Shown piece after piece: positions 1 through 64,000 of a stretch of DNA of 64,000 nt (positions are counted from its first letter, which is position 1; each line of letters opens with the position of its first letter). Made by a program: the position numbers and the translations under genes. This stretch comes from Heteronotia binoei. Taxonomy: Eukaryota. The notes beneath the pieces were generated by a model. It was not told the origin of the DNA, did not search any database, and saw only the letters and a list, made by a program, of their open reading frames with translations. Location of the stretch: positions 15,252,001 through 15,316,000 of the forward strand of contig NC_083235.1 in NCBI RefSeq assembly GCF_032191835.1. Reading direction: 5' to 3'.

Positions 1-6
1 AGCGGA
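1..6 (-). CDS. CIRBP-like gene, probable start of exon 4 (truncated by window edge)
   Basis: The minus strand shows ctctctcatgtctctcttAG|TCC GCT: a strong pyrimidine tract in phase 0, where the family has S-x-DGRQI. Only 6 nt are visible. Confidence 0.55.
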
Positions 7-69
7 CTAAGAGAGACATGAGAGAGTTATGCATGGAGTCACGAGAGTTGACGAAGAGCAATTCTTCTC

Positions 70-457
70 TCTCAATAGGCTAGAACTCAACGGCACCAAA
101 TGAAGCTGATGGCTGGTTGATTCAAGATGGACAAAAGAAAATATTTCTTTACACACAAAGGGATTAAATGTGGAATTTGGTGCCAGAGAATATAGTGACA
201 GTCACAGGAATAAACAGCTTTAAAGGGGGATTAGATTGATGGAGGCCAGGTCTAACAGTGGCTATTAGCCATGGCAACTGAGAAGAACCTCCACATGCAG
301 AGGCACTGAGCTGTGCTCCCAGAGCCAGGAGGCAACATTAAGGAAAGGCCTCAGTCCTGGTTTTGGCCCTCTGGAGGAATTGGTTGGCCGCTGTGTGAAA
401 TTATGCTGGACTAGATGGACCACTGGTCCAATTCAGCAGGGCTCTGCTTATGTTCTA
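70..457 (+). mobile_element. CR1 LINE 3' fragment
   Basis: Degenerate RT C-terminal and 3' UTR sequence shared with the other CR1 copies in the window. Confidence 0.7.
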
Positions 458-526
458 CTTTATATAGGTAGCCTCTATTTACATTTGACTTCCACTAGCA
501 AACCTAAGCTTCTGGATGTTTTATAG

Positions 527-660
527 CAGGGGTGGCCAATGGTAGTTCTCCAGATGTTTTCTGCCTACAACTCCCATCAGCCACAGTCAGCATGGCCAAT
601 GGCTGGGGCTGATGGGAGTTGTAGGCAAAAAACATCTGGAGAACTACCGTTGGCCACCTG
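527..660. mobile_element. Short palindromic hAT-type MITE (TIR CAGGGGTGGCCAA); further copies at about 21570-21705, 45846-45975 and 54295-54405
   Basis: The element is nearly a full inverted repeat and recurs 4 times. Confidence 0.8.
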
Positions 661-1059
661 TTTATAGGCTACACTGGCCCCAAGCAATGGTAACATACAG
701 GGTGGTCAGCCTAAAGGAACATGCTTTTGTGAAAAGGAAAACAAAATGCCCAATTAGATAAAAGGGCACTCTCAAGTCTACCATGGGGATGCCTCTGCCA
801 TTTTGGGATGAAATTTTCGGTTTACAACGGCTGTCATGACTGGCACTGTGGTATCAACAGAGAGAGGGCTCTCTACCCAGGCTGGAGTTTTTTTGTTTTT
901 GAAAACAATGGAGGGGAAATGGCAGCAGCTCCACCCTCCACCCAGTACTGATCAGGGCTTGGGCCCCTGTGAACAAAGGGAATTTCACCATTAAAATGGC
1001 AGAGGCTTCGCTCCCCATGGTGGATTCAGGGAAGCCATCGCATCTAGCTGGGCCCTCAA

Positions 1060-1585
1060 GACTTGCATCGGAGGCAGTGCAGAAAAGGGCAACTAGAATG
1101 ATTAAAGGGTTGGAACACTTTCCCTATGAAGAGAGGTTAAAACGCTTGGGGCTCTTTAGCATGGAGAAATGTAGACTGAGGGGGTGACATGACAGAGGTT
1201 TACAAGATTACGCATAAGACAGAGAAGGTAGAGAAAGAAGTCCTTTTCTTCCTTTCTCACAATATGAGAACTTATGGGCATTCAATGAAATTGCTGAGCA
1301 GTTGGGATTAGAACGGATAAAAGGAAATATTTCTTTACCCAAAGGGTGATTATGTGGAATTCACTGCCACAGGATGGATTGGATAAGCTTTTGGAACAGA
1401 AATCCACCAGTGGCTATTAGCCACAGCCTATTGTCTGGGACAGTGATGATCTGTATTCTTGGTGCTTTGGGGGGGGGGGGGGAGCACAGTGGGACCTCCT
1501 GATGGCACCTGGGTTTTTTGGCCACTGTGTGACGAGTGTTGGACTGGATGGGCCATTGGCCTGATCCAACATGGCTTCTCTTATG
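1060..1585 (+). mobile_element. CR1 LINE 3' fragment
   Basis: Translates as [34 protein letters not shown], typical of the CR1 ORF2 C-terminus. Confidence 0.88.
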
Positions 1586-1870
1586 CTCTTAACAGTCCTG
1601 CTTGGCTTGCCTCTTCCAGATTCAGAAAAGCACAGGGAAGCTTAGATAAAAGTCCACTCTTCAGCAAACACAGAGAATAAAGGTGCAAGGAAATGCCCTT
1701 GGATTATAAATGATGTGATATCACCAATAAAGGGCATGGGGGCAGGTGCAACACAGGACCCCATTTTGGAAACTTGACCAGGTCTGTTATGGTACTGCTG
1801 TGAAGGGAAGGAACAAACAGAAGCAAGTTTGTGAACATCACTGCAGAAGGGAGAGGGAGCTCCCACTCAC

Positions 1871-1977
1871 CTCTCCATTCATGGCCCTCATGGCATCCTT
1901 AGCATCCTCAGGACGGCAATAGGTTATAAAACCAAAGCCCCTGGACCGCTGGGTTTCCCGGTCTTTCACTACAACCA
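1871..1977 (-). CDS. CIRBP-like gene exon 3 (RNP1)
   Basis: cccgcAG|TG GTT GTA GTG AAA GAC CGG...AAT GGA GAG|GTgagt; 107 nt, phase 1 to 0. Confidence 0.95.
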
Positions 1978-2639
1978 CTGCGGGTGGGAAAAATGAACAA
2001 GGTATCAGCCAGACATTTCAACTATAATCAGGAGCACATGAATATCTTGATACAGGCATCAGAAGTAGCACCGATTTTGGATCTCTAATCTTCAGAATCA
2101 TCCAAGCAACAAGATTCACTAATCAGTATTTAATACTGCAGAAGAGTAGCCTGCTGCACAAGTTAGCAAAACTGAGCATCACTACTTATGCACATTTATT
2201 CCCAATCACTTGCTTAGTAAATAGCTGCTTCTACTGGCTCACGTACTGGGGCAGTCTCCCACCATATGAATGGATGCAGTCACATTTGCTTTCTGTACAT
2301 TCTGAAACTCAATGATCACTTTCAAACTGAAGGAGTGCTTTGGTGAGAAAGCTAGCCGCTGCTTAATAATCATCAGCTCCAATCTACATAAGTCTGGCTT
2401 GACATGCTGCATGGATGGACACCGTTCTGGACATCAAGAGATGGGAATGCCAAGCAGGTGGCAAAGTGGAAGAAGAAAACCAGCTGCAAATATGGTTTGA
2501 GTTTTATCAGTTGAGCTTCTACAAAATCTGGCAAGCTATCTGAATTAACCCTAAAGATACTTCCAATTCCCTCAGAGCTGATATTCAAATTGTTACTCAC
2601 ATGTATGGAAGGCCCAAACTTACTGGAAGATATTGTTAG

Positions 2640-2850
2640 GGAGAGCCAATGTGGTTAGAGCAGTGTGTATAGCATGTCAGATTAGGTTCTGTGAGACCCA
2701 GGTTTGAATTTCTATTCCGCTATGGAAGTTTGCTAGGTGACTTTGGGCCAGTCACACACTCAGCTTAACCCACATAACAGGGTTGTTGTGAGGATAAAAT
2801 GCCAGAGAGGAGGCTGATGTCTGCTACTTTGCATCCCTGCTAGAATGAAA
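2640..2850 (+). mobile_element. Old CORE/MIR-like tRNA-SINE (similar remnants at about 12150-12290, 13050-13200, 33060-33150, 52100-52300)
   Basis: Degenerate A/B boxes and core motif gggttgttgtgaggataaaatg. Confidence 0.6.
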
Positions 2851-3389
2851 GGTGGGTACTGAGAAAGTTAATTATCCAAAATGATATTAGTCTTAGAAGT
2901 GGGAATTTCAACAGGCTTGAATTAGCAATGGGTAAGTGGAAAGAACTGCAGAGGAGAATCAGTAAGATACTAATGAGGCTCAAATAGATACAACAGAGCA
3001 ATAAGGATTTTAAAAAGAAGGCTTCCTAAAGCGTATCTGAGCTGTTATACAATCTATACTCATCTGCAGCAGTGGCCCCACTCGCAAGTGAACTTTGCTC
3101 CCAATAAGAACCCCACATGCGGATTTGCTACTGGAGCCCTCGCTACCATCTAGGTTGGCACACCTTATTCACACAACACCCGCCCTGTAACTATTAACGT
3201 GGTGCCTTTCTTTTGAGTGTCAATCACCAGGCAGAGATGATTTCTTCCCCACTCACACTTTGCTCACCTTTATATTTGCTGTGCTGAAAAGTGTGGCTTT
3301 CGCTGCCATTCTAGTTGGGAGTACGAATATCAATAATCTGGTCTTTACTGGGCCAGGAATTACTCTGAGGTCAGCATCATGTTTTAAAT

Positions 3390-3716
3390 CAGGGGTCTCC
3401 AAAGCTGTGTCTACTGACACCCTTCCTGACACCCACCGAGTTCTTTCACAAAGGGGGTAGGGACAGGGGAGGCTTTTGTCCAGCAAGGCTTCCGAATGAC
3501 CGCTGGAGATCTGATTGGCTCTGCAGGCTTTTTTTTTTTTTTTTTTAAACCTGCTCTGGCAGCAGCTACCACCACAGCACAAGGAGCTTTACTGTGTGAC
3601 TGAAGGTAAGCTGTGGTAGTCATTTGATGTCTGGCTACATCTCCTGTGGAAGCCATTTTGTGGCTGCCCCAACACTGTAAGAATTCTCACAGGCTCAAAA
3701 AAGTTGGGGACTCCTG
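3390..3716. mobile_element. hAT-type non-autonomous transposon
   Basis: TIR caggggtctccaa / ttggggactcctg with perfect 8-bp TSD ttttaaat. Confidence 0.85.
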
Positions 3717-4138
3717 TTTTAAATAAACGCAAACAATGGAAAACACTGCTGATGGGACTGACTCAAGACTCTTACAGTGAGGAAGTACATTAACGCTGCA
3801 AGTGAAAGCAAACTGGTAAAGACGAGGACATGAAAGTCAGCGCAGAACAAGTAAGCAACTCTCTTAAGCAGACTGTGCTGCTATTAAAGAATAGGTGCAT
3901 TTGATGAAAGGGGTAACATTTAAGTGAACTGTAAAAGAAACAGTATTTTGCATCTTTAGATTAATCTAAAACCAAGACTAGTAAAAGATGGGTATTTATT
4001 AACTAGTAATACAACCCTGGGAAATCAGGTGCCATACCATGCACTGTACATGGTTTATTTCTGTCTCACACTGTGTTTACGCTACTTCTGGACTAACACT
4101 TCAAGATGTAGGTCAGTCAAATGTTTCTTTTATTTTTA

Positions 4139-4332
4139 TGAACATATGAAGCTGGCTTATATTGAATCAGACCCTCGGTCCATCAAAGTCAGTATTGTCT
4201 ACTCAGACTAGCCAGCAGCTCTCCAGGGTCTCAAACTGAGGTTTTTCACACCTACTTGCCTGGACCCTTTTTAGTTGGAGATGCTGGGGATTGAACCTGG
4301 GACCTTCTGCTTACCAAGCAGATGCTCTACCA
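4139..4332 (-). mobile_element. tRNA-derived SINE, Squam2-like
   Basis: Reverse complement of the 31026-31237 copy, with A and B boxes. Confidence 0.82.
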
Positions 4333-4741
4333 CTGAGCCACCGTCCTTCCCCTAAAAACAAAACAAAAAAAGCCCCTTGCATGTTAAGAAAATCTGAACT
4401 TCCCCTTTATTATTGTTTTGTATGCACAGATGGTTTTTTAAAAAGTGGCACAGCTTACTACGATATAGAATTGATTAAGTATAGCAGCCCAACAAATTAA
4501 GGAATGTCCAGTTATCAACAGTGCCTCCTCTCTTGGGTAATAATGGAATCGACCTTTCACTCTGGCATTATTCATTTTTAACCATAATATTCCTGCAAGT
4601 GTGTAGTGCTTAGCTTAATTAAGCAATGCACACAATCCCAAAACTTTCATCCTTGCCATGTATCATGATACTGAAATGTGGCAAAGCCAGCCATTGTGAT
4701 ACCCTAGAGATACAGACGAGGCTGATGACACCTTTTCTCAC

Positions 4742-4844
4742 CTTCTGCAATGTCTCCATAGGGAGAGAACAACTGCTCCAGATTCTGCTCATTGGTGTCA
4801 AAACTGAGCCCTCCAATGAAGAGCTTTCCTTCATCCGATGCCAT
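4742..4844 (-). CDS. CIRBP-like gene exon 2, coding part (ATG, RNP2); whole exon is 4742-4855
   Basis: tttgtccacAG|attattccaaaATGGCATCGGATGAAGGA...GCA GAA G|GTgaga; 103 coding nt. Confidence 0.95.
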
Positions 4845-6569
4845 TTTGGAATAATCTGTGGACAAAGAATTGCTCGTTTGAATTTAGGCATCCTAAACAG
4901 CACCCTATTTTAATCTCCCAGCCACGCAGATCACCATTATTCCTCACCTCTCATTTGACCATCTGAAAGCACTGCTGGTGATCAGGTTTCCTTCACTCTA
5001 CCCCAACATATTGGACCAGTGTGTAAATCTGGTGTAAGGCCAAATTTATAATCCTTCTATTGTGTTGTCACTGATTAGAACCTACCCTGCCACACACATG
5101 ATCAGGGCCTAATCCCACCCCCTTGCAGCTAAATTTCAACAGGCACCTACCGCTTTTTAAATAAATCATTGTAGATGCTCATACCCACACAGGGATAACA
5201 AATGTACCTATAGTTTCACTTTCATGTTTGAGCCTTTTCTTTTCCCAGCAGCACCATTTATTTCAGGTTTATGCTGCTTACATTCTCTGACACCCCAAGG
5301 CAGAGACATACAGAATGTGAATGGTTGTTCATAGTTGTCTGTGTAGCTTACTATCAGGCTCCCCGCTTCTATGGACATATATTTGGAAGAAAATTTCACT
5401 ATAATCGGTGGCTTTCCTAGTTACATGTGCATGGGGAGCCTTAAAGCTTGGATGCAGCTCTAGTCGTTCCTAGCAGCAAACAAAGAGCCAAGAAACAAAA
5501 ATGCTTTATTAACACACATTTTATCTTTGCAGGTCCCTCCTGGTCACGACCCAATATCTTCTGAAGGAGTGGTACTTCTGGGTAAACATGTACACAATCA
5601 GGTTACAAAAGAACCTTTTTCAGAGAGGTGGATTGTTCCCCCGTTACTTCCGGGTAAAAAATAAATAAAAATCTCTTCTTTTGCCTTCTTCCTTTAGTAG
5701 TGCTCCAAACCTATTACTTTTAAGGTGATTAGATTACAATATTCCCTTTTAAAAAAAAAATTCCAGACAAGCATAAGCAAAATTGCAGACTTGCAATTTT
5801 TGTGGATTTGCAAGGCAATGCAAAGATGGCCTTCCTGGGACATGAAACCCTCAGCATCTCTAGCCAACCCTGCAGGCCATGCCTACTGCTCTGCAGCAGC
5901 TGCTTGTAAAGCAGGACGGACATTACTCCCCCAATAATCCTGGGTAGGACTGCTTCACCCTTCCACAAGCAGCCGGGAGACATTGTTTGATTAGGCACCT
6001 ATACTCATGACAAAACCTAGAGTTATGACCAGGCAGGGAGTGAATTCTGCCACAGCCCTTTGGAAAGGTCTGACCAAGGGAGCAGCCAGGGAAAGGGCAG
6101 GGATACATCTGGGAAACTGCCTTCTAGGGAACATGCCGCTAAGTTGGGACCAATACAATTTTAACTAGCTGTGATAATCACAATCGCCATGTTATGTAAC
6201 CCAAGCCACAAGAGTTTCTTGATTGGTTACATGGCTTGGCATCTCACCTTTGTGGCTCCTGGCAACAATATTTAAGTAACCCCGCAACTGTGAGATACAC
6301 AAAGTGTACAGGAATTAAAGCTGTAATCCTGTACACACACTTGTAACTCTTACTATGCTCGGTCAAACTTCCTTCTAAGTGAATGTGCCTTATGATCCGG
6401 CTAGACATGCAACGGCCTGCCTAATAAACTCCGCTGAAATATTTCCTCCGTGTAGTTGGCATTTGGTCCCTATCAACCCAGGCAAGTTGTTCAGGAGCAT
6501 AATACTAAAACAGTGGTGGCTGAACTACAGCTCAGGAACCACACAGGGCTCTCACACATGTTGTGGGGC

Positions 6570-7075
6570 TGATGAAGCCCCCACTGCCCCATCAGCCAGT
6601 TTGGAGAAGGCATTTGGCTCTTAACTCACTTCTCCAAGTCAAGCCAGCCAACAGCCTGGAGCAGGGGTGGCCAAATTGCGGCTCTTTCACACGCATCCTG
6701 TGGCTCTTGAAGACCCCACTGCCTCATCAGCTTGGCATTTCTCCAAACAAAGCCAGCGGCTTAGAAAATTCATTTAAATTTGCTTTCTTTCCACTTCTCC
6801 CTCCCTCCTCCTTCCCCCATCCATTTGCCTTCCTTCCATCTGTCTTGTGGCTCTCAAACATCTGAGGTTTATTCTATGTGACTCTTACGTTAAGCAAATG
6901 TGGCCATCCCTGGCCTGGAGAACGCATTTCAAGTTAAAGTTACTTTATTTCCATTTCCCTCTATTTGCCTTCCTTCCTCGTGGCTCTCAAACATCTGATA
7001 CCGATGTTTTCTGGCTCTAAAACGTCTGACATTTATTCTGTGGTTTTTACGTTAAGGAAGTTCGGCCACCGCCGT
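6570..7075. mobile_element. hAT MITE (6662-6912, TSD gcctggag) nested in an older copy of the same family
   Basis: Perfect 8-bp TSD at 6654-6661 and 6913-6920. The flanks resemble the interior of the insert. Confidence 0.78.
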
Positions 7076-7259
7076 ACCAAAATCTTGAATTTCTCAAAAA
7101 AAAAATGGGGATGAAATTACTGCAATCTACTGAAGGCATCAGCCATTAGGAGTTGGGCTTCCTTTAAACCCAGCACAGCGGAATTTTTTTAAGTGTTTTA
7201 TTATCCAAGAACGGGCGGGAAAAAGACAATTCTGCAGGCTGCTCCGGCGGACAGGGCTG

Positions 7260-8160
7260 CAATGATGGAGTGAGAGAAACGCTACCCGCTGGCAAGTCAG
7301 GAAGGCCTCCTTCCATCCACCCCCCCAGGATAAAATGGCCGCGAGCACGTGGCCTGAACAGAATGCGGGAAGACAAGCGCGGCGCGGTCTCACGTTCTTC
7401 AGGCGGGGGGTGGAACCCCCCTCCCTATTTACAGGCATGCGCGTTAGCGCTCCGCTGGCCTCCCGCGCCCAGCTCCCGGCCGTTGCGCAGGCGCGGCAGA
7501 GCGCGCGCTCAACCCTCAACCCCCTTCCCCCCACCCCCCGCAACACCTACGCTGCAAAGCATCCCGCTCCCCTGCCCGACTTTCCCGAAGCGTTAGCAAC
7601 CGCCCGCGCTCCCCTCTGGCACACGCGCACTGCGCCTCGCGAGCCGCCGCGGTGGGCTTTTTTTCCCCCCAGCGGCGCATGCGTGAGGCGGCCCGCCCGT
7701 TCTTTATGGGCAGCCGCCGCCATTTTGTGTAGCGTCTCTCCCTTCTCTCCTCCCCCACCTCGGGGGGAAAAAAAAGAAAAAGGCCCTTTTCTCCGCCGTC
7801 GTTCTGCCCCCTCAGGACCTTCCTCGTAACGGTCTCGGCGTCCCCCTGAGGAAAAGCGAACCGGGGGAGGGAAGCACTCACCGACAAAGGGGGACTCGGA
7901 GGAGGAGATGCGCGTAGACCCGTTAGCGGCTGAAGCAGGAGGCTATCGCGATGGCGGCAGGAGAAGAGAGGGGGGCGAGGAGAATGAAAGCGAGGCTGCG
8001 CTTTAAGCCCCGCCCCGCCACTCGGAGTCTGGCGCGCCATTGGCTGGAGGCAGAAAGGGCGGGGCTCAGCCGCAATAAAGGGCAGGCCCGCCCATTCAGG
8101 CTGGGGCATGCAGGGAAAAGGGGGGTGGCTGCGGTCGTCGTGCTTTCGCAGGCCTTGCTC
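7260..8160 (-). promoter_or_regulatory. CpG-island promoter of the CIRBP-like gene
   Basis: CpG-rich. TATA-like CTTAAAG (8001-8007), GC boxes (8008-8019), CCAAT (8039-8043), YY1-type AAAATGGC(G/C)GC motifs (7716-7726, 7332-7342) and NRF1-type GCGCATGCG (7675-7684). Confidence 0.8.
7882..7985 (-). other. CIRBP-like gene non-coding exon 1 (start approximate)
   Basis: Consensus donor TCG|GTGAGT at 7881/7880 inside the CpG island, a pyrimidine-rich start region, and no ATG in the exon. Confidence 0.75.
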
Positions 8161-8950
8161 GAAAATCCCCACCCAGGAATGCAAATCCTCCCGCACTTTT
8201 TGCAGCCATTCGTCATCCACAGATAAGGGTGCAACTGCTTCAAATGTTAAACATTGGGTTGCAACCAGTGTTCCCTCTAAGCTGAGTTAGCGGGAGCCAG
8301 CTCACACATTTTTGTCTTACCTCAGGGGGGAAATGGCCCCAGGGCACGCTAATTGATGCAGCAGCTCACAGCTTTCATGCCAGTAGCTCACAAAGTAGAA
8401 TTTTTGCTCACAAGACTCTGCAGCTTAGAGGGAACATTGGTTGCAACTGGTTTCATTGATTTTATGTGTGCCTTTTGTTGTACATCGCCTAGAGCTCAGC
8501 ATTGACCGGGATGAGGCGGTCATTGGGCATTTGCAGGCCTTCCTCGGAAATCCCCACCCAGGCATGCAAATCATCGGGCACTTTTTGCAGCCATTGGTCA
8601 TCCACAGATAAGGCTGCGACTTTTACATTTTAAACATTGGGTTGCAACCAGTGTTCCATCTAAGCTGAGTTAGCGTGAGCTATTTCACAGTTTTTTAGCT
8701 TCCAGCTCACACATTTTTGTCTTAGCTCAGAAAAAATGGTCCCAGAGCTTGTTGTGCTCACATCTTTAATGCCAGTAGCTCACAAAGTAGAATTTTTGCT
8801 CACAAGACTGCAGCTTAGAGGGAACAGCCGCCCTGAGCCACTTGTGGGAAGGGCGGGATATAAATCATAAATAAACTAAACTAAAAAAACTAAAAAACAT
8901 TGGTTGCAACTGTTTGTATTGATTTTATGTATATCCTTTGTTGTACAGGT
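8145..8950. repeat. About 400-bp tandem duplication, each copy carrying a CAGTGTTCCCTCTAAG-TIR MITE (8266-8439, 8651-8826)
   Basis: Colinear similarity between 8145-8490 and 8529-8950. MITE TSD gttgcaac in copy 1. Confidence 0.85.
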
Positions 8951-9245
8951 AAAGGTAGTCCCCTGTGCAAGCACCAGTCGTTTTTGATTCTGGGGTGACG
9001 TTGCTTTCACAACGTTTTCACGGCAGACTTTTTGCGGGGTGGTTTGCCATTGCCTTCCCCATTCATCTACACTCCCCACCCCCCAGCAAGCTGGGGACTC
9101 ATTTGACTGACCTTGGAAGGATGGAAGGCTGAGTCAACCTGGAGCCAGCTACCTGAACCAGCTTTCGCTGGGATTGAACTCACGTCCTGAGCAGAGGGCT
9201 CCGACTGCAATACTGCAGCTTTACCACTCTGTGCCACGGGGCTCT
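8947..9245 (-). mobile_element. Sauria SINE (other copies: 16715-16982 minus, 55300-55585 minus, 58400-58690 plus)
   Basis: Shared body ending ...ctgcacaggggactacctttacct and a tRNA-like head; four copies in the window. Confidence 0.85.
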
Positions 9246-9420
9246 TGGGTCAGCCATAGCTCTCGCAGAGTTGTCCTTGAAAGGGCAGCTGCTGTGAGAG
9301 TCCTCTCAGCCAACCCACCTCACAGGGTGTTGTGGGGGAGGAAGATAAAGGAGATTGTGATCCGCTCTGAGACTGAGATTCGGAGTGGAGGGAGGGATAT
9401 AAATCCAATATCATCTTCTT
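9246..9420 (+). mobile_element. 5'-truncated Squam3-like SINE
   Basis: Body and tail match the 12511 and 17527 copies. Confidence 0.8.
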
Positions 9421-9457
9421 CAGTCACTTGCTAGCTTTGGTTTCCCATTTGATAAAC

Positions 9458-10058
9458 CAGTGGTGTCAAACTTGTTTGTTATGAGGGCCGGAAATGACAC
9501 AAATGAGACCCTGTCAGACAGTGTTGGGCGGGGCCTTGTGTGTACCTATTTAAGATTAGGTAGCAGAGGTACAAACTTTTTAAAGGACACACAAACTTTT
9601 TAAAAAATATATATTTTTTAAATGAAACAAAATAAAACATGCTTAAAACATTAGCACTTGTTGGTCTTAAAGGTGCTTTCTTTGTGTTTCTCCCATGGGA
9701 TCCAGGAAATTGGGCAAAGAAAGCTCTGGCTCTTTCCTTCCTTCCCCAGGGGACTGGGGGGGCGGCTCAGCCAATAGAAGGAAGAGAGGCTTGGCTCAGT
9801 AGCTCTGCTGTGCGATTGAGAGACCCTGGAAAAACATCCTCTGCCTCCGCCCAAGGGCGGAGCCTCAGCCAATGGAGAAAATAGAGGTTTTGCTCTGTAG
9901 CTCCTGTGCGATTGAGCAAGCCTTGCAAAAGCAAGTTGAGATGCAAAAGGAAGCAAGAGAAGGAGAAGGAAGCAGACAAGAGCCAGTTGTTTGGGGGCCT
10001 GATAGGATTCCTCCAGGGGCCTGAATTCGGCCCTCAGGCTGCATGTTTGAGACCCCTG
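9458..10058. mobile_element. hAT-type non-autonomous transposon (same family as 15230-15771 and 59814-60400)
   Basis: TIR cagtggtgtcaaac / tttgagacccctg with a shared interior. Confidence 0.8.
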
Positions 10059-10459
10059 TGATAAACTGTGGCTACTGGCTTTGCAGGATGGTTGGCAGGA
10101 CCATTCTGAAATAATTCCATCATCAGGACTCCTAAACTTGATGCAGGACTGACTTGTCCATTAGGCACAGTGCCTAGAATCCATTTTGCTGATACTGAAA
10201 CCTTTATTAGCATTTGAGTCCATAATACTTTTAGGGTCCCACAAAAATGTTTTAATTCCAGTTAAAATCAGCAGGAAGAAATAAACTTTTAAGGTCAAAG
10301 ACAATGTTTTAATTTTTTTTTCTAACCTCAGAAACAAATGTGCTGGGGCTCATGAAAATCTCTTAAATTTTGCCTAAAGTGAGGCAAAAAAAAAAAGAGT
10401 TGAAGTATTTAAAGTTATATCCACAATTATTTTAAATATTTTTAATGAAGGAGGAAGAG

Positions 10460-11222
10460 AAATAGAAATTGGATTTATACCCTGCCCTTCACTCAGACTC
10501 CAAGAGCAGCTTACAATCTCCTTTCCCTTCCCCTCCTCATAACAGACACCCTGTGAGCGGTGTCCTCTCTAAGTAGAGTTAGTGTGAGCTAGCTCACAGT
10601 TTTATAGCCTCTGGCTCACACGTTTTTGTCTTAGCTCAGGAAAAGTTGCCCCAGAGCAGGGGTGGCCAAACTGTGGCTTTTTCACACATATTGTGTGACT
10701 CTCAAAGGCCCCACTGCCCTGTTGACCAGCTTGCAGAAAGTATTTCTCTCTTTAAATCAATTCTCCAAGCCAAGCCAGCAAGCAGCTTGGAGAATACATT
10801 TACAGTTGATTTATTTTCCCTCCTTCCTCCCCCATCTATTTTCCTTCCTTCCTGCCTGCCCTCAAACATCTGATGTTCATGCCTTACAGCTCTCAAATAT
10901 CTGATGTTTATTCTGTGTAGCTCTTACATTAAGCAAGTTTGGCTATCCTTGCCCCAGAGCAAGCTAATTTATGCAGTAGTTCACAATTTTAATGCCAGTA
11001 GTCCACAAAGTTGAGTTTTTGCTCCCAAGATTCCACAGCTTTGAGGGAATATTGCCTGTGAGGTAGGTGGGGCTGAGAGAGCTCTGACAGAAACTGCTCC
11101 TGAGCAGAATGGCTCTGAGAGAACTGACACTGACCCAAAGTCACCCCAGCAGCTGCATGTGAAGGTGTGGGGAATCAAACCGGGTTCTCCAGATCAGAGT
11201 CTGCCACTCTTAAACACTACAC
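10460..11222 (-). mobile_element. Squam3-like SINE interrupted by a MITE (10558-11054) that is itself interrupted by a hAT MITE (10657-10951)
   Basis: TSDs cctgtgag (10550-10557, 11055-11062) and ccccagag (10649-10656, 10952-10959). Confidence 0.85.
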
Positions 11223-11384
11223 TGAACTGGAAGGGGGCAGGGCCCGTGAAGGCAAAAGTGCCCACAAAAGTCATAATGTGGCCCTGGTTAGAAGAAGACA
11301 AGGGAGGCTATTTCTTCACATGTGATGGCAGTCCCTTCTGATATTCCGTGTTTGCCGCCCCTTGGAGATGCCCCTTGGAAGGTT

Positions 11385-11860
11385 CACATTATCACTTTGG
11401 GCACCACATTTTAAGAAGGATATAGACAAGCTGGAACGGGTCCAGAGGAGGGCGATGAAGATGGTGAAGGGTCTGGAGACCAAGTCCTATGAGGAAAGGT
11501 TGAAGGAGCTGGGCATATTTAGCCTGGAGAGGAGGAGGCTGAGAGGTGATAGCATCACCATCTTCAAGTACTTGAAGGGCTGTCATATAGAGGATGGTGC
11601 AGAATTGTTTTCTGTAGCCCCAGAAGGTAGGACTCGAACCAAAAGGTTGAAATTAAAAGAGTTTCCGGCTCGACATTAGAAAGAACTTCCTGACCGTTAG
11701 AGCAATTCCTCAGTGGAACAGGCTTCCTCGGGAGGTGGTGGGCTCTCCTTCCTTGGAGGTTTTTAAACAGAGGCTGGATGGTCACCTGACAGCAATGAAG
11801 GTCCTGTGAATTTAGGGGGAGGTATTTGTGAGTTTCCTGCACTGTGCAAGGGGTTGGACT
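11385..11860 (+). mobile_element. CR1 LINE 3' end
   Basis: WAPHFKKDIDKLERVQRRAMKMVKGLETKSYEERLKELG.. followed by a tail ending ttctatg. Confidence 0.9.
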
Positions 11861-12286
11861 AGATGACCCTGGAGGTACCTTCCAACTCTTTGATTCTATG
11901 CCGCAGGCTATATGCAGACTAATGCTGAGTGTGCAAAATTTCAAGATTTGCATAACTCCTCTTCAGACAGGAGGGGAAAAACAAACTCGTACGTTTGCAT
12001 GTCTTCAGGGCAGGCCTAGTCACAGAGCAGAGGTCTGATTTAAAATGGCACGGGCAAGCAAATAACATATAATCGTGTCTCAGATTTCCAGTGTCGAATG
12101 GGCTCAGGGCAATTACAACATTAGTTATTAAAATGCACAGCATTATTTATAAAATGCCACTCTAACCACTGCACCACGCTGCCTCAAATACAAAAACTCC
12201 CATCCCTCTAATATGGTCAGGGTGGCGATACATGGTTCTCCCTTCCATTTTATTGTCACAACAACCCCGTGAGGTAGACTCAGGTG

Positions 12287-12433
12287 GGGTAGCCATGTTG
12301 GTCTGAAGCAACAGAATTTTCTTTGCGAAGTCGTGTGCAAGCAGCTTAATACCCAGAATTAAACTTTGTTGGTCTTCAAGGTGCCACTTGTCACAAACTT
12401 TTATTCCATTGCTTCAGATCAACACGGCTACCC
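12287..12433. mobile_element. Inverted-repeat element gggtagccatgttggtctgaagc...gcttcagatcaacacggctaccc (Penelope-terminus-like or MITE)
   Basis: 23-bp imperfect terminal inverted repeat; family assignment is uncertain. Confidence 0.55.
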
Positions 12434-12510
12434 AACCTGAATCCATCTCATGTTAGTTCTTCCTCTTTTCCTAGAATTATTGTCTAATTTCCAAATCCAA
12501 ATCCAATGAG

Positions 12511-13050
12511 AGCCAGTTTGGTGTAGTGGTTAAGTGTGCGGACTCTTCTCTGGGAGAACTGGGTTTGATTCCCCACTCCTCCACTTGCAGCTGCTGGAAT
12601 GGCCTTGGGTCAGCCATAGCTCTGGCAGAGGTTGTCCTTGAAAGGGCAGCTGCGGTGAGAGCCCTCTCCAGCCCCACCCACCTCACAGGGTTTGATTCCC
12701 CACTCTTCCATTTGCAGCTGCTGGAATGGCCTTGGGTCAGTCATAGCTCTTGTAGGAATTGTCCTTGAAAGGGCAGCTGCTGTGAGAGCCCTCTCAGCCC
12801 CACCCACCTCACAGGGTTTGATTCCCCACTCTTCCATTTGCAGCTACTGGAATGGCCTTGGTTCACCCTTAGCTCTTGTAGGAGTTGTCCTTGAAAGGAC
12901 AGCTTCTGGGAGAGCTCTCTCAGCCCCACCCACCTCACAGGGTGTCTGTTGTAGGGGAGGAAGATAAAGGAGATTGTGAGCCACTCTGAGACTTTTGAGA
13001 TATGGAGTGGAGGGCGGGATATAAATCCAGTATCATCATCATCATCATCA
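12511..13050 (+). mobile_element. Squam3-like tRNA-SINE with internal triplication
   Basis: A box tggtgtagtgg. Three 126-127-bp units start at 12561, 12688 and 12814, followed by a normal tail and (atc)n. Confidence 0.88.
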
Positions 13051-14019
13051 CTTATATCATAGAAGTTTGCTTGGGTGACCTTAGACTGGCCACATACTCA
13101 GCCTAACCTACCTCACAGGGTTGTGAGGATAAAATGCAGGCAATAGGAACACTGCAAGCTGCTTTGGGTCCTTGCCAGGGGACGATGGCCCAGTATCAAT
13201 GAAGAAAATAAATCAAAATACAGCTGTTAACATGTGTGGTGTTGCAATGCTTTTGTGGGCTATGGATCTCTGGTGTGTTAAGATTAGATTTGTAGCCATC
13301 GATAGCCCAGTTTAAATGAGACGCTGGATGTATGCAAAGTGGCAGCGCTCAGTTCTTCCTGCTTGCGTCATCTGTAAATTGTTCTTTGCGTTAGCTTGCT
13401 GAAGGAGCCGCAGCTCCGTGAAGTCCCGGAGACGAATCTTGCGGAAAAGTGAAAGGAGCCAGGTTAGCAACAACGCACTGCATTCTCTCCCCTCACACAC
13501 ACACAACAACATTTAAGAGCCAATGACACAAATTTTAGATGAAAGGAAAAAAGGCATAAACAAAAGTTATGAAAGCAGAAGTGCCTGCGGAAGCACAGAG
13601 GCGAATCGAGTGTATTTCACAATGCCCCAAGGGTGACAGTCGTAGGCGTGTGATTGCTGTAACAAGCTCCTGGTTTTTGGAAAACAGGCTCATCCCCTTA
13701 AGGCCAGCTTGGAGACAGGGAGAATCTGTCCTGTACTCATTCATCCCAGTGTTCCTACAAGCAGCTCAAAATGTCTTCCTCATTTTATCCCTCTTAGCGG
13801 TCATGAGTTAGGCTGGGCTGGTGGGAAATGACTGGCCTAGGGTCACCTGACGATCCTGGTGTCAATAGCGAGGATTTGAACTCAGGCCTCCAAGACCCCC
13901 GTCTGCTGCTCTAACCGCTGCATCAGGCTGGCTCTCAAATACAAAAACTCCCATTCCCATGGCTGCTTTTTTTAAAGAGAAAGCCCAGCAGGAACTCATT
14001 TGCACATTAGAAGAACTGC

Positions 14020-14275
14020 AGATTTATACCCAGCACTTCTCCCTGAATCAGATTCAAAGTGGCTTACAATCTCCTATGTCTTCTCTTCCCACAACAGACA
14101 CCCTGTGAGGTGGGTGGGGCTGAGAGAGCTCTCCCAGAAGCTGCCCTTTCAAGGACAACTCCTGCAATAGCTATGGCTGACCCAAGGCCATTCCAGCAGC
14201 TGCAAGTGCAGGAGTGGGGAATCAAACCTGGTTCTCCCAGATAAGAGTTACTTAACCACTACACCAAATTGGCTT
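14020..14275 (-). mobile_element. Squam3-like SINE (others: 17527-17798 plus, 19620-19830 plus, 37650-37910 minus, 40300-40555 minus, 56190-56760 composite)
   Basis: High similarity to the 12511 copy. Confidence 0.85.
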
Positions 14276-14279
14276 AGGC

Positions 14280-14640
14280 CATTAGACCACACCCCTGGCA
14301 TCACCATTGTTTCACACTGGGCTTTTCGTATAAAAAGCCCAGCAGGAATTCATTTGCATATTAGGCCACATCCCCTAACTCCAAGCCATCCGGAACTCCG
14401 TTCCTGCTCAAAAAAAGCCCTGCCCATCCCTCTAATATGGAGTCCAGTGGGATGTCTCAGACCAACGAAGTTTAATTCTGGGTCTAAGGTTTTGTGTGCA
14501 TGCATGAGGTCTCCACTGAATAGCAGGGCTTTATTGGTAGAAAAAGCCCAGCAGGAACTCATTTGCATATTAGGCCACACTGCCTGAAACCAAGCCAGTG
14601 GAACTGCTTTCCTGTGCATTCCTGCTCAAAAAAAGCCCTG
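14280..14640. mobile_element. CAGGGCTTTTTT-TIR palindromic MITE family (also 17919-18083, 31623-31735, 32650-32762, 33248-33362, 37349-37525, 54768-54960, 58130-58310, 59330-59522)
   Basis: Recurrent self-complementary units containing gcaggaact..tttgcatattaggccacac. Confidence 0.78.
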
Positions 14641-14643
14641 TAC

Positions 14644-14938
14644 CAGGGGTGGCCAAACTTGCTTAACATAAGAGCCACATTGAATACACGTCAGATGTTT
14701 GAGAGTTACGAGACATGAATGTCAGATGTTTGAGAGCCGGAAGGAAGGAAGGCAGGCAGGCAGATGGAGAGAGAGGTAGAAAGAAAGCAAGTTTAACTTT
14801 CAGTGCATTCTCAAAGCTGCTGGCTGGCTTGGCGAAGTGATTTAAAGAGACAAATGCTTTCTCCAAGCTGGCCGGCAGAGCAATGGGGGCTTTGAGAGCC
14901 ACACAATGTGTGTGAAAGAGCCGGTTTGGCCACCCCTG
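14644..14938. mobile_element. hAT MITE
   Basis: TIR caggggtggccaaac with perfect TSD ccctgtac. Confidence 0.88.
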
Positions 14939-15064
14939 CCCTGTACCTAGGAATCCTTAGTCCTAGCCCAATGCCTTTAACCACCGATTGATAGCTGCTG
15001 CCGTGAAGGAGGAAGACACCATTCTAAGAGGGAATCGGCCTTTGGAAAGGAAGTAATTTGTTCA

Positions 15065-15225
15065 AGCCCTGTCCTGGATAGCCCAGGCCAGCTGGATCTT
15101 GTCAGATCTCAGAAGCTAAGCAGGGACAAGCTCTGGGTAGAATTTGGATGAAGACCACCAAGCAGGGCCAAGGTGCTGTGCAATGGACAGGCAATGGCAA
15201 ACATCCCTTGCCTTGGAAAAACCCT
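15065..15225 (+). mobile_element. 5S rRNA-derived SINE (remnants also at 59655-59750 and 60410-60490, minus)
   Basis: gatcttgtcagatctcagaagctaagcaggg resembles the 5S internal control region, followed by a non-5S tail. Confidence 0.7.
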
Positions 15226-15229
15226 AGAG

Positions 15230-15771
15230 CAGGGGTGTCAAACATGCAGTCCAGGGGCCAAATCAGGCCCCTGGAAAGCTATCAAGCCCCAAGCAACTGG
15301 CTGTCATCTGCTTCCTTTCCCCTCTCTCTTGCTTCCTTCTGCATAACAGCTTGTTTTGCAAGGCTTGCTCAATTGCACAGGAGCTACAGAGCTATTTTCT
15401 CCATTGGCTGAGGCTCCTCCCTTGGGGAGGAAGGGGGAGCGCAGAGCTTGCTTTGCCAGGCTTTCTCAGTCAGACTACTGAGCCAAGCCTCTCCTGGTAC
15501 CCTGGGGAAGGAGGGAAAGAGCCAGAACTTCCTTTGCCCAGTTCCCTGCATCCCATGGGAGAAATACAAAGAAAGCACCTTTCAGATCAATGAGTGCTAA
15601 TGTTTTAAGTATGTTTTGTTTTGTTGTTTTAAAAGCTGCGTTTGTCTGTGTCCTTTATAAAGTTTCTATATCTGCTACCTAATCTTAAATAGGTACACAC
15701 AAGGCCCGGCCCGCCAAGCTCTCATTTATGTCAGATTCAGCCCTCATAACAAAATGAGTTCGAAACCCCTG
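15230..15771. mobile_element. hAT non-autonomous transposon
   Basis: TIR caggggtgtcaaac / ttcgaaacccctg with perfect TSD ccctagag. Confidence 0.9.
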
Positions 15772-15789
15772 CCCTAGAGCCACCACGAG

Positions 15790-16695
15790 TAGCCTGCTAT
15801 TATATGGTAAATGAGATTTGTTCAATGATGAAGTATGACTAGAACACACAGGGCACACTCTTGATAGCGGATTAGAAAAACGAGTTTGCGATGGACACGT
15901 GGACTTCTTGGTGCGAATGCAGATGTTATGCACTGGGGGCTAGCTAAGCTAGAGTGCAGAAGGAAGTTGGCATTCATGTACACCATAACCACTAGTGACA
16001 CTAGAAAATGTAGCTATGAGATCACGGCGGGGTGGGGGGGCGGGCAGGAAGATAGCACAGAGGATGCTGTGTTCCACAAGCAAGGATAGCTAGATGGCAA
16101 AGCTGAGATCTCCAGAGATGAAACAGCAGCATGGACAGGAAGGATTTAGCATTTTTGGATACAAGCATTTTATGGCAAGCCTGGCCCATACAAACCACAG
16201 AGAAACCGGGCTGCTAGAACTGCTAGAGGGCGGGGAAGGGAACTGGAACATCGTTTCCAGGACAACTCATCCCTCAGGAATTATAGCTTGTAGGTAAGTC
16301 ATTCTTCAAGTAGGTAGCATGTTTCCCCAATTTCAAAATTAGGGCTAGAGCTCACCTTGTTATTCTGCCATCAGTGGACTTCGTGCCCAGACCCTTTTGG
16401 ATTATCCCTTACATAAACATCAACTTCCTGCGGAATCTTGGGTGACACAACCCTACTGCTGGCAGATGTGGATCCTGAAACCACTCACTCGGGGGCAAAA
16501 TATTTGTCAATAGTGCTCTAAAACGAGCATGTACTACGATTTTAACTCTAATTTTATAATGTTAGTTATGGAATGTCTTGTGATTATGATTATTAGTTAT
16601 CCCTCTCGTCTGTTTTAAATTTGTAATTTGCTTTCTATTTACTGTCTTGTTTCATATTGAGCTTAAGACCATCGGTCGGCTAACAAATAAAAGGA
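15790..16695 (+). mobile_element. Decayed non-LTR retrotransposon 3' end (possibly RTE-X-like)
   Basis: Residual frame TLLLADVDPETTHSGAKYL, then an AT-rich 3' UTR ending aataaa. Clade assignment is tentative. Confidence 0.4.
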
Positions 16696-19600
16696 GAAAT
16701 TAGGGCCAGGGCCAAGGAAAGGTCCCCTGTGCAAGCACCAGTCATTTCCCACTCTGGGGTGACACTGCTTTCACGGCAGACTTTTTGCAGAGTGGCTTGC
16801 CATTGCCTTCCCCACCCCCCAGCAAGCTGGGTGCTCATTTTACCAACTTCGGATGGAAGGCTGAGTCAACCTCGAGCTGGCTACCTGAAAACCCAGCTTC
16901 TGCCGGGGATCGAACTCAGGTTATGAGCAGAGCTTAGGACTGCAGCACCTACAACTTTTAACACTGCACCATGGGGCTCTTAGGGCTAGGGCCAAACTGC
17001 AACAAATACATGGAAGGAAATAACAGCCGCTTAAATTGGTTGTAGTGAAAAGTGAACAGCTACTGGCTCTGATAAACCCAAGACCTTCCCATCTAATGAA
17101 CCTTTACCTATGAGTCCATGCATAATCTCAGCTACAGAAAGCTCCTGCTAGACTGGCAAAACTGAATTATCTTGACAAAAAAACCCAACTACTGATTGGC
17201 TCTGGGAGTGACACCGCAGTTAACTCAATGCGTTCCAAGTTGTGTGTTTGGTTTCATGTTTTTATGTCTTGTAAGCCACCTTGATACTGGAGAAAGGCAA
17301 GATGTAAATATCTTAAAATAAACCTCTGCACCTTTAGTTAAAAGAAAACCACAGGATCGCTGTGTATGCTAGAAGACTCCAAGCCACACTGGGGAGCTGG
17401 TGTGCTTGGTGACAAATGAGAACATGTATCCAGGTTTTCAGAAACTTGGAAGGAATAGCAAACCCACAGGGTACATATATTAATGTTATAGAAAGGGCAT
17501 TAAGAGGATTGGTGATGCCCAATTAAGAGCCGGTTTGGTGTCGTGGTTAAATATGTGGACTCTTCTCTGGGAGAACCGGGTTTGATTCCCCACTCCTCCA
17601 CTTGTAGCTGCTGGAATAATCTTCGGTCAGCCATGGCTTTCACAGGAACTGTCCTTGAAAGGGCAGTTTCCGTGAAAGTTCTCTCAACCCCACCCACTAC
17701 ACAGGGTGTATGTTGTGGGGGGAAAAGATAAAGGAGATTGTAAACTGCTGAGTCTGATTCAGAGAGAAGGGCGGGTTATAAATCTGCAGTCATCTTCAAG
17801 CAAACTGCTTTCTCCACACTTTTGCAAAGAGATCTGGGTTGTAAGTAATCTGAAGCTTTGTTCAAGCATCATGGAACAGCGCTTATCAGAGGGTCCTTGC
17901 AACTTCCATAGGACCTGTCAGGGCTTTTTTTGTAGCAGGAACTCCTTTGCATATTAGGCCACATACCCTGGTAGCCAGTCCACAAAGAGCTTACAGGGCC
18001 TACTGTAAACTCCAGGAGGATTGGCTACATCAGGGGTGTGTGGCCTAATATGCCAAATAGTTCCTGCTACAAAAAAATCCCTGGCGACCTGTAAAGTGCA
18101 ACAAGTTATCTTGAACCAAATTATGCTTTCAACCCACAAGGTCCTATCACTATAGAAACAAAAAAACCACAACACAGAACTAAAATCATCCTTTTATTAT
18201 TCACAATCTTAAACTTGGGAATCCAAAATACCACAGGAGAAACGGATTTAAAAATTAGTATTGTATTTTGCAGTTCATTTGGCTGCTTGTTAAAGATGTT
18301 ATATGTTAGTATTCTTCCTCGGCAGCCAATTTTAAGCTGAGATTTTGTACAAAGCTACAGCCCGGCTTACTTATAAAACGAAGTTGGAAATTCTACCTTG
18401 TGTTCTTGAACACATGGAGCTGAAAATCACCAGAAGCACTGAACAGCGCTTACAATTGTAAGCAAGTTCAACGTCAGCGTTTCCCAGTTTAACTTGGGCC
18501 ACTGTTTACACCAGCCAGCCTCTCTTGAGCAGTCTGCTGTATAAGCACTGTGCTGCTGTTGTCTTCTTGCCCCACTTTTCCCATCAGTCCTGGTAAAGGT
18601 AACAGCCATTCCAGCAAGTGGCACCAATCTGAAAACAAAGCAAAAATGGGTATTTCAGTGCCTCAGCTCACCCGCACGCTTGTTGCGTTTTGTTTTAACT
18701 GTATAATTTTAAATTATTTTAAACTGATGTTATCTTGGGAAAGGGCAGAATACAAATTGACCACTCAACTAGGCGGATTAAAAATTTGCTGCCAACCCAA
18801 CCAGGTAAGCTAGTTCTTTGATGTGAGCACTACAACAAACCTGTTCAGCCAACTGAGCTGATGTCTCCAGAGCTTCCTTCTCTTAAAGACCATGCTAGCA
18901 GCTATAAGCAGCCCTGAAAAAAAAAATCACTGTTGGGGAGTACGCACAGCAGCAGCCTGCAGATACAGGCACGCAGCTGTAAACAGCACACAATGGTTTC
19001 TAATTTTAGACAAACTAGGATGACTTCAGCGCTGCTTATTTAAGGAACAATTTTAAAGGAGTTGCTTCTGTGATGTATGCTCTGCCAGAAAGCAGTCTTG
19101 GTATTAGAACAGCAGCATCACCCACAAAATAATTTAATGCATCATTTTCCTGCCCTTTCTCCCAAGGCTCCATACATGGCCCTCACTTCCATTTTATTCT
19201 AACACCCCCCCCCCCCCATGAAATTGATCAGGTTGAAAAAGACTACAGACCCACGCCTTTGGCAAACCAGAGTTCCACAGCTGGTGGGATTTGAACCTTG
19301 TTCTCCCCCATACCCAGTTACATCCTAACCACTACATCACGATGGTGGTGGAAAATGCCATCGAGTCGCAGCTGAGTTATCTGCCATTGATATTTCTCAA
19401 CACAAGGCCATTAAGTCCAGCTATACAGTGTTTGTGCACTCAGGAAGCTAATCTATTTGCAGTCAGGCCCTTGCCCACCATGAGATTCTTTTCTGTTTTC
19501 AGTGGTCCCCCCCCAACCTTTTTGGCACCAGGGACCTGTTTTGTGAAAGACAATTTTTCCATGGACCGGGGGTGGGATGGTTTCAGATGATACAATAATG

Positions 19601-22099
19601 CACTGTTTCTATTAATTTGGCATGGTGGTTAAGTGTGCAGACTCTTATCTGGGAGAACAAGGTTTGATTCCCCACTCCTCCACTTGCAGCTGCTGGAATG
19701 GCCTTGGGTCAGCCATAACTCTCGCAGTTGTCCTTGAAAGGGCAGCTTCTGGGAGAGCCCTCTCAGCCCCACCTACCTCACTGTGTCTGTTGTGGGGGAG
19801 TGGAGGACTGGATATAAACCCAATGTTGTTGTCTTATTACTGCATTGTAATATAGAATAATTATACAACTCACATCCCGGCTGCTAACAGGCCATGGACC
19901 AGTCCTGGTCTATGGGTTGGGGACCCCTGAACTAGATGACACAACTGCAGTAAGAACAATTATCAAAGGAAACCACTTACTTCATAGCATGGATTCAAGA
20001 GCTGGAGAAGCGGTTTCATTCCCATTCCAGTACTTCACCGCAGAATGGCATAACACCCTTCTCTCTTCTCACCTGCCAAAAACAGGTCAGTGTCACTAAC
20101 TCAAGCTCATTCAAAAACTCACTTCATTTCATAGATTATAGGTCTGACAGGATACTCCAGGGCTAGGTGATGCTGTTCACCTAGTCCTGAGGAGATTCCC
20201 CCAAGTTAATGTGGTCAATTTTTCTCCCTCATTTAGATCATCTAAAACCACATACCAGTGGAAAAATTGGCAAGTGGGAACAAAAGCCTCCCATACCCAA
20301 AGTATGCTGTGCTGAGAGAAACCTTCTCAACAGTCCAAGTTCTGCATAAGGCACTATTATAAAGTCTTGGACAAGACAGCTGGATGAATCCAAGTATTGT
20401 TTGGTTGGTTGCATTTCCCCATTTTTGGAAAGCAGATATCAATCACAGCAGCCAGCCAGGCCCTCCCCCAGGATAAAATTGCAGATTCAGACCAAGTTCT
20501 CCAGGGGGTCTGTAAAGACCCCAGGATTAGCCCAGTGAGTTTGTCAAAAAGCAGTAAGAACCAGTGGTTTGCTGTGGCCATAAGAATGGAGCTCTGTGGG
20601 AGAGAAGATGCAGACATGAGCAAAAGAGTTACCTCGAAATACAGGACTATTTCCACAAATGAACTAGCCAAGAGCAGCTTTCGTCTCACATGGATCGCAC
20701 TGAAGGAGGCACAACACACTTCGGGGGTCTCCAAGGAACACTGGCTTCCACACGCTAGCAGAGAATTCTCACAGTGTAAGAACAGGACAGAGCTAACTAC
20801 AGGTAGGCCCATCTAGGCACACCAACACCAGTTCCACCTCAACCCTGAAGCCTCAAGTCCCCAGATGTTGAGAGCTTCCTTCTCTAACAGCTCATCTGCC
20901 AAAGCTGAGTTTCTCCAAACCAAATAGGACATGCCATCCAACTTTAGGAAGCATTTGCATAAACCAAGAGGGCACCTTCCTTCCCGGGTTCACCCTAGCA
21001 ACAGCAATACAGCAGTATTACAATTGCAGCAAGGGACACCACCACGTGTTAACTGGACTCATTGTTTGAACCCTTAAAAGGGCCAGGTATTATGACAGAG
21101 CACAGGGTGTTTTACCACTGTACACATTTGTGCTGAGCACCCCACATTCTTATTTCCCTCTGTAGCACCAACTCCCAAACCAGAAAAATAGTGATGAACC
21201 TTCAAAAAAGCAAGCCAGTTAAAAGTTACTATTTGAAGGCCAAACCAGGACACTCAAGATCTTCAGCCACCAATGTCTTGAGGAATTCCACTGGGAATCA
21301 GTGCTTGCAAGACAACCACCACCACCACCTTGTTTTTAGCCACTACCCACTTAAGAGATAAAACCAATTCCCCAGGACTGCACTGTGGTGTAGATAAGCC
21401 TCCCAACATTCCAGGGAATCAAATGCTGGCAAATGCACAAGGGGGGGGGGGGAGGGGAGAGAATCTTTGCCTGTATGTATCCATGTGGGCCTTAAGAGTG
21501 GTTTGATGTAAGGTTACTCAGATACAATAGGATCACCAACATTACAGTGTATAGCATTAGGCCATACAGCAAGGGGAGCCAGTGGTAGCTCTCCAGATGT
21601 TTTTGCCTACAACTCCCATCAGCCCCAGCCATTGGCCATGCTGGCTGGGGTTAATGGGAGTTGTAGGGGAAAAACATCTGGAGAGCTACCGTTGCCCACC
21701 CCTGAAAGAACAGGCAGATTTCTCCATTTGTTCTGCCTTGTGTTGCACAGTATTACAGTTTTCATTCCTATCAGTTTCTTGGGAATTGGGAATTCTTGGG
21801 AATCTATCATTACCTGTTAACCAACTTTGGGCATTCTCTAGATGAGGCGAAACACATTTTTAGCTTACTTGCCCCTCAGCTATCTAAGTTGTGCGGTGCA
21901 ATGCGATGTCAAACGTCACGAGCAGAGAATTGTTTCAGATGGGATTTTAATGGGCTTCGTAAAGCCAAAAACTCAGTACAGGAACTTCCTTATCCACTTC
22001 AAAATACAATGTCAATGGAATTATGCACGCGTCTTCCAGTAAAAAAAGGACAATATAAACAAACATTTTCAAGAACCTCTCAAAGCGTCAGAGTCCTAG

Positions 22100-22555
22100 G
22101 TTTACTATACAGTAAAACAGACTTTATTGTGATCAATGCGAACCATTTAACCCTTTCAGTAACACCAAAGTGGCTTGCCTGTCACCCTCCCTTGTGATGC
22201 TAAGAGTTAAACTCCAAAAAGTGCATCGCACTTTTTCAGAAGTAATTTTTGCTCAGCTTCCGGTACTCTTAAGGGCCCCATTTAAGTCAAGTTAAAAGAA
22301 AACTTCAGGCTGAGAAAGACAAATAAAACCAGATTTCAAAAATGCTTTAAAACCACTCTTGAAAAAAAGAAATTCTTGAGCAAAGTCTAAACAGGCCATC
22401 TTGTAGAGGAAGCTTTCGGGCTGCATGTGACAAAAAGCTATATAGGGGAAGATACAAGTAGGTAACTAAAGATTCAGCGAAGCTCCAAAAATCTTTATAA
22501 ATACGGCCATTGGAAGGACGATCTTGATTCAGGAAGGATTTTTACTCGGTGTGAG
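22100..22555 (-). other. RBM3: RBM3 exon 7 (3' UTR)
   Basis: Acceptor cttcttgtcctcAG|ctcacacc. Contains GATCGTCCTTCCAATGGC, which I recall from human RBM3/CIRBP 3' UTRs. Ends at the AATAAA below. Confidence 0.85.
22123..22128 (-). terminator. RBM3: RBM3 polyadenylation signal AATAAA
   Basis: tttatt on the plus strand, followed on the minus strand by GT/T-rich sequence. Confidence 0.7.
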
Positions 22556-22949
22556 CTGAGGACAAGAAGCAGGTACAATCATAAAGGCACAAGCATATGG
22601 ACATGTTTGCAGCATTTTCACCATGCCTAGACTTTTTTAAAAGATTAGTGAGGCTAGGAATCTCAAGGCCCTCCCCCAAATTAGCACTCCGTAGCTGGGC
22701 TGTACAATTTTGAAGTTAACAGTTCTTAAGGTCCAACATGCATTTAAGTTAACGTATCGGTAATCTGAACTGATGCCTGCAATGTTTAGACTGAGTCAAC
22801 GGCAGGTGCTCAAAATCCTTCTTTTGAGCTTAGCTACCCAGTAGTGAGCTACTACTACAGCCACTACCTGTTGCAAGTTGGAACACTGCACGTTACAGGT
22901 GTTTTGGACAAGTAGGAAATTTGCAATCCCTTTCCCAGAGCTACCTACC

Positions 22950-23013
22950 TCAGTTGTCGTAGCTGTCTCTGTAAGAGCCTCCTGAAGAGTAGCGGTCATA
23001 GCCTCCCTGACTT
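22950..23013 (-). CDS. RBM3: RBM3 exon 6, coding part with stop (exon ends 22949)
   Basis: gttttcAG|A AGT CAG GGA GGC TAT...GAC AAC TGA G|GTaggt; 64 coding nt. Confidence 0.95.
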
Positions 23014-23091
23014 CTGAAAACAAAGGGTATGTGTTTTGCACTTGCTCAGTGAAAGTCAAAACTCTGAAACAGAGCTCATTGTCACAATTAC

Positions 23092-23167
23092 CTGCCGTAA
23101 TCCCGGGAACTACTATAACCTCCACTTCTGCTGTCGTAGCGACCACCATAGCTTCTGTCTCCACCAC
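23092..23167 (-). CDS. RBM3: RBM3 exon 5 (RGG/SY-rich)
   Basis: catcttgtAG|GT GGT GGA GAC AGA...TAC GGC AG|GTaatt; 76 nt. Confidence 0.95.
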
Positions 23168-23275
23168 CTACAAGATGAAGATGATTGACTGGTGAGCAGC
23201 CACCAATGGAATCAACCCTTCCCTCGATTAATCCAGAGCCAGTCAACAACGGCCACCACCCTTCTTCATGCTCAC

Positions 23276-23381
23276 CTCTGGAATAGCCACGGCCTCGGCC
23301 CCTTCCGCCAAAATAACCACCTCTGGATCCACGTGAAGATTTCCCTGCATGGTCAACTCTGATCTGGCGCCCATCTACAGA
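23276..23381 (-). CDS. RBM3: RBM3 exon 4
   Basis: gattAG|TCT GTA GAT GGG CGC CAG ATC...TCC AGA G|GTgagc; 106 nt. Confidence 0.96.
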
Positions 23382-24935
23382 CTAATCACACACACGAAAA
23401 CGTTTTAATGAGGGCTTTCTAGATATCATGGGAGATTGACTTGCCAAGCCTCCTGCCATCTTCAACTGCAATGAATGGACCTGGGCTGGGTTATTAACTC
23501 TAGATTACACCTATGCAACCCCTGAACTGATCAACTATACCTGCACCTGCAATTTGGCCACAAGTGGATTAAAAGTTGAAGGAATGCCAAATTTAGTACC
23601 TTGTTTTTGAGTAAGCATGCATATAATCATACTGGTAGCCTCACTTCCACCTTGCAGATCAGGCCAGATGGGAGATCTTAGGCAAAATGTTATGGATCAA
23701 GCAGAGATTTAAACCCAGATTCTAGATTTAAACATTCCAGTTGCTGCACATCAAAATTCATAGCAAGTCTAAAACTGCTTTGAGATCTAAACATATGCCA
23801 CAGTGCTTTTGGATAGCTTGAAAGGGCACAGCTTGGGCCACCTGAGATTTCTGAAGCATAAGGAAAATTTAGTGTCCTAAGGCGGCATTTTCCATCTCTG
23901 ATACAGGAACAGTGAGACATTTAATTCATCGTAGAATGGGGAAGAGAGAAGGGAGTAAGTAATCCATCTGTTAGGAGGGACTACAGAAAGAAGCTCTGAA
24001 CTAGTTTGGTATTTTTCTGATGCTTTTATTTTTCAAACAAAGCCTTTCTACCTGAACTAAAATAAGCTCAGCAGCCATGCATGCACACTCACCAACTCAT
24101 CCAATTTCGTCCATAGGTCGAACACTTAAGTACTGTCTTAGAAAGGCTGTTCAACATCAATTTGATCCACTTTCACGTTATAAATTATGGGCCAACCCAG
24201 ACATAAAAATTGGGGAAGGGGGAATGTTTTTATATGGAAGGCTTGGACCAATAGGGAGATTCATACTCAAATCATGTTTAGGATATACAAGACACACAGT
24301 AACTCTTTAGCAATGTTGAGTCAAGTGTCTAACTCACAGAACGTGACTTCTAAACGTATGCTTTCGGCATATCTGGTATTTTAGTTCTTCTGGAAGTCTT
24401 TGCTCATATCACTTTTGTGTTAGAAGATCCACTGATTTTTGAGAATGCTGCTGTACTTTATCAGCCTTGTTACATTACACAAATGCCCACCTCAGCATAT
24501 CAATGGACTGAGAAACTCAGAACTTTATCAATATTTGAATGCATGGCATATATACAGCAACTGCATATGGTTTTTAGATATTTGAGAACTTTAATAGAAG
24601 CTTCCACCGCTATTTAATAGAATCTGCCACCACTATTATATTTTCATCCCTACTTTATTTTTTTTAATTGTCACTGGATTTGGAGTTTTTTGCTTTTTTT
24701 TTGAAAGAAAAATAATTTTTAGGCCATTTAGGAAACACCTTGTCCAACAGGTACATCTGTCTCTTCTAAAACAGATTAGATTAGCCAGCTGTACTTTAAG
24801 CAGCTTCTCATGAATTACTGCTTGATCCAAGATTTTAAAAATAACAGCTAATCAGTCATAAAAGCACAAGTATACGGACAAGCTTGAAGCATTTTCACCA
24901 CTCCTAAACCAATACGAAATTTAAGCCATCCTTAC

Positions 24936-25042
24936 CTCCCCATTCATGGCTCTCATGGCATCTGACGCATGCTCAGGATTGGAAAAGGTGATAAAGCCAA
25001 ACCCTCTTGATCTCTGTGTTTCTTTGTCCTTGATCACTACAA
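24936..25042 (-). CDS. RBM3: RBM3 exon 3
   Basis: ggttctAG|TT GTA GTG ATC AAG...GGG GAG|GTaagg; 107 nt, contains RNP1 RGFGFITF. Confidence 0.97.
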
Positions 25043-25209
25043 CTAGAACCACAAAACAGAAAGTTACAAAAATCATTTGTAGAAGAGCTGGATTAGAGTT
25101 AAGTAGCACTTTAGAAACCAACAAAATTTCTCAAGGTATAAACTTTTGAGAGTCAATAGAATGAAAATGTCTTTGAATTAATCTCAACATCCACACAGAA
25201 TATTCTTAC

Positions 25210-25312
25210 CTTCAGAAATAGGACCAAAAGAGCTGAAATGCTGCTCCAGACCTTGTTCATCAGTGTCAAAGTTCAACCCCCCAACAAACAGCTTTCCTTC
25301 TTCAGAAGACAT
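25210..25312 (-). CDS. RBM3: RBM3 exon 2, coding part (whole exon 25210-25328)
   Basis: ttctgtAG|acacctcttcaccatcATGTCTTCTGAAGAAGGA...GAA G|GTaaga; 103 nt. Confidence 0.97.
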
Positions 25313-26449
25313 GATGGTGAAGAGGTGTCTACAGAACAACACACACAAAAATATGCGCTAGAAAAACAAATGTTGGTTGATCTTTTCAGCTAAGCATAAG
25401 AGCCACATGCTCCTTACTTATGTACAAGATGACTGAAAGTCTAGATATGAACACCATACAACACATTTCTTTGTGCATCTGTCCCCACCGCCCAAATCCT
25501 CTGTTCTCTACAGCTGGCCATATTACAATACTTCTGATTCAGTGGCAAGCAAAGCAACATGGTTTTACAAGATTACACTCAGTAGAAACTCAGGTCACAT
25601 CAAGCAAAAATAAGACTATTTTGTGTAACCCTACAAAAGCACATCTGGCGGAAGCAGCAGCTACGTGGCAGGAACAGCAGCCACATTGGCTTCCAAGCCT
25701 CATCAAGGCATTGGGACCCATTTTTTCTACAATATAATCCTACTTTTAACCCTGTCTGAAGAAATATGTCTACATTCTGTTTTGAGTCACTAAAAAAAAG
25801 TATGAGGAAAGGGTTGCTAATTTTTCTTTAAAAACCTAGAAAAGAGCTAGAAAAAGCCAGCACTACAGCAAATTGTGATTATAGCTTATATAGCAACTAG
25901 CACCTGACTAGTACCCAAGTTCAAACCTCCACTCACCATAAAAATTGCAAGGAGTCCACAGGTTAGCCCTTCTTCTCATCAACCTAAACCTAACCTACCT
26001 CAAACCTGGTCCAGAGCTCCTTGGCAGAATGGAAAAGTGAAGCACACTAAATAACCCAGTGTGCAAGCTGGCATCTATAAATGTAAACTGCACGCCTAAC
26101 TTTTACTTCTAGAGCTCTCATCTTGTTTTAAGCCACCTCAGGGGTCACCTGGAGCATCAGTCCAGCAGTGGGCTGCAAACCCCCAAGTGTGGCCTAGCCT
26201 GGTAATCACCTGGGATGCAACTGATCTCACAGTGACAGAGATCACCTCCCTTGGAGAAACTGGCTGCTTTGGAGATCTGCAGCATTGTACGCCTCCTGAA
26301 CTTTCCCTCCACAGGAATTTCCCAATGTGGTGTGAGCAACCCTAGACTCCACTGAGCTACATAGGGACTGAGGGCTGGGCCTTCAACCTCCACTTCCGCC
26401 TGTCACGTTAGGAAGATCAATTATGTCTCACTTCCCACAGCTACTAAAG

Positions 26450-27195
26450 GGGTGGCTAAACTGTGGCTCAGGAGTCCCATGTGACTCCTTCACACATCTT
26501 GCATGGCTCTCAAGGCCCTCACTGCTCCATTGGCTAGCTTGAAGAATACATTTTAAATTAAAGTTGCTTTCTTTAAACATCTCTCATCTATTTTTCTCCC
26601 TTCCTAGGGGGTTGAAAGATCTGTGTTGGAAAATACCTGGAAACCTTTGGGAGTGAAGCTGGGAGACAGTAGGGTTTGAGGGAAGGGAGGGGCCTCAACG
26701 TGGTATAATGCCAGAGTCCACCATTCAAAGCAGCCATTTTCTCCAGGGGAGCTGATCTCTGCCAGCTGGAGATCAGTTGTAAAAGTATGAGATCTCCAGG
26801 CCCCACCTGGAGGCTGGCAACCTTATGCCTTCCTTCCTAACTTGCAGCTCTCAAACGTCTGATGTTTATTCTATATCAAGGGTGTCCAAACTGTGGCTCG
26901 GGAGCCACGTGGCTCTTTCACACATATTGTATGGCTCTTAAAGTCCCCACTGCCCTGTTAGCTGGCAGCTTGGAGAATGCATTTAAAATTGCTTTCTTTC
27001 CACCTCTCCCTGCCTTCTCCCTCGCCATCTATTTTTCCTTCCTTCCTTCATCTGACAGTGTCCTGTGCCTCTCAGACAGATGTTATTCTTGTATTTCGGC
27101 CCTCAGACATCTGATGTTTCTGTCTTGTGGCTCTCAGGCATCTGACTTTTATTCTATGTGGCTCTTTTGTTAAGCAAGTTTGGCCACCTTTATAC
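26450..27195. mobile_element. Nested hAT MITE copies plus a GGGTTGCCA-family fragment in RBM3 intron 1
   Basis: Termini ggggtggctaaactgtggc and aggggtgtccaaactgtggc...gtttggccacc. Confidence 0.7.
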
Positions 27196-27199
27196 TGCG

Positions 27200-28220
27200 T
27201 GCCGGGGGGGGGGGGCATTCACGCCTCCGCGCCTTCTTATCACAATAAGGAAGTCCGATTTCCTGCACGGAGAGGGGAGAAAGCGCGTCTGTGGCCTCGC
27301 AGAAATCCGGCTTCGTCGACGAGCGAGGCCGCCTCCATTTCCCCGCCTCGAGCGCCATCTTGTTCACCCCGAGCGCTCAGCCGAGCAGCGTCTGTAGAGA
27401 ACCCAAGATGGCGGCCGAGGCACGGCCCAGGGGGCGACGCGTTTCCCACCAACCCGGAGGAAACACTCGACTTTTGGTTTTTCAGCCCCTCGACTTAGGA
27501 GCAGCCCGCCGAGCCCTGTGCAGCCCCCGCCCGAAAAAAAAAAAAACCCACACCATTGCCTTCCTCAGTGCTAGAAACAGCGTTCCCGCGCTAAGCCGCA
27601 TGCGCACAGCCGTTAGCGTCCTCGCGGGCCGCTCCCGTCGCGCATGCGCTCTCGAACCACCGCGCTGGGCCACCCACGCTCCCCCTTCCCTGTTCTTTTT
27701 CTTACGACGTCACTTTCACTAACGGTCGCTACCGCCGAGACCACAGCTAAAAAACACGTTTTCTTTACTCCTGAAAGGGATAACAAACATACCCAGAAGG
27801 GGCGGGGGGGTGTAAAAAAAGGCTTTACGATTATTTCCTTCCCAACTCACCAGATGACGCTTACCAAGCTGGAGCTGCTGGAAATGCGGGCCGAGGCGCC
27901 ACCCGCGCGACGCTTATATAGGGGACCGCCCACTAATGCTGGTCACGCGACCGTTACTCCGCCCTCTTTTTATGCTACGCATGCGTCCAGGGGTGGTTGG
28001 CGGCCAACGGTTGTAACTGAGACTGGGGAAAAGAACAAAAAAAAAAAAGTTACCATCCGGGCTTTGATTCAACTGACTTTCTCCAAAAAGACTCCCGAGT
28101 GCGTCATCCGGGGGTCTTGCTTGTCTTGCGCAACCGCCCTGTTCCCTAGAAGAGGTTGAACAAGAGAGCTTCACGCTGCATCTGCTTCCGGTTCCCTTTT
28201 AGAAACCCACGTGGGAAGCA
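27200..28220 (-). promoter_or_regulatory. RBM3: RBM3 CpG-island promoter with TATA box
   Basis: TATATAAG (27913-27920), YY1-type motifs (27352-27362, 27405-27415), NRF1 palindromes (27595-27606, 27640-27649) and E-box cccacgtggg (28207-28216). Confidence 0.82.
27851..27890 (-). other. RBM3: RBM3 short non-coding exon 1 (two candidate donors: exon ends 27865 or 27851)
   Basis: Inr-like GCATTTC about 35 nt downstream of TATATAAG. Donors are TTG|GTAAGC and CTG|GTGAGT. Confidence 0.75.
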
Positions 28221-28324
28221 AAAAGCATAGCTTTCCATTTTTTAAAATTCAATTCAATGCTATAACATAGCATTCAAATTTTTTTTTTAAATGACATTGG
28301 TCGAGTTGGAGTCGCCTTTTCGTT

Positions 28325-28680
28325 GCAGTAGAATCATAAGATTTGGAAACGATCTCCAGGATCATCTAGTCCTCCAACCTCCTTGCACAATGCGGGAAAC
28401 TCACAAATTTGTTGTTGTTCAGCCGCACAGTCGAGTCCGACTCTTTGCGACCCCATGGACAAAGTCACGCCAAGCCCTCCTGTCTTCCACCATCCTCCGA
28501 AGTCTGCTCAAATTCGTGTTTGTTACATCAGTAAAGCTGTCCAGCCATCTCATCTTTTGCCCTCTCCTTCTTTTGCCTTCTGTCTTTCCCAGCATATCTT
28601 CCCCTAAATTCACAGGATCCTCATTGCTATCAGAGGGCCATCTAGCCTGTTGCAAAACCTCCAAGGAAGGAGACCCCATC
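28325..28680 (-). mobile_element. CR1 3' end interrupted by a BovB (RTE) 3' fragment (about 28410-28593)
   Basis: BovB-like LGKTEGKRRRGQKMRWLDS..EDRRAW with an (aac)n tail. The flanks rejoin the sequence seen in the 11385-11860 CR1 copy. Confidence 0.82.
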
Positions 28681-29469
28681 TTGCACTTTGATTTATTTCA
28701 GTACTTTGAAATAAATCAACTGTACCTGCAACGCTTCTTTTGTTTCCTGGGAGAAGCTGATGATGGGATAGATCCCCTTCCCCGGGGAAAGAGTTTGAGA
28801 AAATGAAGATCTTGATAGAAACGAGAAGTGACACGTGGGTATTTAGTGCCTTTCGTTTTTAAACAGGTCTTTTGGAAACGCGTGTCTCGGGGTTATTAGG
28901 CGCCCGGGTAAAGTTTGTAACTGACGGGGGGGGGGGGGGGGACGGTTAATTTTTCCTTTTCAGATTATGGGGTTTGCCCGCGAAACTGAGGGGGAAGGGA
29001 GGAATCAGTCTCCAATTGCTCGCCGCCCCCCTGCTCAAGACGCCTTAACAAGTATGAAGATATTTTAAAATTATTTACTACTATGGAGTTGATACGCTGG
29101 ACTGCTTTAGTTGAAGAATATGGAAAAGAATGAAGGGAAGGCTCCCTAGAAAGTTCCAAACACCTAGAAAGTGTTTGGTTATACGGAGGAAAGTGGAAAA
29201 CGATGGAAAGATTAAAAAAAAAAAAACAGTTGTGGAGCATAATATTAGAATAATGGCAAAATATTATACCAGAACTGTTGACAATTCTTTGGATTATTCA
29301 TTCAGCTTGTAACAATTTTTGCTGCAATTCATGGAACAAACGCAATAAAAACTGTATTGCCTGTGAAAGAGGCCTTAACTCCTTTCTTTCTCTCCCCTCC
29401 CTCCCCTTACCATCCAGCCTGATAAAAAGTACAGGGGGAGATGAACGCTCCTGAACAATTTTGTAGCAA

Positions 29470-29925
29470 TAGGGTTGCCAATCCCCAGGTGGGGACAAGG
29501 GATCCCCCGGTTTGGAGGTCCTCCCCACGCTTCAGGGTCATCAGAAAGTGGGGGGAGGGGAGGGAAATGTCTGCTGGGCACTGTATTATTCCTTATGGAG
29601 ACTTATTCCCATAGGAAAAACTGGAGAATTGATCTGTAGGTATCTGGGGCTCTGGGGTGGGGCTGTTTTTTGAGGTAGAGGCAACAGATTTTCAGTATAG
29701 CAGCCAGTGTCTCTCCCCAAAATACCTCCCCAGTTTCAAAAAGATTGGACCAGGGGGTCCAATTCTATGAGCCCCCAAAGAAGGTGCCCCTATCCTTCAT
29801 TATTTCATATGGAAAGAAAGCATTTAAATGTGATGGCCAGAACTCCCAATTATGCTTGTCACACCCTTGCTCCTGGCTCCACCCCCAAAGTCCCCAGATA
29901 TTTCTTGAATTGGACTTGGCAACTC
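29470..29925. mobile_element. TAGGGTTGCCA-TIR DNA transposon family (also 35280-35640, 39040-39525, 42810-42960, 47280-47482, 50480-50640, 62270-62420)
   Basis: Termini agggttgccaa / ttggcaactcta with a shared interior among copies. Confidence 0.75.
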
Positions 29926-31025
29926 TATGTGGTAATAAAAGGGATAACGCCATTTTTTTAAGAGGCATTTCGAGGATATTTTGAGAACTGACAATGATAG
30001 TCCCCCCCCCACCAAAAAATCCTGCCTGCGGCCTCACCAAATTAAAAATCCTGGCTACAGGCCTGCACGTGCTTTCTCTGTTGCGGCTCCCGCTTTCCCC
30101 AGGAGGCCAGGAAAGCTCCGCTGCAAGCAATGCAAAACTGTACTGTTTGACATTTCTGTGCAGGTACTAAGGTTGCGGTGCACAAAATAGTTCACAAATT
30201 TACTTGAGTCTGCTGTCTGTACTGCCACGTGTAGCTTATTGTAAGTAGGATCCTATTGTGTAATTTCTGTACTGCTTAATGCTCTGCTTCAATTCTCTGT
30301 GGAGCCCCAGATACCCATGGATCAGTTCTCCATTATATCCTATGGGAATCAGTCTCCATAGGGAATAATAGAGTGCTCAGCAGACATTTCCCTCCCCCCC
30401 CCTTTCTAATGACCCTGGAGCACTTGGTGATCGGCAACTCTACTTGAGTCCCTGTGAGAATGTACCGTAAATAATTTCTTCTAATGGAACTGGCAGTTAG
30501 AACTACAAGGAACAGCAGAGACAGATATTTTTGACATGACAGTGAAAAGGGGAAGGAGAACTTTGCAGTTCTCTTAGTATCCTATGCTTGGTCTGCAGAA
30601 GAGAGGAGATAAAACACCAGAATGCACAGAGCCTGACAATTGCACCAGAAATCATAGTCACCCATCTGCTACTACCCTGGAGCATCAGCCATTACTGGGG
30701 GCACTTTACAGGCAGTCCTCCAACAGGGACAGCAGTGCCAGGCCAGTTGTCTACTAACCCTCCAGGGGGACGTTTGGCTATGCTGCTTTGCCAATGTGCT
30801 GGATTCTAACCTGGCACTGTTGCAAGTTGCTTGCCAGGCAGTACCTGCTCTTGTGCATCCTGGCAAGGCATGGGAGCCTCGCTGGAACAAGAGAGTTGGC
30901 AGTCCCCCTCGTCTGCTTAGCGTTCTCTGCTCTGTGGCTCTTTATTTCATTAGGATTTGATCGGAAGAGGTCGGTTCTTGGCCCACTGCTTTCTACTAAT
31001 CTCAGCTGTCCGGTATGGAACTTTA

Positions 31026-31237
31026 GGGAGGGACGGTGGCTTAGTGGTAGAGCATCTGCTTGGTAAGCAGAAGGTCCTAGGTTCAGTTCCTGGCATCTCC
31101 AACTAAAAAGGGTCCAGGCAAGTAGGTGTGAAAAACCTCAGCTTGAGACCCTGGAGAGCCGCTGCCAGTCTGAGTAGACAATACTGACTTTGATGGACCC
31201 AGGGTCTGATTCAGTATAAGGCAGCTTCATATGTTCA
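31026..31237 (+). mobile_element. Squam2-like tRNA-SINE (also 38850-38980, 53420-53615, 53640-53850, 54150-54240, 54450-54655)
   Basis: tRNA-like head ggtggcttagtggtagagc...ggttcagttcc, body, and tail ...cttcatatgttc. Confidence 0.85.
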
Positions 31238-31394
31238 ATTTGTGGGGGGTGGGGGGAGGGAGAGTTGCCAACTCCCTCATTTCAGTAAGCTTCTGCACCT
31301 TCTCAAGCTTGCCTTCACATACTATGGATGGACAGGCAAGCCCCTGAGTACGATGGATGTGTTGGGCAGAAGTCTGTCAGAGCAGCTCATGAGC

Positions 31395-31587
31395 AGTGCT
31401 CCCTCTAAGCTGAGTTAGTGTGAGCTAGCTCACAGTATTTTAGCCTCCAGCCGACACATTTTTGTTTTAGCGCAGGGAAAATGCCCCTAGAGGAAACTAA
31501 TTTTTGCAGTAGCTCACAACTAACGGCAGTAGCTCATAAAGTAGAATTTTTGCTCACAAGACTCCACAGCTCAGAGGGAACGTTGTT
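31395..31587. mobile_element. CAGTGTTCCCTCTAAG-TIR MITE (also 57248-57438)
   Basis: Same family as 8266-8439. Confidence 0.8.
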
Positions 31588-32214
31588 CATGAGCTGAGCT
31601 GCAAAGGAAGGAACAACCTCAGGCAGGGCTTTTTTTTATAGCCCAGCAGGAACTCATTTGCATATGAGGCCACACACCCCAATGCCAAGCCGGCTGGAAC
31701 TGCATTCCTTTGCGTTCCTGCTCAAAAAAAGCCCGGACTCAGAAGTGGGGAAGGGATTTACTTTTTGCACAGAGCTGCTGTTGCAAGGGGGAGGAGGCTT
31801 CTTAGGTTGCACATCCCCACCCACCCACTTCCGGCGTCTTATAAGCCATCCAGCCTGCAGGACAGAGAGATGGGGCAGTTGGAGGCAAGGACACCCCCTT
31901 CCCGCCGCCTGCTGCAGGCAATGGTGTTAGGCAGGGGTGGGGAGCGTCCATCCCGAGGGCCATATACGGCCCTTGAGATCACTTGGTCCGGCCCTCAGGG
32001 ATTACTGGGCCAAGCTGAGCCACGTGGTGGCCTCCCTGGGGCCTGGCTGGCCAGTGAGGATCGTGGGGTCCAGCTGTGCTGTGCAGTGGCCTCCCTGGGG
32101 GCCCAGCAGGGGTTGCGGGGCCCAGTTGAGCTGCACAGCTGCCTCCCTGGGGCCTGGCCAGCCAGCCACAATTGCTGCAAGGCCTGGAAAAGTCACTGTC
32201 ACAGTTCAGGTACT

Positions 32215-32475
32215 TTTCCCCTCATTTTTTAATTTCCCTTTCTATTTCTTCCCCCCATTTCTTTGTTTCCCTTAATTCCCCTTTCTTTCTTCCCCACTTT
32301 CTTTATTTTCTTTTATTACTCTTTCTTCTCCCCATTTATTTCCTTCTTTTCATTTCTCCCCCACATTTATTTATTTCCCTTTGTTCACCCCCTTTCTTGC
32401 TTTCCTTTCTTTCAATTTCTTCTCCCCTTTATTTCCCTTTCTTCGCCCCATTTCTTTATCCCCCCTCCTCTCTCT
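32215..32475. repeat. Pyrimidine-rich low-complexity tract
   Basis: Almost entirely T/C; produces the spurious F/L/S/P-rich ORFs in the ORF track. Confidence 0.85.
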
Positions 32476-33592
32476 GTGGAGCCTGAGTTGTGCGCATTGT
32501 GAAGGACTGCTGCTGGGGTCTGTGGGTGCCTTTAAAGGTCTGCTGGGAGCAGCAGCAGTTGCCGCATGAAGGGAGGGAGGGCTGGCTGGCAGGAATGGGG
32601 GATGGGAGCCAGCTACCACCAGTTCAATTTGCACTTCATGATCCCAGATGGTGTGGCCTAATACGCTAATGAGCGTGTGACCTGATATGCTAACATTAGG
32701 CCGGGATGTGGTCTTAATATGCTAATGAGTTCCTGCTGGACTTTTTCTACAAAAAAAGCCCTGGACAGCATTTGCCTAGGACGGCGGGCCAGGTGTGTGT
32801 GTACCAAATTAGGCTCTCCCCACATGACTTCAAATAGAAAAACAATTATTTGCATTGATTTTGCCGGCCTGAATCGTTCTCCCTCAGCGGAGCACCATTT
32901 TTTAAGTTGATTATTTTGTATGGCCCACGAATGACGTTATAAATATCTGAATGGCCCTTGGCAGAAAAAGGCTTCCCCGATTGGTAAACCGATTGGTGTT
33001 TGGGTCTGCCGGTCAGCATGAATTACCCTTGACAAGGAATTGTATTTGAGAGTGCAAGTCACCCACTCAGCCTAAACTACCTCACAGAGTTGTGAAGATA
33101 AAATGGAGAAGAAGAGAGCAACATCAGGCGCTTTGGGCCCCCGTCAGAGAGAATAGCAGAGTGCTATTCAATTAATTGCATGTATATCTTGCCCCCATCC
33201 CATGGTGGGCTCAGGTAGCTAGCGACATATGAAATAAATGAATAAGTTCAGGGCTTTTTTTTTGAGCAGGAAAACACAGGAACACAGTTCTGGCTGGCTT
33301 GGTGTCAGATGTGTAATATGCAAATAAGTTCCTGCTGGTCTTTTCTATAAAAAAAAGCCCTGAATAAGTTAACCACCTTGCCCGGGACTCCCTCTAGGAC
33401 AGGGGTCCCCAATGTGGTGCCCACCAAGTGTTTTTTAAAAGTGGATGGGGCCAAGGAGGGCTTTTGCCAATGGCTTCTAGGCAGCTGGTGGAGATTTGAT
33501 TACTTCTGCAGATTTTTGAAATATTCCTTTGACAGGCTGGAGCAGCACAAGGATCTTTGCTTTGTGACTGAAAGTAAGCTATGGGGCAGGCA

Positions 33593-33678
33593 GCTTTATG
33601 TAGTGTACAAAGCACATGTAGTGTGCTTTATGTAGTGTACAAAGCACATGTAGTGTGCTTTATGTAGTGTACAAAGCA
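33593..33678 (+). repeat. 32-bp tandem repeat, about 2.7 copies
   Basis: Unit gctttatgtagtgtacaaagcacatgtagtgt. Confidence 0.85.
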
Positions 33679-33710
33679 GCAGGAAACACACATCACGTGT
33701 TTGTCTAAAT

Positions 33711-34050
33711 TAGGGGTCCCCAACCTTCTGGAGTCGCATGTGCCTTTGGAATTCTGTGTGGTGGGCGCAGCCACAAAATGGCTGTTGCCAACATAGGTGC
33801 CTCAGGAGACTGAGCCAGCCACAAAATGGCTGCCGCAGCTTCCCTTCAGTCAATGCAGTGGTGGTAGCTGCTGCTGAAGTAACATTTTAAAAAATCTGCA
33901 CAGCCAATCAAATCTCTGATGGTTTATCAGAAAACTTTAAGGGCAAAAGCCCCACCTGGCCTCACCCATTTTCTAAAAACACTTGGCAGACACCAGGAAA
34001 GGTGTAAGCAGGCTCCATTTTGCCTATGGGCACTATTTTGGGGACCCCTG
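33711..34050. mobile_element. hAT element nested in a related element (about 33400-34067)
   Basis: Perfect TSD gtctaaat and termini taggggtcccc / gggacccctg. Confidence 0.8.
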
Positions 34051-35829
34051 GTCTAAATGGACCCCTGGTCTACGCTAGAGGCTGAAAGATGCGTGTTTAT
34101 ACAGTCTGTATTATTAGGGACTCTGTTTTCTGGTGTCTTTCCTAGGGAAATCGTTGTTGCTGTTTTGCTTGCTGACAGTACCTTTCTAAAGTGTTATTAC
34201 TCTGCCACAGACCCTTAATGCATTAGGTTAGAATGCTTCACGTTTTAATTCCCTTCTGCACCTAACCTAAATGTGAAGCCTTTGTGTGGGTTGAGCAAAT
34301 TCCTCTTGATGGATGACTGTATCTAAGGCTTGCATGTAAAGCTCCTGACATAAATTGCCGGAGTAGTCCTTATCTTTCAGCCCACAGTCCCAATTACCCA
34401 GAAAGTAGATGAGACTACTGAATGCATTAAACCAGTTTTATAATAAGAACAGGCAGGAACGTTGTTAAAAATCGCCTTACTTACATAGCTGCATGTCAGT
34501 TTGACAACAGAAACCAATAGCAAGCTGTTTGTCCAGGGAAAAAGAACAGGCAGGAGAGACGAGAATTGCTTCTCCCTGCCTGCTTTGATTGCAAGCAGGA
34601 AAAAAAGCAGGGGTATAAGCGTGTGGTGGTGGTGAGCAGAAAATTCATGCCACTGTCGAATGCAAATCCTGGTGTTTTTCCTTTGATTGCCAGCTGTGGG
34701 TAAGGGAATACTTGGAGATTTTGGGGGAGTGGAGTTGGCTGCAGGGAGGGACAGAGGTTTGTGGGAGGGAGGGACCTCAGCAGGGTATAATGCAGGCCTG
34801 TAGTGCCCTATGGGGCCCAGAGGGCCCAGCCTCCTTGTGGGTTTTACGGGGGCCCTTTCCCCCCAAGCCTTGGCTCCCTGATTGCCTCAACACATGAAGC
34901 AGGTAGCGGCACCAGCAAGCTCTCCCCTGAAGCACTCTGAGGAGAGTTGGGGGGGCGGGTGGGTAGATTCCAAATGTTGGGTGGGTAGGTGGGCAGCCCT
35001 GCTGCTTCTGGTTGGGGAAGGGTACAGGAAAGCAGGGAAATGAGGAGGGAGTGCAGAGATACAAATCAGCCTTCTTTTGAACTTTGGAATTGGAAGTTGG
35101 TCACTGCAGGCTGAGCTCCAGGAAAGGTAGAAAGGGACTCAGAGCTTACATGCAATTTAAATCATACTGGAGGGGGGAGGGAGAGGGGTTGCCCCCACCC
35201 TCTCCAGCTTTTTGCTCTCACCCCCATGGCCCCCCCTAATACAGCCCCCCTATGGCCACCTCTGCCTTTGACTCTTTGCTACGGGGCTGTACCACAGAGT
35301 CCGTCCTCCAAAAGCAGCCATTTTCTCCAGGGGAACTGATCTCTGTGGTCTGGAGGTTGGTTGTATTATCAGGAGACCTCCAGGTGTCACCTGGAGAGTG
35401 GCAGCCCTACATATGAGGTAGGGTTGCCAACCTCTAAGTGGGGCCTGGAGATTTCCCAGAATTATGACTGCTCTCCAGACCACAGAGATCAGTTCCTCTG
35501 GAGAAAATGGCCGCTTGGGGGAGTAGCTTCTGTGGCATACCCAGCTGAGGTCCTTTCCCTCCCCAAACCACATCCTCCTCAGGCTCTATCTCCAAATCTC
35601 CAGGAATTTCACAACCTGAAGTTGGTAACCCTACCATGGGGACATGCAGGGTGACATATTCCTTCCGCTGTGTAGTTCCAAGGCCAAGAAGGGTCGTAAC
35701 CAGCACCTTGAATTGAAACTCGCGAGTTACACTGGAGGAGGAGGAGGCTAAGAATCCACCCCCAAAGCAGCCATTTTCTCCAGGGGGGACTGATTTTGAA
35801 CAGTTGTAGTGCTCCTTGGGAGGACAGGT

Positions 35830-36280
35830 ATGGCAAACCTAGACAGTATAATAAAAAGTAGAAATATCACCCTGCCAAAAAAGTCAAGGCAATGGTATTC
35901 CCAGCAGTAATGTATGGCTGTGAGAGTTGGACCATAAGCAAGGCCGAGCGCAGAAGAATAGATGCTTTCGAATTGTGGTGCTGGAGAAGACTCTTGAGAG
36001 TCCCTTGGACTGCAAGAAGATCAAATCAGTCAGTCCTAAGGGAAATCAACCCTAACTGTTCCCTGGAAGGTCATATGCTGAAGCTGAAGCTCAAATACTT
36101 TCGCCACCCAGTGAGAAGGGAGCGCTCCCTGGAGAAGACCCTGATGCTGGGAAAGACAGAAGGCAAAAGAAGACGGGGACAGCAAAAGATGCGATGGCTG
36201 GACAGCGTTACTGATATAACCAACATGAATTTGAGCGGACTTCAGGGGATGGCGGAAGACAGGAGGGCCTGGTGTGTGCA
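35830..36280 (+). mobile_element. BovB (RTE) LINE 3' fragment
   Basis: MVFPAVMYGCESWTISKAERRRIDAFELWCWRRLLRVPWTARRSNQS.. is a typical BovB ORF C-terminus. Confidence 0.92.
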
Positions 36281-36491
36281 CAACGGCATACTATAGTTAT
36301 TATTAATTAATGTATTATTACCTCATTGAAGTCCCTCCCCTCCCAAACTCAAGCCTCAGGCTCCAGCCCCAAATTCTCCAGGTATTTCCCAACCCAGAGC
36401 TGGCAACCCTATTCATAAGCCAACTTCCGACCATGGTTTCAGATCCTGAAATGGAACACCCCACGCTCAGCTAATCACACTAACGGTTAGT

Positions 36492-36497
36492 TTTATT
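36492..36497 (-). terminator. PROP1: PROP1 candidate polyadenylation signal AATAAA
   Basis: AATAAA on the minus strand about 295 nt after the stop. Confidence 0.6.
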
Positions 36498-36790
36498 AAA
36501 TCATGGTTTTGGTGTAGAGCTGTTTCGTAGCTTTTCCAGAATTACTGGGGGAGGGGATGCCTGCATCTGAGCTAAGACACAGAAATTAGCCTGTTCTTTG
36601 GGAGTTCTGTTCCAGAGGTGGCGAAACATCCTCGCTGTTGATACGGTTGCCCTTCACATACAGGAGAGTCAAGTCTGTTCAACATCGCTGAGAGAATCAA
36701 TGAGACAATGGTGTGTATCTTTGGCCGTCTCCCCACCCCTCCCTGTGAACCATCTTGCAGAGTCCTGTCCGTCCCCCGTTGGCAAAGTGC

Positions 36791-37153
36791 TCAGTTCCAG
36801 TGGGTGCTGGGGTCGAGACTCAGTGAGATCACCGATGGCGGTGGAGCAGTTGGGGGGGAAGTCACGGCCCGCAAGGGGCTGTACCAGCTGTCGTGAGCAC
36901 GAAAGGCTTGAGGGTGGTGAGAGGTAGGGCAGGGAAACTGGGCAGAGGCGGTTGAGGGTGGTGGGGGGGTCAGAGCGTAAGTGGAAGGGAAGCGGGGAAG
37001 GGGGTGATGTGGTGCCAGGGCAGGAGGGTACTGGTACTGTCGTGGTGGCGGTGGTGTGGGCATCGGGCAAATGGACAGGATGCCAGAGGTGCCTGGTTTT
37101 AGCAGGGCCCGTTCCTGCTTTCGTTGTTTGGCCCGCCGGTTCTGGAACCACAC
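36791..37153 (-). CDS. PROP1: PROP1 coding exon 3 (VWFQNRRAK to stop)
   Basis: cctttcacAG|GTG TGG TTC CAG AAC...TGG AAC TGA; Pro-rich activation region; 363 nt. Confidence 0.96.
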
Positions 37154-39793
37154 CTGTGAAAGGAACCAGAAGACAGAAGAATACATCATGAACCAAAAAG
37201 GTTAGTTACAAACAAATTATAGGACCATTTACTAAAAACAATGGGCGTAACCTGAAAATTATCAAAAAATATATACACTTTTATTCCGTAATGAGGCTAC
37301 AATTGGACCCATAAATGTTTTTAACCATTCGATAATAAATGTATTTACAAGGCTTTTTTTGTAGCAGGATCTCTTTTGCATATTAGGCCACACACCCCTG
37401 ATGTAGCCAGTCCTCCAAGAGCTTACAGTGCTCTTACAGCGCCTACTGTAAGCTCCAGGAGGGTTGGCTACATCAGGGGTGTGTGGCCTAATATGCAAAG
37501 GAGTTCCTGTTACAAAAAAGCCCTGAATGCATATATTTTTGATATATTCAAGATATTCAATATTCGTTATATTGAATATTTAAGTTACATTGTTTTTTTA
37601 GTAATTGGCCCTAAAATTCATTTGTAACTTTGAAGAAGAAGATGATGATATTGGATTTATATCCCGCCCTTCACTCTGAATCTCAGAATCTCAGGGCAGC
37701 TCACAATCTCCGTTATCTTCCTCCCCCACAACAAACACTCTGTGACATAGGTGGGGCTGATAGAGCTCTCCCAGAAGCTGCTCTTTCAAGGACAACTGCA
37801 AGAGCTATGGCTAACCCAAGGCCATTCCAGCAGCTGCACGTGCAGAAGTGGGGAATAAAACCTGGTACTCCCAGATAAGAGTCTGCACACTTAACCACTA
37901 CACCAAACCAGTTCTTAATTCAATTTTTTTTTGGGGGGGGGGGGTTAGTTCCCCCCTTCTTTTTTCTCTGCTCTGAGAGAATACATGAATGTTTTTACTG
38001 GGGTAAGTGAGCTGATAATAATTAAGAATAATTATATGGCATTGTGTGTAATATTATAGCCAGAAGATCCGAAGATTGTCTGGCAGCCTGAAGTTCTAGC
38101 TCTTTTGTGGCGAGACCTAGACTTATTTTTTGGGCTGAGAGTGCTCCGAACGAGCTGTGACTTACCCAAAGTCACCCAGTTGGCTGCATGTGGAGGAAGA
38201 GTAGGGAATCAAACTCGTTTCTCCAGATTAGGGTCTGTCACTCTTAACCACTACACAAAACTGCATAGCATTGGGTTACAGTGGGTCTCTCGCTTTCCTG
38301 ATTCTGCTGGCACTTGAACATGCGAAGCTGCCTCACCCTTGGTCCATTGAAGACAGTATTCTCTACCCCAGGAGTCCCCACCACAGAGCCCATGGCTGCC
38401 ATAGTGCCCGTCAACACCTTTTTCTGGCACCCATCAAGTGTTTTTAGCAGGGGTGGAATTCTAGCAGGAGCTTCTTTGCATATTAGGCCACACACCCCTG
38501 ATGTAGCCAATCCTTCAAGAGCTTACAAAAAAGAGCCTTGTAAGCTCTTGGAGGATTGGCTACATCAGGAGTTTTTAGGAAGTGGGTGAAGCCAGATATG
38601 GCTTTTGTGCAGCCAGGCTTCTGATTGACTACTGGAGATTTGATTGGCTGTGCAGATTTTTTGTTTTGACGGAAGCTGCCACACAACACAAGGATTTCCA
38701 CTGTGTTACTGAAGCTAATCTATGGGAGCCATTTTGTGCCTGGTCCCGCCTCCTGTGGCAGCCATTTTGTGGCTTTGCCCACCCGACCATTCCAAAATGT
38801 GCCTGCAGGCTCAAAAAAGTTGGGAAGCACTGTTCTACGTGGACTGGCAGTGGTTCTCCAGGGTCTCCGGCAGAGATCTTTCACATCACCTGCTACCTGG
38901 TCCTTAACTGGAGGTACCAAGAATTGAACCTGGGATCTTCTACATGCCAAGTAGAGGCTCTGCTACTGAGCCATAGCCCCTCCCCAAATTTTGGGATTCC
39001 TAGAAAGAGCAGTGGACACACCACACCACAAGGGACTGTTCATGGTTGCCAATCCCCAGGTGGGGGCAGGGTATCCCCCGGTTTGGAGGCCCTCCATGTG
39101 CTTCAGGATCATCAGAAAGCAGGGGGGGAGGGAAATGTCTGCTGGGCACTCATTCCCTATGGAGACCAATTCCCATAGGGAATAATGGAGAATTGATCTG
39201 TAGGTATCTGGGGCTCTGGGGTGGGGCTGTTTTTTGAGTTAGAGGTACAGCATTTATTTGCAGCATAGCATCCAACACCTCTCCTCAACAGACCCTCCAA
39301 GTTTCAAAAACAGTGGACTGAGGGGTCCAATTCTATGAGTTCCAAAAGAAGGTGCCCCTATCCTTCATTTAAAAGTTGTGCGGTCCCTTTAAATGTGATG
39401 GCCAGAACTCTCCTTGGAGTTCAATTATGCTTGTCACAACCTTTCTCCTGGCTCTACCCCAATGTCTCTTGGCTCCACCCCAAAAGTCCCCAGGTATTTC
39501 TTTAATTGGACTTGGCAACCCTAGGGCCGTTGCACAATTCCTGGCCTCTGCTGCATCATGAACTGTTAAAATGTTTTAATGATTTTATTGCACTTTGATA
39601 TAAATACTCTGTTATTTTAACCGTCGTTAGCCGCCCTGAGCGCATCAGGAGAGGGCAGGATATAAATGCAATAAAATAAAATAAATCATTGCACATGGAA
39701 TTGCTGGCCTGAACACATCCTCTTGGAAGCGAGATGGCCTCTTCTCTGCTCTGCTTCCCATGTGCGGCATTCCCAAACTCTAGCTCTCTCACA

Positions 39794-39975
39794 CAGGGCC
39801 GGAACTGGGAAGGGGGCAGAGGGGGTTGCTTGCCCCGGGCGCTGACAGAGGGGGGACGCCAAAGTGGGTATGGAGTCCATTGTATTCTATGGGACCATGA
39901 TAGAATGGCCCATAAGGGGGCATCAATTTTTAATTTTGCCCCCCCCCCAAAAAAAAACATGTAGATTCGGTCCTG
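39794..39975. mobile_element. hAT-type MITE at the start of PROP1 intron 2 (second copy about 44330-44514)
   Basis: TIR cagggccggaac / gattcggtcctg; TSD ctctcaca / ctctctca (7 of 8 match). Confidence 0.75.
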
Positions 39976-39986
39976 CTCTCTCATAC

Positions 39987-40234
39987 CTGGATGCGAGCCT
40001 CGTTGAGTTTGGTGACCCTGGCCAACTCCTCTCGGCAGTAGATATCCGGGTAGTGGTTTTTCATAAAAGCCGCCTCCAGCTGGTCCAGCTGCTCTTGGCT
40101 GAAAGTGGTCCGGTGACGTCGGCGTGTGGGGGTGGCCGCTGTGTGCAAGGAGGAGGGGGTGGTGGGGGAGATTAAAGTGCCCCCTGTCAGGCCAGGGGCA
40201 CTGGGGAACTTCCTGTAGAGGGAGGCTTCGACAT
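39987..40234 (-). CDS. PROP1: PROP1 coding exon 2 (homeodomain helices 1-2 and start of 3)
   Basis: attttctttcAG|AT GTC GAA GCC...CGC ATC CAG|GTatga; 248 nt. Confidence 0.96.
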
Positions 40235-40599
40235 CTGAAAGAAAATAAGATATGCTGATACCACTCGATTCAGGCCGCACCTCAAGACCCTTTAAAAACA
40301 AGAAGATTGGATTTATATTCCGCCCTATACTCTGAGTCTCAGAGCAGTCACAGTCTCCTTTACCTTCTCCTTCCCCCACAACAGACACCCTGTGAGGTGG
40401 GTGGGGCTGAGAGGGCTCTCACAGCAGCTGCCCTTTCAAGGACAACTCCTACAAGACAAGGCCATTCCAGCAGCTGCAAGTGGAGGAATGGGGAATCAAA
40501 CCTGGTTCTCCCAGATTAGAGTCTGCGCACTTAACCGCTACACCAAACTGGCTCTCTAATGTTTTAAACTGTTATTGTAAACTGCCACAAAGCACAAGG

Positions 40600-41115
40600 A
40601 AATACTGGAACTGGAGGGCATCCAATGAAACCAATGGGTAGTAGATTTAGGACAGGCAAAAGGAAATACTTCTTTACACAGAGAGTGGTTAAAATGTGGA
40701 ATTTGCTGTCAGGGAATGTAGGGATAGCCACAGGAATAAACAGCTTTAAAAGGGGATTAGACAGATTCATCGAAGATACGTCTATCTATGGCTGTTAAGC
40801 CATGGTGATTGAGGGAAGCCTCTACATTCAGAGGCACTGAATCCCAGAGCCAGGAGGCAACATCAGGGGAAGGCCTTGGCCTCTCCGCCTTGTTTTTGGC
40901 CCTGCAGAGGAGCTGGTTGGCCACTGTGTGATACAGGATGCAGGACTAGATGGCCCACTGGTCTGATCCAGCAGGGCTCTTCTGTTGTTCTTATGAAGGC
41001 CTCAGCGTCTTTGCCCTGTTGTTGGCCCTCCGGAGAAACTGGCTGGCCATTGCGTGAGACAGGATGCTGGACTGGATGGACCACTGGTCTGATTGAGCAG
41101 GGCTCTTGTTATGGT
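40600..41115 (+). mobile_element. CR1 LINE 3' fragment
   Basis: Similar to 70-457. Confidence 0.75.
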
Positions 41116-41236
41116 CTTAAAGGTGAGATATGAATGTTTTAATGAATAAATAAAATTGGGATTTGGGTCATCTTTGTCAACACACTAAGTCCCTAACACT
41201 GTTATAGCACTGTTCTGTTCAGAGCTGTGTTCATTG

Positions 41237-42616
41237 TGATGAAGATTTTAATAGATGCTAAAGAGAGAGGTGGTTTTCAGCTCCCGGACTTAAGATTGTA
41301 TCATGATGCGGTTTGTTTGACATGGATCAAAGATTGGATAATGCTGTTAGATAAAAAACCTTTATGGTTAGAAGCTCATGGGAATAAATTCGGCTGGCAT
41401 GCATATCTGTGTTATGGGAAGAACAAGATGGGCGTTTTTTTCTCTCACCACTATATCAGAAATAGTTTATTAAACACTTGGATAAAATATAAGAAATATG
41501 GCGACGAGAGAAAACCGCTTTGGATAGTGCCAGCGGAAGTAATAAAAATAACAGCTGAATCTGATGAAGAAAGAGCGATGTCATATAATCAACTGCTCAA
41601 GATTCAAGGAGACAAAATTGAATTAAAATCTGCAGAAGAGTTAAAGAATAAATATGACTGGTTTCAAATGCAACAAATTAAAAGCTTGATGGAAAATGAT
41701 ATTAAAATGGATGGCATTAGACGCGAGCAAACAGAACTGGAAAGGGTCCTGCTTGGAGATAATGAAACATTAATATCGAAAGTATATAAATTATTATTGA
41801 AATGGTTTACAGAAGAAGAAGTAGTAAAATCTCAAATGGTAAAATGGGCAATTAATGTGAATAGAGAAATACAAATGGATACATGGGAGCACCTTTGGAA
41901 GAACTCGATGAAGATCTCAACTTGTCAGAGTATTAAGGAGAATTGTTTTAAGATGATGTATAGGTGGTACATGACTCCGAAAAAACTGGCTAGGATGAGT
42001 AAAAAGATGTCAGATAGGTGTTGGAAATGTAAAAAACATGAAGGCTCTTTCATATGTGGTGGACTTGTGAAAAAGTGAAGGAGTATTGGAAGATGATACA
42101 ACAAGAAATCTCCAAAATTTTGGGTTATGACATCAAGAAAACTGCAGAGACTTTTTGGCTTGGATTACAATTAGAAAAATTTCCAAAGGAAGACAGGACT
42201 TTAATTTGGTATTTGCTCTCAGCTGCTAGGACATTGTATGCGCAGCTGTGGAAACAAGGAACAATACCAGAGAAATGGGATTGGATTGTGAAAGTTTTAT
42301 CGTGGAGTGAGATGGACAAATTAACTAAAACTTTTAAGAGACTATGACTTGGACTTATTCAAAAAGGAGTGGAAGAAATTCAAAGGATATATGGAGAAAG
42401 AGTGGAACGTAAAAAGACATTGGACAATTTTTTAGTATTAATCAAAAGTATTACATTGTGATAGATTAGTGGTACCTTTAAAATTAACTGCAAATTTATA
42501 ACTTCGGGGAAGTCAATATTGGAGGGAGGGGGGGTGTCATATGGTTTAGTATAAGAAAAAGATAATTAAATATTGTAACCATGTGTTATTAATAAATTGT
42601 TAAAACACAAAACACA
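41237..42616 (+). mobile_element. 5'-truncated L1/Tx1-clade LINE (ORF2 C-terminus, one frameshift)
   Basis: GGFQLPDLRLYHDA and zinc knuckle DRCWKC..(H)MWWTC, polyA-like tail, and perfect 16-bp TSD agagctgtgttcattg (41221-41236, 42617-42632). Confidence 0.92.
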
Positions 42617-43130
42617 AGAGCTGTGTTCATTGCATGCTTCCAAAATAAAATCTATACCGAGAATAGTTTAGTCCTCTATCCCAGGCATCCCCCAACATGG
42701 GATCCATGGAGCCACACCAACACATTTTTTGGTGCCCACCAAGTGTTTTCAAAAGGTAAGCAGGGTCAGTTAGGGCTTTTGCCCAGCAGAGCTTCTAACT
42801 GGCCATTAAGCTTGCCAATCCCCAGGTAGGGGCAGGGGATCCCCTGGTTGGGAGGCCCTCCCTCTGCTTCAGGGTCATCAGAAAGTGGCGGGAGGGGAAT
42901 GTCTGCTGGGCAGTCCATTATTCCCTATGGAGACTGATTCCCATAGGGTATAATGGAACATCAGGGAATACATCCGTTTCCTGTGGGTACCACATCGGGA
43001 ATCCCTGCAATAGTGCAAAGATGATATAATATCCAAGGATGTGCAGGCACAGCCTTGGAGAAGAGGGGAAGGGGATGCAACTGGGAAGACCACTGAAGAG
43101 GGAACACTGTTGACCTAGCCTCCTTTTCTG

Positions 43131-43656
43131 TCTGCTCCATATGAACTTCTTCTTCTTCTTCATGTTGGATCAGGCCAATGGCCCATCCAGTCCAACACTC
43201 TGTGTCACACAGTGGCCAAAAAAACCCAAGTGCCATCAGGAGGTCCACCAGTGGGGCTAGAAGCCCTCCTACTGTGCCCCCCACAAGCACAAAGAATACA
43301 GAGCATCACTGCCCCAGACTGAGAGTTCCAACAATAGGCTGTGGCTAATAGCCACTGATGAACCTCTGCTCCATATGCTTATCCAATCTCCTCTTGAAGC
43401 TGGCTATGCTTGTAGCCACCACCACCTCCTGTGGCAGTGAATTCAATGTGTTAATCACCCTTTGGGTGAAGAAGGACTTCCTTTTATCCATTCTAACCGT
43501 CTGCTCAGCAATTTCATTGAGTGCCCACGAGTTCTTGCATTGTGAGAAAGGGAAAAAAGCACTTCTTTCTCTACCTTCTCTATCCCATGCATAATCTTGT
43601 AAACCTTTTATCATGTCACCCCTGAGTTGACGTTTCTCCAAGCTAAAGAGCCCATT
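43131..43656 (-). mobile_element. CR1 3' fragment
   Basis: Minus-strand FSLEKRQLRGDMIK..RRLDKHMEQR plus the CR1 3' UTR. Confidence 0.82.
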
Positions 43657-44770
43657 GAAGACCCCTGAAGAGGGAACACTGTTGACACAGCCCCCTTTCC
43701 TGCCCACTCCCACAAACAATAGGATGCAGGGATTAAAAGGAACTCCGGTTAAAGATCTCAGACCGCTGTCGCTGGTCAGAGTGCTAACGGGACCAATGAC
43801 CCGTACAAAGCGGCTTCATATTGCTTTGGCCTAGCCAAATAGCAAGATCCAGAGGTGGGGTTCCATTCCTGATAGTCGTCTGCGGAGAAGTTCCCAGAGC
43901 CTCAGCCGATGAGCCGGCACCTGCCAAACCTCCGTTGCAACCTCTTCCTCAAATCTATGACTATTATCTTGAAGCAGCAGCTGGCAGCACTGGGTAGGTG
44001 AACTTTCTTTCTCCCATCCCGATAATTAAGCGCCACAAAGGTAACTTCTTTCTTTCTTTCTTTCCCCCCAATTCCTTCCCGCAATCCCCAGGATTAACTT
44101 TGGGGAACATGATGCTGCGGCCCCCACCTCTTGGGAGAACCTGAGCTCGTGAGAGCGAGGGGCGCACAATGGGCCAGCCGGGGAAACTAATTAATTTTGG
44201 GACCCTGGGGTGGGGGAACTTGAGCCCCCAGGATCTGAGCCAAACAGCTCTCTCATTAACACGTGTGCATTGGGTGTTTGGGAAAAGCCTGACCAGGGGG
44301 ATTACAGCCTGTTTCAATCTTCCAGGGCTCAGGGTCAGATCTGGGGAGGGGGGCAGAGGGGGGGTGCTTGCCCTAGGTGCCCACAGGGGGGGTGCCAAAT
44401 TCGGTATGGCGTTCATTGTGTTCTATGGGACCATAAGATAGAATGGCTCATAAGGGGGAGTAATTTTTTAATTTTGCCCCCCCCCCTCAAAAAACATGTA
44501 GATTCGGTCCTGCTAGGACTCAGTGATATCGCTCAGCTTCTTGGAAGCTCTCGTGTGGAAACCAATTCTCCCATTCTCCCCACCCCAAACGCATGTGCTG
44601 CTGTTGTGAAGTCAGTGGCAAAACTGCTCTTATTGAAGGAACTCCTGGCCAACACTGCATGGAAAAGGCCAGTGTTGTGGATTTCACGTGAGTCCCTGAT
44701 TAGATATCCCTCCTTTCCTACATCTAGAGGGAAATCTCTTCCAGGAAACTTGATTCCTGGTACTATAGAT

Positions 44771-45229
44771 CAGGGGTGGCCAAATTGTGTGCAGTGTTCC
44801 CTCTAAGCTGAGTTAGCGTAAGCTAGCTCACAGATTTTTTTAGCCTCCGGCTCACACGTTTTTGTCTTCGCTCAGGAAAAATGGCCCCAGAGCACAATCA
44901 TTTATGCGGTAGTAGAGTTTTTGCTCACAAGACTCTGCAGCTTAGAGGGAACATTGATTGTGTGGCTCTCAAAGCCCTCACTGCCCCATCGGTCGGCTTA
45001 AAGAAGGCATTTGTCTCTTTAAATCACTTTGCCAAGCCAAGTCAGCCAGCAGCTTGGAGAATGCATTTAAACTTAAAGTTGCTTTCTTTCCACCACCTTC
45101 TCCCTTCCCCATCTATTTGCCTGCCTGCCTGCCTTCCTTTGTCGCATCTGATATTCATGTCTTGTGGCTCTCAGACATCTGACTTGTATTTTGTGTGGCT
45201 CTTATGTTAAGCAAGTTTGGCCACCCCTG
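44771..45229. mobile_element. CAGGGGTGGCCAA hAT MITE containing a CAGTGTTCCCTCTAAG MITE (44792-44956)
   Basis: Inner perfect TSD attgtgtg (44784-44791, 44957-44964). Confidence 0.87.
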
Positions 45230-45705
45230 TTATAGAAATTGCTTCCCATTTCTTTGGCCATGATTTCCTTCCAGGAATAGAGGAATGAAGTTGGAATACA
45301 GAGATGCAGGAGGTATCTACTGCTGGTGAGTCTGTGGAGTTTGCTTTGCCAGGAATATCTCTGTGTATTATGCCAATGAACAGTCATGGAAGGGGCAGAT
45401 AAGAGTAGGAGATAAAAAGCTGTGGGTTGCCCATTAAGCCTTACACCTCTCTTAGAGCTATGTACACAATAATCACCATCTACTTACTTCTTTCCAAGGC
45501 GGTTGGAAAATGTAATATATCAATAACAACAACAATAATAATAATAATAAATTTTTATTTATACCCCACCAAGGCAGGCTCAGGGCGGCTTACAAGACAT
45601 GGTACATATGCCATGATATAACAATAAAATCAGAATAATAACAATTAAAATACAATTCATAAATTTAAATTAATTTAAATTAAATAATTATCTAAAAACC
45701 AGTAT

Positions 45706-45845
45706 NNNNNNNNNNNNNNNNNNNNNNNNNNNNNNNNNNNNNNNNNNNNNNNNNNNNNNNNNNNNNNNNNNNNNNNNNNNNNNNNNNNNNNNNNNNNNNN
45801 NNNNNNNNNNNNNNNNNNNNNNNNNNNNNNNNNNNNNNNNNNNNN
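45706..45845. other. Assembly gap (140 N) in PROP1 intron 1
   Basis: Run of n. Confidence 1.
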
Positions 45846-46214
45846 GGCCAACGGTAGCTCTCCAGATGTTTTTTTTGCCTACAACTCCCATCAGCCCCAG
45901 CCATTGGCCATGCTGGCTGGGGCTGATGGGAGTTGTAGGCAAAAAACATCTGGAGAGCTACCGTTGGCCACCCCTGTTATATATATAACAGGGACCTCTA
46001 ACCACCAGACTCCTTGCTCTGGAAGAGGCAAGGAACTAATTGTGGATGTGCTGGCATCCTGAAACCCGAAATGTTGGCAGGACATCCTGGCCGGTTGCTT
46101 TTGCCACCCTGAGCAATCTCTTCCTCTCCCCTCCCCCCCCTAAACTTTCCATTCAACTCAACCTGTCTAGGTGCCCTCTGGGTGCCCCTTCAACGGGTCT
46201 AGAGTGGAACTCAC

Positions 46215-46293
46215 CAGCAGTGGAGCTGACGGTCTCAGGGTACGCCTCAGAGAACTCCGCAGCCTTCCTCTTGCCTGCTCGTCCCCCCTCCAT
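46215..46293 (-). CDS. PROP1: PROP1 coding exon 1
   Basis: ATG GAG GGG GGA CGA...ACT GCT G|GTGAGT encodes MEGGRAGKRKAAEFSEAYPETVSSTA. Phase 1 matches exon 2 (G|AT = Asp), and there is an in-frame stop upstream. Confidence 0.8.
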
Positions 46294-46324
46294 CTCCCTC
46301 GATCCCCACTGCACTTCCCCCCAA

Positions 46325-46347
46325 CTTTTAAGCCTACTCTGACGTCA
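46325..46347 (-). promoter_or_regulatory. Perfect CRE (TGACGTCA 46340-46347) and TATA-like CTTAAAAG (46325-46332) upstream of the PROP1 ATG
   Basis: Motifs read directly 32-54 nt upstream of the ATG. Function is inferred. Confidence 0.5.
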
Positions 46348-48369
46348 GTCATCTCTCTTGGGGGTGTGTATAGGGGGGTGCGTCTTTGCCCAGTCACCTC
46401 CCACTAGCCAGCCTCCTGTGGTAGAGGGGGGCAGCGGGAGGGAGGGTCAGACCAGAGGAAAGTGGGAGATGACACTACAAGGGGTGGGGAGGAGTGGGCG
46501 TCAGGATTTGAGGCATCTGCATGAGCTTCTGTGGCAGCGGCACATCCCAATGCATTTGTCCTGTTGGCCAGCAATGGCTGTGCAGGGATGCCGTCTGTAT
46601 GTGAAGTTGCAGGGATATGCGTTCAACTGTCCAGTTGCATGCTGCAAGTGCAAGACACCTTGCTTTGTCGTTGTTCTGCACGGTGGGTGTGTACATGCTA
46701 AGGTGGGTGTTGTTCTTTTGTAGCTCTTTTGGATTGCTGTCTGCAGGCTGAGCTGCTGAGGCACGCCAGGGGCTTTGTGGGGGTGATCCATCGGTGACTG
46801 CACCGTAGCACTGTGGGTGGCAGCCCATAGCCCTGACTCCTGGGATAAGGTTCCTGTAATCACAGCTGTCTATTGTCAAGGCAAATCCCCTCCAAATGCA
46901 GCCACCGACAGCACCTCTTGTACTCTGCCTTGGGCCTACAAATCCTCCCTGCCCATGGTATCTAAGCGCTGGGGGTGGGGTCATCCAAGCCCCCTGCTTG
47001 TTGTTTTTCCAGGCCTTTCCTTGGCGCAGCTTTGGAGGTACAATTGTACAGCTTAAGAGCAGAGTCGGAGGGACAAAAGTGAAAGCAGGCCGCAAACAGG
47101 TCTGGCGAGTGAAGGGGATTCTGCAGCTTGTTGCTGTTGGTTGAGGAGGAGGCTGGGCTGTTGAGGTATTTTGTCCCCCAAGCACCGAGGGGGCTCAGTC
47201 TGGGCTCAGCCGGCAGCAGCTCAAGAAGCGAGTCATCTCCTGACCGTGGACAGCTGGAAGTCGGCCATGCCACTACGGTTGCCAACTTCCACATGCGGTG
47301 TAGAGTTCTCCTGGAATTATAACTGGTCTCCAAGCCGCAGAGATCTGTTCTCCTGGGGGAAAGGGTCGCCTTGGAGGACCAACTCTATAGTATACCGTTG
47401 ATTCTAGGTGAAATTCCTTCCTCCACAGGCTCCACCCCCAAAATATCCAGGAATTGTCCAACCCAGAGTTGGCAACCCTATATACCACTGTGGTGCTACA
47501 GTTCCTTCCTCAGTGGCTTGGGGTGGAGAACTGGTTCTTGGAGGAGGTAAAACCATAGAGTTTCTTACAATTCCTAGAGCTACTTATCACTTTTTAAAAA
47601 CTGGTAGTGATGTCGTATCAGCTGTGATGTCATGGCCTGCCCACATCCCTCTTGCTGGTTGCTAGGCACAGCCTGGCAAACCTAACCCAGTTCTGGTTCC
47701 CCCCCGCCCCCTACTACCTTCTTAAGCTGTGTCTGTTCTTTTTGACCTCACGCTTGCTTTCTAGCCCGATATTTCAAAAACAGAAACAAAGTTGTGGAGA
47801 GCATTATATAATTGGGGCCATTTCTGGCCTCTTCTTCCCATGGTACTCATTACACGAGTCTGGGGTCCACATCGTTTGTAAGAGTCATATGCGAGTTGTA
47901 GGTTTTCCTCAGTTTCTGCACGCGCAGTGCCTGATTTGTATCGTGACTGCGGTGTGTGCACAGAAGAGGTTTCAGCTCCCCCACTATTTTCCTGACTCAA
48001 GACAGTCTTGGGGTGGGTTTCGTCGCCTTGAGATCAGCGGGGGTCTGCTGAGCTTGTCTCTTGTGGCCCCCCTGAATTGGGGGACCCTGGAGGGGTTTCC
48101 TTTCGGCATGGGACTTTTACAGGAAGACAGGGATATAGCAGCGGCTGTTCCTGCTCTTCTTGTGTGCTTCAATGCTCCGCTGCCTTGATAGCCATTACAG
48201 CAGAAAGAGGTGAACACCTGACTGCTTGCTTTCTTTGCTGCTAACAAGCCTTTGATGTATAGCTTTTCTGTCTCAAACACGGCAATTCTACTCTGCAAGT
48301 AAGTTTGCTTTTCATACCATCGGCTAATGGGTCATTTTACATAACAACAAACGGGTCAGTTCAAAGGAA

Positions 48370-49945
48370 GGGAAAGAGGTGAATTCCCCCCCCCCTACTT
48401 TCCCATGAATCCGGCTTCCAAAAGATAAAAAAGAACATCTTTGAATGCCTGCAACAATTTGAATTTGAATTTGACTGAATATAGATACTTAAATTGACCC
48501 AGATTATGATTGAATAAGTGATAAAGAGACTATTATTTGGTTATAATTTGGTCTGAACAAATGAGATATATTCCAAAGAGATTTCTATTTGTCGTCTGAG
48601 TACAACTGAAATGGCAACAATTAAGTTATATGGCTGGTGGAGATTTGGAAGGATAAACTGACTGGATCTCTGAGTTACTTTTCAACTTTGATTATTAGAC
48701 TGAGTTATTCTGTGGAGTAAAATGGCATCACAAAGCGAAATGTTTCATAAAAAAGATACAATGGATATTATATTTTCTCTAAAGCAGGACCTTGGTTTAT
48801 TAACAGAGTTGATAAAAAAGCAAATGCAAGCTTTTATGTTGAAAGCTAGAGAAAACTTGAATCTACATGGGCGGAGTGACAAAGAGATCTTGGTGACGTC
48901 TGTGGAGTTGGAAATGGAAAAAGATCTGTCGGGAAACGAAAAGAAGAAAACTAAAATGGAACCTTATGGCGCAGTTACTAAGAAGAACCGGAAGTTAAGA
49001 CTGAAGTTTTTTTGAGAGGATCTAATGGCGTGGGGTTTTTACTATCGTTACTGAGAGGGGTGCTTGCATTAAGGAGAGAGGATGTACATTTCATCAAAAA
49101 AATCAAAACGTGGAAAACTTTCAGGAAGAAGGGATTTTAAATTGTTTTCTCTCTCTTGTAGGTAACTGGATAATATGGAACTCTCAGTAAGATATGCAAT
49201 TTTAAAAGGCATAGTGAGATCTTTGGGACATCATAGGTTTGTTCCTCTCTGATTAATATGGACATAAGAGCTAAAGGATTGAAAAGTTCTGAAAAGAAAT
49301 TTAGATAAATAAACAGTTAACTTCGATTAATTTTTAAGAAGACAGACAAACACAATTATTTTGTAATCTGGTAGATCTGCTCTTAATATGTTTGTTTGGA
49401 GAAATTGCTTATATTGAGATAGATAAACTAATATGCTCCTTGTTTACCATTTTTCTTTCTTATCTCTCCACTTTTTACGTTATTTTAAATTTGATCTTTT
49501 TCTCTATCCATTTGAAATATGAAAGTTAGGATAAAGAAATATTTGTTTTTATGCCTATCTAAATGATGACATTGTTAAAACATCAAGTCAGTTTGTATTT
49601 TTAATATGGCTAAGCTTATCCAGTTAGTTCTGTGTTGAGACCTTGGTGATTTTTTTTTTATATCTATGTTTGCTGAAGAAGAATAGTTCAGACTTGTATT
49701 TTAAGTAACAGTTTAGTAAAAAGTGTATAATGGAAAATGAGGACGGTAGAATATAAGGGGAAAACTCAATACTTGCAGGTAGAAAGGATTAGGTATTTTG
49801 TTTTGAGGTAAAAATGTAACTGATATATTTGCAGCTTTCTTTGTTTCTGATCCCCCACTCTGTATTTCCCCCTCCCTCTTATGTTTCTGTACTTGTGCTT
49901 ATGCTTTTTCTTTTTGTAGTTAAAATTAATAAAAATTATAAAATC
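48370..49945 (+). mobile_element. Probable L1-like-derived non-autonomous retroelement (short coiled-coil ORF 48722-49015, AT-rich 3' part, polyA-like end)
   Basis: The ORF resembles an ORF1 N-terminus and the element ends aaaattaataaaaattataaaa. No TSD was found. Confidence 0.45.
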
Positions 49946-50114
49946 GACAGTCCTGGGGTTATTTGACCTGCTTGAAAACCCCACAAGTGTACATGTGGGT
50001 TTCCTCAGTGGGCAAGCAGCATATCTGTGGGACCATTGCTGGTCTGGAAAAAAGAATCAAAACACACACACTCCAGTTATTATATGAAGAACAAACATTA
50101 AGCATTAGAATAAC

Positions 50115-50212
50115 ATCTGTCTGTCCGTCTGTCCGTCTATCCATCTATCTATCTAGCCATCTATCCGTCTATCCGTCTGTCTGTCTGTCTGTCTGTCCGT
50201 CTGTCTGTCATC
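50115..50212 (+). repeat. (TCTG/TCCG/TCTA)n tetranucleotide microsatellite
   Basis: Direct reading. Confidence 0.9.
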
Positions 50213-50689
50213 TCACAATAAACATTAATTCAAAAACATGTCAAGAGGAAAAATCAAACTATTCCAATCATGAATGAACAGTAAAGACAACAGCCAATAG
50301 GTTAAGTTCATAAACAGTGTTCCATTAGGAACTGCAGTATGCAATTCATGAAAAACCATTTCAAGTAAAGACCAATCTTTCATATGCTTTCCCAATTGCA
50401 GCCAGAAACTGACAAGTAGAGGTCATAGACAAGAGCTCATAAATAATGCTCCAGCAGGAGCTACAGTGCCTAGTCCACAAAATAAAGAACTGTTTGGGGA
50501 GGGACCTCAGCTGGATACAATGCCAACAGAGTCCATCTTCCAAAGCAGCCATTTTCTCCAGGGGAACTGATCTTGGTTGTCAGGAGAGCAATTGTAACAG
50601 CAGGAGCTCTCCAGGTATCAAGCTGAGGTTGGCAACAGTGTGTAGACCAGGCCTCTCAGTGTATAGAGCTTTCACAGAGGATTAGAGAA

Positions 50690-51475
50690 ATTCATGGAGG
50701 ACAGGTCTGATCATTGGCTATTCTCACAATACAAGAATTTGTGAGCACTTAATGAAATTGCTGAGCAGTCGGGTTAGAGCAGATAAAAGGAAGAACTTCT
50801 TCACCCAAAGGGTGATAAAACATAAGAACATAAGAGAAGCCATGTTGCATCAGGCCAATGGCCCATACAGTCCAACACTCTGTGTCACACAGTGGCCAAA
50901 ACAACAATGACACTCAAGTGCCATCAAAAGGTCCACCAGTGGGGCTAGAAGCCCTTCCACTGTGCCCCACAAGCACCAGAATTCAGAGCATCACTGCCCC
51001 AAACAAAGAGATCAAACGATAAGCTGTGGCTAATAGCCACTTATGAACGTCTGCTCCATAATTATGAACACGTGGAATTCACATGATTAACATGGCATTA
51101 ACATGGCATTAACATGATTAACATGTGGAATTCACTGCCACACGAGGTGGTGGTGGCTACAGGCATAGCCAGCTTCAAGAGGGAATTGAATCAACATATG
51201 GAGCAGAGGTTCATCAGTGGCTATCAGCCACAGCGTATTGTTGGAACTCCCTGTCTGAGGCAGTGATGCTTTGTATTCTTGGTGGTTGGGGGGGGCAACA
51301 GTGGGAGGGTTTCTAGTGTCCTGGCCCCACTGATGGACCTCCTGATGGCACCTGGGTTTTTTGGCCATTGTGTGACACAGAGTGTTGGACTGGATGGGCC
51401 ACTGGCCTGATCCAACATGGCTTCTCTTATGTTCTTATTCAATGCAATAGCTAAATAGAACCTCCACATTCAGAG
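50690..51475. mobile_element. Rearranged CR1 3'-end fragments on both strands (similar composites at 57715-58125 and 60560-61105)
   Basis: Repeated CR1 3' UTR blocks aacataagagaagccatgttggatcaggcc... Confidence 0.78.
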
Positions 51476-52426
51476 GCATTATACCTCTTAAAATGGGATG
51501 CGAGGGACCTTGGGTAATTTGTCTTGGGCATGACTTCCGCTTACAGCTTGTGTTGTCTCATTCCCCTTCCATATTTTTTCAGCTACTTGGAAACTAGTAG
51601 AAGGGAGAGCAGAGGTACTCAAAATTGTCCATCGATTGGGCCGCTGCGTTGATTGCCCTTCGATCGTTCTTAATGTGATTAAGGTCCCTGTGATTGCTAA
51701 GAATTCCTTAGAGTCCTGGCGAGCTGTTGCCCTCATTATTGTTAATTGGGAACAGAATGGGCAGAGGAGAGGCTGTGCCCTCAGGACATGGCATTAGGTA
51801 CATGTCGGGGTGGCAGATGGCAGCCTGGAAAGTTCCCCTCGCCTTCCACACATCAATAAGCTGTTAAAAGTCATAGTTAAGTCCTGACCTCCAGGTCGAT
51901 TCCTGATCTGAATTCAATGAATTCGGCCCATCGAAGGGCTCCAGCAGCTCGGAGATGAATCTAAGTTCTGATTGCTCGCCTCCTTCTCCTTCTGTGTAAC
52001 TTGCAAGTCGAATACTTCATTCACAGCTTGATGGTGATGCCTTTTCCTAATCCAGTTTTCTACTGCTGAGGCTAGCTCCTTAGGAATTTAATTATTTAGA
52101 TCTCTATACCCCCATTTTTCTCCTCAAGGGTAACACAAATGAACCCCTCCAGTTTATCTGCATAACAACCATGTGCGGTAGGTTAGGTTGAGATTATGTG
52201 AGTGGCCAAGGTCACGAAGGGGGCTTCCATGGCAGACTGGGGACACGAGCTAGTGTGGTGTAGTGCTGCACTCCAGTATCTGGGTGACCCAAGTCTGAGT
52301 CCCAATACATTTGGGACGTTGGTACCATCTTTGGTTCATGAAGGCTATCCCCACCAGCTTGGCAGATGCAGGCTCTGCAAGGTAATGGTAATGCATAGAT
52401 TGGACCTGAGTCAATAACAGGCTGTG

Positions 52427-52499
52427 ATGTCACAGGACGACCTCAGAGCTGAGGTTCTAGAATCCAGAAGAACGGCCGCCTCTGGGTGGGACACGTTTG
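52427..52499 (+). CDS. Candidate upstream coding exon of the lysozyme-like gene (N-terminal extension)
   Basis: ATG TCA CAG GAC...TTT G|GTGAGT ends in phase 1. The acceptor at 55633 is also phase 1 and the frame is open (GG ATT GCG...GAG ATG) into the signal peptide. Confidence 0.5.
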
Positions 52500-55400
52500 G
52501 TGAGTGTGGCTTGAGCCGACTGAGAACTTTGTTGAGATCCTGGAGAGGTTCAAGCGGGCAAAGGTAGGAGCCCCAACCTGCTATTCTCCACTGCAAGGCT
52601 TCTGTAGATGAAAACGCAGCATCCCCGATGAAGGGATGAGTCTCAAGTCATGTCTGTACTTAATTGAAATTGGATTGCTCCCATCGGAGAAAAACTGGTA
52701 GGGCAAGTTGACCAGGCCCAACGTTTTGTGCTGATGTATGCAGCTGCACATTGAGAAATTAACCATTTTCCCATGAAGGTCAAGATGAGGTTTTGGGGAG
52801 AAGGAAGTGAGTATGTATATGTGTGCGTGTTCGTGTGTACTTCCAAACACACACACACACACGCAGACATATGCCCATGTATATACCCATATATACTTCC
52901 CCTCTATATTTTTTGTTATATTACTTGTTTGTTAAAAGTAATAAGTATGCAGAAATGGTGAAAACATGCAGTACTGAGTATGCTGCAATGGTGAAAGGAA
53001 TAATTCAGTTTTTAAAAAAGATTAGTTAAAAAATTTGAAATGTAAAATGTTGACTATAAATGTATTACAACAGAATTGTTATTGTATTTTAAAGACCGTT
53101 CCCCAAAAAACCCTTTCAATGTAATGAAAGGAATGTCGGGGAGAAAATTTTCCTCTTTCTTTCTCTCTCTTTGGTATTTTTGCATTTTTTTTGGTGTGTG
53201 TGTGTGTTTTTTGCCCCTATGCCTGGGAAGTCATGGCGACCTCTGCTTCCTTTGGGGAGCTCTCCCAGGTCCTGAACAGCTTGTAGAGCACAACTGTGTT
53301 CTTTTCCCATGAAGATTAGGATGCGGTAGATCTGCAGGCAAACAGCACTGATCCAATAAGAGATGAATGAGAGGCAAGCAGAATGAAAATATGGAAATAG
53401 GTGAAAGGCTGGTCTAATGTACTCCACCCTCTACTTGGCATGCAGAAGGTCCCAGGTTCAATCCCTGGCATCTCCGGTTAGAAGGACCAAGCAGTGGGTG
53501 ATGGGAAAGACCTCTCTGCCTGAGACCCTGGAGAGCTGCTGCCAGTCTGAGTAGACAAGGCTGACCTGGGTGGATTGATGGTCTGATTCGGTATAAGGCA
53601 GCTTCATATGTTCCAGTAATCTTCAGCAAAGTTACTGGGAGTAAAGGGCTGGGTCTTAGTGGTAGAGCCTGTGCCTTTCATGCAGAAGGTCCCAGGTTCA
53701 ATCCCTGGCATCTCCGCTTCAAAAAGACCAGGTTGTAGGTGATGTGAAAGACCTCAGCCTGAGACCGTGGAGAGCTGCTGCCCACCTGAGTAGGCAATAC
53801 TGATGGATGAGGAGTCTGGTTCAGTGAAAGGCAGGTTTATGTGTGTTCATACCCTCCACCTCACCCAGTTTCTTGTAGCCAGAGATTGTGGGGGAGGGAA
53901 AGCAGCATGTATATAGCCCAGGGGTGGCCAAACTTGCTTAACATAAGAGCTTGGGCATTGGATTTCAGACTTCACATGGGATAGGAGGTTGCAATATCTC
54001 CCTGATTCCATAATGGGAGGGCTGAGGCAAAGAATTTTCTAATTCTCATGGGGGAAAAGAGGGGGACTTGGAGGTTGCACAGCGCGGCCACTAACTGTAT
54101 CGTAGTCCTCTAAAAATTTCAGTCTAGCCTCTGTGTTTCTCTGGAACATATATGAAGAACATATGAAGCTGCTTTATACTGAATCAGATCCTGGGTCCAT
54201 CAAAGTCAGTTTTGTCTACTTAGACTGGCAGCAGCTCTCCAGTTTGGCAGCCTCTTCTGGGGACAGGAACAATTAAATGGGCCCATTGTATATAGCAGGG
54301 GTGGCCAATGGTAGCTCTCCAGATGTTTTTTGCCTACAACTCCCATCAGCCCCAGTCAGCATGTAGGCAAAAAACATCTGGAGAGCTACCGTTGGCCACC
54401 CTTGGTATATAGGCACAGGACTTTCAATATTTAGCTAGCTTAGCAAATATGAACATATGAAGCCGCCTTATACTGAATCAGACCCTCGGTCCATCAAAGT
54501 CAGTATTGTCTTCTCAGACTGGCAGCCACTCTCCAGGGTCTCAAGCTGAGTTCTTCATGCCTACTTGCCTGGACCCTTTTTAGTTGGAAATGCCGGAGAT
54601 TGAACTGGGGACCTTCTCACCAAGCAGATGCTCTACCACTGAGCCAACATCCCCTAATGGACTTCTAGTACATCAGCCTAGCCACACCCATTTTCTAAAA
54701 ATGCATGGTGGGCACCAGGAAAGGTGTTAGCGGGCACCATGTTAGGGACCCTTGCTGTACCACAACCAGGGCTTTTTTTGAGCAGGAACGCACAGGAATG
54801 TAGTTCCAGATGGCTCGGTGCCAGGGGTGTAGCCTAATATGCAAATGAGTTCCTGTTGGGCCTTTTCTACAAAAAAAGCCCCATGTGAAATAATGGTGAT
54901 GTCAGAGGGTGTGGCCTATTATGCAAATGAGTTCCTGATGGGCTTTTTCTACAAAGACAGCCTTGACCACAACAACCTTTCCCTCAACAATTGGTTACCA
55001 TGGGCTACTATTTCACAGCACCGACAGTCTCGCTGAATCAATACAACTGAAACCAGAAACATCAGAATAGTCAGAAACCTCAGCGTACATCTTGGACTTT
55101 TAATGGTTGTAAAACGTACAAAAATGATTTTATTGTCTATTCTGTTTTAAAATATACGATGTTGTTTTTAACTGGTGTTAGCTGCCCTGAGCCCTGTAGG
55201 GGGAGGGCGGGATATAATTTTGATAAAATAATAATAAAAAACCCAAGACGCATCTGTTGGTCCTTGTCTGGCCTCTGAGTTCTCCCCCCCTTGCAGACCT
55301 ATAAAGGTAAAGCACCAGTTGTTTCCGACTCTGGAATGACATCGTATCATGACATTTTCATGGCAGACTTTTAATGGAATGGTTTGCCATTGCCTTCCCC

Positions 55401-55662
55401 AGTCATCTACATTTCCCCCCCAGCAAGCTGGGTCCTCATTTGACCAACTTTGGAAGGATGGAAGGCTGAGTAAACCTTGAGCTGGCCACCTGAACCCAGC
55501 TTCCGCCGGGATCGATCTCAGGTTGTGAGCGGAGCTTAGGACTGCAGAACTGCAGCTTTACCACTCTGTGCCACGGGGCTCCTTTTGCGGACCTAACTTG
55601 AAAAGTTCCCCTCTTCCTATTTCTTTGCAACAGGGATTGCGAGAGCAAGCCTGGGGGCAGAG

Positions 55663-55801
55663 ATGAGAATCCTTCCGCTGCTGCCTGTGATTGCTTGTCT
55701 TCTCGTAAAAGCCCGGGGCAAGATCTTCAGTCGCTGTGAGCTGGTCTTGCTGCTGGAACATTCGGGACTGGAAGGGTTCCAGGGGTACAGCTTGGCTGAC
55801 T
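55663..55801 (+). CDS. Lysozyme-like exon (signal peptide + KIFSRCEL...)
   Basis: ATG at 55663, GAC T|GTgagt; 139 nt. An acceptor at 55632-55633 lies just upstream. Confidence 0.93.
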
Positions 55802-57003
55802 GTGAGTGGTACGGCCTCTGAAGGGGTCAAGCTGTTCATTGGTCTGTGGGGTTAGGAAAACGGCTCAATTCAAACCAGCACATTAAAAAAAAGGAAGGGA
55901 GGCAGGAAAGAGACACATCTGGGATAAAGAAATTAAAAGGAAACAATTTTAGAAAAAGATTAGATTTCTCTGCTTATATGGGATTTTATTTTCTTTCAAA
56001 AAGACCTTGATTAGGAATCACAACAGTTAGATTGGATTCCAGTGTTTAGTGGCTGGAAATAGATGGCTAAGTATATTAAAATACTTGTATGGTTCCATAT
56101 ATTCCAGTTCAGCGGATCTCCCACCCCACTGGCTGCCTTGCTTCATGTTAACCCGCCTCTCTGCTTTTTTAATTGTTTCATTATCATAACTAGTTTGGTG
56201 TAGTGGTTAAGCGTGCAGACTCTTATCGGGGAGAACCAGGTTTGATTCCTCACTCCTCCACTCACAGCTGCTGGAATGGCCTTGGGTCAGCCATAGCTCT
56301 CGCAGAGTTGTCTTTGAAAGAAGAAGAAGAAGATATTGGATTTATATCCCGCCCTCCACTCCGAAGAGTCTCAGAGCAGCTCACAATCTCCTTTACCTTC
56401 CTCCTCCACAACAGACACCCTGTGAGGTGGGTGGGGCTGGAGAGGGCTCTCACAGCAGCTGCCCTTTCAAGGACAACCTCTGCCAGAGCTATGGCTGACC
56501 CAAGGCCATACTAGCAGGTGCAAGTGGAGGAGTGGGGAATCAAACCTGGTTCTCCCAGATAAGAGTCCGCACACTTAACCACTACATCAAACTGGCTCTC
56601 CAAAGTTCTGAAAGGGCAGCTTCTGTGACTCTCTCAGCCCCACCTACCTCACAGGATGCCTGTTGTGGGAGAAGAAGATAAAGGAGACTGAAGGCTGCTT
56701 TGAGACTCTGATTCCGAGAGAAGAGTGGGGTATAATTCTACGGTCTTCTTCTTCTTCTAAATATGCCAAAATAGGAGATAAGTGTGTAAGAGAATCTCCA
56801 ATAGTGGCTGCAATTATAGCTGAGAAAAACCCTTTCATTTGAATGAGAGTGGCCAGTAATAAGCTGAGCCTTACAGTGGTCTTACCTACTTTCTGAAAAG
56901 CTCAGCGGGCCCCAGGAGAAGTACTGATGGGCACTGTTGTGCCAGCGGGCACCGCATTGGAGAACCCTGCTCTAATCTGTGGGTCTACTCTCTCTCCCCT
57001 TAG

Positions 57004-57162
57004 GGGTCTGCCTGGCATACTTCGCGAGTGGCTTCGATACAGACAAAGTGACGCACAATTCGGATGGCAGTTCCGAATACGGCATCTTCCAGATCAACAG
57101 TCGTTCCTGGTGTTCCGACCACCACAGTACCACAAAGGACCTGTGTGATGTATCATGCCGTG
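57004..57162 (+). CDS. Lysozyme-like exon (active-site region)
   Basis: ctctccccttAG|GG GTC TGC CTG...TGC CGT G|GTacgc; 159 nt. Confidence 0.95.
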
Positions 57163-58778
57163 GTACGCATTTCTGCCAGCAGACTGCTGCAGTGAGCTGA
57201 ACTGTGATATGCAACATCCCACTGGGCACAGTAGTCTAGCCTGGCACCCGTGTTCCCTGCAAGCTGAGTTAGTGTGAGCTAGCTCACAGATTTTTAGCTT
57301 CCAGTTCACAGATTTTTGTCTTAGCTCAGGAAGGACGGCCCCAGAGCAAGCTAATTGCTGCAGTAGCTCACAGCTTTAATGCCAGTAGCTCACAAAGTAG
57401 AATTGTTGCTAACAAGACTCCGCAGCTTAGAGGGAACGAAGCCTGTGTGGTTTCTCCATCCATGGAAGATGACATCCCAGACTGACCAAAGAAACTTCAA
57501 GTGTTTTGTTCAGTCCATTCAGTGCGAATGGCAGCCTTAGTTTCTCCTGAAACTGAGAGGGACAGGAGGTTTAATCCTTCAGCCCCTACTCAGTTTCCCT
57601 ATTTGAAACTATCAGGATGTTTGGTTAATATAGCAGAGTTTTGCCCAGTCACAGAAGTGTGATACTGAGTGCTGTAAATAAATCTCCCAAGAAGTATATT
57701 GTAAAAAAGATAAGAACATAAGAGAAGCCATGTTGGATTATGCCAATTGCCTATCCAGTCCAACACACTGTGTCACACAGTGACCAAAAAAGACAGGTGC
57801 CATCAGGAGGTCCATCAGTGGGGCCAGGACACTAGAAGCCCTCCCACTGTTGCCCCTCCCCAAGCACCAAGAATACAGAGCATCACTTGCCCCAGACAGA
57901 GAGGTCCGACAATACGCTGTGGCTAATAGCCACTTATGGACCTCTGCTCCATATGTTGATCCAATCCCCTGTTAAAGCTGGCTATGCTTGCAGCTGCCAC
58001 CACCTCCTGTGGCAGTGAATTCCATACAATAATCACCTTTTGGGTGAAGAAGTAGTTCCTTTTATCCATTCTAATCTGACTGCTCAGCAATTTCATGGAA
58101 TGTCCGTGAGTTCTCGTGCAGTGAGAAAAGGCTTTTTTTGGTAGCAGGAACTCCTTTGTATATTAGGCCACACATCCCTGATGTAGCCAGTCCTCCTGGA
58201 GCTTACAATACGCCCTATACTAAGAACCCTGTAAGCTCTTGGAGGATTGGCTACATCAGGGGTGTGTGGCCTAATATGCAAAGGAGTTCCTGCTACAAAA
58301 AAAAGCCCTGGGCTACATTATGGTAGCATAAATTTCCCCAGATCTTCCCCCATTAAATTTTTTTTCGGCTGGAATAAAACCCTAGTAATCTTTAAGGTAG
58401 AACGCCATAGCACAGAGTGGTAAAGCTGCAGTACTGCAGTCTGAACTCTCTGCTCATGACCTGAGTTCGATCCCGGCAGAAGCTGGGTTCAAGTAGCCGG
58501 CTCAGGTTGACTCAGCCTTCCAAGGTCGGTAAAATGAGGACCCAGCTTGCTGGGGGGGAAGTGTAGGTGACTGGAGAAGGCAATGGCAAACCACCCCGTA
58601 AAAAGTCTGCTGTGAAAACGTTGTGAAAGCAACATCACCCCAGAGTCGGAAACGACTGGTGCCTGCACAGGAGACTACCTTTACCTTTTTAATCTTTAAG
58701 GTACCCCATGGCTCTCATTTATTTATTTTTATTGCAGTGCCCAGTTCTTAACCTTGAAATTTTCTCTGTCCCCTGTAG

Positions 58779-58857
58779 ATTTGCTCACTGATGACATCAG
58801 TGATGACATCGATTGTATCAAGAAAGCGGTGGTGGATTCAGAAGGCTTGGATGCCTG
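58779..58857 (+). CDS. Lysozyme-like exon (DLLTDDISDDIDC...)
   Basis: ccctgtAG|AT TTG CTC...GCC TG|GTaagg; 79 nt, the canonical lysozyme exon size. Confidence 0.95.
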
Positions 58858-61254
58858 GTAAGGGGACAAGTGTGTCTTCCCACAGCCTCGCCTGGGAGCT
58901 GCATCCTTGTCTTCCCTATCCCATCCATGAATACATGAACAGATGATGCTGCCTCATACTCAGGGGTCATTTTGTAGAAATTAAGATGTTGGAGCTCATT
59001 AGGATAACTCATTAGCATATGCCGCCCCCAGCCAAAAGCAACCCAGCGCAAGAAAGGAGAGCCCCAGGCGAGCGAGGCCTGCTTGGGCTGGCTAGAGATC
59101 CAGCTAGCCCAAACAGGCCTCACTCGCCTGGGGCTCTCCTGGGCCACCCCCCACTCCAGTCAAAAGGCCAGCAAGCCACCCCAAAATCACATAAGAAATG
59201 GAGAAAGGGTGGCGTGGGCTTCTCCAGGGGTTAATGAAGGCTGCTGGGGGCATGGCAAAGCCCCTGGTGGTTGGCTGGCTGCCTGCTCTCCTAATCCGGG
59301 GATTGTTATGAAGCTGCACCCAGAGCTATTTTTGAGCAGGAATGCACAGGAACGCAGTTCCGGCTGGCTTGGTGTCAGGGTGTGTGTGGCCTAATATGCA
59401 AATGAGTTCCTGCTGGGCTTCTTCTACAATAAAGCCCAGTGTGAAACAATGATGATGTCGGGATGTGTGGCCTAATAATGCGGATGAGTTCCTGCTGAGT
59501 TTTTTCTACAAAAAAAGCCCTGGCTGCACCTACTATTCAATGGACAAGGTAGGTGGGGAGGAGGAGGGAGAACCCTCATAAAGGCTCAGGAGCACAGCTC
59601 CTGCTGAATTCAAGGCCTGCTTATACTAAATCAGACCCTTAGTCCACCAATCTAAATAGGGATGCCAACTGAGGCTAACCAGGGCTGACCCTCCTTAGCA
59701 TCTGAGATCTGATGAGATCTCAGCATCACCAGGGCAGTCCAGGCCAGGGCTAAAATGTGTACATGGTAGAAAGTGCCATCTTGTCTTAGCCAACTTAGAG
59801 TAACCCTGTAAGACAGGGGTATCAAACGTGTGGCCCAGGGGCCGAATCAGGCCCCCAGAGGGTTCCTATCAGGCCCCTGAGCAATTGGCTGTCATCTGCT
59901 TCCTTCTCCCTCTCTCTTGCTTCCTTCTGCATCACATCTTGCTTTGCCAGGCTTGCTCAATCGCACAGAAGAGTTACAGAGCAAAATCTCTATTGTTTCA
60001 ACTGGCTGAGGCTCCTCCCTTGGGGAGGAAGGGGCAGAAGGGAGAGCTTGCTCTGCCAGGTTCTCTCAATCGCACAGCAGAGCTACTGTGCCAAGCCTCT
60101 CTTCCTTCTATTGCCTGAGGCTCCTCCCTCTCATGGTCCCCTGGGGAAAGAAGGAAAGAGCCAGAGCTTCCTTTGCCCCTGGATCCCATGGGAGAGATAC
60201 CAAGAAAGCACCTTTAAGACTAACAAGTGGTAATATTTTAAGCATATTTTCTTTTAAGTTTTTTAAAAAATCTTTAATTGTGTTTGTCTGTGTCCTTTAT
60301 AAAGTTTATCTCTCTGCTACCTGGTATTACATTTTATGACATACATGGCCCGGCCCGAGAAGATCTCATTTATGTCAGTTCCAGCCCTCATAACAAGTGA
60401 ACTTCCTCTGTGGTCTCCCCCCCGCCAAAGTACTAACCAGGCCTGACCTTGCTTAGCTTCCAGAATCTGACGAGATTAGGCCAGCCTAGTGTCACCCTTT
60501 GCCTAAAGACATGATCATTGCTGCCCTGCAGGCCAAGCTGGCCGTGATGCCACAGACAGTAAGATGATTTCACCCAAAGGGTGATGAACACGTGGACTTC
60601 ACTGCCACAGGAGGTGGTGATGGCTGCCAGCATAGACAGATTACCAAGAGGGGGTTGGATAAAGATATGGAGCAGAGGTCCATCAATGGCTATTAGCCAC
60701 AGCGTATTGATGGAACTCTCTGTCTGGGGCAGTGATGCTCTGTATTCTTCATGCTGGGGCAGGCACAGTGTGAGGGCTTCAAGCATCCTGGCCCCACTGG
60801 TGGACCTCTGCTTTTTTGGCACCTGGTTTATTGGCCACTGTGTGACACAGAGTGTTGGACTGGGTGGGCCATTGGTCTGATCCAACATGGCTTCTTGTAT
60901 GTTCTTATAGCTGGGGCAGTGATGCTCTGTATTCTTGGTGCTGTGGTGGGGGGGCAACAGTGGGAGGGCTTCTAGTGTCCTGGCCCCACTGATGGACCTC
61001 CTGATGGTGCCTGGTTTTTTAGCCACTGTGTGACACTGTGTTGGACTGGATGGGCCATTGGTCTGATCCGACATGGCTTCTCTGTTATGTTCTTATGTTA
61101 TGTTCTTATGATTTGGATGAGAAGAGAGATCCGGATATCTAAGGCATACAGGACAGAAAAGGATCAAGTGCAGAGAGAAAGGAATCGGAGACCTAGTGCT
61201 CATTCAGTGGGCATGCCTAAGAGACATTTGTATTTCTCTTTCTTCCTTTCGCAG

Positions 61255-61321
61255 GATGGGCTGGAGAGATCACTGCCGGGGCCGAGATCTGAATTACTGG
61301 ATCAATGCCTGCAATGCGTAA
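61255..61321 (+). CDS. Lysozyme-like last coding exon
   Basis: cctttcgcAG|G ATG GGC TGG AGA GAT CAC TGC...GCG TAA; 67 nt. Confidence 0.94.
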
Positions 61322-61442
61322 GCCCTCAGAATCAGCGATGGGATTTCTTTTCCGGTTCCCAGCCCCAAGCGTGGCACTGACTGCTGCTTCTAGACGTGAC
61401 CCGACAGTCAAACAAACCCAATGGAAGCTGCAAAACTATTTA

Positions 61443-61448
61443 AATAAA
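61443..61448 (+). terminator. Lysozyme-like gene polyadenylation signal AATAAA
   Basis: AATAAA about 120 nt after the stop. Confidence 0.65.
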
Positions 61449-62865
61449 TGAATTCCTTTCTTAGAATTTTTTAAAATGTGCTTTGTTAGGCCTCGGATGG
61501 GGATTCAGGAAGAAAGGGGAAAAGGTCCTGAGAGTAGAGCTGTCCTTTTCTTTTTCTTTTTTGCATCCTCTTTTTTAAATTAAACTTTTAAAAACTATAT
61601 ACAACAAGTGCAGTCCAAAATTCACAATATCTTAACCCTTTAAATCCCCCTTCTCCCCAGACAAAAACCTGTACTAACACATCTATACCATTGTCTTAGG
61701 ACTGGATTTGGACAGGTGAAGTTCAAGAGGCAGATGCAACAAGACAATATGATCAGAATTAAAAGCTGCAAAATAAACTCCCTTCCTAAAGAACACATAC
61801 TGACAAGAGTTCAAAGGAGCTCAACGTAGAGAAAGCATGGAATGCGCAGGGTGAACTAACTTCCCAGAAAAGGAAAGGGGGGAAACAAACAAACAAACAT
61901 ATATACACGATAAAGCCAAAATGCAATAGTAAAGGAGTGTCCCTGCTTTTAGGAAAATATCAGATTATGATAAAATTGGGCAAAATGTCAAGGTGAGAGA
62001 GCTATGTAACAACAGAAAACCATAGCTTCACGAAGGCTTCCTGGGATTTGGGCATGTGTGCTGGAGAACTCTTAAGAGGATATTTTCCCAAAAATAAAAT
62101 AGTCCCAAAGCCGGATTCTCCAGTCATTGACTGAGGGCATCGTGCGGTTCTTCCAATGTTTTGCAAGGGCCAGCCCTTCCTACTGTTGATAATAGTGCAA
62201 ATCTTTCCATTGAGTCTTGACTGACATTTGCTGCCGTATGGAATGTTTGCAAAAGTCATAGGCTGCCATCCTCCAGGTGGCACCTGGAATCTCCCACTTT
62301 TACAGTTGATCTCCAGGAGGGTTTTTGTTTTGTTTTGTAGCAGGAACTCCTTTGCATTCTCCAATCAGCCAAGATCAGTTCCCCTGTAGACAAGGGCTTC
62401 TTTGGAGGGTAGACTCTATGGCAAGGGTGGCCAAACTGTGGCTTGGGAGCCATATTCGGCTGTTTCCCATACATTGTATGGCTCCTGGAGGTTGAGGAGG
62501 AACTTAATGTTTAGCATTTGGACCTCAGTCAGCCTCTGAGTGCTGACCCATAGGCAAGCGACTGTATCTGCCATGTGTGAAGTGGGGAAGGAGGAGGTAA
62601 TAGACAGGCTTGCAAGCTCTACTTCTCCACCACAGAGGTCGCCCAAAGACCTAGAGTGGGGAAAGAGAGTGCAAGAGCTGAGGGAGCCACTGGAAGGAGG
62701 GGTGGAATTAAAGAGGGCGATGCAGGGCTCCCCCTTAGTTTCACAACTCTTGTAGGAGCTGCATTTCTTAATCTTGGTGTCAAGGCAAAGAGATGCATAA
62801 TGATGCAAACAATGGTCAGTGATTTATATGGTACATGTGTGTTTCCTTCTCCCTAATTCCCTAAC

Positions 62866-63905
62866 CTTTGTTTTTGTTTTAAATTTAACAAACTTTATTT
62901 TGGTTTAGGTTATCTCAAACACAGGTTCACTTAAAGTATCAAATCAGGAAGACAAGTATACATAAAAGAAAAAGCAACAAACCATCAGTACAGTGGGTAT
63001 TTTAAGGTTACAAATCTGAAAAGTTACTATTTTCAACGCTTAAAATTAGAAGTATAACTTCTTACTATGTATCATTCTACTTAGAAGAATCTCTAGATCA
63101 GACAGGTAGCTTACTATAGGGTACCAAACAGCAATGAAAAAATTTTCATAGTTTTCTGTTATAGCGGCTTGTGATTGTTCAAAAATCTTTGACATAACGA
63201 AATATTCCCAAAGACGTTGTTGCCATTCCAGAATTGCGGGTGGGGATTTGTTTATCCAGCGTGCAGCTAATGTGGTACGTGCTGCTGAAATTAGAATATG
63301 TATTCTTTCAGTTTTAACTTTGTCTCTTGTAGGGTCTCACCACTTCCTGAGAAGGAAGACTTCAGGTTGTAAAGGTAAGTGAGTATTTGTAATGATAGCT
63401 ATGTTATTATTTGTTTCCAATAAGTTTGTATGTGTTCGCACGACCACCAGGAATGAAAATAGTCACCCTTTTCTCCACATTGCTTTATACAGGTTGGGCT
63501 TATCTCCCTGTTGATATGGTGCAGCTCATTAGAGGGTAAGTACCGTCTCATAATCAATTTATAAGACCGTAGTCTAACCAGAAGGCTTTTAGAAATGTAT
63601 GACGGGGAAGACCAAATATCTTTCCAGTCTCTGGCAGTAAAGTTTTTGTTGCAGTCCAATTGGCATTGAAGTTGGTATTTCAGTGGGGGTTTCTGCCCTG
63701 AGTTAGTTAAGACATTATATAGTCTAGATATAAGTTTGGAGTCTTTGGTAGGTAAATCGTGCAGAACTTTTTCAAATTCTGTTAAGGGTCTGAGTAAGGT
63801 TTTCTGTATTTGGGTTGCTGAAAAAAAAACACCTTCTTATTTGAAAGTAGTGGGGCCAAGACATTTTATAACTAATCTTTTGTTCCAATTTTGTTCCAAT
63901 TTGCC
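62866..63905 (-). mobile_element. Decayed L1/Tx1-clade LINE ORF2 3' fragment
   Basis: Minus frame ..SPTCIKQCGEKGDYFHSWWSCEHIQTYW.. (zinc knuckle) and a polyA-like tail near 62870-62910. Confidence 0.8.
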
Positions 63906-63924
63906 CTTCTCCAATAGTTTTCCT

Positions 63925-64000
63925 TTATGATTAAAGGGCTGGAACACTTTCCCTATGAAGAAAGGTTGAAACGCTTGGGGCTCTTTAGCTTGGAGAAACA
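63925..64000 (+). mobile_element. CR1 fragment running off the window
   Basis: Near-identical to 1098-1170. Confidence 0.8.

What the first reader, a model, noticed from the sequence alone, without database searches (positions are those of the whole stretch)
1..27920. Tandem pair of cold-shock genes: RBM3 followed by a chimeric-looking CIRBP-like paralogue
Seen: two same-strand RRM genes about 14 kb apart with identical coding exon sizes (103, 107), each with its own CpG-island promoter. The downstream copy has a CIRBP-type N-terminus ([23 protein letters not shown]) but RBM3-type DAMRAMNGE, plus unusual residues ([15 protein letters not shown]). Known: human RBM3 (Xp11.23) and CIRBP (19p13.3) are unlinked, and CIRBP is implicated in reptile temperature-dependent sex determination. 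Inference: this may be a third family member kept in reptiles and lost in mammals, or a local duplicate that preserves the ancestral state, giving lizards an extra temperature-responsive RBP.
Basis: partly seen in the sequence, partly recalled or inferred. Interest (0 to 1): 0.75.

Follow-up and report, generated by a model that had tools for sequence, protein, structure and literature searches.

The report
Third cold-shock RNA-binding gene beside RBM3
Next to the lizard's RBM3 gene sits an expressed, extremely conserved sister gene of RBM3 that still looks like CIRBP; lizards, snakes, tuatara, turtles and monotremes keep it, while birds, crocodilians and other mammals appear to have lost it, and no paper I could find describes it.

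Summary
Two RRM genes lie head to tail on the minus strand, each behind its own CpG island. RBM3 is complete and encodes 151 aa. A CIRBP-like gene (here CL) shows only its 5'UTR exon and first two coding exons; the rest lies beyond base 1. Both genes have 103- and 107-nt first coding exons.

RNA reads show CL spliced exactly as modelled and continuing into an exon that begins SVDGRQIRVD.

CL is not the genome's CIRBP moved elsewhere. Its two exons are identical to a 148-aa protein that is invariant across nine squamate taxa, 98% identical in turtles and about 92% in platypus. In trees, CL groups with RBM3 (100/98 when rooted on ray sequences), not with CIRBP.

RBM3 followed by CL recurs in squamate and turtle assemblies. 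An alligator lizard assembly and Pogona each hold a separate canonical CIRBP elsewhere.

No bird, crocodilian or therian CL was found.

In published Pogona embryo data, CL runs at 260–2,500 TPM and is about 1.6-fold higher at 28 °C than at 36 °C. That comparison is confounded by genotype.

Databases already annotate the gene under inconsistent names. It needs one correction: monotremes keep the gene and archosaurs appear not to.

The parts
27001..28000 (-). RBM3 CpG-island promoter with a TATA-like box (tatataag, about 27917-27910) and a putative non-coding first exon (about 27890-27851)
   Evidence: CpG observed/expected 0.87-1.12 and GC 0.56-0.58; sequence read. The first-exon borders are not confirmed by reads.
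22949..25312 (-). RBM3 coding region in five exons: 25312-25210, 25042-24936, 23381-23276, 23167-23092 and 23013-22949. The stop TGA at 22952-22950 lies one base before the splice donor.
   Evidence: Canonical AG/GT sites and an intact 151-aa ORF. 98% identical to Liasis RBM3 and inside the RBM3 clade, support 100/100.
21900..22555 (-). RBM3 3'UTR exon (acceptor at 22555; AATAAA at 22128-22123; the 3' end is approximate). It holds two blocks conserved across all three paralogues.
   Evidence: Sequence. 82-87% identical to the RBM3 3'UTR of other squamates; 76-89% identical to CL 3'UTRs, including platypus; 82-88% identical to the Elgaria CIRBP locus L019.
20054..21315 (-). Conserved non-coding block between RBM3 and CL. 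Its function is unknown; it may be a long RBM3 3'UTR isoform or an enhancer.
   Evidence: 73-79% identical over 0.9-1.3 kb to the same position in squamate loci L003-L008 and L010. No Pfam hit for its ORF.
7001..8100 (-). CL CpG-island promoter with a CCAAT box and GC boxes at about 8045-8010
   Evidence: CpG observed/expected 0.93-0.96; sequence. 70-74% identical to the region upstream of CL in other squamates.
7883..7980 (-). CL non-coding first exon. The 3' border at 7883 is exact; the 5' border is approximate, at or beyond 7955.
   Evidence: RNA loose ends at 4856 carry 30 letters that match 7912-7883 exactly and uniquely; an RNA contig extends 73 nt into this exon; a GT donor follows.
4742..4856 (-). 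CL exon 2, the first coding exon (ATG at 4844, 103 coding nt, 34 codons plus 1 base)
   Evidence: Exon borders come from the RNA joint and loose ends. 100% identical to P0260 residues 1-34.
1871..1977 (-). CL exon 3, the second coding exon (107 nt; holds RNP1, RGFGFITY)
   Evidence: Joint 1977/4742 with a GT..AG intron is seen in four RNA runs. Loose ends at 1871 read on into SVDGRQIRVD, the next exon, which lies outside the window.
1..1870 (-). First 1.87 kb of CL intron 3 (it follows the second coding exon). The remaining coding exons lie beyond the window start.
   Evidence: No DGRxIxV-type exon in any frame here. In orthologous loci this intron is 1-5 kb long.

Best explanation
The window holds the Xp11.23-type RBM3 locus of a squamate. 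[quoted passage not shown]

Shown:
- CL is transcribed from its own CpG-island promoter and is correctly spliced.
- Over the 70 codons visible here, it is identical to an orthologue of about 148 aa. That orthologue has one N-terminal RRM (RNP2 KLFIGGL, RNP1 RGFGFITY) and an RGG/Gly-Tyr-rich tail ending in YDN.
- CL's stop codon lies at the very end of the penultimate exon; RBM3's lies one base before that exon's end.

Inferred history:
1. A cirbp-type gene was copied to this locus in the tetrapod or amniote stem.
2. That copy duplicated in tandem before the last common ancestor of living amniotes.
3. One copy, RBM3, then diverged quickly. The other, CL, has barely changed since: 98% identity between squamates and turtles, about 92% between squamates and platypus. 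CL therefore still looks CIRBP-like at its N-terminus while sharing derived features with RBM3.
4. CL was kept in lepidosaurs, turtles and monotremes, and apparently lost in therian mammals and in archosaurs.

Inferred function: like its two paralogues, CL is an abundant mRNA-binding chaperone whose level depends on temperature. It probably acts through 3'UTR binding. It is probably controlled after transcription, because its conserved 3'UTR blocks are shared with RBM3 and CIRBP and because database models of CL that read on into the intron after the second coding exon exist.
For: Expression and splicing: the 1977/4742 joint appears in two contig sets and in 107 and 141 raw reads. Loose ends reach the 5'UTR exon at 7883 and a downstream SVDGRQIRVD exon.

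Orthogroup:
- Exon 1 is 100% identical in ORFs from at least five other genomes.
- A search with residues 1-70 finds a group at 92-100% identity (turtles, squamates, echidna). Every canonical CIRBP scores only about 80%.
- Cluster members come from more than 12 squamates, more than 8 turtles, platypus and echidna.

Linkage: RBM3 exons or its 3'UTR lie within 10 kb upstream of CL on the same strand in squamate loci L003-L008 and L010 and in turtle loci L012-L016. The Pogona gene order is ARAF ... RBM3-like, CIRBP-like, ABT1 ... WDR13, GPKOW, TFE3 (PMC8049264 supplement).

Separate canonical CIRBP:
- Assembly GCA_023053635.2 has CIRBP on a 13.9-Mb chromosome (L019) and CL on a 176-Mb chromosome (L010).
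- Pogona gene8711_CIRBP is numbered next to gene8710_ADAMTSL5. My recollection is that human ADAMTSL5 lies at 19p13.3, near CIRBP.

Phylogeny:
- The {CL+RBM3} split has support 100/99, 98/91 on the RRM alone, and 100/98 as a rooted clade with skate and ray sequences as outgroup.
- RBM3 sits on a long stem (0.13-0.18) while CL branches are near zero.
- CL monophyly is not rejected (AU p 0.40).

Gene architecture: in CL loci the stop codon abuts the GT donor (TAG|GT). The 3'UTR exon is homologous to that of RBM3.

Abundance: 260-2,500 TPM in Pogona embryonic gonads. Levels are 1.65-fold higher at 28 °C than at 36 °C at stage 12 (Mann-Whitney p 0.0004).
Against: - Only 70 codons are visible here. 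The integrity of the rest of the gene in this genome is inferred from an RNA contig that runs 237 nt further and from orthologues.
- The RRM of CL is closer in raw identity to CIRBP (83%) than to RBM3 (77%).
- The AU test does not formally reject CL grouping with amniote CIRBP (p 0.0575).
- The outgroup branches are long.
- CL is not resolved as a clade in the full-length trees, because its branches are almost zero.
- The losses in archosaurs and therians rest on limited evidence: no hits among annotated proteins, and 10-kb flanks in one alligator and one kiwi.
- I saw no RBM3 within 10 kb upstream of CL in platypus; the echidna flank was not scanned, and only the called-gene table shows nothing there.
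- The Pogona temperature contrast is confounded with genotype (ZW at 28 °C, ZZ at 36 °C) and is below two-fold.
- This genome's own CIRBP locus was not seen.
Confidence: 0.8

Rival explanations
1. CL is sister to CIRBP, not to RBM3. On this view an old tandem pair (proto-RBM3 plus proto-CIRBP/CL) existed first, and canonical CIRBP later arose from the CL copy by dispersed or whole-genome duplication.
For: The CL RRM is 83% identical to CIRBP against 77% to RBM3. The unrooted trees have only three big groups, so by themselves they cannot say which two are sisters. CL plus amniote CIRBP as one clade is not formally rejected (AU p 0.0575). Skates and rays also carry tandem pairs of family members.
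Against: With batoid outgroups, {CL+RBM3} is a rooted clade at 100/98, nested among tetrapod sequences, with ray-finned-fish cirbp outside it. Holding CL with CIRBP costs 23.8 log-likelihood units. CL and RBM3 share the YDN end with the stop at the end of the penultimate exon, the AMRAMNGE motif and the shorter tail.
Confidence: 0.12
2. CL is a recent, squamate-specific product: a local duplicate of RBM3 whose 5' half was overwritten by gene conversion or exon shuffling from CIRBP. That is the literal 'chimera' reading.
For: The N-terminal motifs are CIRBP-like and DAMRAMNGE is RBM3-like, in two adjacent exons.
Against: Turtles, tuatara, platypus and echidna show the same mosaic, with the same diagnostic residues (SPYG/APYG, ITY-[CR]R-PEDAK). 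So it is at least as old as living amniotes. The 'CIRBP-like' residues also occur in amphibian and fish cirbp, so they are ancestral states that RBM3 lost.
Confidence: 0.03
3. CL is simply this lineage's bona fide CIRBP, relocated next to RBM3, with no other CIRBP in the genome.
For: Some database records name the orthologue 'cold-inducible RNA-binding protein' (Anolis, Pogona, Chelonia). This genome's own CIRBP locus was not seen.
Against: Canonical CIRBP proteins exist in Varanus, Anolis, Elgaria, Podarcis and Crotalus alongside CL. They lie on a different chromosome in the same assembly. In Pogona the canonical gene sits beside ADAMTSL5. CL falls outside the CIRBP clade, support 96/91.
Confidence: 0.03
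4. CL is transcribed but is a decaying or non-functional copy.
For: The C-terminal exons are unseen in this genome. A few database models are frame-shifted (Crotalus P0066 and P0267).
Against: The protein is invariant in nine squamate taxa and 98% identical to the turtle protein. Splicing is correct in this species. It is among the most abundant transcripts in Pogona embryonic gonads.
Confidence: 0.02

Closest known systems
RBM3 (RNA-binding motif protein 3; human Xp11.23; RRM structure 7EB1)
   Same: - It is the immediate upstream neighbour on the same strand.
- Exon sizes and phases match (103, then 107 nt).
- Both end in YRD-x-YDN with the stop at or one base before the end of the penultimate exon, followed by a homologous 3'UTR exon.
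- Both carry AMRAMNGE.
- Both fall in one rooted clade, support 100/98.
- PDB match to 7EB1, E 6.6e-36.
   Different: - CL lies outside the RBM3 clade (100/100).
- It is only about 78% identical to the RBM3 of the same window.
- It keeps [20 protein letters not shown] and KDRETQ, where squamate RBM3 has [20 protein letters not shown] and KDKETQ.
- It evolves far more slowly: about 92% identity between squamate and platypus CL, against 86-87% between reptile and eutherian RBM3.
[quoted passage not shown]
   Same: It is the best PDB match (E 3e-43). The RRM is 83% identical, with the same N-terminal motifs. The overall architecture is the same: an RRM plus an RGG tail. Both have the conserved 3'UTR blocks.
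   Different: - CL is on a different chromosome with different synteny.
- It lacks the longer CIRBP-type RG/RGG stretch (gaps in the pairwise alignment) and the SYDSY-ATHNE end.
- It is excluded from the CIRBP clade.
- In Pogona embryos CIRBP rises at 36 °C while CL is lower at 36 °C.
[quoted passage not shown]
   Same: This is the same gene. The window's 70 codons are 100% identical to P0260, and the gene has the same position downstream of RBM3.
   Different: Nothing biological differs. These entries are automatic annotations with conflicting names (CIRBP, CIRBP-like, RBM3, RBM3-like). Some are chimeric models that fuse RBM3 exons to CL exons (tuatara P0279, Terrapene P0280). I found no paper describing the gene.

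Membership tests
CIRBP/RBM3 family of glycine-rich cold-shock RNA-binding proteins | A single N-terminal RRM with RNP2 and RNP1 motifs | tested here: met
   KLFIGGL and RGFGFITY are in the window exons. Pfam RRM_1 is recorded for the orthologues. The top PDB matches are the CIRBP and RBM3 RRMs.
CIRBP/RBM3 family of glycine-rich cold-shock RNA-binding proteins | A C-terminal RGG/Gly-Tyr-rich disordered tail | tested here: inconclusive
   The tail is present in every full-length orthologue (P0260, P0261, P0276). In this genome those exons lie outside the window. Only the first 10 residues after exon 2 were seen in RNA.
CIRBP/RBM3 family of glycine-rich cold-shock RNA-binding proteins | Conserved gene structure: 103-nt and 107-nt first coding exons, with the RRM split in phase 1 | tested here: met
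CIRBP/RBM3 family of glycine-rich cold-shock RNA-binding proteins | Expression rises at lower temperature | tested here: inconclusive
   Pogona S11 data show 1.4-1.8-fold more CL at 28 °C than at 36 °C (stage 12 p 0.0004). However, temperature is confounded with genotype, and the species is not that of the window.
Canonical CIRBP orthologue | Falls inside the CIRBP clade | tested here: not met
   The amniote CIRBP clade (96/91) excludes CL, and CL groups with RBM3. The AU test of CL plus CIRBP gives p 0.0575.
Canonical CIRBP orthologue | 19p13.3-type neighbourhood | tested here: not met
   CL lies beside RBM3 here. In Pogona it lies between ARAF and WDR13, whereas Pogona CIRBP is numbered next to ADAMTSL5.
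Canonical CIRBP orthologue | Long RGG segment and a C-terminus of the SYDSY-ATHNE type | tested here: not met
   CL orthologues are 148-149 aa and end in YDN. CIRBPs are 171-185 aa.
RBM3 orthologue | Falls inside the RBM3 clade | tested here: not met
   The RBM3 clade (100/100) contains the window's other gene and excludes CL.
CL orthogroup (RBM3-adjacent 'CIRBP-like' gene of lepidosaurs, turtles and monotremes) | Diagnostic residues SPYG/APYG and ITY-[CR]R-PEDAK together with AMRAMNGE | tested here: met
CL orthogroup (RBM3-adjacent 'CIRBP-like' gene of lepidosaurs, turtles and monotremes) | Position immediately downstream of RBM3 on the same strand | tested here: met
   Seen in the window, in seven squamate loci and in five turtle loci. 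Not confirmed in monotremes within 10 kb: tblastn of the platypus flank found nothing, and the echidna flank was not scanned; only its called-gene table shows nothing upstream.

The most novel reading that the evidence does not exclude
Ancestral amniotes had three cold-shock RNA-binding proteins, not two. The third, CL, is the least changed and, at least in the one lizard tissue with published data, about as abundant as RBM3.

It is kept in the ectothermic lepidosaurs and turtles and in the low-body-temperature monotremes. It appears to have been lost independently in therians and in archosaurs. Therians and birds are endotherms. Crocodilians are ectotherms, and whether their ancestors were endothermic is my recollection of a debated idea, not something tested here.

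On this reading CL would be the temperature-tracking RNA chaperone of animals whose tissues really do change temperature. It responds in the opposite direction to CIRBP in reptile gonads, and so could be an unstudied player in temperature-dependent development.
Probability: 0.2. Interest if true: 0.75.

Novelty: new member of a known kind. Interest (0 to 1): 0.55.

Why it matters
Cold-shock RNA-binding proteins are studied for neuroprotection, hibernation and reptile temperature-dependent sex determination, always as a pair, CIRBP and RBM3.

These data show a third gene that is strongly conserved and highly expressed in lizards, snakes, tuatara, turtles and monotremes.

Its database names conflict: CIRBP, CIRBP-like, RBM3 and RBM3-like. 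Some gene models fuse it with RBM3. Read counts, orthology tables and candidate-gene work in reptiles can therefore mix the three genes up. I checked one prominent case: the Pogona 'CIRBP' signal does belong to the canonical gene.

The finding also changes the picture of RBM3's origin. RBM3 becomes the fast-evolving half of a tandem pair. CL then offers a natural contrast for asking what RBM3 gained and what therians gave up.

Tried and rejected
1. Pogona 'CIRBP'. I suspected that the 'CIRBP' reported as up-regulated in sex-reversing Pogona embryos (PMC8049264) was really CL, because one record names the Pogona CL protein 'cold-inducible RNA-binding protein'. Rejected. Their gene8711_CIRBP is numbered next to gene8710_ADAMTSL5, while CL is a separate entry, LOC110081132, beside the RBM3-like gene.

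2. Species identity. I looked for the window's own species among ten squamate loci. None is closer than about 70-87% at DNA level, so the species remains unidentified.

3. Lookups that returned nothing. Exact-sequence lookups for Tiliqua RBM3 and Anolis CIRBP found no record.

4. Missing exon 3. I looked for exon 3 of CL inside 1-1870. It is absent.

5. Regulated exon in the intron after the second coding exon. I looked for a conserved 'poison exon'-like block in the visible part of that intron. Nothing is conserved there, but the rest of the intron is outside the window.

6. Poor tail alignment. A first alignment that included the glycine-rich RBM3 exons aligned badly. I replaced it with the RRM exons only.

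7. Literature. Five searches for a described third paralogue found none.

8. Joined models. Searches used exon references or an alignment of exon references against a database protein. Exons were joined only inside local scripts, for translation and trees. That is also why I could not look up the window's RBM3 protein by exact sequence.

Full report
**What is in the window**

Both genes are on the minus strand.

RBM3 is complete:
- It has a TATA-containing CpG-island promoter at about 27.0-28.0 kb.
- Its five coding exons are 25312-25210, 25042-24936, 23381-23276, 23167-23092 and 23013-22949.
- All splice sites are AG/GT, and the ORF is 151 aa, ending in YDN.
- The TGA stop lies one base before a splice donor.
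- A 3'UTR exon starts at 22555.

The second gene, called CL here, has these parts:
- A CCAAT/GC-box CpG-island promoter at about 8.0 kb.
- A non-coding first exon ending at 7883.
- A first coding exon, 4856-4742, with the ATG at 4844 and 103 coding nt.
- A second coding exon, 1977-1871, of 107 nt.

CL then runs off the start of the window. No exon of the SVDGRQIRVD type exists in 1-1870. The two CpG islands are the only ones in the 64 kb.

**Is CL expressed?**

I laid four RNA runs on 1801-7800.
- The intron 1978-4741 is spliced out (GT..AG on the minus strand) in assembled contigs of two runs and in 107 and 141 raw reads of two others.
- Reads ending at 4856 continue with 30 letters that match 7912-7883 uniquely. 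This defines the 5'UTR exon.
- Reads ending at 1871 continue with letters that translate to SVDGRQIRVD, the expected next exon.
- One 532-nt contig carries 237 nt beyond exon 2.

The 'unexpressed' refutation therefore fails. Integrity of the remaining exons in this genome is still an inference.

**What is CL?**

A search of the representative protein library with exon 1 alone (by reference) found ORFs from at least five other genomes. Their exon 1 is 100% identical, but they read on into different introns. It also found a tortoise protein, P0031.

A word search scored on residues 1-70 of P0031 separated two sets:
- A tight set at 92-100% identity: turtles, Gekko, Podarcis, Vipera, Crotalus and echidna.
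- Every canonical CIRBP, including those of Varanus, Anolis and Crotalus, at about 80%.

The cluster members show one protein of 148 aa (P0260) that is identical in nine squamate taxa on 26 contigs. Near-identical proteins occur in geckos, skinks, lacertids, agamids, snakes, at least eight turtle genera, platypus and echidna.

The source names disagree: CIRBP, CIRBP-like, RBM3 and RBM3-like. Tuatara and Terrapene models (P0279, P0280) are chimeras with an RBM3 RRM and a CL tail, which also implies that the pair exists there.

Conservation is very high:
- CL: squamate versus turtle 98%; squamate versus platypus about 92%.
- RBM3: reptile versus eutherian 86-87%.
- CIRBP: 91-93%.

**Linkage**

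- In squamate loci L003-L008 and L010 and turtle loci L012-L016, the last RBM3 exons or the RBM3 3'UTR lie on the same strand within 10 kb upstream of CL's ATG.
- In Chrysemys (L014) the whole RBM3 gene sits 7.8 kb upstream of CL.
- In the Pogona annotation used by PMC8049264 the numbered gene order is NDUFB11, UBA1, UXT, ARAF ... LOC110081131 (RBM3-like), LOC110081132 (CIRBP-like), ABT1, GRM6 ... WDR13, GPKOW, TFE3, GRIPAP1. From my own knowledge of the human map, most of these genes are at human Xp11.
- In platypus and echidna a C-type lysozyme gene follows CL, and one also lies downstream of CL in Liasis (opposite strand).
- tblastn found no RBM3 within 10 kb upstream of CL in platypus. The echidna flank was not scanned; its called-gene table lists nothing upstream.

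**Is there a separate CIRBP?**

I could not search this genome itself. Other squamates give the answer:
- Assembly GCA_023053635.2 has canonical CIRBP on a 13.9-Mb chromosome (L019) and CL on a 176-Mb chromosome (L010).
- Crotalus adamanteus has both genes on different contigs.
- Pogona gene8711_CIRBP is numbered next to gene8710_ADAMTSL5, a 19p13.3-type neighbour by my recollection of the human map.

**Phylogeny**

I built an ML tree of 55 proteins. The window's RBM3 and the 70 CL codons were joined only inside the script. The chimeric models P0279/P0280, the frame-shifted Crotalus models and isoforms that read on into introns were left out.

- This tree gives a 100/99 split between {CL+RBM3} and {amniote CIRBP + amphibian + ray-finned-fish cirbp}. 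RBM3 is a 100/100 clade on a long stem, and CL branches are near zero.
- The RRM alone gives the same split at 98/91.
- An unrooted tree of three groups cannot name sisters. I therefore added two tandem pairs from a skate and an electric ray (P0014, P0025) and a bonefish pair.
- Rooted on the batoids, {CL+RBM3} is a clade at 100/98, nested among tetrapod sequences.
- AU tests: CL monophyly is not rejected (p 0.40). Forcing CL with amniote CIRBP costs 23.8 lnL, p 0.0575, which is borderline.

Independent characters agree with the tree. In CL the stop codon is flush with the end of the penultimate exon, and in RBM3 it lies one base before it. Both end in YDN and share AMRAMNGE.

The CIRBP-like N-terminal residues of CL also occur in amphibian and fish cirbp. 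They are therefore ancestral states, not evidence of a chimera.

**Losses**

- No bird, crocodilian or therian protein joined the CL set in either search, although RBM3 of alligator, kiwi, crane and many mammals did.
- The 10 kb downstream of RBM3 in Alligator sinensis (L017) and Apteryx (L018) contain no CL-like exon and no assembly gaps.
- This suggests loss in archosaurs and therians but does not prove it.

**Function**

CL has the family's architecture, and its best structural relatives are the RRMs of human CIRBP and RBM3.

Two 3'UTR blocks of the window's RBM3 are 76-89% identical to the CL 3'UTR in squamates, turtles and platypus. They are 82-88% identical to the Elgaria CIRBP locus. 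All three genes therefore share ancient UTR elements.

In Pogona embryonic gonads (PMC8049264 S11):
- CL is at 260-2,500 TPM, as high as or higher than the RBM3-like gene.
- It is 1.79-, 1.65- and 1.39-fold higher at 28 °C (ZW) than at 36 °C (ZZ) at the three stages. Stage 12 gives p 0.0004.
- The RBM3-like gene does not differ significantly at any stage (ratios 1.45, 1.05 and 0.98).
- The paper reports canonical CIRBP as up at 36 °C.
- Genotype and temperature are confounded, so this is a lead, not a demonstration.

**Known or new?**

The gene is annotated automatically in many genomes. Five full-text searches found no paper that recognises it as a distinct third family member or discusses its linkage to RBM3. 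Turtle and tuatara genome papers mention only 'CIRBP'.

I file it as a new member of a known kind. It is real and well supported, of moderate to good interest, and it comes with a practical warning about gene naming.

- The N run at 45706-45845 was left untouched.
- The reads tool was given 6,000 letters.

Noticed in passing
window 36794-37201 and 39984-40418, minus strand: A two-exon paired-class homeobox gene lies upstream of RBM3 (Pfam Homeodomain, E 2e-13; the homeodomain is split after ...NEARIQ). From memory its homeodomain resembles PROP1, but I did not test that.
   Followed up: partly
window 56976-57197, plus strand: An exon of a C-type lysozyme/alpha-lactalbumin family gene (Pfam Lys, E 1e-15). 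Lysozyme-family genes also lie just downstream of CL in Liasis (L004), platypus (L011) and echidna (L020).
   Followed up: partly
window 20054-21315: A block of about 1.2 kb between RBM3 and CL is conserved at 73-79% identity across squamates, at the same relative position. It has no protein-family hit. It may be a long RBM3 3'UTR isoform, a non-coding RNA or an enhancer.
   Followed up: no
window 22590-22390 and 22076-21911 (RBM3 3'UTR); matched in L001-L016 and L019: Two 3'UTR blocks are shared at 76-89% identity by RBM3, CL (including platypus) and canonical CIRBP (Elgaria). These non-coding elements are therefore older than the paralogue splits.
   Followed up: partly
window 7406-7312 and 7759-7675 (CL first intron): Two short blocks are 78-91% identical in all squamate loci. 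The first holds a CACGTG E-box next to GCCATTTT. It may be an alternative promoter or an intronic enhancer.
   Followed up: no
window 4137-4357 (CL intron between the ATG exon and the next coding exon): A tRNA-derived SINE copy attracts very high RNA depth from other copies in the genome and produces many false joints. The three ARAGORN 'tRNA' calls at 31029, 38909 and 54585 are probably SINE heads of the same kind.
   Followed up: no
P0279 (tuatara) and P0280 (Terrapene): Database gene models fuse the RBM3 RRM exons to the CL tail exons. These are either read-through transcripts or annotation artefacts of the tandem pair. UniProt names several turtle CL proteins 'RNA-binding protein 3'.
   Followed up: partly
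P0014 (Rhinoraja) and P0025 (Narcine): Skates and rays carry tandem pairs of CIRBP-family genes, fused in single gene models. In the tree they form their own clade, so tandem duplication of this family has happened more than once.
   Followed up: partly
window 41197-42344 plus strand; 63402-63836 minus strand: Long ORFs with no Pfam hit, probably remnants of transposable elements.
   Followed up: no

Follow-up and report, generated by a model that had tools for sequence, protein, structure and literature searches.

The induction of RBM3 is neuroprotective, which makes this cold-shock gene one of medical interest. In the gecko Heteronotia binoei two introns of RBM3 carry closely similar sequences, and the question raised by this locus is whether the two act together as one regulatory element or whether one of them is simply a copy of the other. 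A preliminary description of the DNA had favored the first answer. According to that description, a single cis-element would gate both an intron 3 poison exon and last-intron splicing, acting either as a thermosensitive hairpin or as a site of RBM3/CIRBP autoregulation. If true, RBM3 would possess a shared thermosensing or autoregulatory element. Here, we address this proposal in a stretch of 64,000 nucleotides of H. binoei DNA (the window), using sequence comparison with other reptiles, RNA-seq reads and RNA folding. The copy in intron 3 is referred to as copy 1 and the copy in the last intron as copy 2.

Results

Identity and exon structure of the gene

The minus-strand gene surrounding both copies is RBM3. 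This identity, and the assignment of the two copies to intron 3 and to the last intron, had been proposed from the letters alone and is upheld by exon translations, a protein search and RNA-seq junctions. Exons were compared piece by piece. The protein query spanned exon 4, intron 4 and exon 5, a stop-free stretch of 97 codons, and it retrieved RBM3 proteins of reptiles, birds and mammals. The translations of the five coding exons are each contained exactly in P0162 (Heteronotia binoei RBM3-like X1), an exact containment shown by no other squamate protein tested.

Exon boundaries (Table 1) were taken from raw RNA-seq reads labelled as the same species (samples X21 and X22), in which exon depth is about 100–200. 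The junctions 25210^25042, 24936^23381, 23273^23164 and 22949^22555 were all present. The exon 6 acceptor is a NAGNAG choice, both outcomes of which (23092^23013 and 23092^23010) occur in the reads. The TGA stop codon of RBM3 is complete one base before the last donor, which places the last intron in the 3'UTR. A CIRBP-like paralogue stands in tandem with RBM3 and, apart from the two exons listed in Table 1, is located beyond the start of the window.

Table 1. Positions of RBM3 features and of related sequences in the window (position 1 is the first letter of the window).
Feature	Positions	Strand	Evidence or remark
Copy 1 (57 nt), probable secondary copy, intron 3	24853..24909	-	Repeat match; absent at orthologous site in Paroedura and Eublepharis; zero RNA-seq coverage
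Copy 2, probable ancestral source sequence, last intron	22576..22632	-	Orthologues in Paroedura, Eublepharis, Sceloporus, Phrynosoma and three turtles
Insertion carrying copy 1	about 24850-24914	-	~61-65 nt relative to Eublepharis and Paroedura
Conserved block across the last 3' splice site	22436..22678	-	~123-125 nt of intron plus first ~120 nt of exon 7; eight-species alignment
Candidate branch-point A	22582	-	Context TTTAT, at the end of copy 2 nearest the acceptor; lies 26 nt before the final intron base; read from sequence
G-run GGGGGAGGG in the intronic part of the block	22669..22677	-	In all eight reptile sequences; longer version in turtles
RBM3 coding exons 2-6	22949..25312	-	RNA-seq junction reads and exact translations in P0162
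RBM3 exon 2 (from ATG)	25210-25312	-	Junction reads
RBM3 exon 3	24936-25042	-	Junction reads
RBM3 intron 3 (1554 nt, fast-evolving, hosts copy 1)	23382..24935	-	Junction 24936^23381
RBM3 exon 4	23273-23381	-	Junction reads
RBM3 exon 5	23092-23164	-	Junction reads
RBM3 exon 6	22949-23013, or to 23010 through the NAGNAG acceptor	-	Junction reads
RBM3 last intron (393 nt, 3'UTR)	22556..22948	-	Junction 22949^22555 in all four runs
CIRBP-like paralogue exons 2 and 3	4743-4844 and 1871-1978	-	tblastn; translations match P0107 and P0065

A direct repeat in two introns

The two copies form an ungapped direct repeat of 57 nt, identical at 47 positions (82%), with copy 2 situated 2277 nt downstream of copy 1 on the same strand. 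The preliminary description had recorded minus-strand stretches of 44 nt (24856-24899 and 22579-22622). Their coordinates are correct and this core is identical at 39 of 44 positions, the similarity being longer than had been claimed. The placement relative to splice sites was also accurate. The last base of exon 3 is 24936, so that copy 1 begins about 36 nt into intron 3, and the first base of exon 7 is 22555, so that copy 2 ends 22 nt before the acceptor AG.

A degenerate pattern that combined the two copies and tolerated up to three mismatches matched only these two sites in the 64 kb and none in 100 dinucleotide-preserving shuffles. Relaxed blastn detected no third copy of the element in the window, even a weak one, nor a further copy of the larger block to which copy 2 belongs. 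The RBM3 repeat is real and not due to chance. The earlier remarks that the window contains no other copy, and that transposon hallmarks are lacking within it, both hold.

Conservation of copy 2 and absence of copy 1 in other reptiles

Nine other RBM3 loci of 13–23 kb each were compared, namely those of Sceloporus (L001), Alligator sinensis (L002), Apteryx (L003), Phrynosoma (L004), three turtles (L005–L007), Paroedura (L008) and Eublepharis (L009). The two iguanians, the two other geckos and the three turtles each carry the element once, in every case immediately upstream of the exon 7 acceptor, and no locus has more than one copy. In Alligator only the branch-point and polypyrimidine part is kept, within a last intron of 120 nt. 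In the kiwi (Apteryx) locus only exons matched; the element was not found there and nothing around it could be aligned.

Rather than being a unit of its own, copy 2 forms part of an uninterrupted block that begins at about 22678, crosses the acceptor and extends to at least 22436. The exonic part of this block, of about 120 nt, is 100% identical in all five squamates and 83–97% identical to turtle, and the intronic part, of about 123 nt, is 75–100% identical in squamates and 63–93% in turtle (30-nt bins, Heteronotia as reference). Immediately upstream of the block, in bin 22708-22679, turtle identity falls to 0.37. The non-coding sequence across the exon 7 acceptor is thus deeply conserved among squamates and turtle over bins 22678-22439. 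From gecko to gecko the last intron is 87–89% identical, compared to 53–68% over aligned columns for intron 3.

The candidate branch-point context at the 3' end of copy 2 fits the yUnAy consensus, reading TTTAT in squamates, TTTAC in turtles and TTCAC at the matching alligator position. The region of copy 2 therefore probably holds the branch point of the last intron, in agreement with the suggestion, made when the repeat was first described, that its 3' end sits at branch-point distance. The block is also partly common to RBM3 and its tandem CIRBP-like paralogue. The latter is expressed, and RNA-seq reads show the start of its exon 7 to be at least 85% like that of RBM3 over about 87 nt; reads of the paralogue have loose ends at 22557 and 22469 and carry a paralogue-type exon 6 end (SYRDNYDN-stop).

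The situation of copy 1 is different. It was not found in intron 3 of Paroedura, Eublepharis, Sceloporus, Phrynosoma, the turtles or the alligator, and in each other locus with the element the best match to copy 1 is the copy 2 site of that same species. The expectation that the motif would recur in relatives was therefore borne out for copy 2, which is kept in geckos, iguanians and turtles, and failed for copy 1, which is absent at the orthologous sites. Intron 3 itself measures 1554 nt in Heteronotia, 451 nt in Eublepharis, 1363 nt in Paroedura, 993 nt in Sceloporus and 1492 nt in Phrynosoma; judged by the spacing of blast hits, it is shorter than 100 nt in turtles and about 180 nt long in alligator. 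With lengths ranging from <100 to 1554 nt it is largely unalignable among reptiles. No blastn hit was obtained between gecko and iguanian intron 3 sequences, and conservation of this intron around a poison exon was not found across the reptile loci compared.

Splicing of intron 3 and of the last intron

Read depth in intron 3 was 0 in every bin of 23444-24899 in both X21 and X22 (0.98 in one bin of one run). At an exon depth of 100–200, the only junction involving this intron in the two samples was 24936^23381, and none led into its interior. Zero depth and the lack of internal junctions mean that no poison exon or cryptic site was seen near copy 1, where the preliminary description had placed a poison-exon event. 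A poison cassette of the exon 3a type was likewise not seen in X21 or X22, samples in which NMD was not inhibited and a poison isoform would be hidden. A possible cryptic acceptor, the CAAGCAG that follows copy 1 at about 38 nt, was considered and rejected for these samples, as no junction reads use it. Neither a function of copy 1 nor a detectable effect of it on splicing finds support in these observations.

The last intron behaves differently. Its coverage was about 2–3% of exon depth in X21 and about 13–20% in X22, and DNA contamination is ruled out as the source of this coverage by the lack of reads in intron 3. The last intron is removed less completely than intron 3, and to a degree that depends on the sample. 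This variation is compatible with regulated retention, which two samples do not prove. Since the normal stop codon lies one base before the last junction, neither splicing nor retention of this intron should trigger NMD. The earlier placement of copy 2 is upheld in the following respects: the sequence is within a conserved block, it has a UnA context suitable for a branch point, and the intron it belongs to is variably retained.

RNA folding and the possibility of a shared element

Six versions of the element, of 42–45 nt, gave minimum free energies of -2.8 to -5.9 kcal/mol, with z between +0.35 and +1.54 relative to shuffles, and two extended hairpin contexts gave z of +0.20 and +0.98. Stability above that of shuffled sequence was found in none of the six orthologous and paralogous elements and in neither extended context. 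The best hairpin, including the pairs drawn in the preliminary description, was then projected onto an eight-sequence alignment. Compensatory change was seen at 0 of 15 pairs, a count of low power given the few variable columns, and the covariation score was 0.107 compared to 0.114 in shuffles, likewise with few variable columns. The share of paired cells, 93%, is high as a matter of course, one of the aligned sequences having supplied the structure. In iguanians, one G-C pair of the hairpin is broken without compensation. A thermosensing hairpin, as had been drawn for both copies, is not supported by these folds and alignments.

An Rfam search of 21500-28500 at permissive thresholds returned nothing at either copy and otherwise only chance-level hits at E >1. 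A palindrome at 21595-21679 gave a below-threshold match resembling mir-5408. A snoRNA or other small RNA, which the ATGA...CTGA pair in copy 1 could bring to mind, was rejected: there is no Rfam match and no RNA coverage, and the CTGA is missing in copy 2.

These results bear directly on the proposal that both copies are one functional cis-element, thermosensitive hairpin or autoregulatory site, gating the intron 3 poison exon together with last-intron splicing. The proposal has the strength of a similarity far beyond chance, of a conserved copy 2 beside a variably retained intron, and of a copy 1 that is unchanged in a close relative (organism B); moreover, mammalian RBM3 intron 3 does hold a temperature-controlled poison exon (PMC10165353). 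However, lack of conservation in other reptiles, an outcome that the preliminary description had itself set against its proposal, is precisely what is observed for copy 1, which is missing from intron 3 of the two other geckos, the iguanians, the turtles and the alligator. No read or junction appears in an intron 3 that is itself not conserved in reptiles, and the hairpin behaves as shuffled sequence does, with a pair lost in iguanians. We therefore regard one element gating two events as very improbable.

Origin of copy 1

An alignment of the start of intron 3 in three geckos matches both flanks of copy 1 and leaves an extra segment of about 61–65 nt in Heteronotia only. As Eublepharis is the outgroup to both gekkonids, the most parsimonious history is one insertion on the branch of Heteronotia. 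The copy 2 of Eublepharis is identical to the ancestral sequence that had been inferred beforehand. Over 57 nt, copy 1 differs from this ancestral sequence at 7 positions (50 of 57 identical), Heteronotia copy 2 at 3 and Paroedura copy 2 at 2. The three changes that are particular to Heteronotia copy 2 are all lacking in copy 1, which was therefore copied early on the Heteronotia branch.

The 12% change in copy 1 can be compared to about 16% per lineage in intron 3 (from 68% identity between Heteronotia and Paroedura), and would fit drift at about the neutral rate; copy 1 has not drifted significantly more than copy 2 (Fisher p = 0.32). In organism B, whose intron 3 has diverged by about 3% from that of Heteronotia, copy 1 shows no differences, which says little since only about 1.6 were expected. 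On either side of the insert stand TATTG and GATTA, whereas Eublepharis has GATTG only once at this place, a resemblance that is degenerate and could be due to chance. The donor copy 2 also ends in GATTG, and the insert junctions bear no clean signature. The possible flanking duplication of 5 nt could be a remnant of the insertion, but it is too degenerate to carry weight.

It could be argued that copy 1 instead dates back to the ancestor of geckos or of squamates, with independent losses in Paroedura, Eublepharis and elsewhere. Copy 1 is indeed old, as it is free of the three Heteronotia copy 2 changes and has an A at position 39 in common with Paroedura copy 2. However, this history needs at least two precise losses; in Paroedura and Eublepharis alike the flanks align straight across the site, the short duplication that may flank copy 1 points to insertion, and no other lineage has any trace of copy 1. 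An ancestral copy 1 appears very unlikely to us. An origin of both copies as pieces of a dispersed repeat (SINE or MITE) that landed twice in the gene is the least credible, because, even if the window does hold lineage-specific repeats such as the palindrome mentioned above, copy 2 has orthologues and sits within a block conserved from squamates to turtles, no third copy exists in the 64 kb or in the nine loci, terminal repeats, poly-A and Rfam matches are lacking, and no RNA read fits two places.

Discussion

It is likely that copy 2 is the original, conserved sequence, and that copy 1 is a lineage-specific templated duplicate that drifts neutrally and has no detectable effect on splicing. 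In the ancestral state, copy 2 would have been part of the conserved block across the last 3' splice site of RBM3. About 60 nt of this block would then have been copied, in the same orientation, to a position 25 nt into intron 3 in the lineage that led to Heteronotia. Most likely this took place by templated insertion during the repair of a DNA break, the template being 2.3 kb away in the same gene, and copy 1 would have drifted about neutrally ever since, with no consequence for splicing.

Templated insertions and short local duplications are known from error-prone repair of double-strand breaks through MMBIR and polymerase-theta end joining (PMC8421209, PMC5466332, PMC7407515). Copy 1 resembles them in being a patch of about 60 nt in direct orientation, with a donor a few kb away, absent in outgroups and free of transposon features. 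It differs from them in that microhomology at its junctions is not clear, and 12% decay leaves the mechanism unreadable from the sequence. An RNA-templated origin from the pre-mRNA of the gene itself is also possible.

The mammalian precedent that could lend copy 1 a role is the temperature-controlled poison exon 3a in RBM3 intron 3 (PMC10165353, PMC10350819). Although gene and intron number are the same, the gecko reads contain no equivalent of exon 3a, reptile intron 3 is not conserved and is shorter than 100 nt in turtles, and the gecko copy 1, at about 36 nt from the donor, is not part of an internal exon. The mammalian exon 3a mechanism thus appears to be absent in this lineage. A more general caution follows for proposals of this kind: the similarity of two places in one genome does not amount to shared function unless each copy is conserved at its own site.

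Attention is thus shifted from the repeat to the block that contains its donor. Ultraconserved elements are found overlapping regulated splice sites in genes for RNA-binding proteins of the SR and hnRNP families, where they usually correspond to poison cassettes or to 3'UTR introns that trigger NMD. The RBM3 block is similar to them in joining about 120 nt of near-perfectly conserved non-coding exon to the adjoining intron, in a gene for an RNA-binding protein, over some 200 million years or more. Unlike them, gecko RBM3 has no evident NMD-sensitive isoform. The most likely role of the block would be to help set the efficiency with which the last intron is removed.

The nearest parallel described is the 3' end of CIRBP, in which vertebrate-wide conservation surrounds an alternative 3' splice site (the exon 7b/8 system; PMC11346455). 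Both genes belong to the cold-shock RNA-binding protein family, and both combine a conserved 3' splice site near the 3' end of the gene with variable processing of the last intron. The likeness is one of description, and there are differences: splicing or retention in gecko RBM3 should be NMD-neutral, and no alternative terminal exon appears in the reads. One possibility is that the exon 7 block is a functional splicing module controlling the removal or detention of the last intron in cold-shock RNA-binding protein genes of ectotherms, a reading that we put forward tentatively and at somewhat less than even chance. A further step, in which this block of about 245 nt would be an ancient control module of the last intron and the Heteronotia copy 1, as a transplanted piece of it with the branch-point region, would now tie the processing of intron 3 to the same factor, seems highly unlikely.

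The interest of the copy 1 duplicate itself is low. The exon 7 block is of more interest, as a testable candidate for the tuning of cold-shock RNA-binding protein expression in ectotherms, and the donor sequence of the RBM3 repeat may in this way offer a reasonable lead on how reptiles regulate these proteins.

Conservation at the Exon 7 Acceptor

The conserved intron end upstream of RBM3 exon 7 continues into the exon itself, which belongs to the 3'UTR. Across three geckos and two iguanians the first 120 nt or so of this exon are 100% identical, and turtle identity over the same stretch is 83-97% in 30-nt bins. This non-coding stretch is ultraconserved and adjoins the conserved intron end without a break. 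Within the last intron, the exon 7 acceptor is preceded, at a distance of about 115 nt, by a G-run (GGGGGAGGG) that is present in 8/8 of the aligned reptile sequences, with a longer version in turtles. HNRNPH1 has a role at mammalian RBM3, and by analogy the G-run could be an hnRNP H/F-type site.

Coordinates of the features discussed (window positions)
Feature	Position	Strand	Details
Tandem CIRBP-like paralogue	1871-4844	minus	exon 2, 4743-4844; exon 3, 1871-1978; extends beyond window start
Palindromic element	21570-21704
RBM3 exon 7 start	22436-22555	minus
RBM3 last intron	22556-22948	minus
G-run	22669-22677	minus
RBM3 intron 5 acceptor	23010-23013 / 23092	minus	NAGNAG
RBM3 intron 4	23165-23272	minus	108 nt
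RBM3 intron 1 repeats	26450-27160

The Paralogue and Repeats

RNA reads show that the CIRBP-like paralogue is expressed, that its C-terminal end is SYRDNYDN-stop, and that about 87 nt at the start of exon 7 are common to it and RBM3. Relative to the window, essentially all RNA reads carry a T>C change at the exonic positions 25017 and 22373. At two further exonic positions about half of the reads differ, with A>G at 24960 and G>A at 22553. These are strain or allele differences; for 22553 G>A, paralogue-derived reads are probably the source.

The palindromic element matches mir-5408, an Anolis family in Rfam, at 54.9 bits, under the gathering score of 90. Because the alignments to the geckos Paroedura and Eublepharis break there, the element probably represents a MITE-like insertion specific to the lineage, within or just past the 3'UTR. 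In intron 1, several direct repeats of families D2, D6 and D8 are spaced at about 425-430 nt and are accompanied by inverted repeats; they look like tandem or nested copies of repeat elements.

Alternative Splicing and Possible Intron Retention

At the intron 5 acceptor, 78- and 81-nt skipping junctions are both used, at about 60:40 in both RNA samples (X21 and X22), and the two products match the annotated protein isoforms X1 and X2, one residue apart. Intron 4 is in frame and without stop codons, and sits within a stretch 82-86% identical among geckos. Its retention would lead to a predicted 36-residue insertion in the glycine-rich region.

RNA coverage of the last intron differed about five-fold between X21 and X22, unlike that of intron 3, which was zero in both. 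This uneven coverage suggests that the last intron is retained or slowly removed in a sample- or condition-dependent manner.
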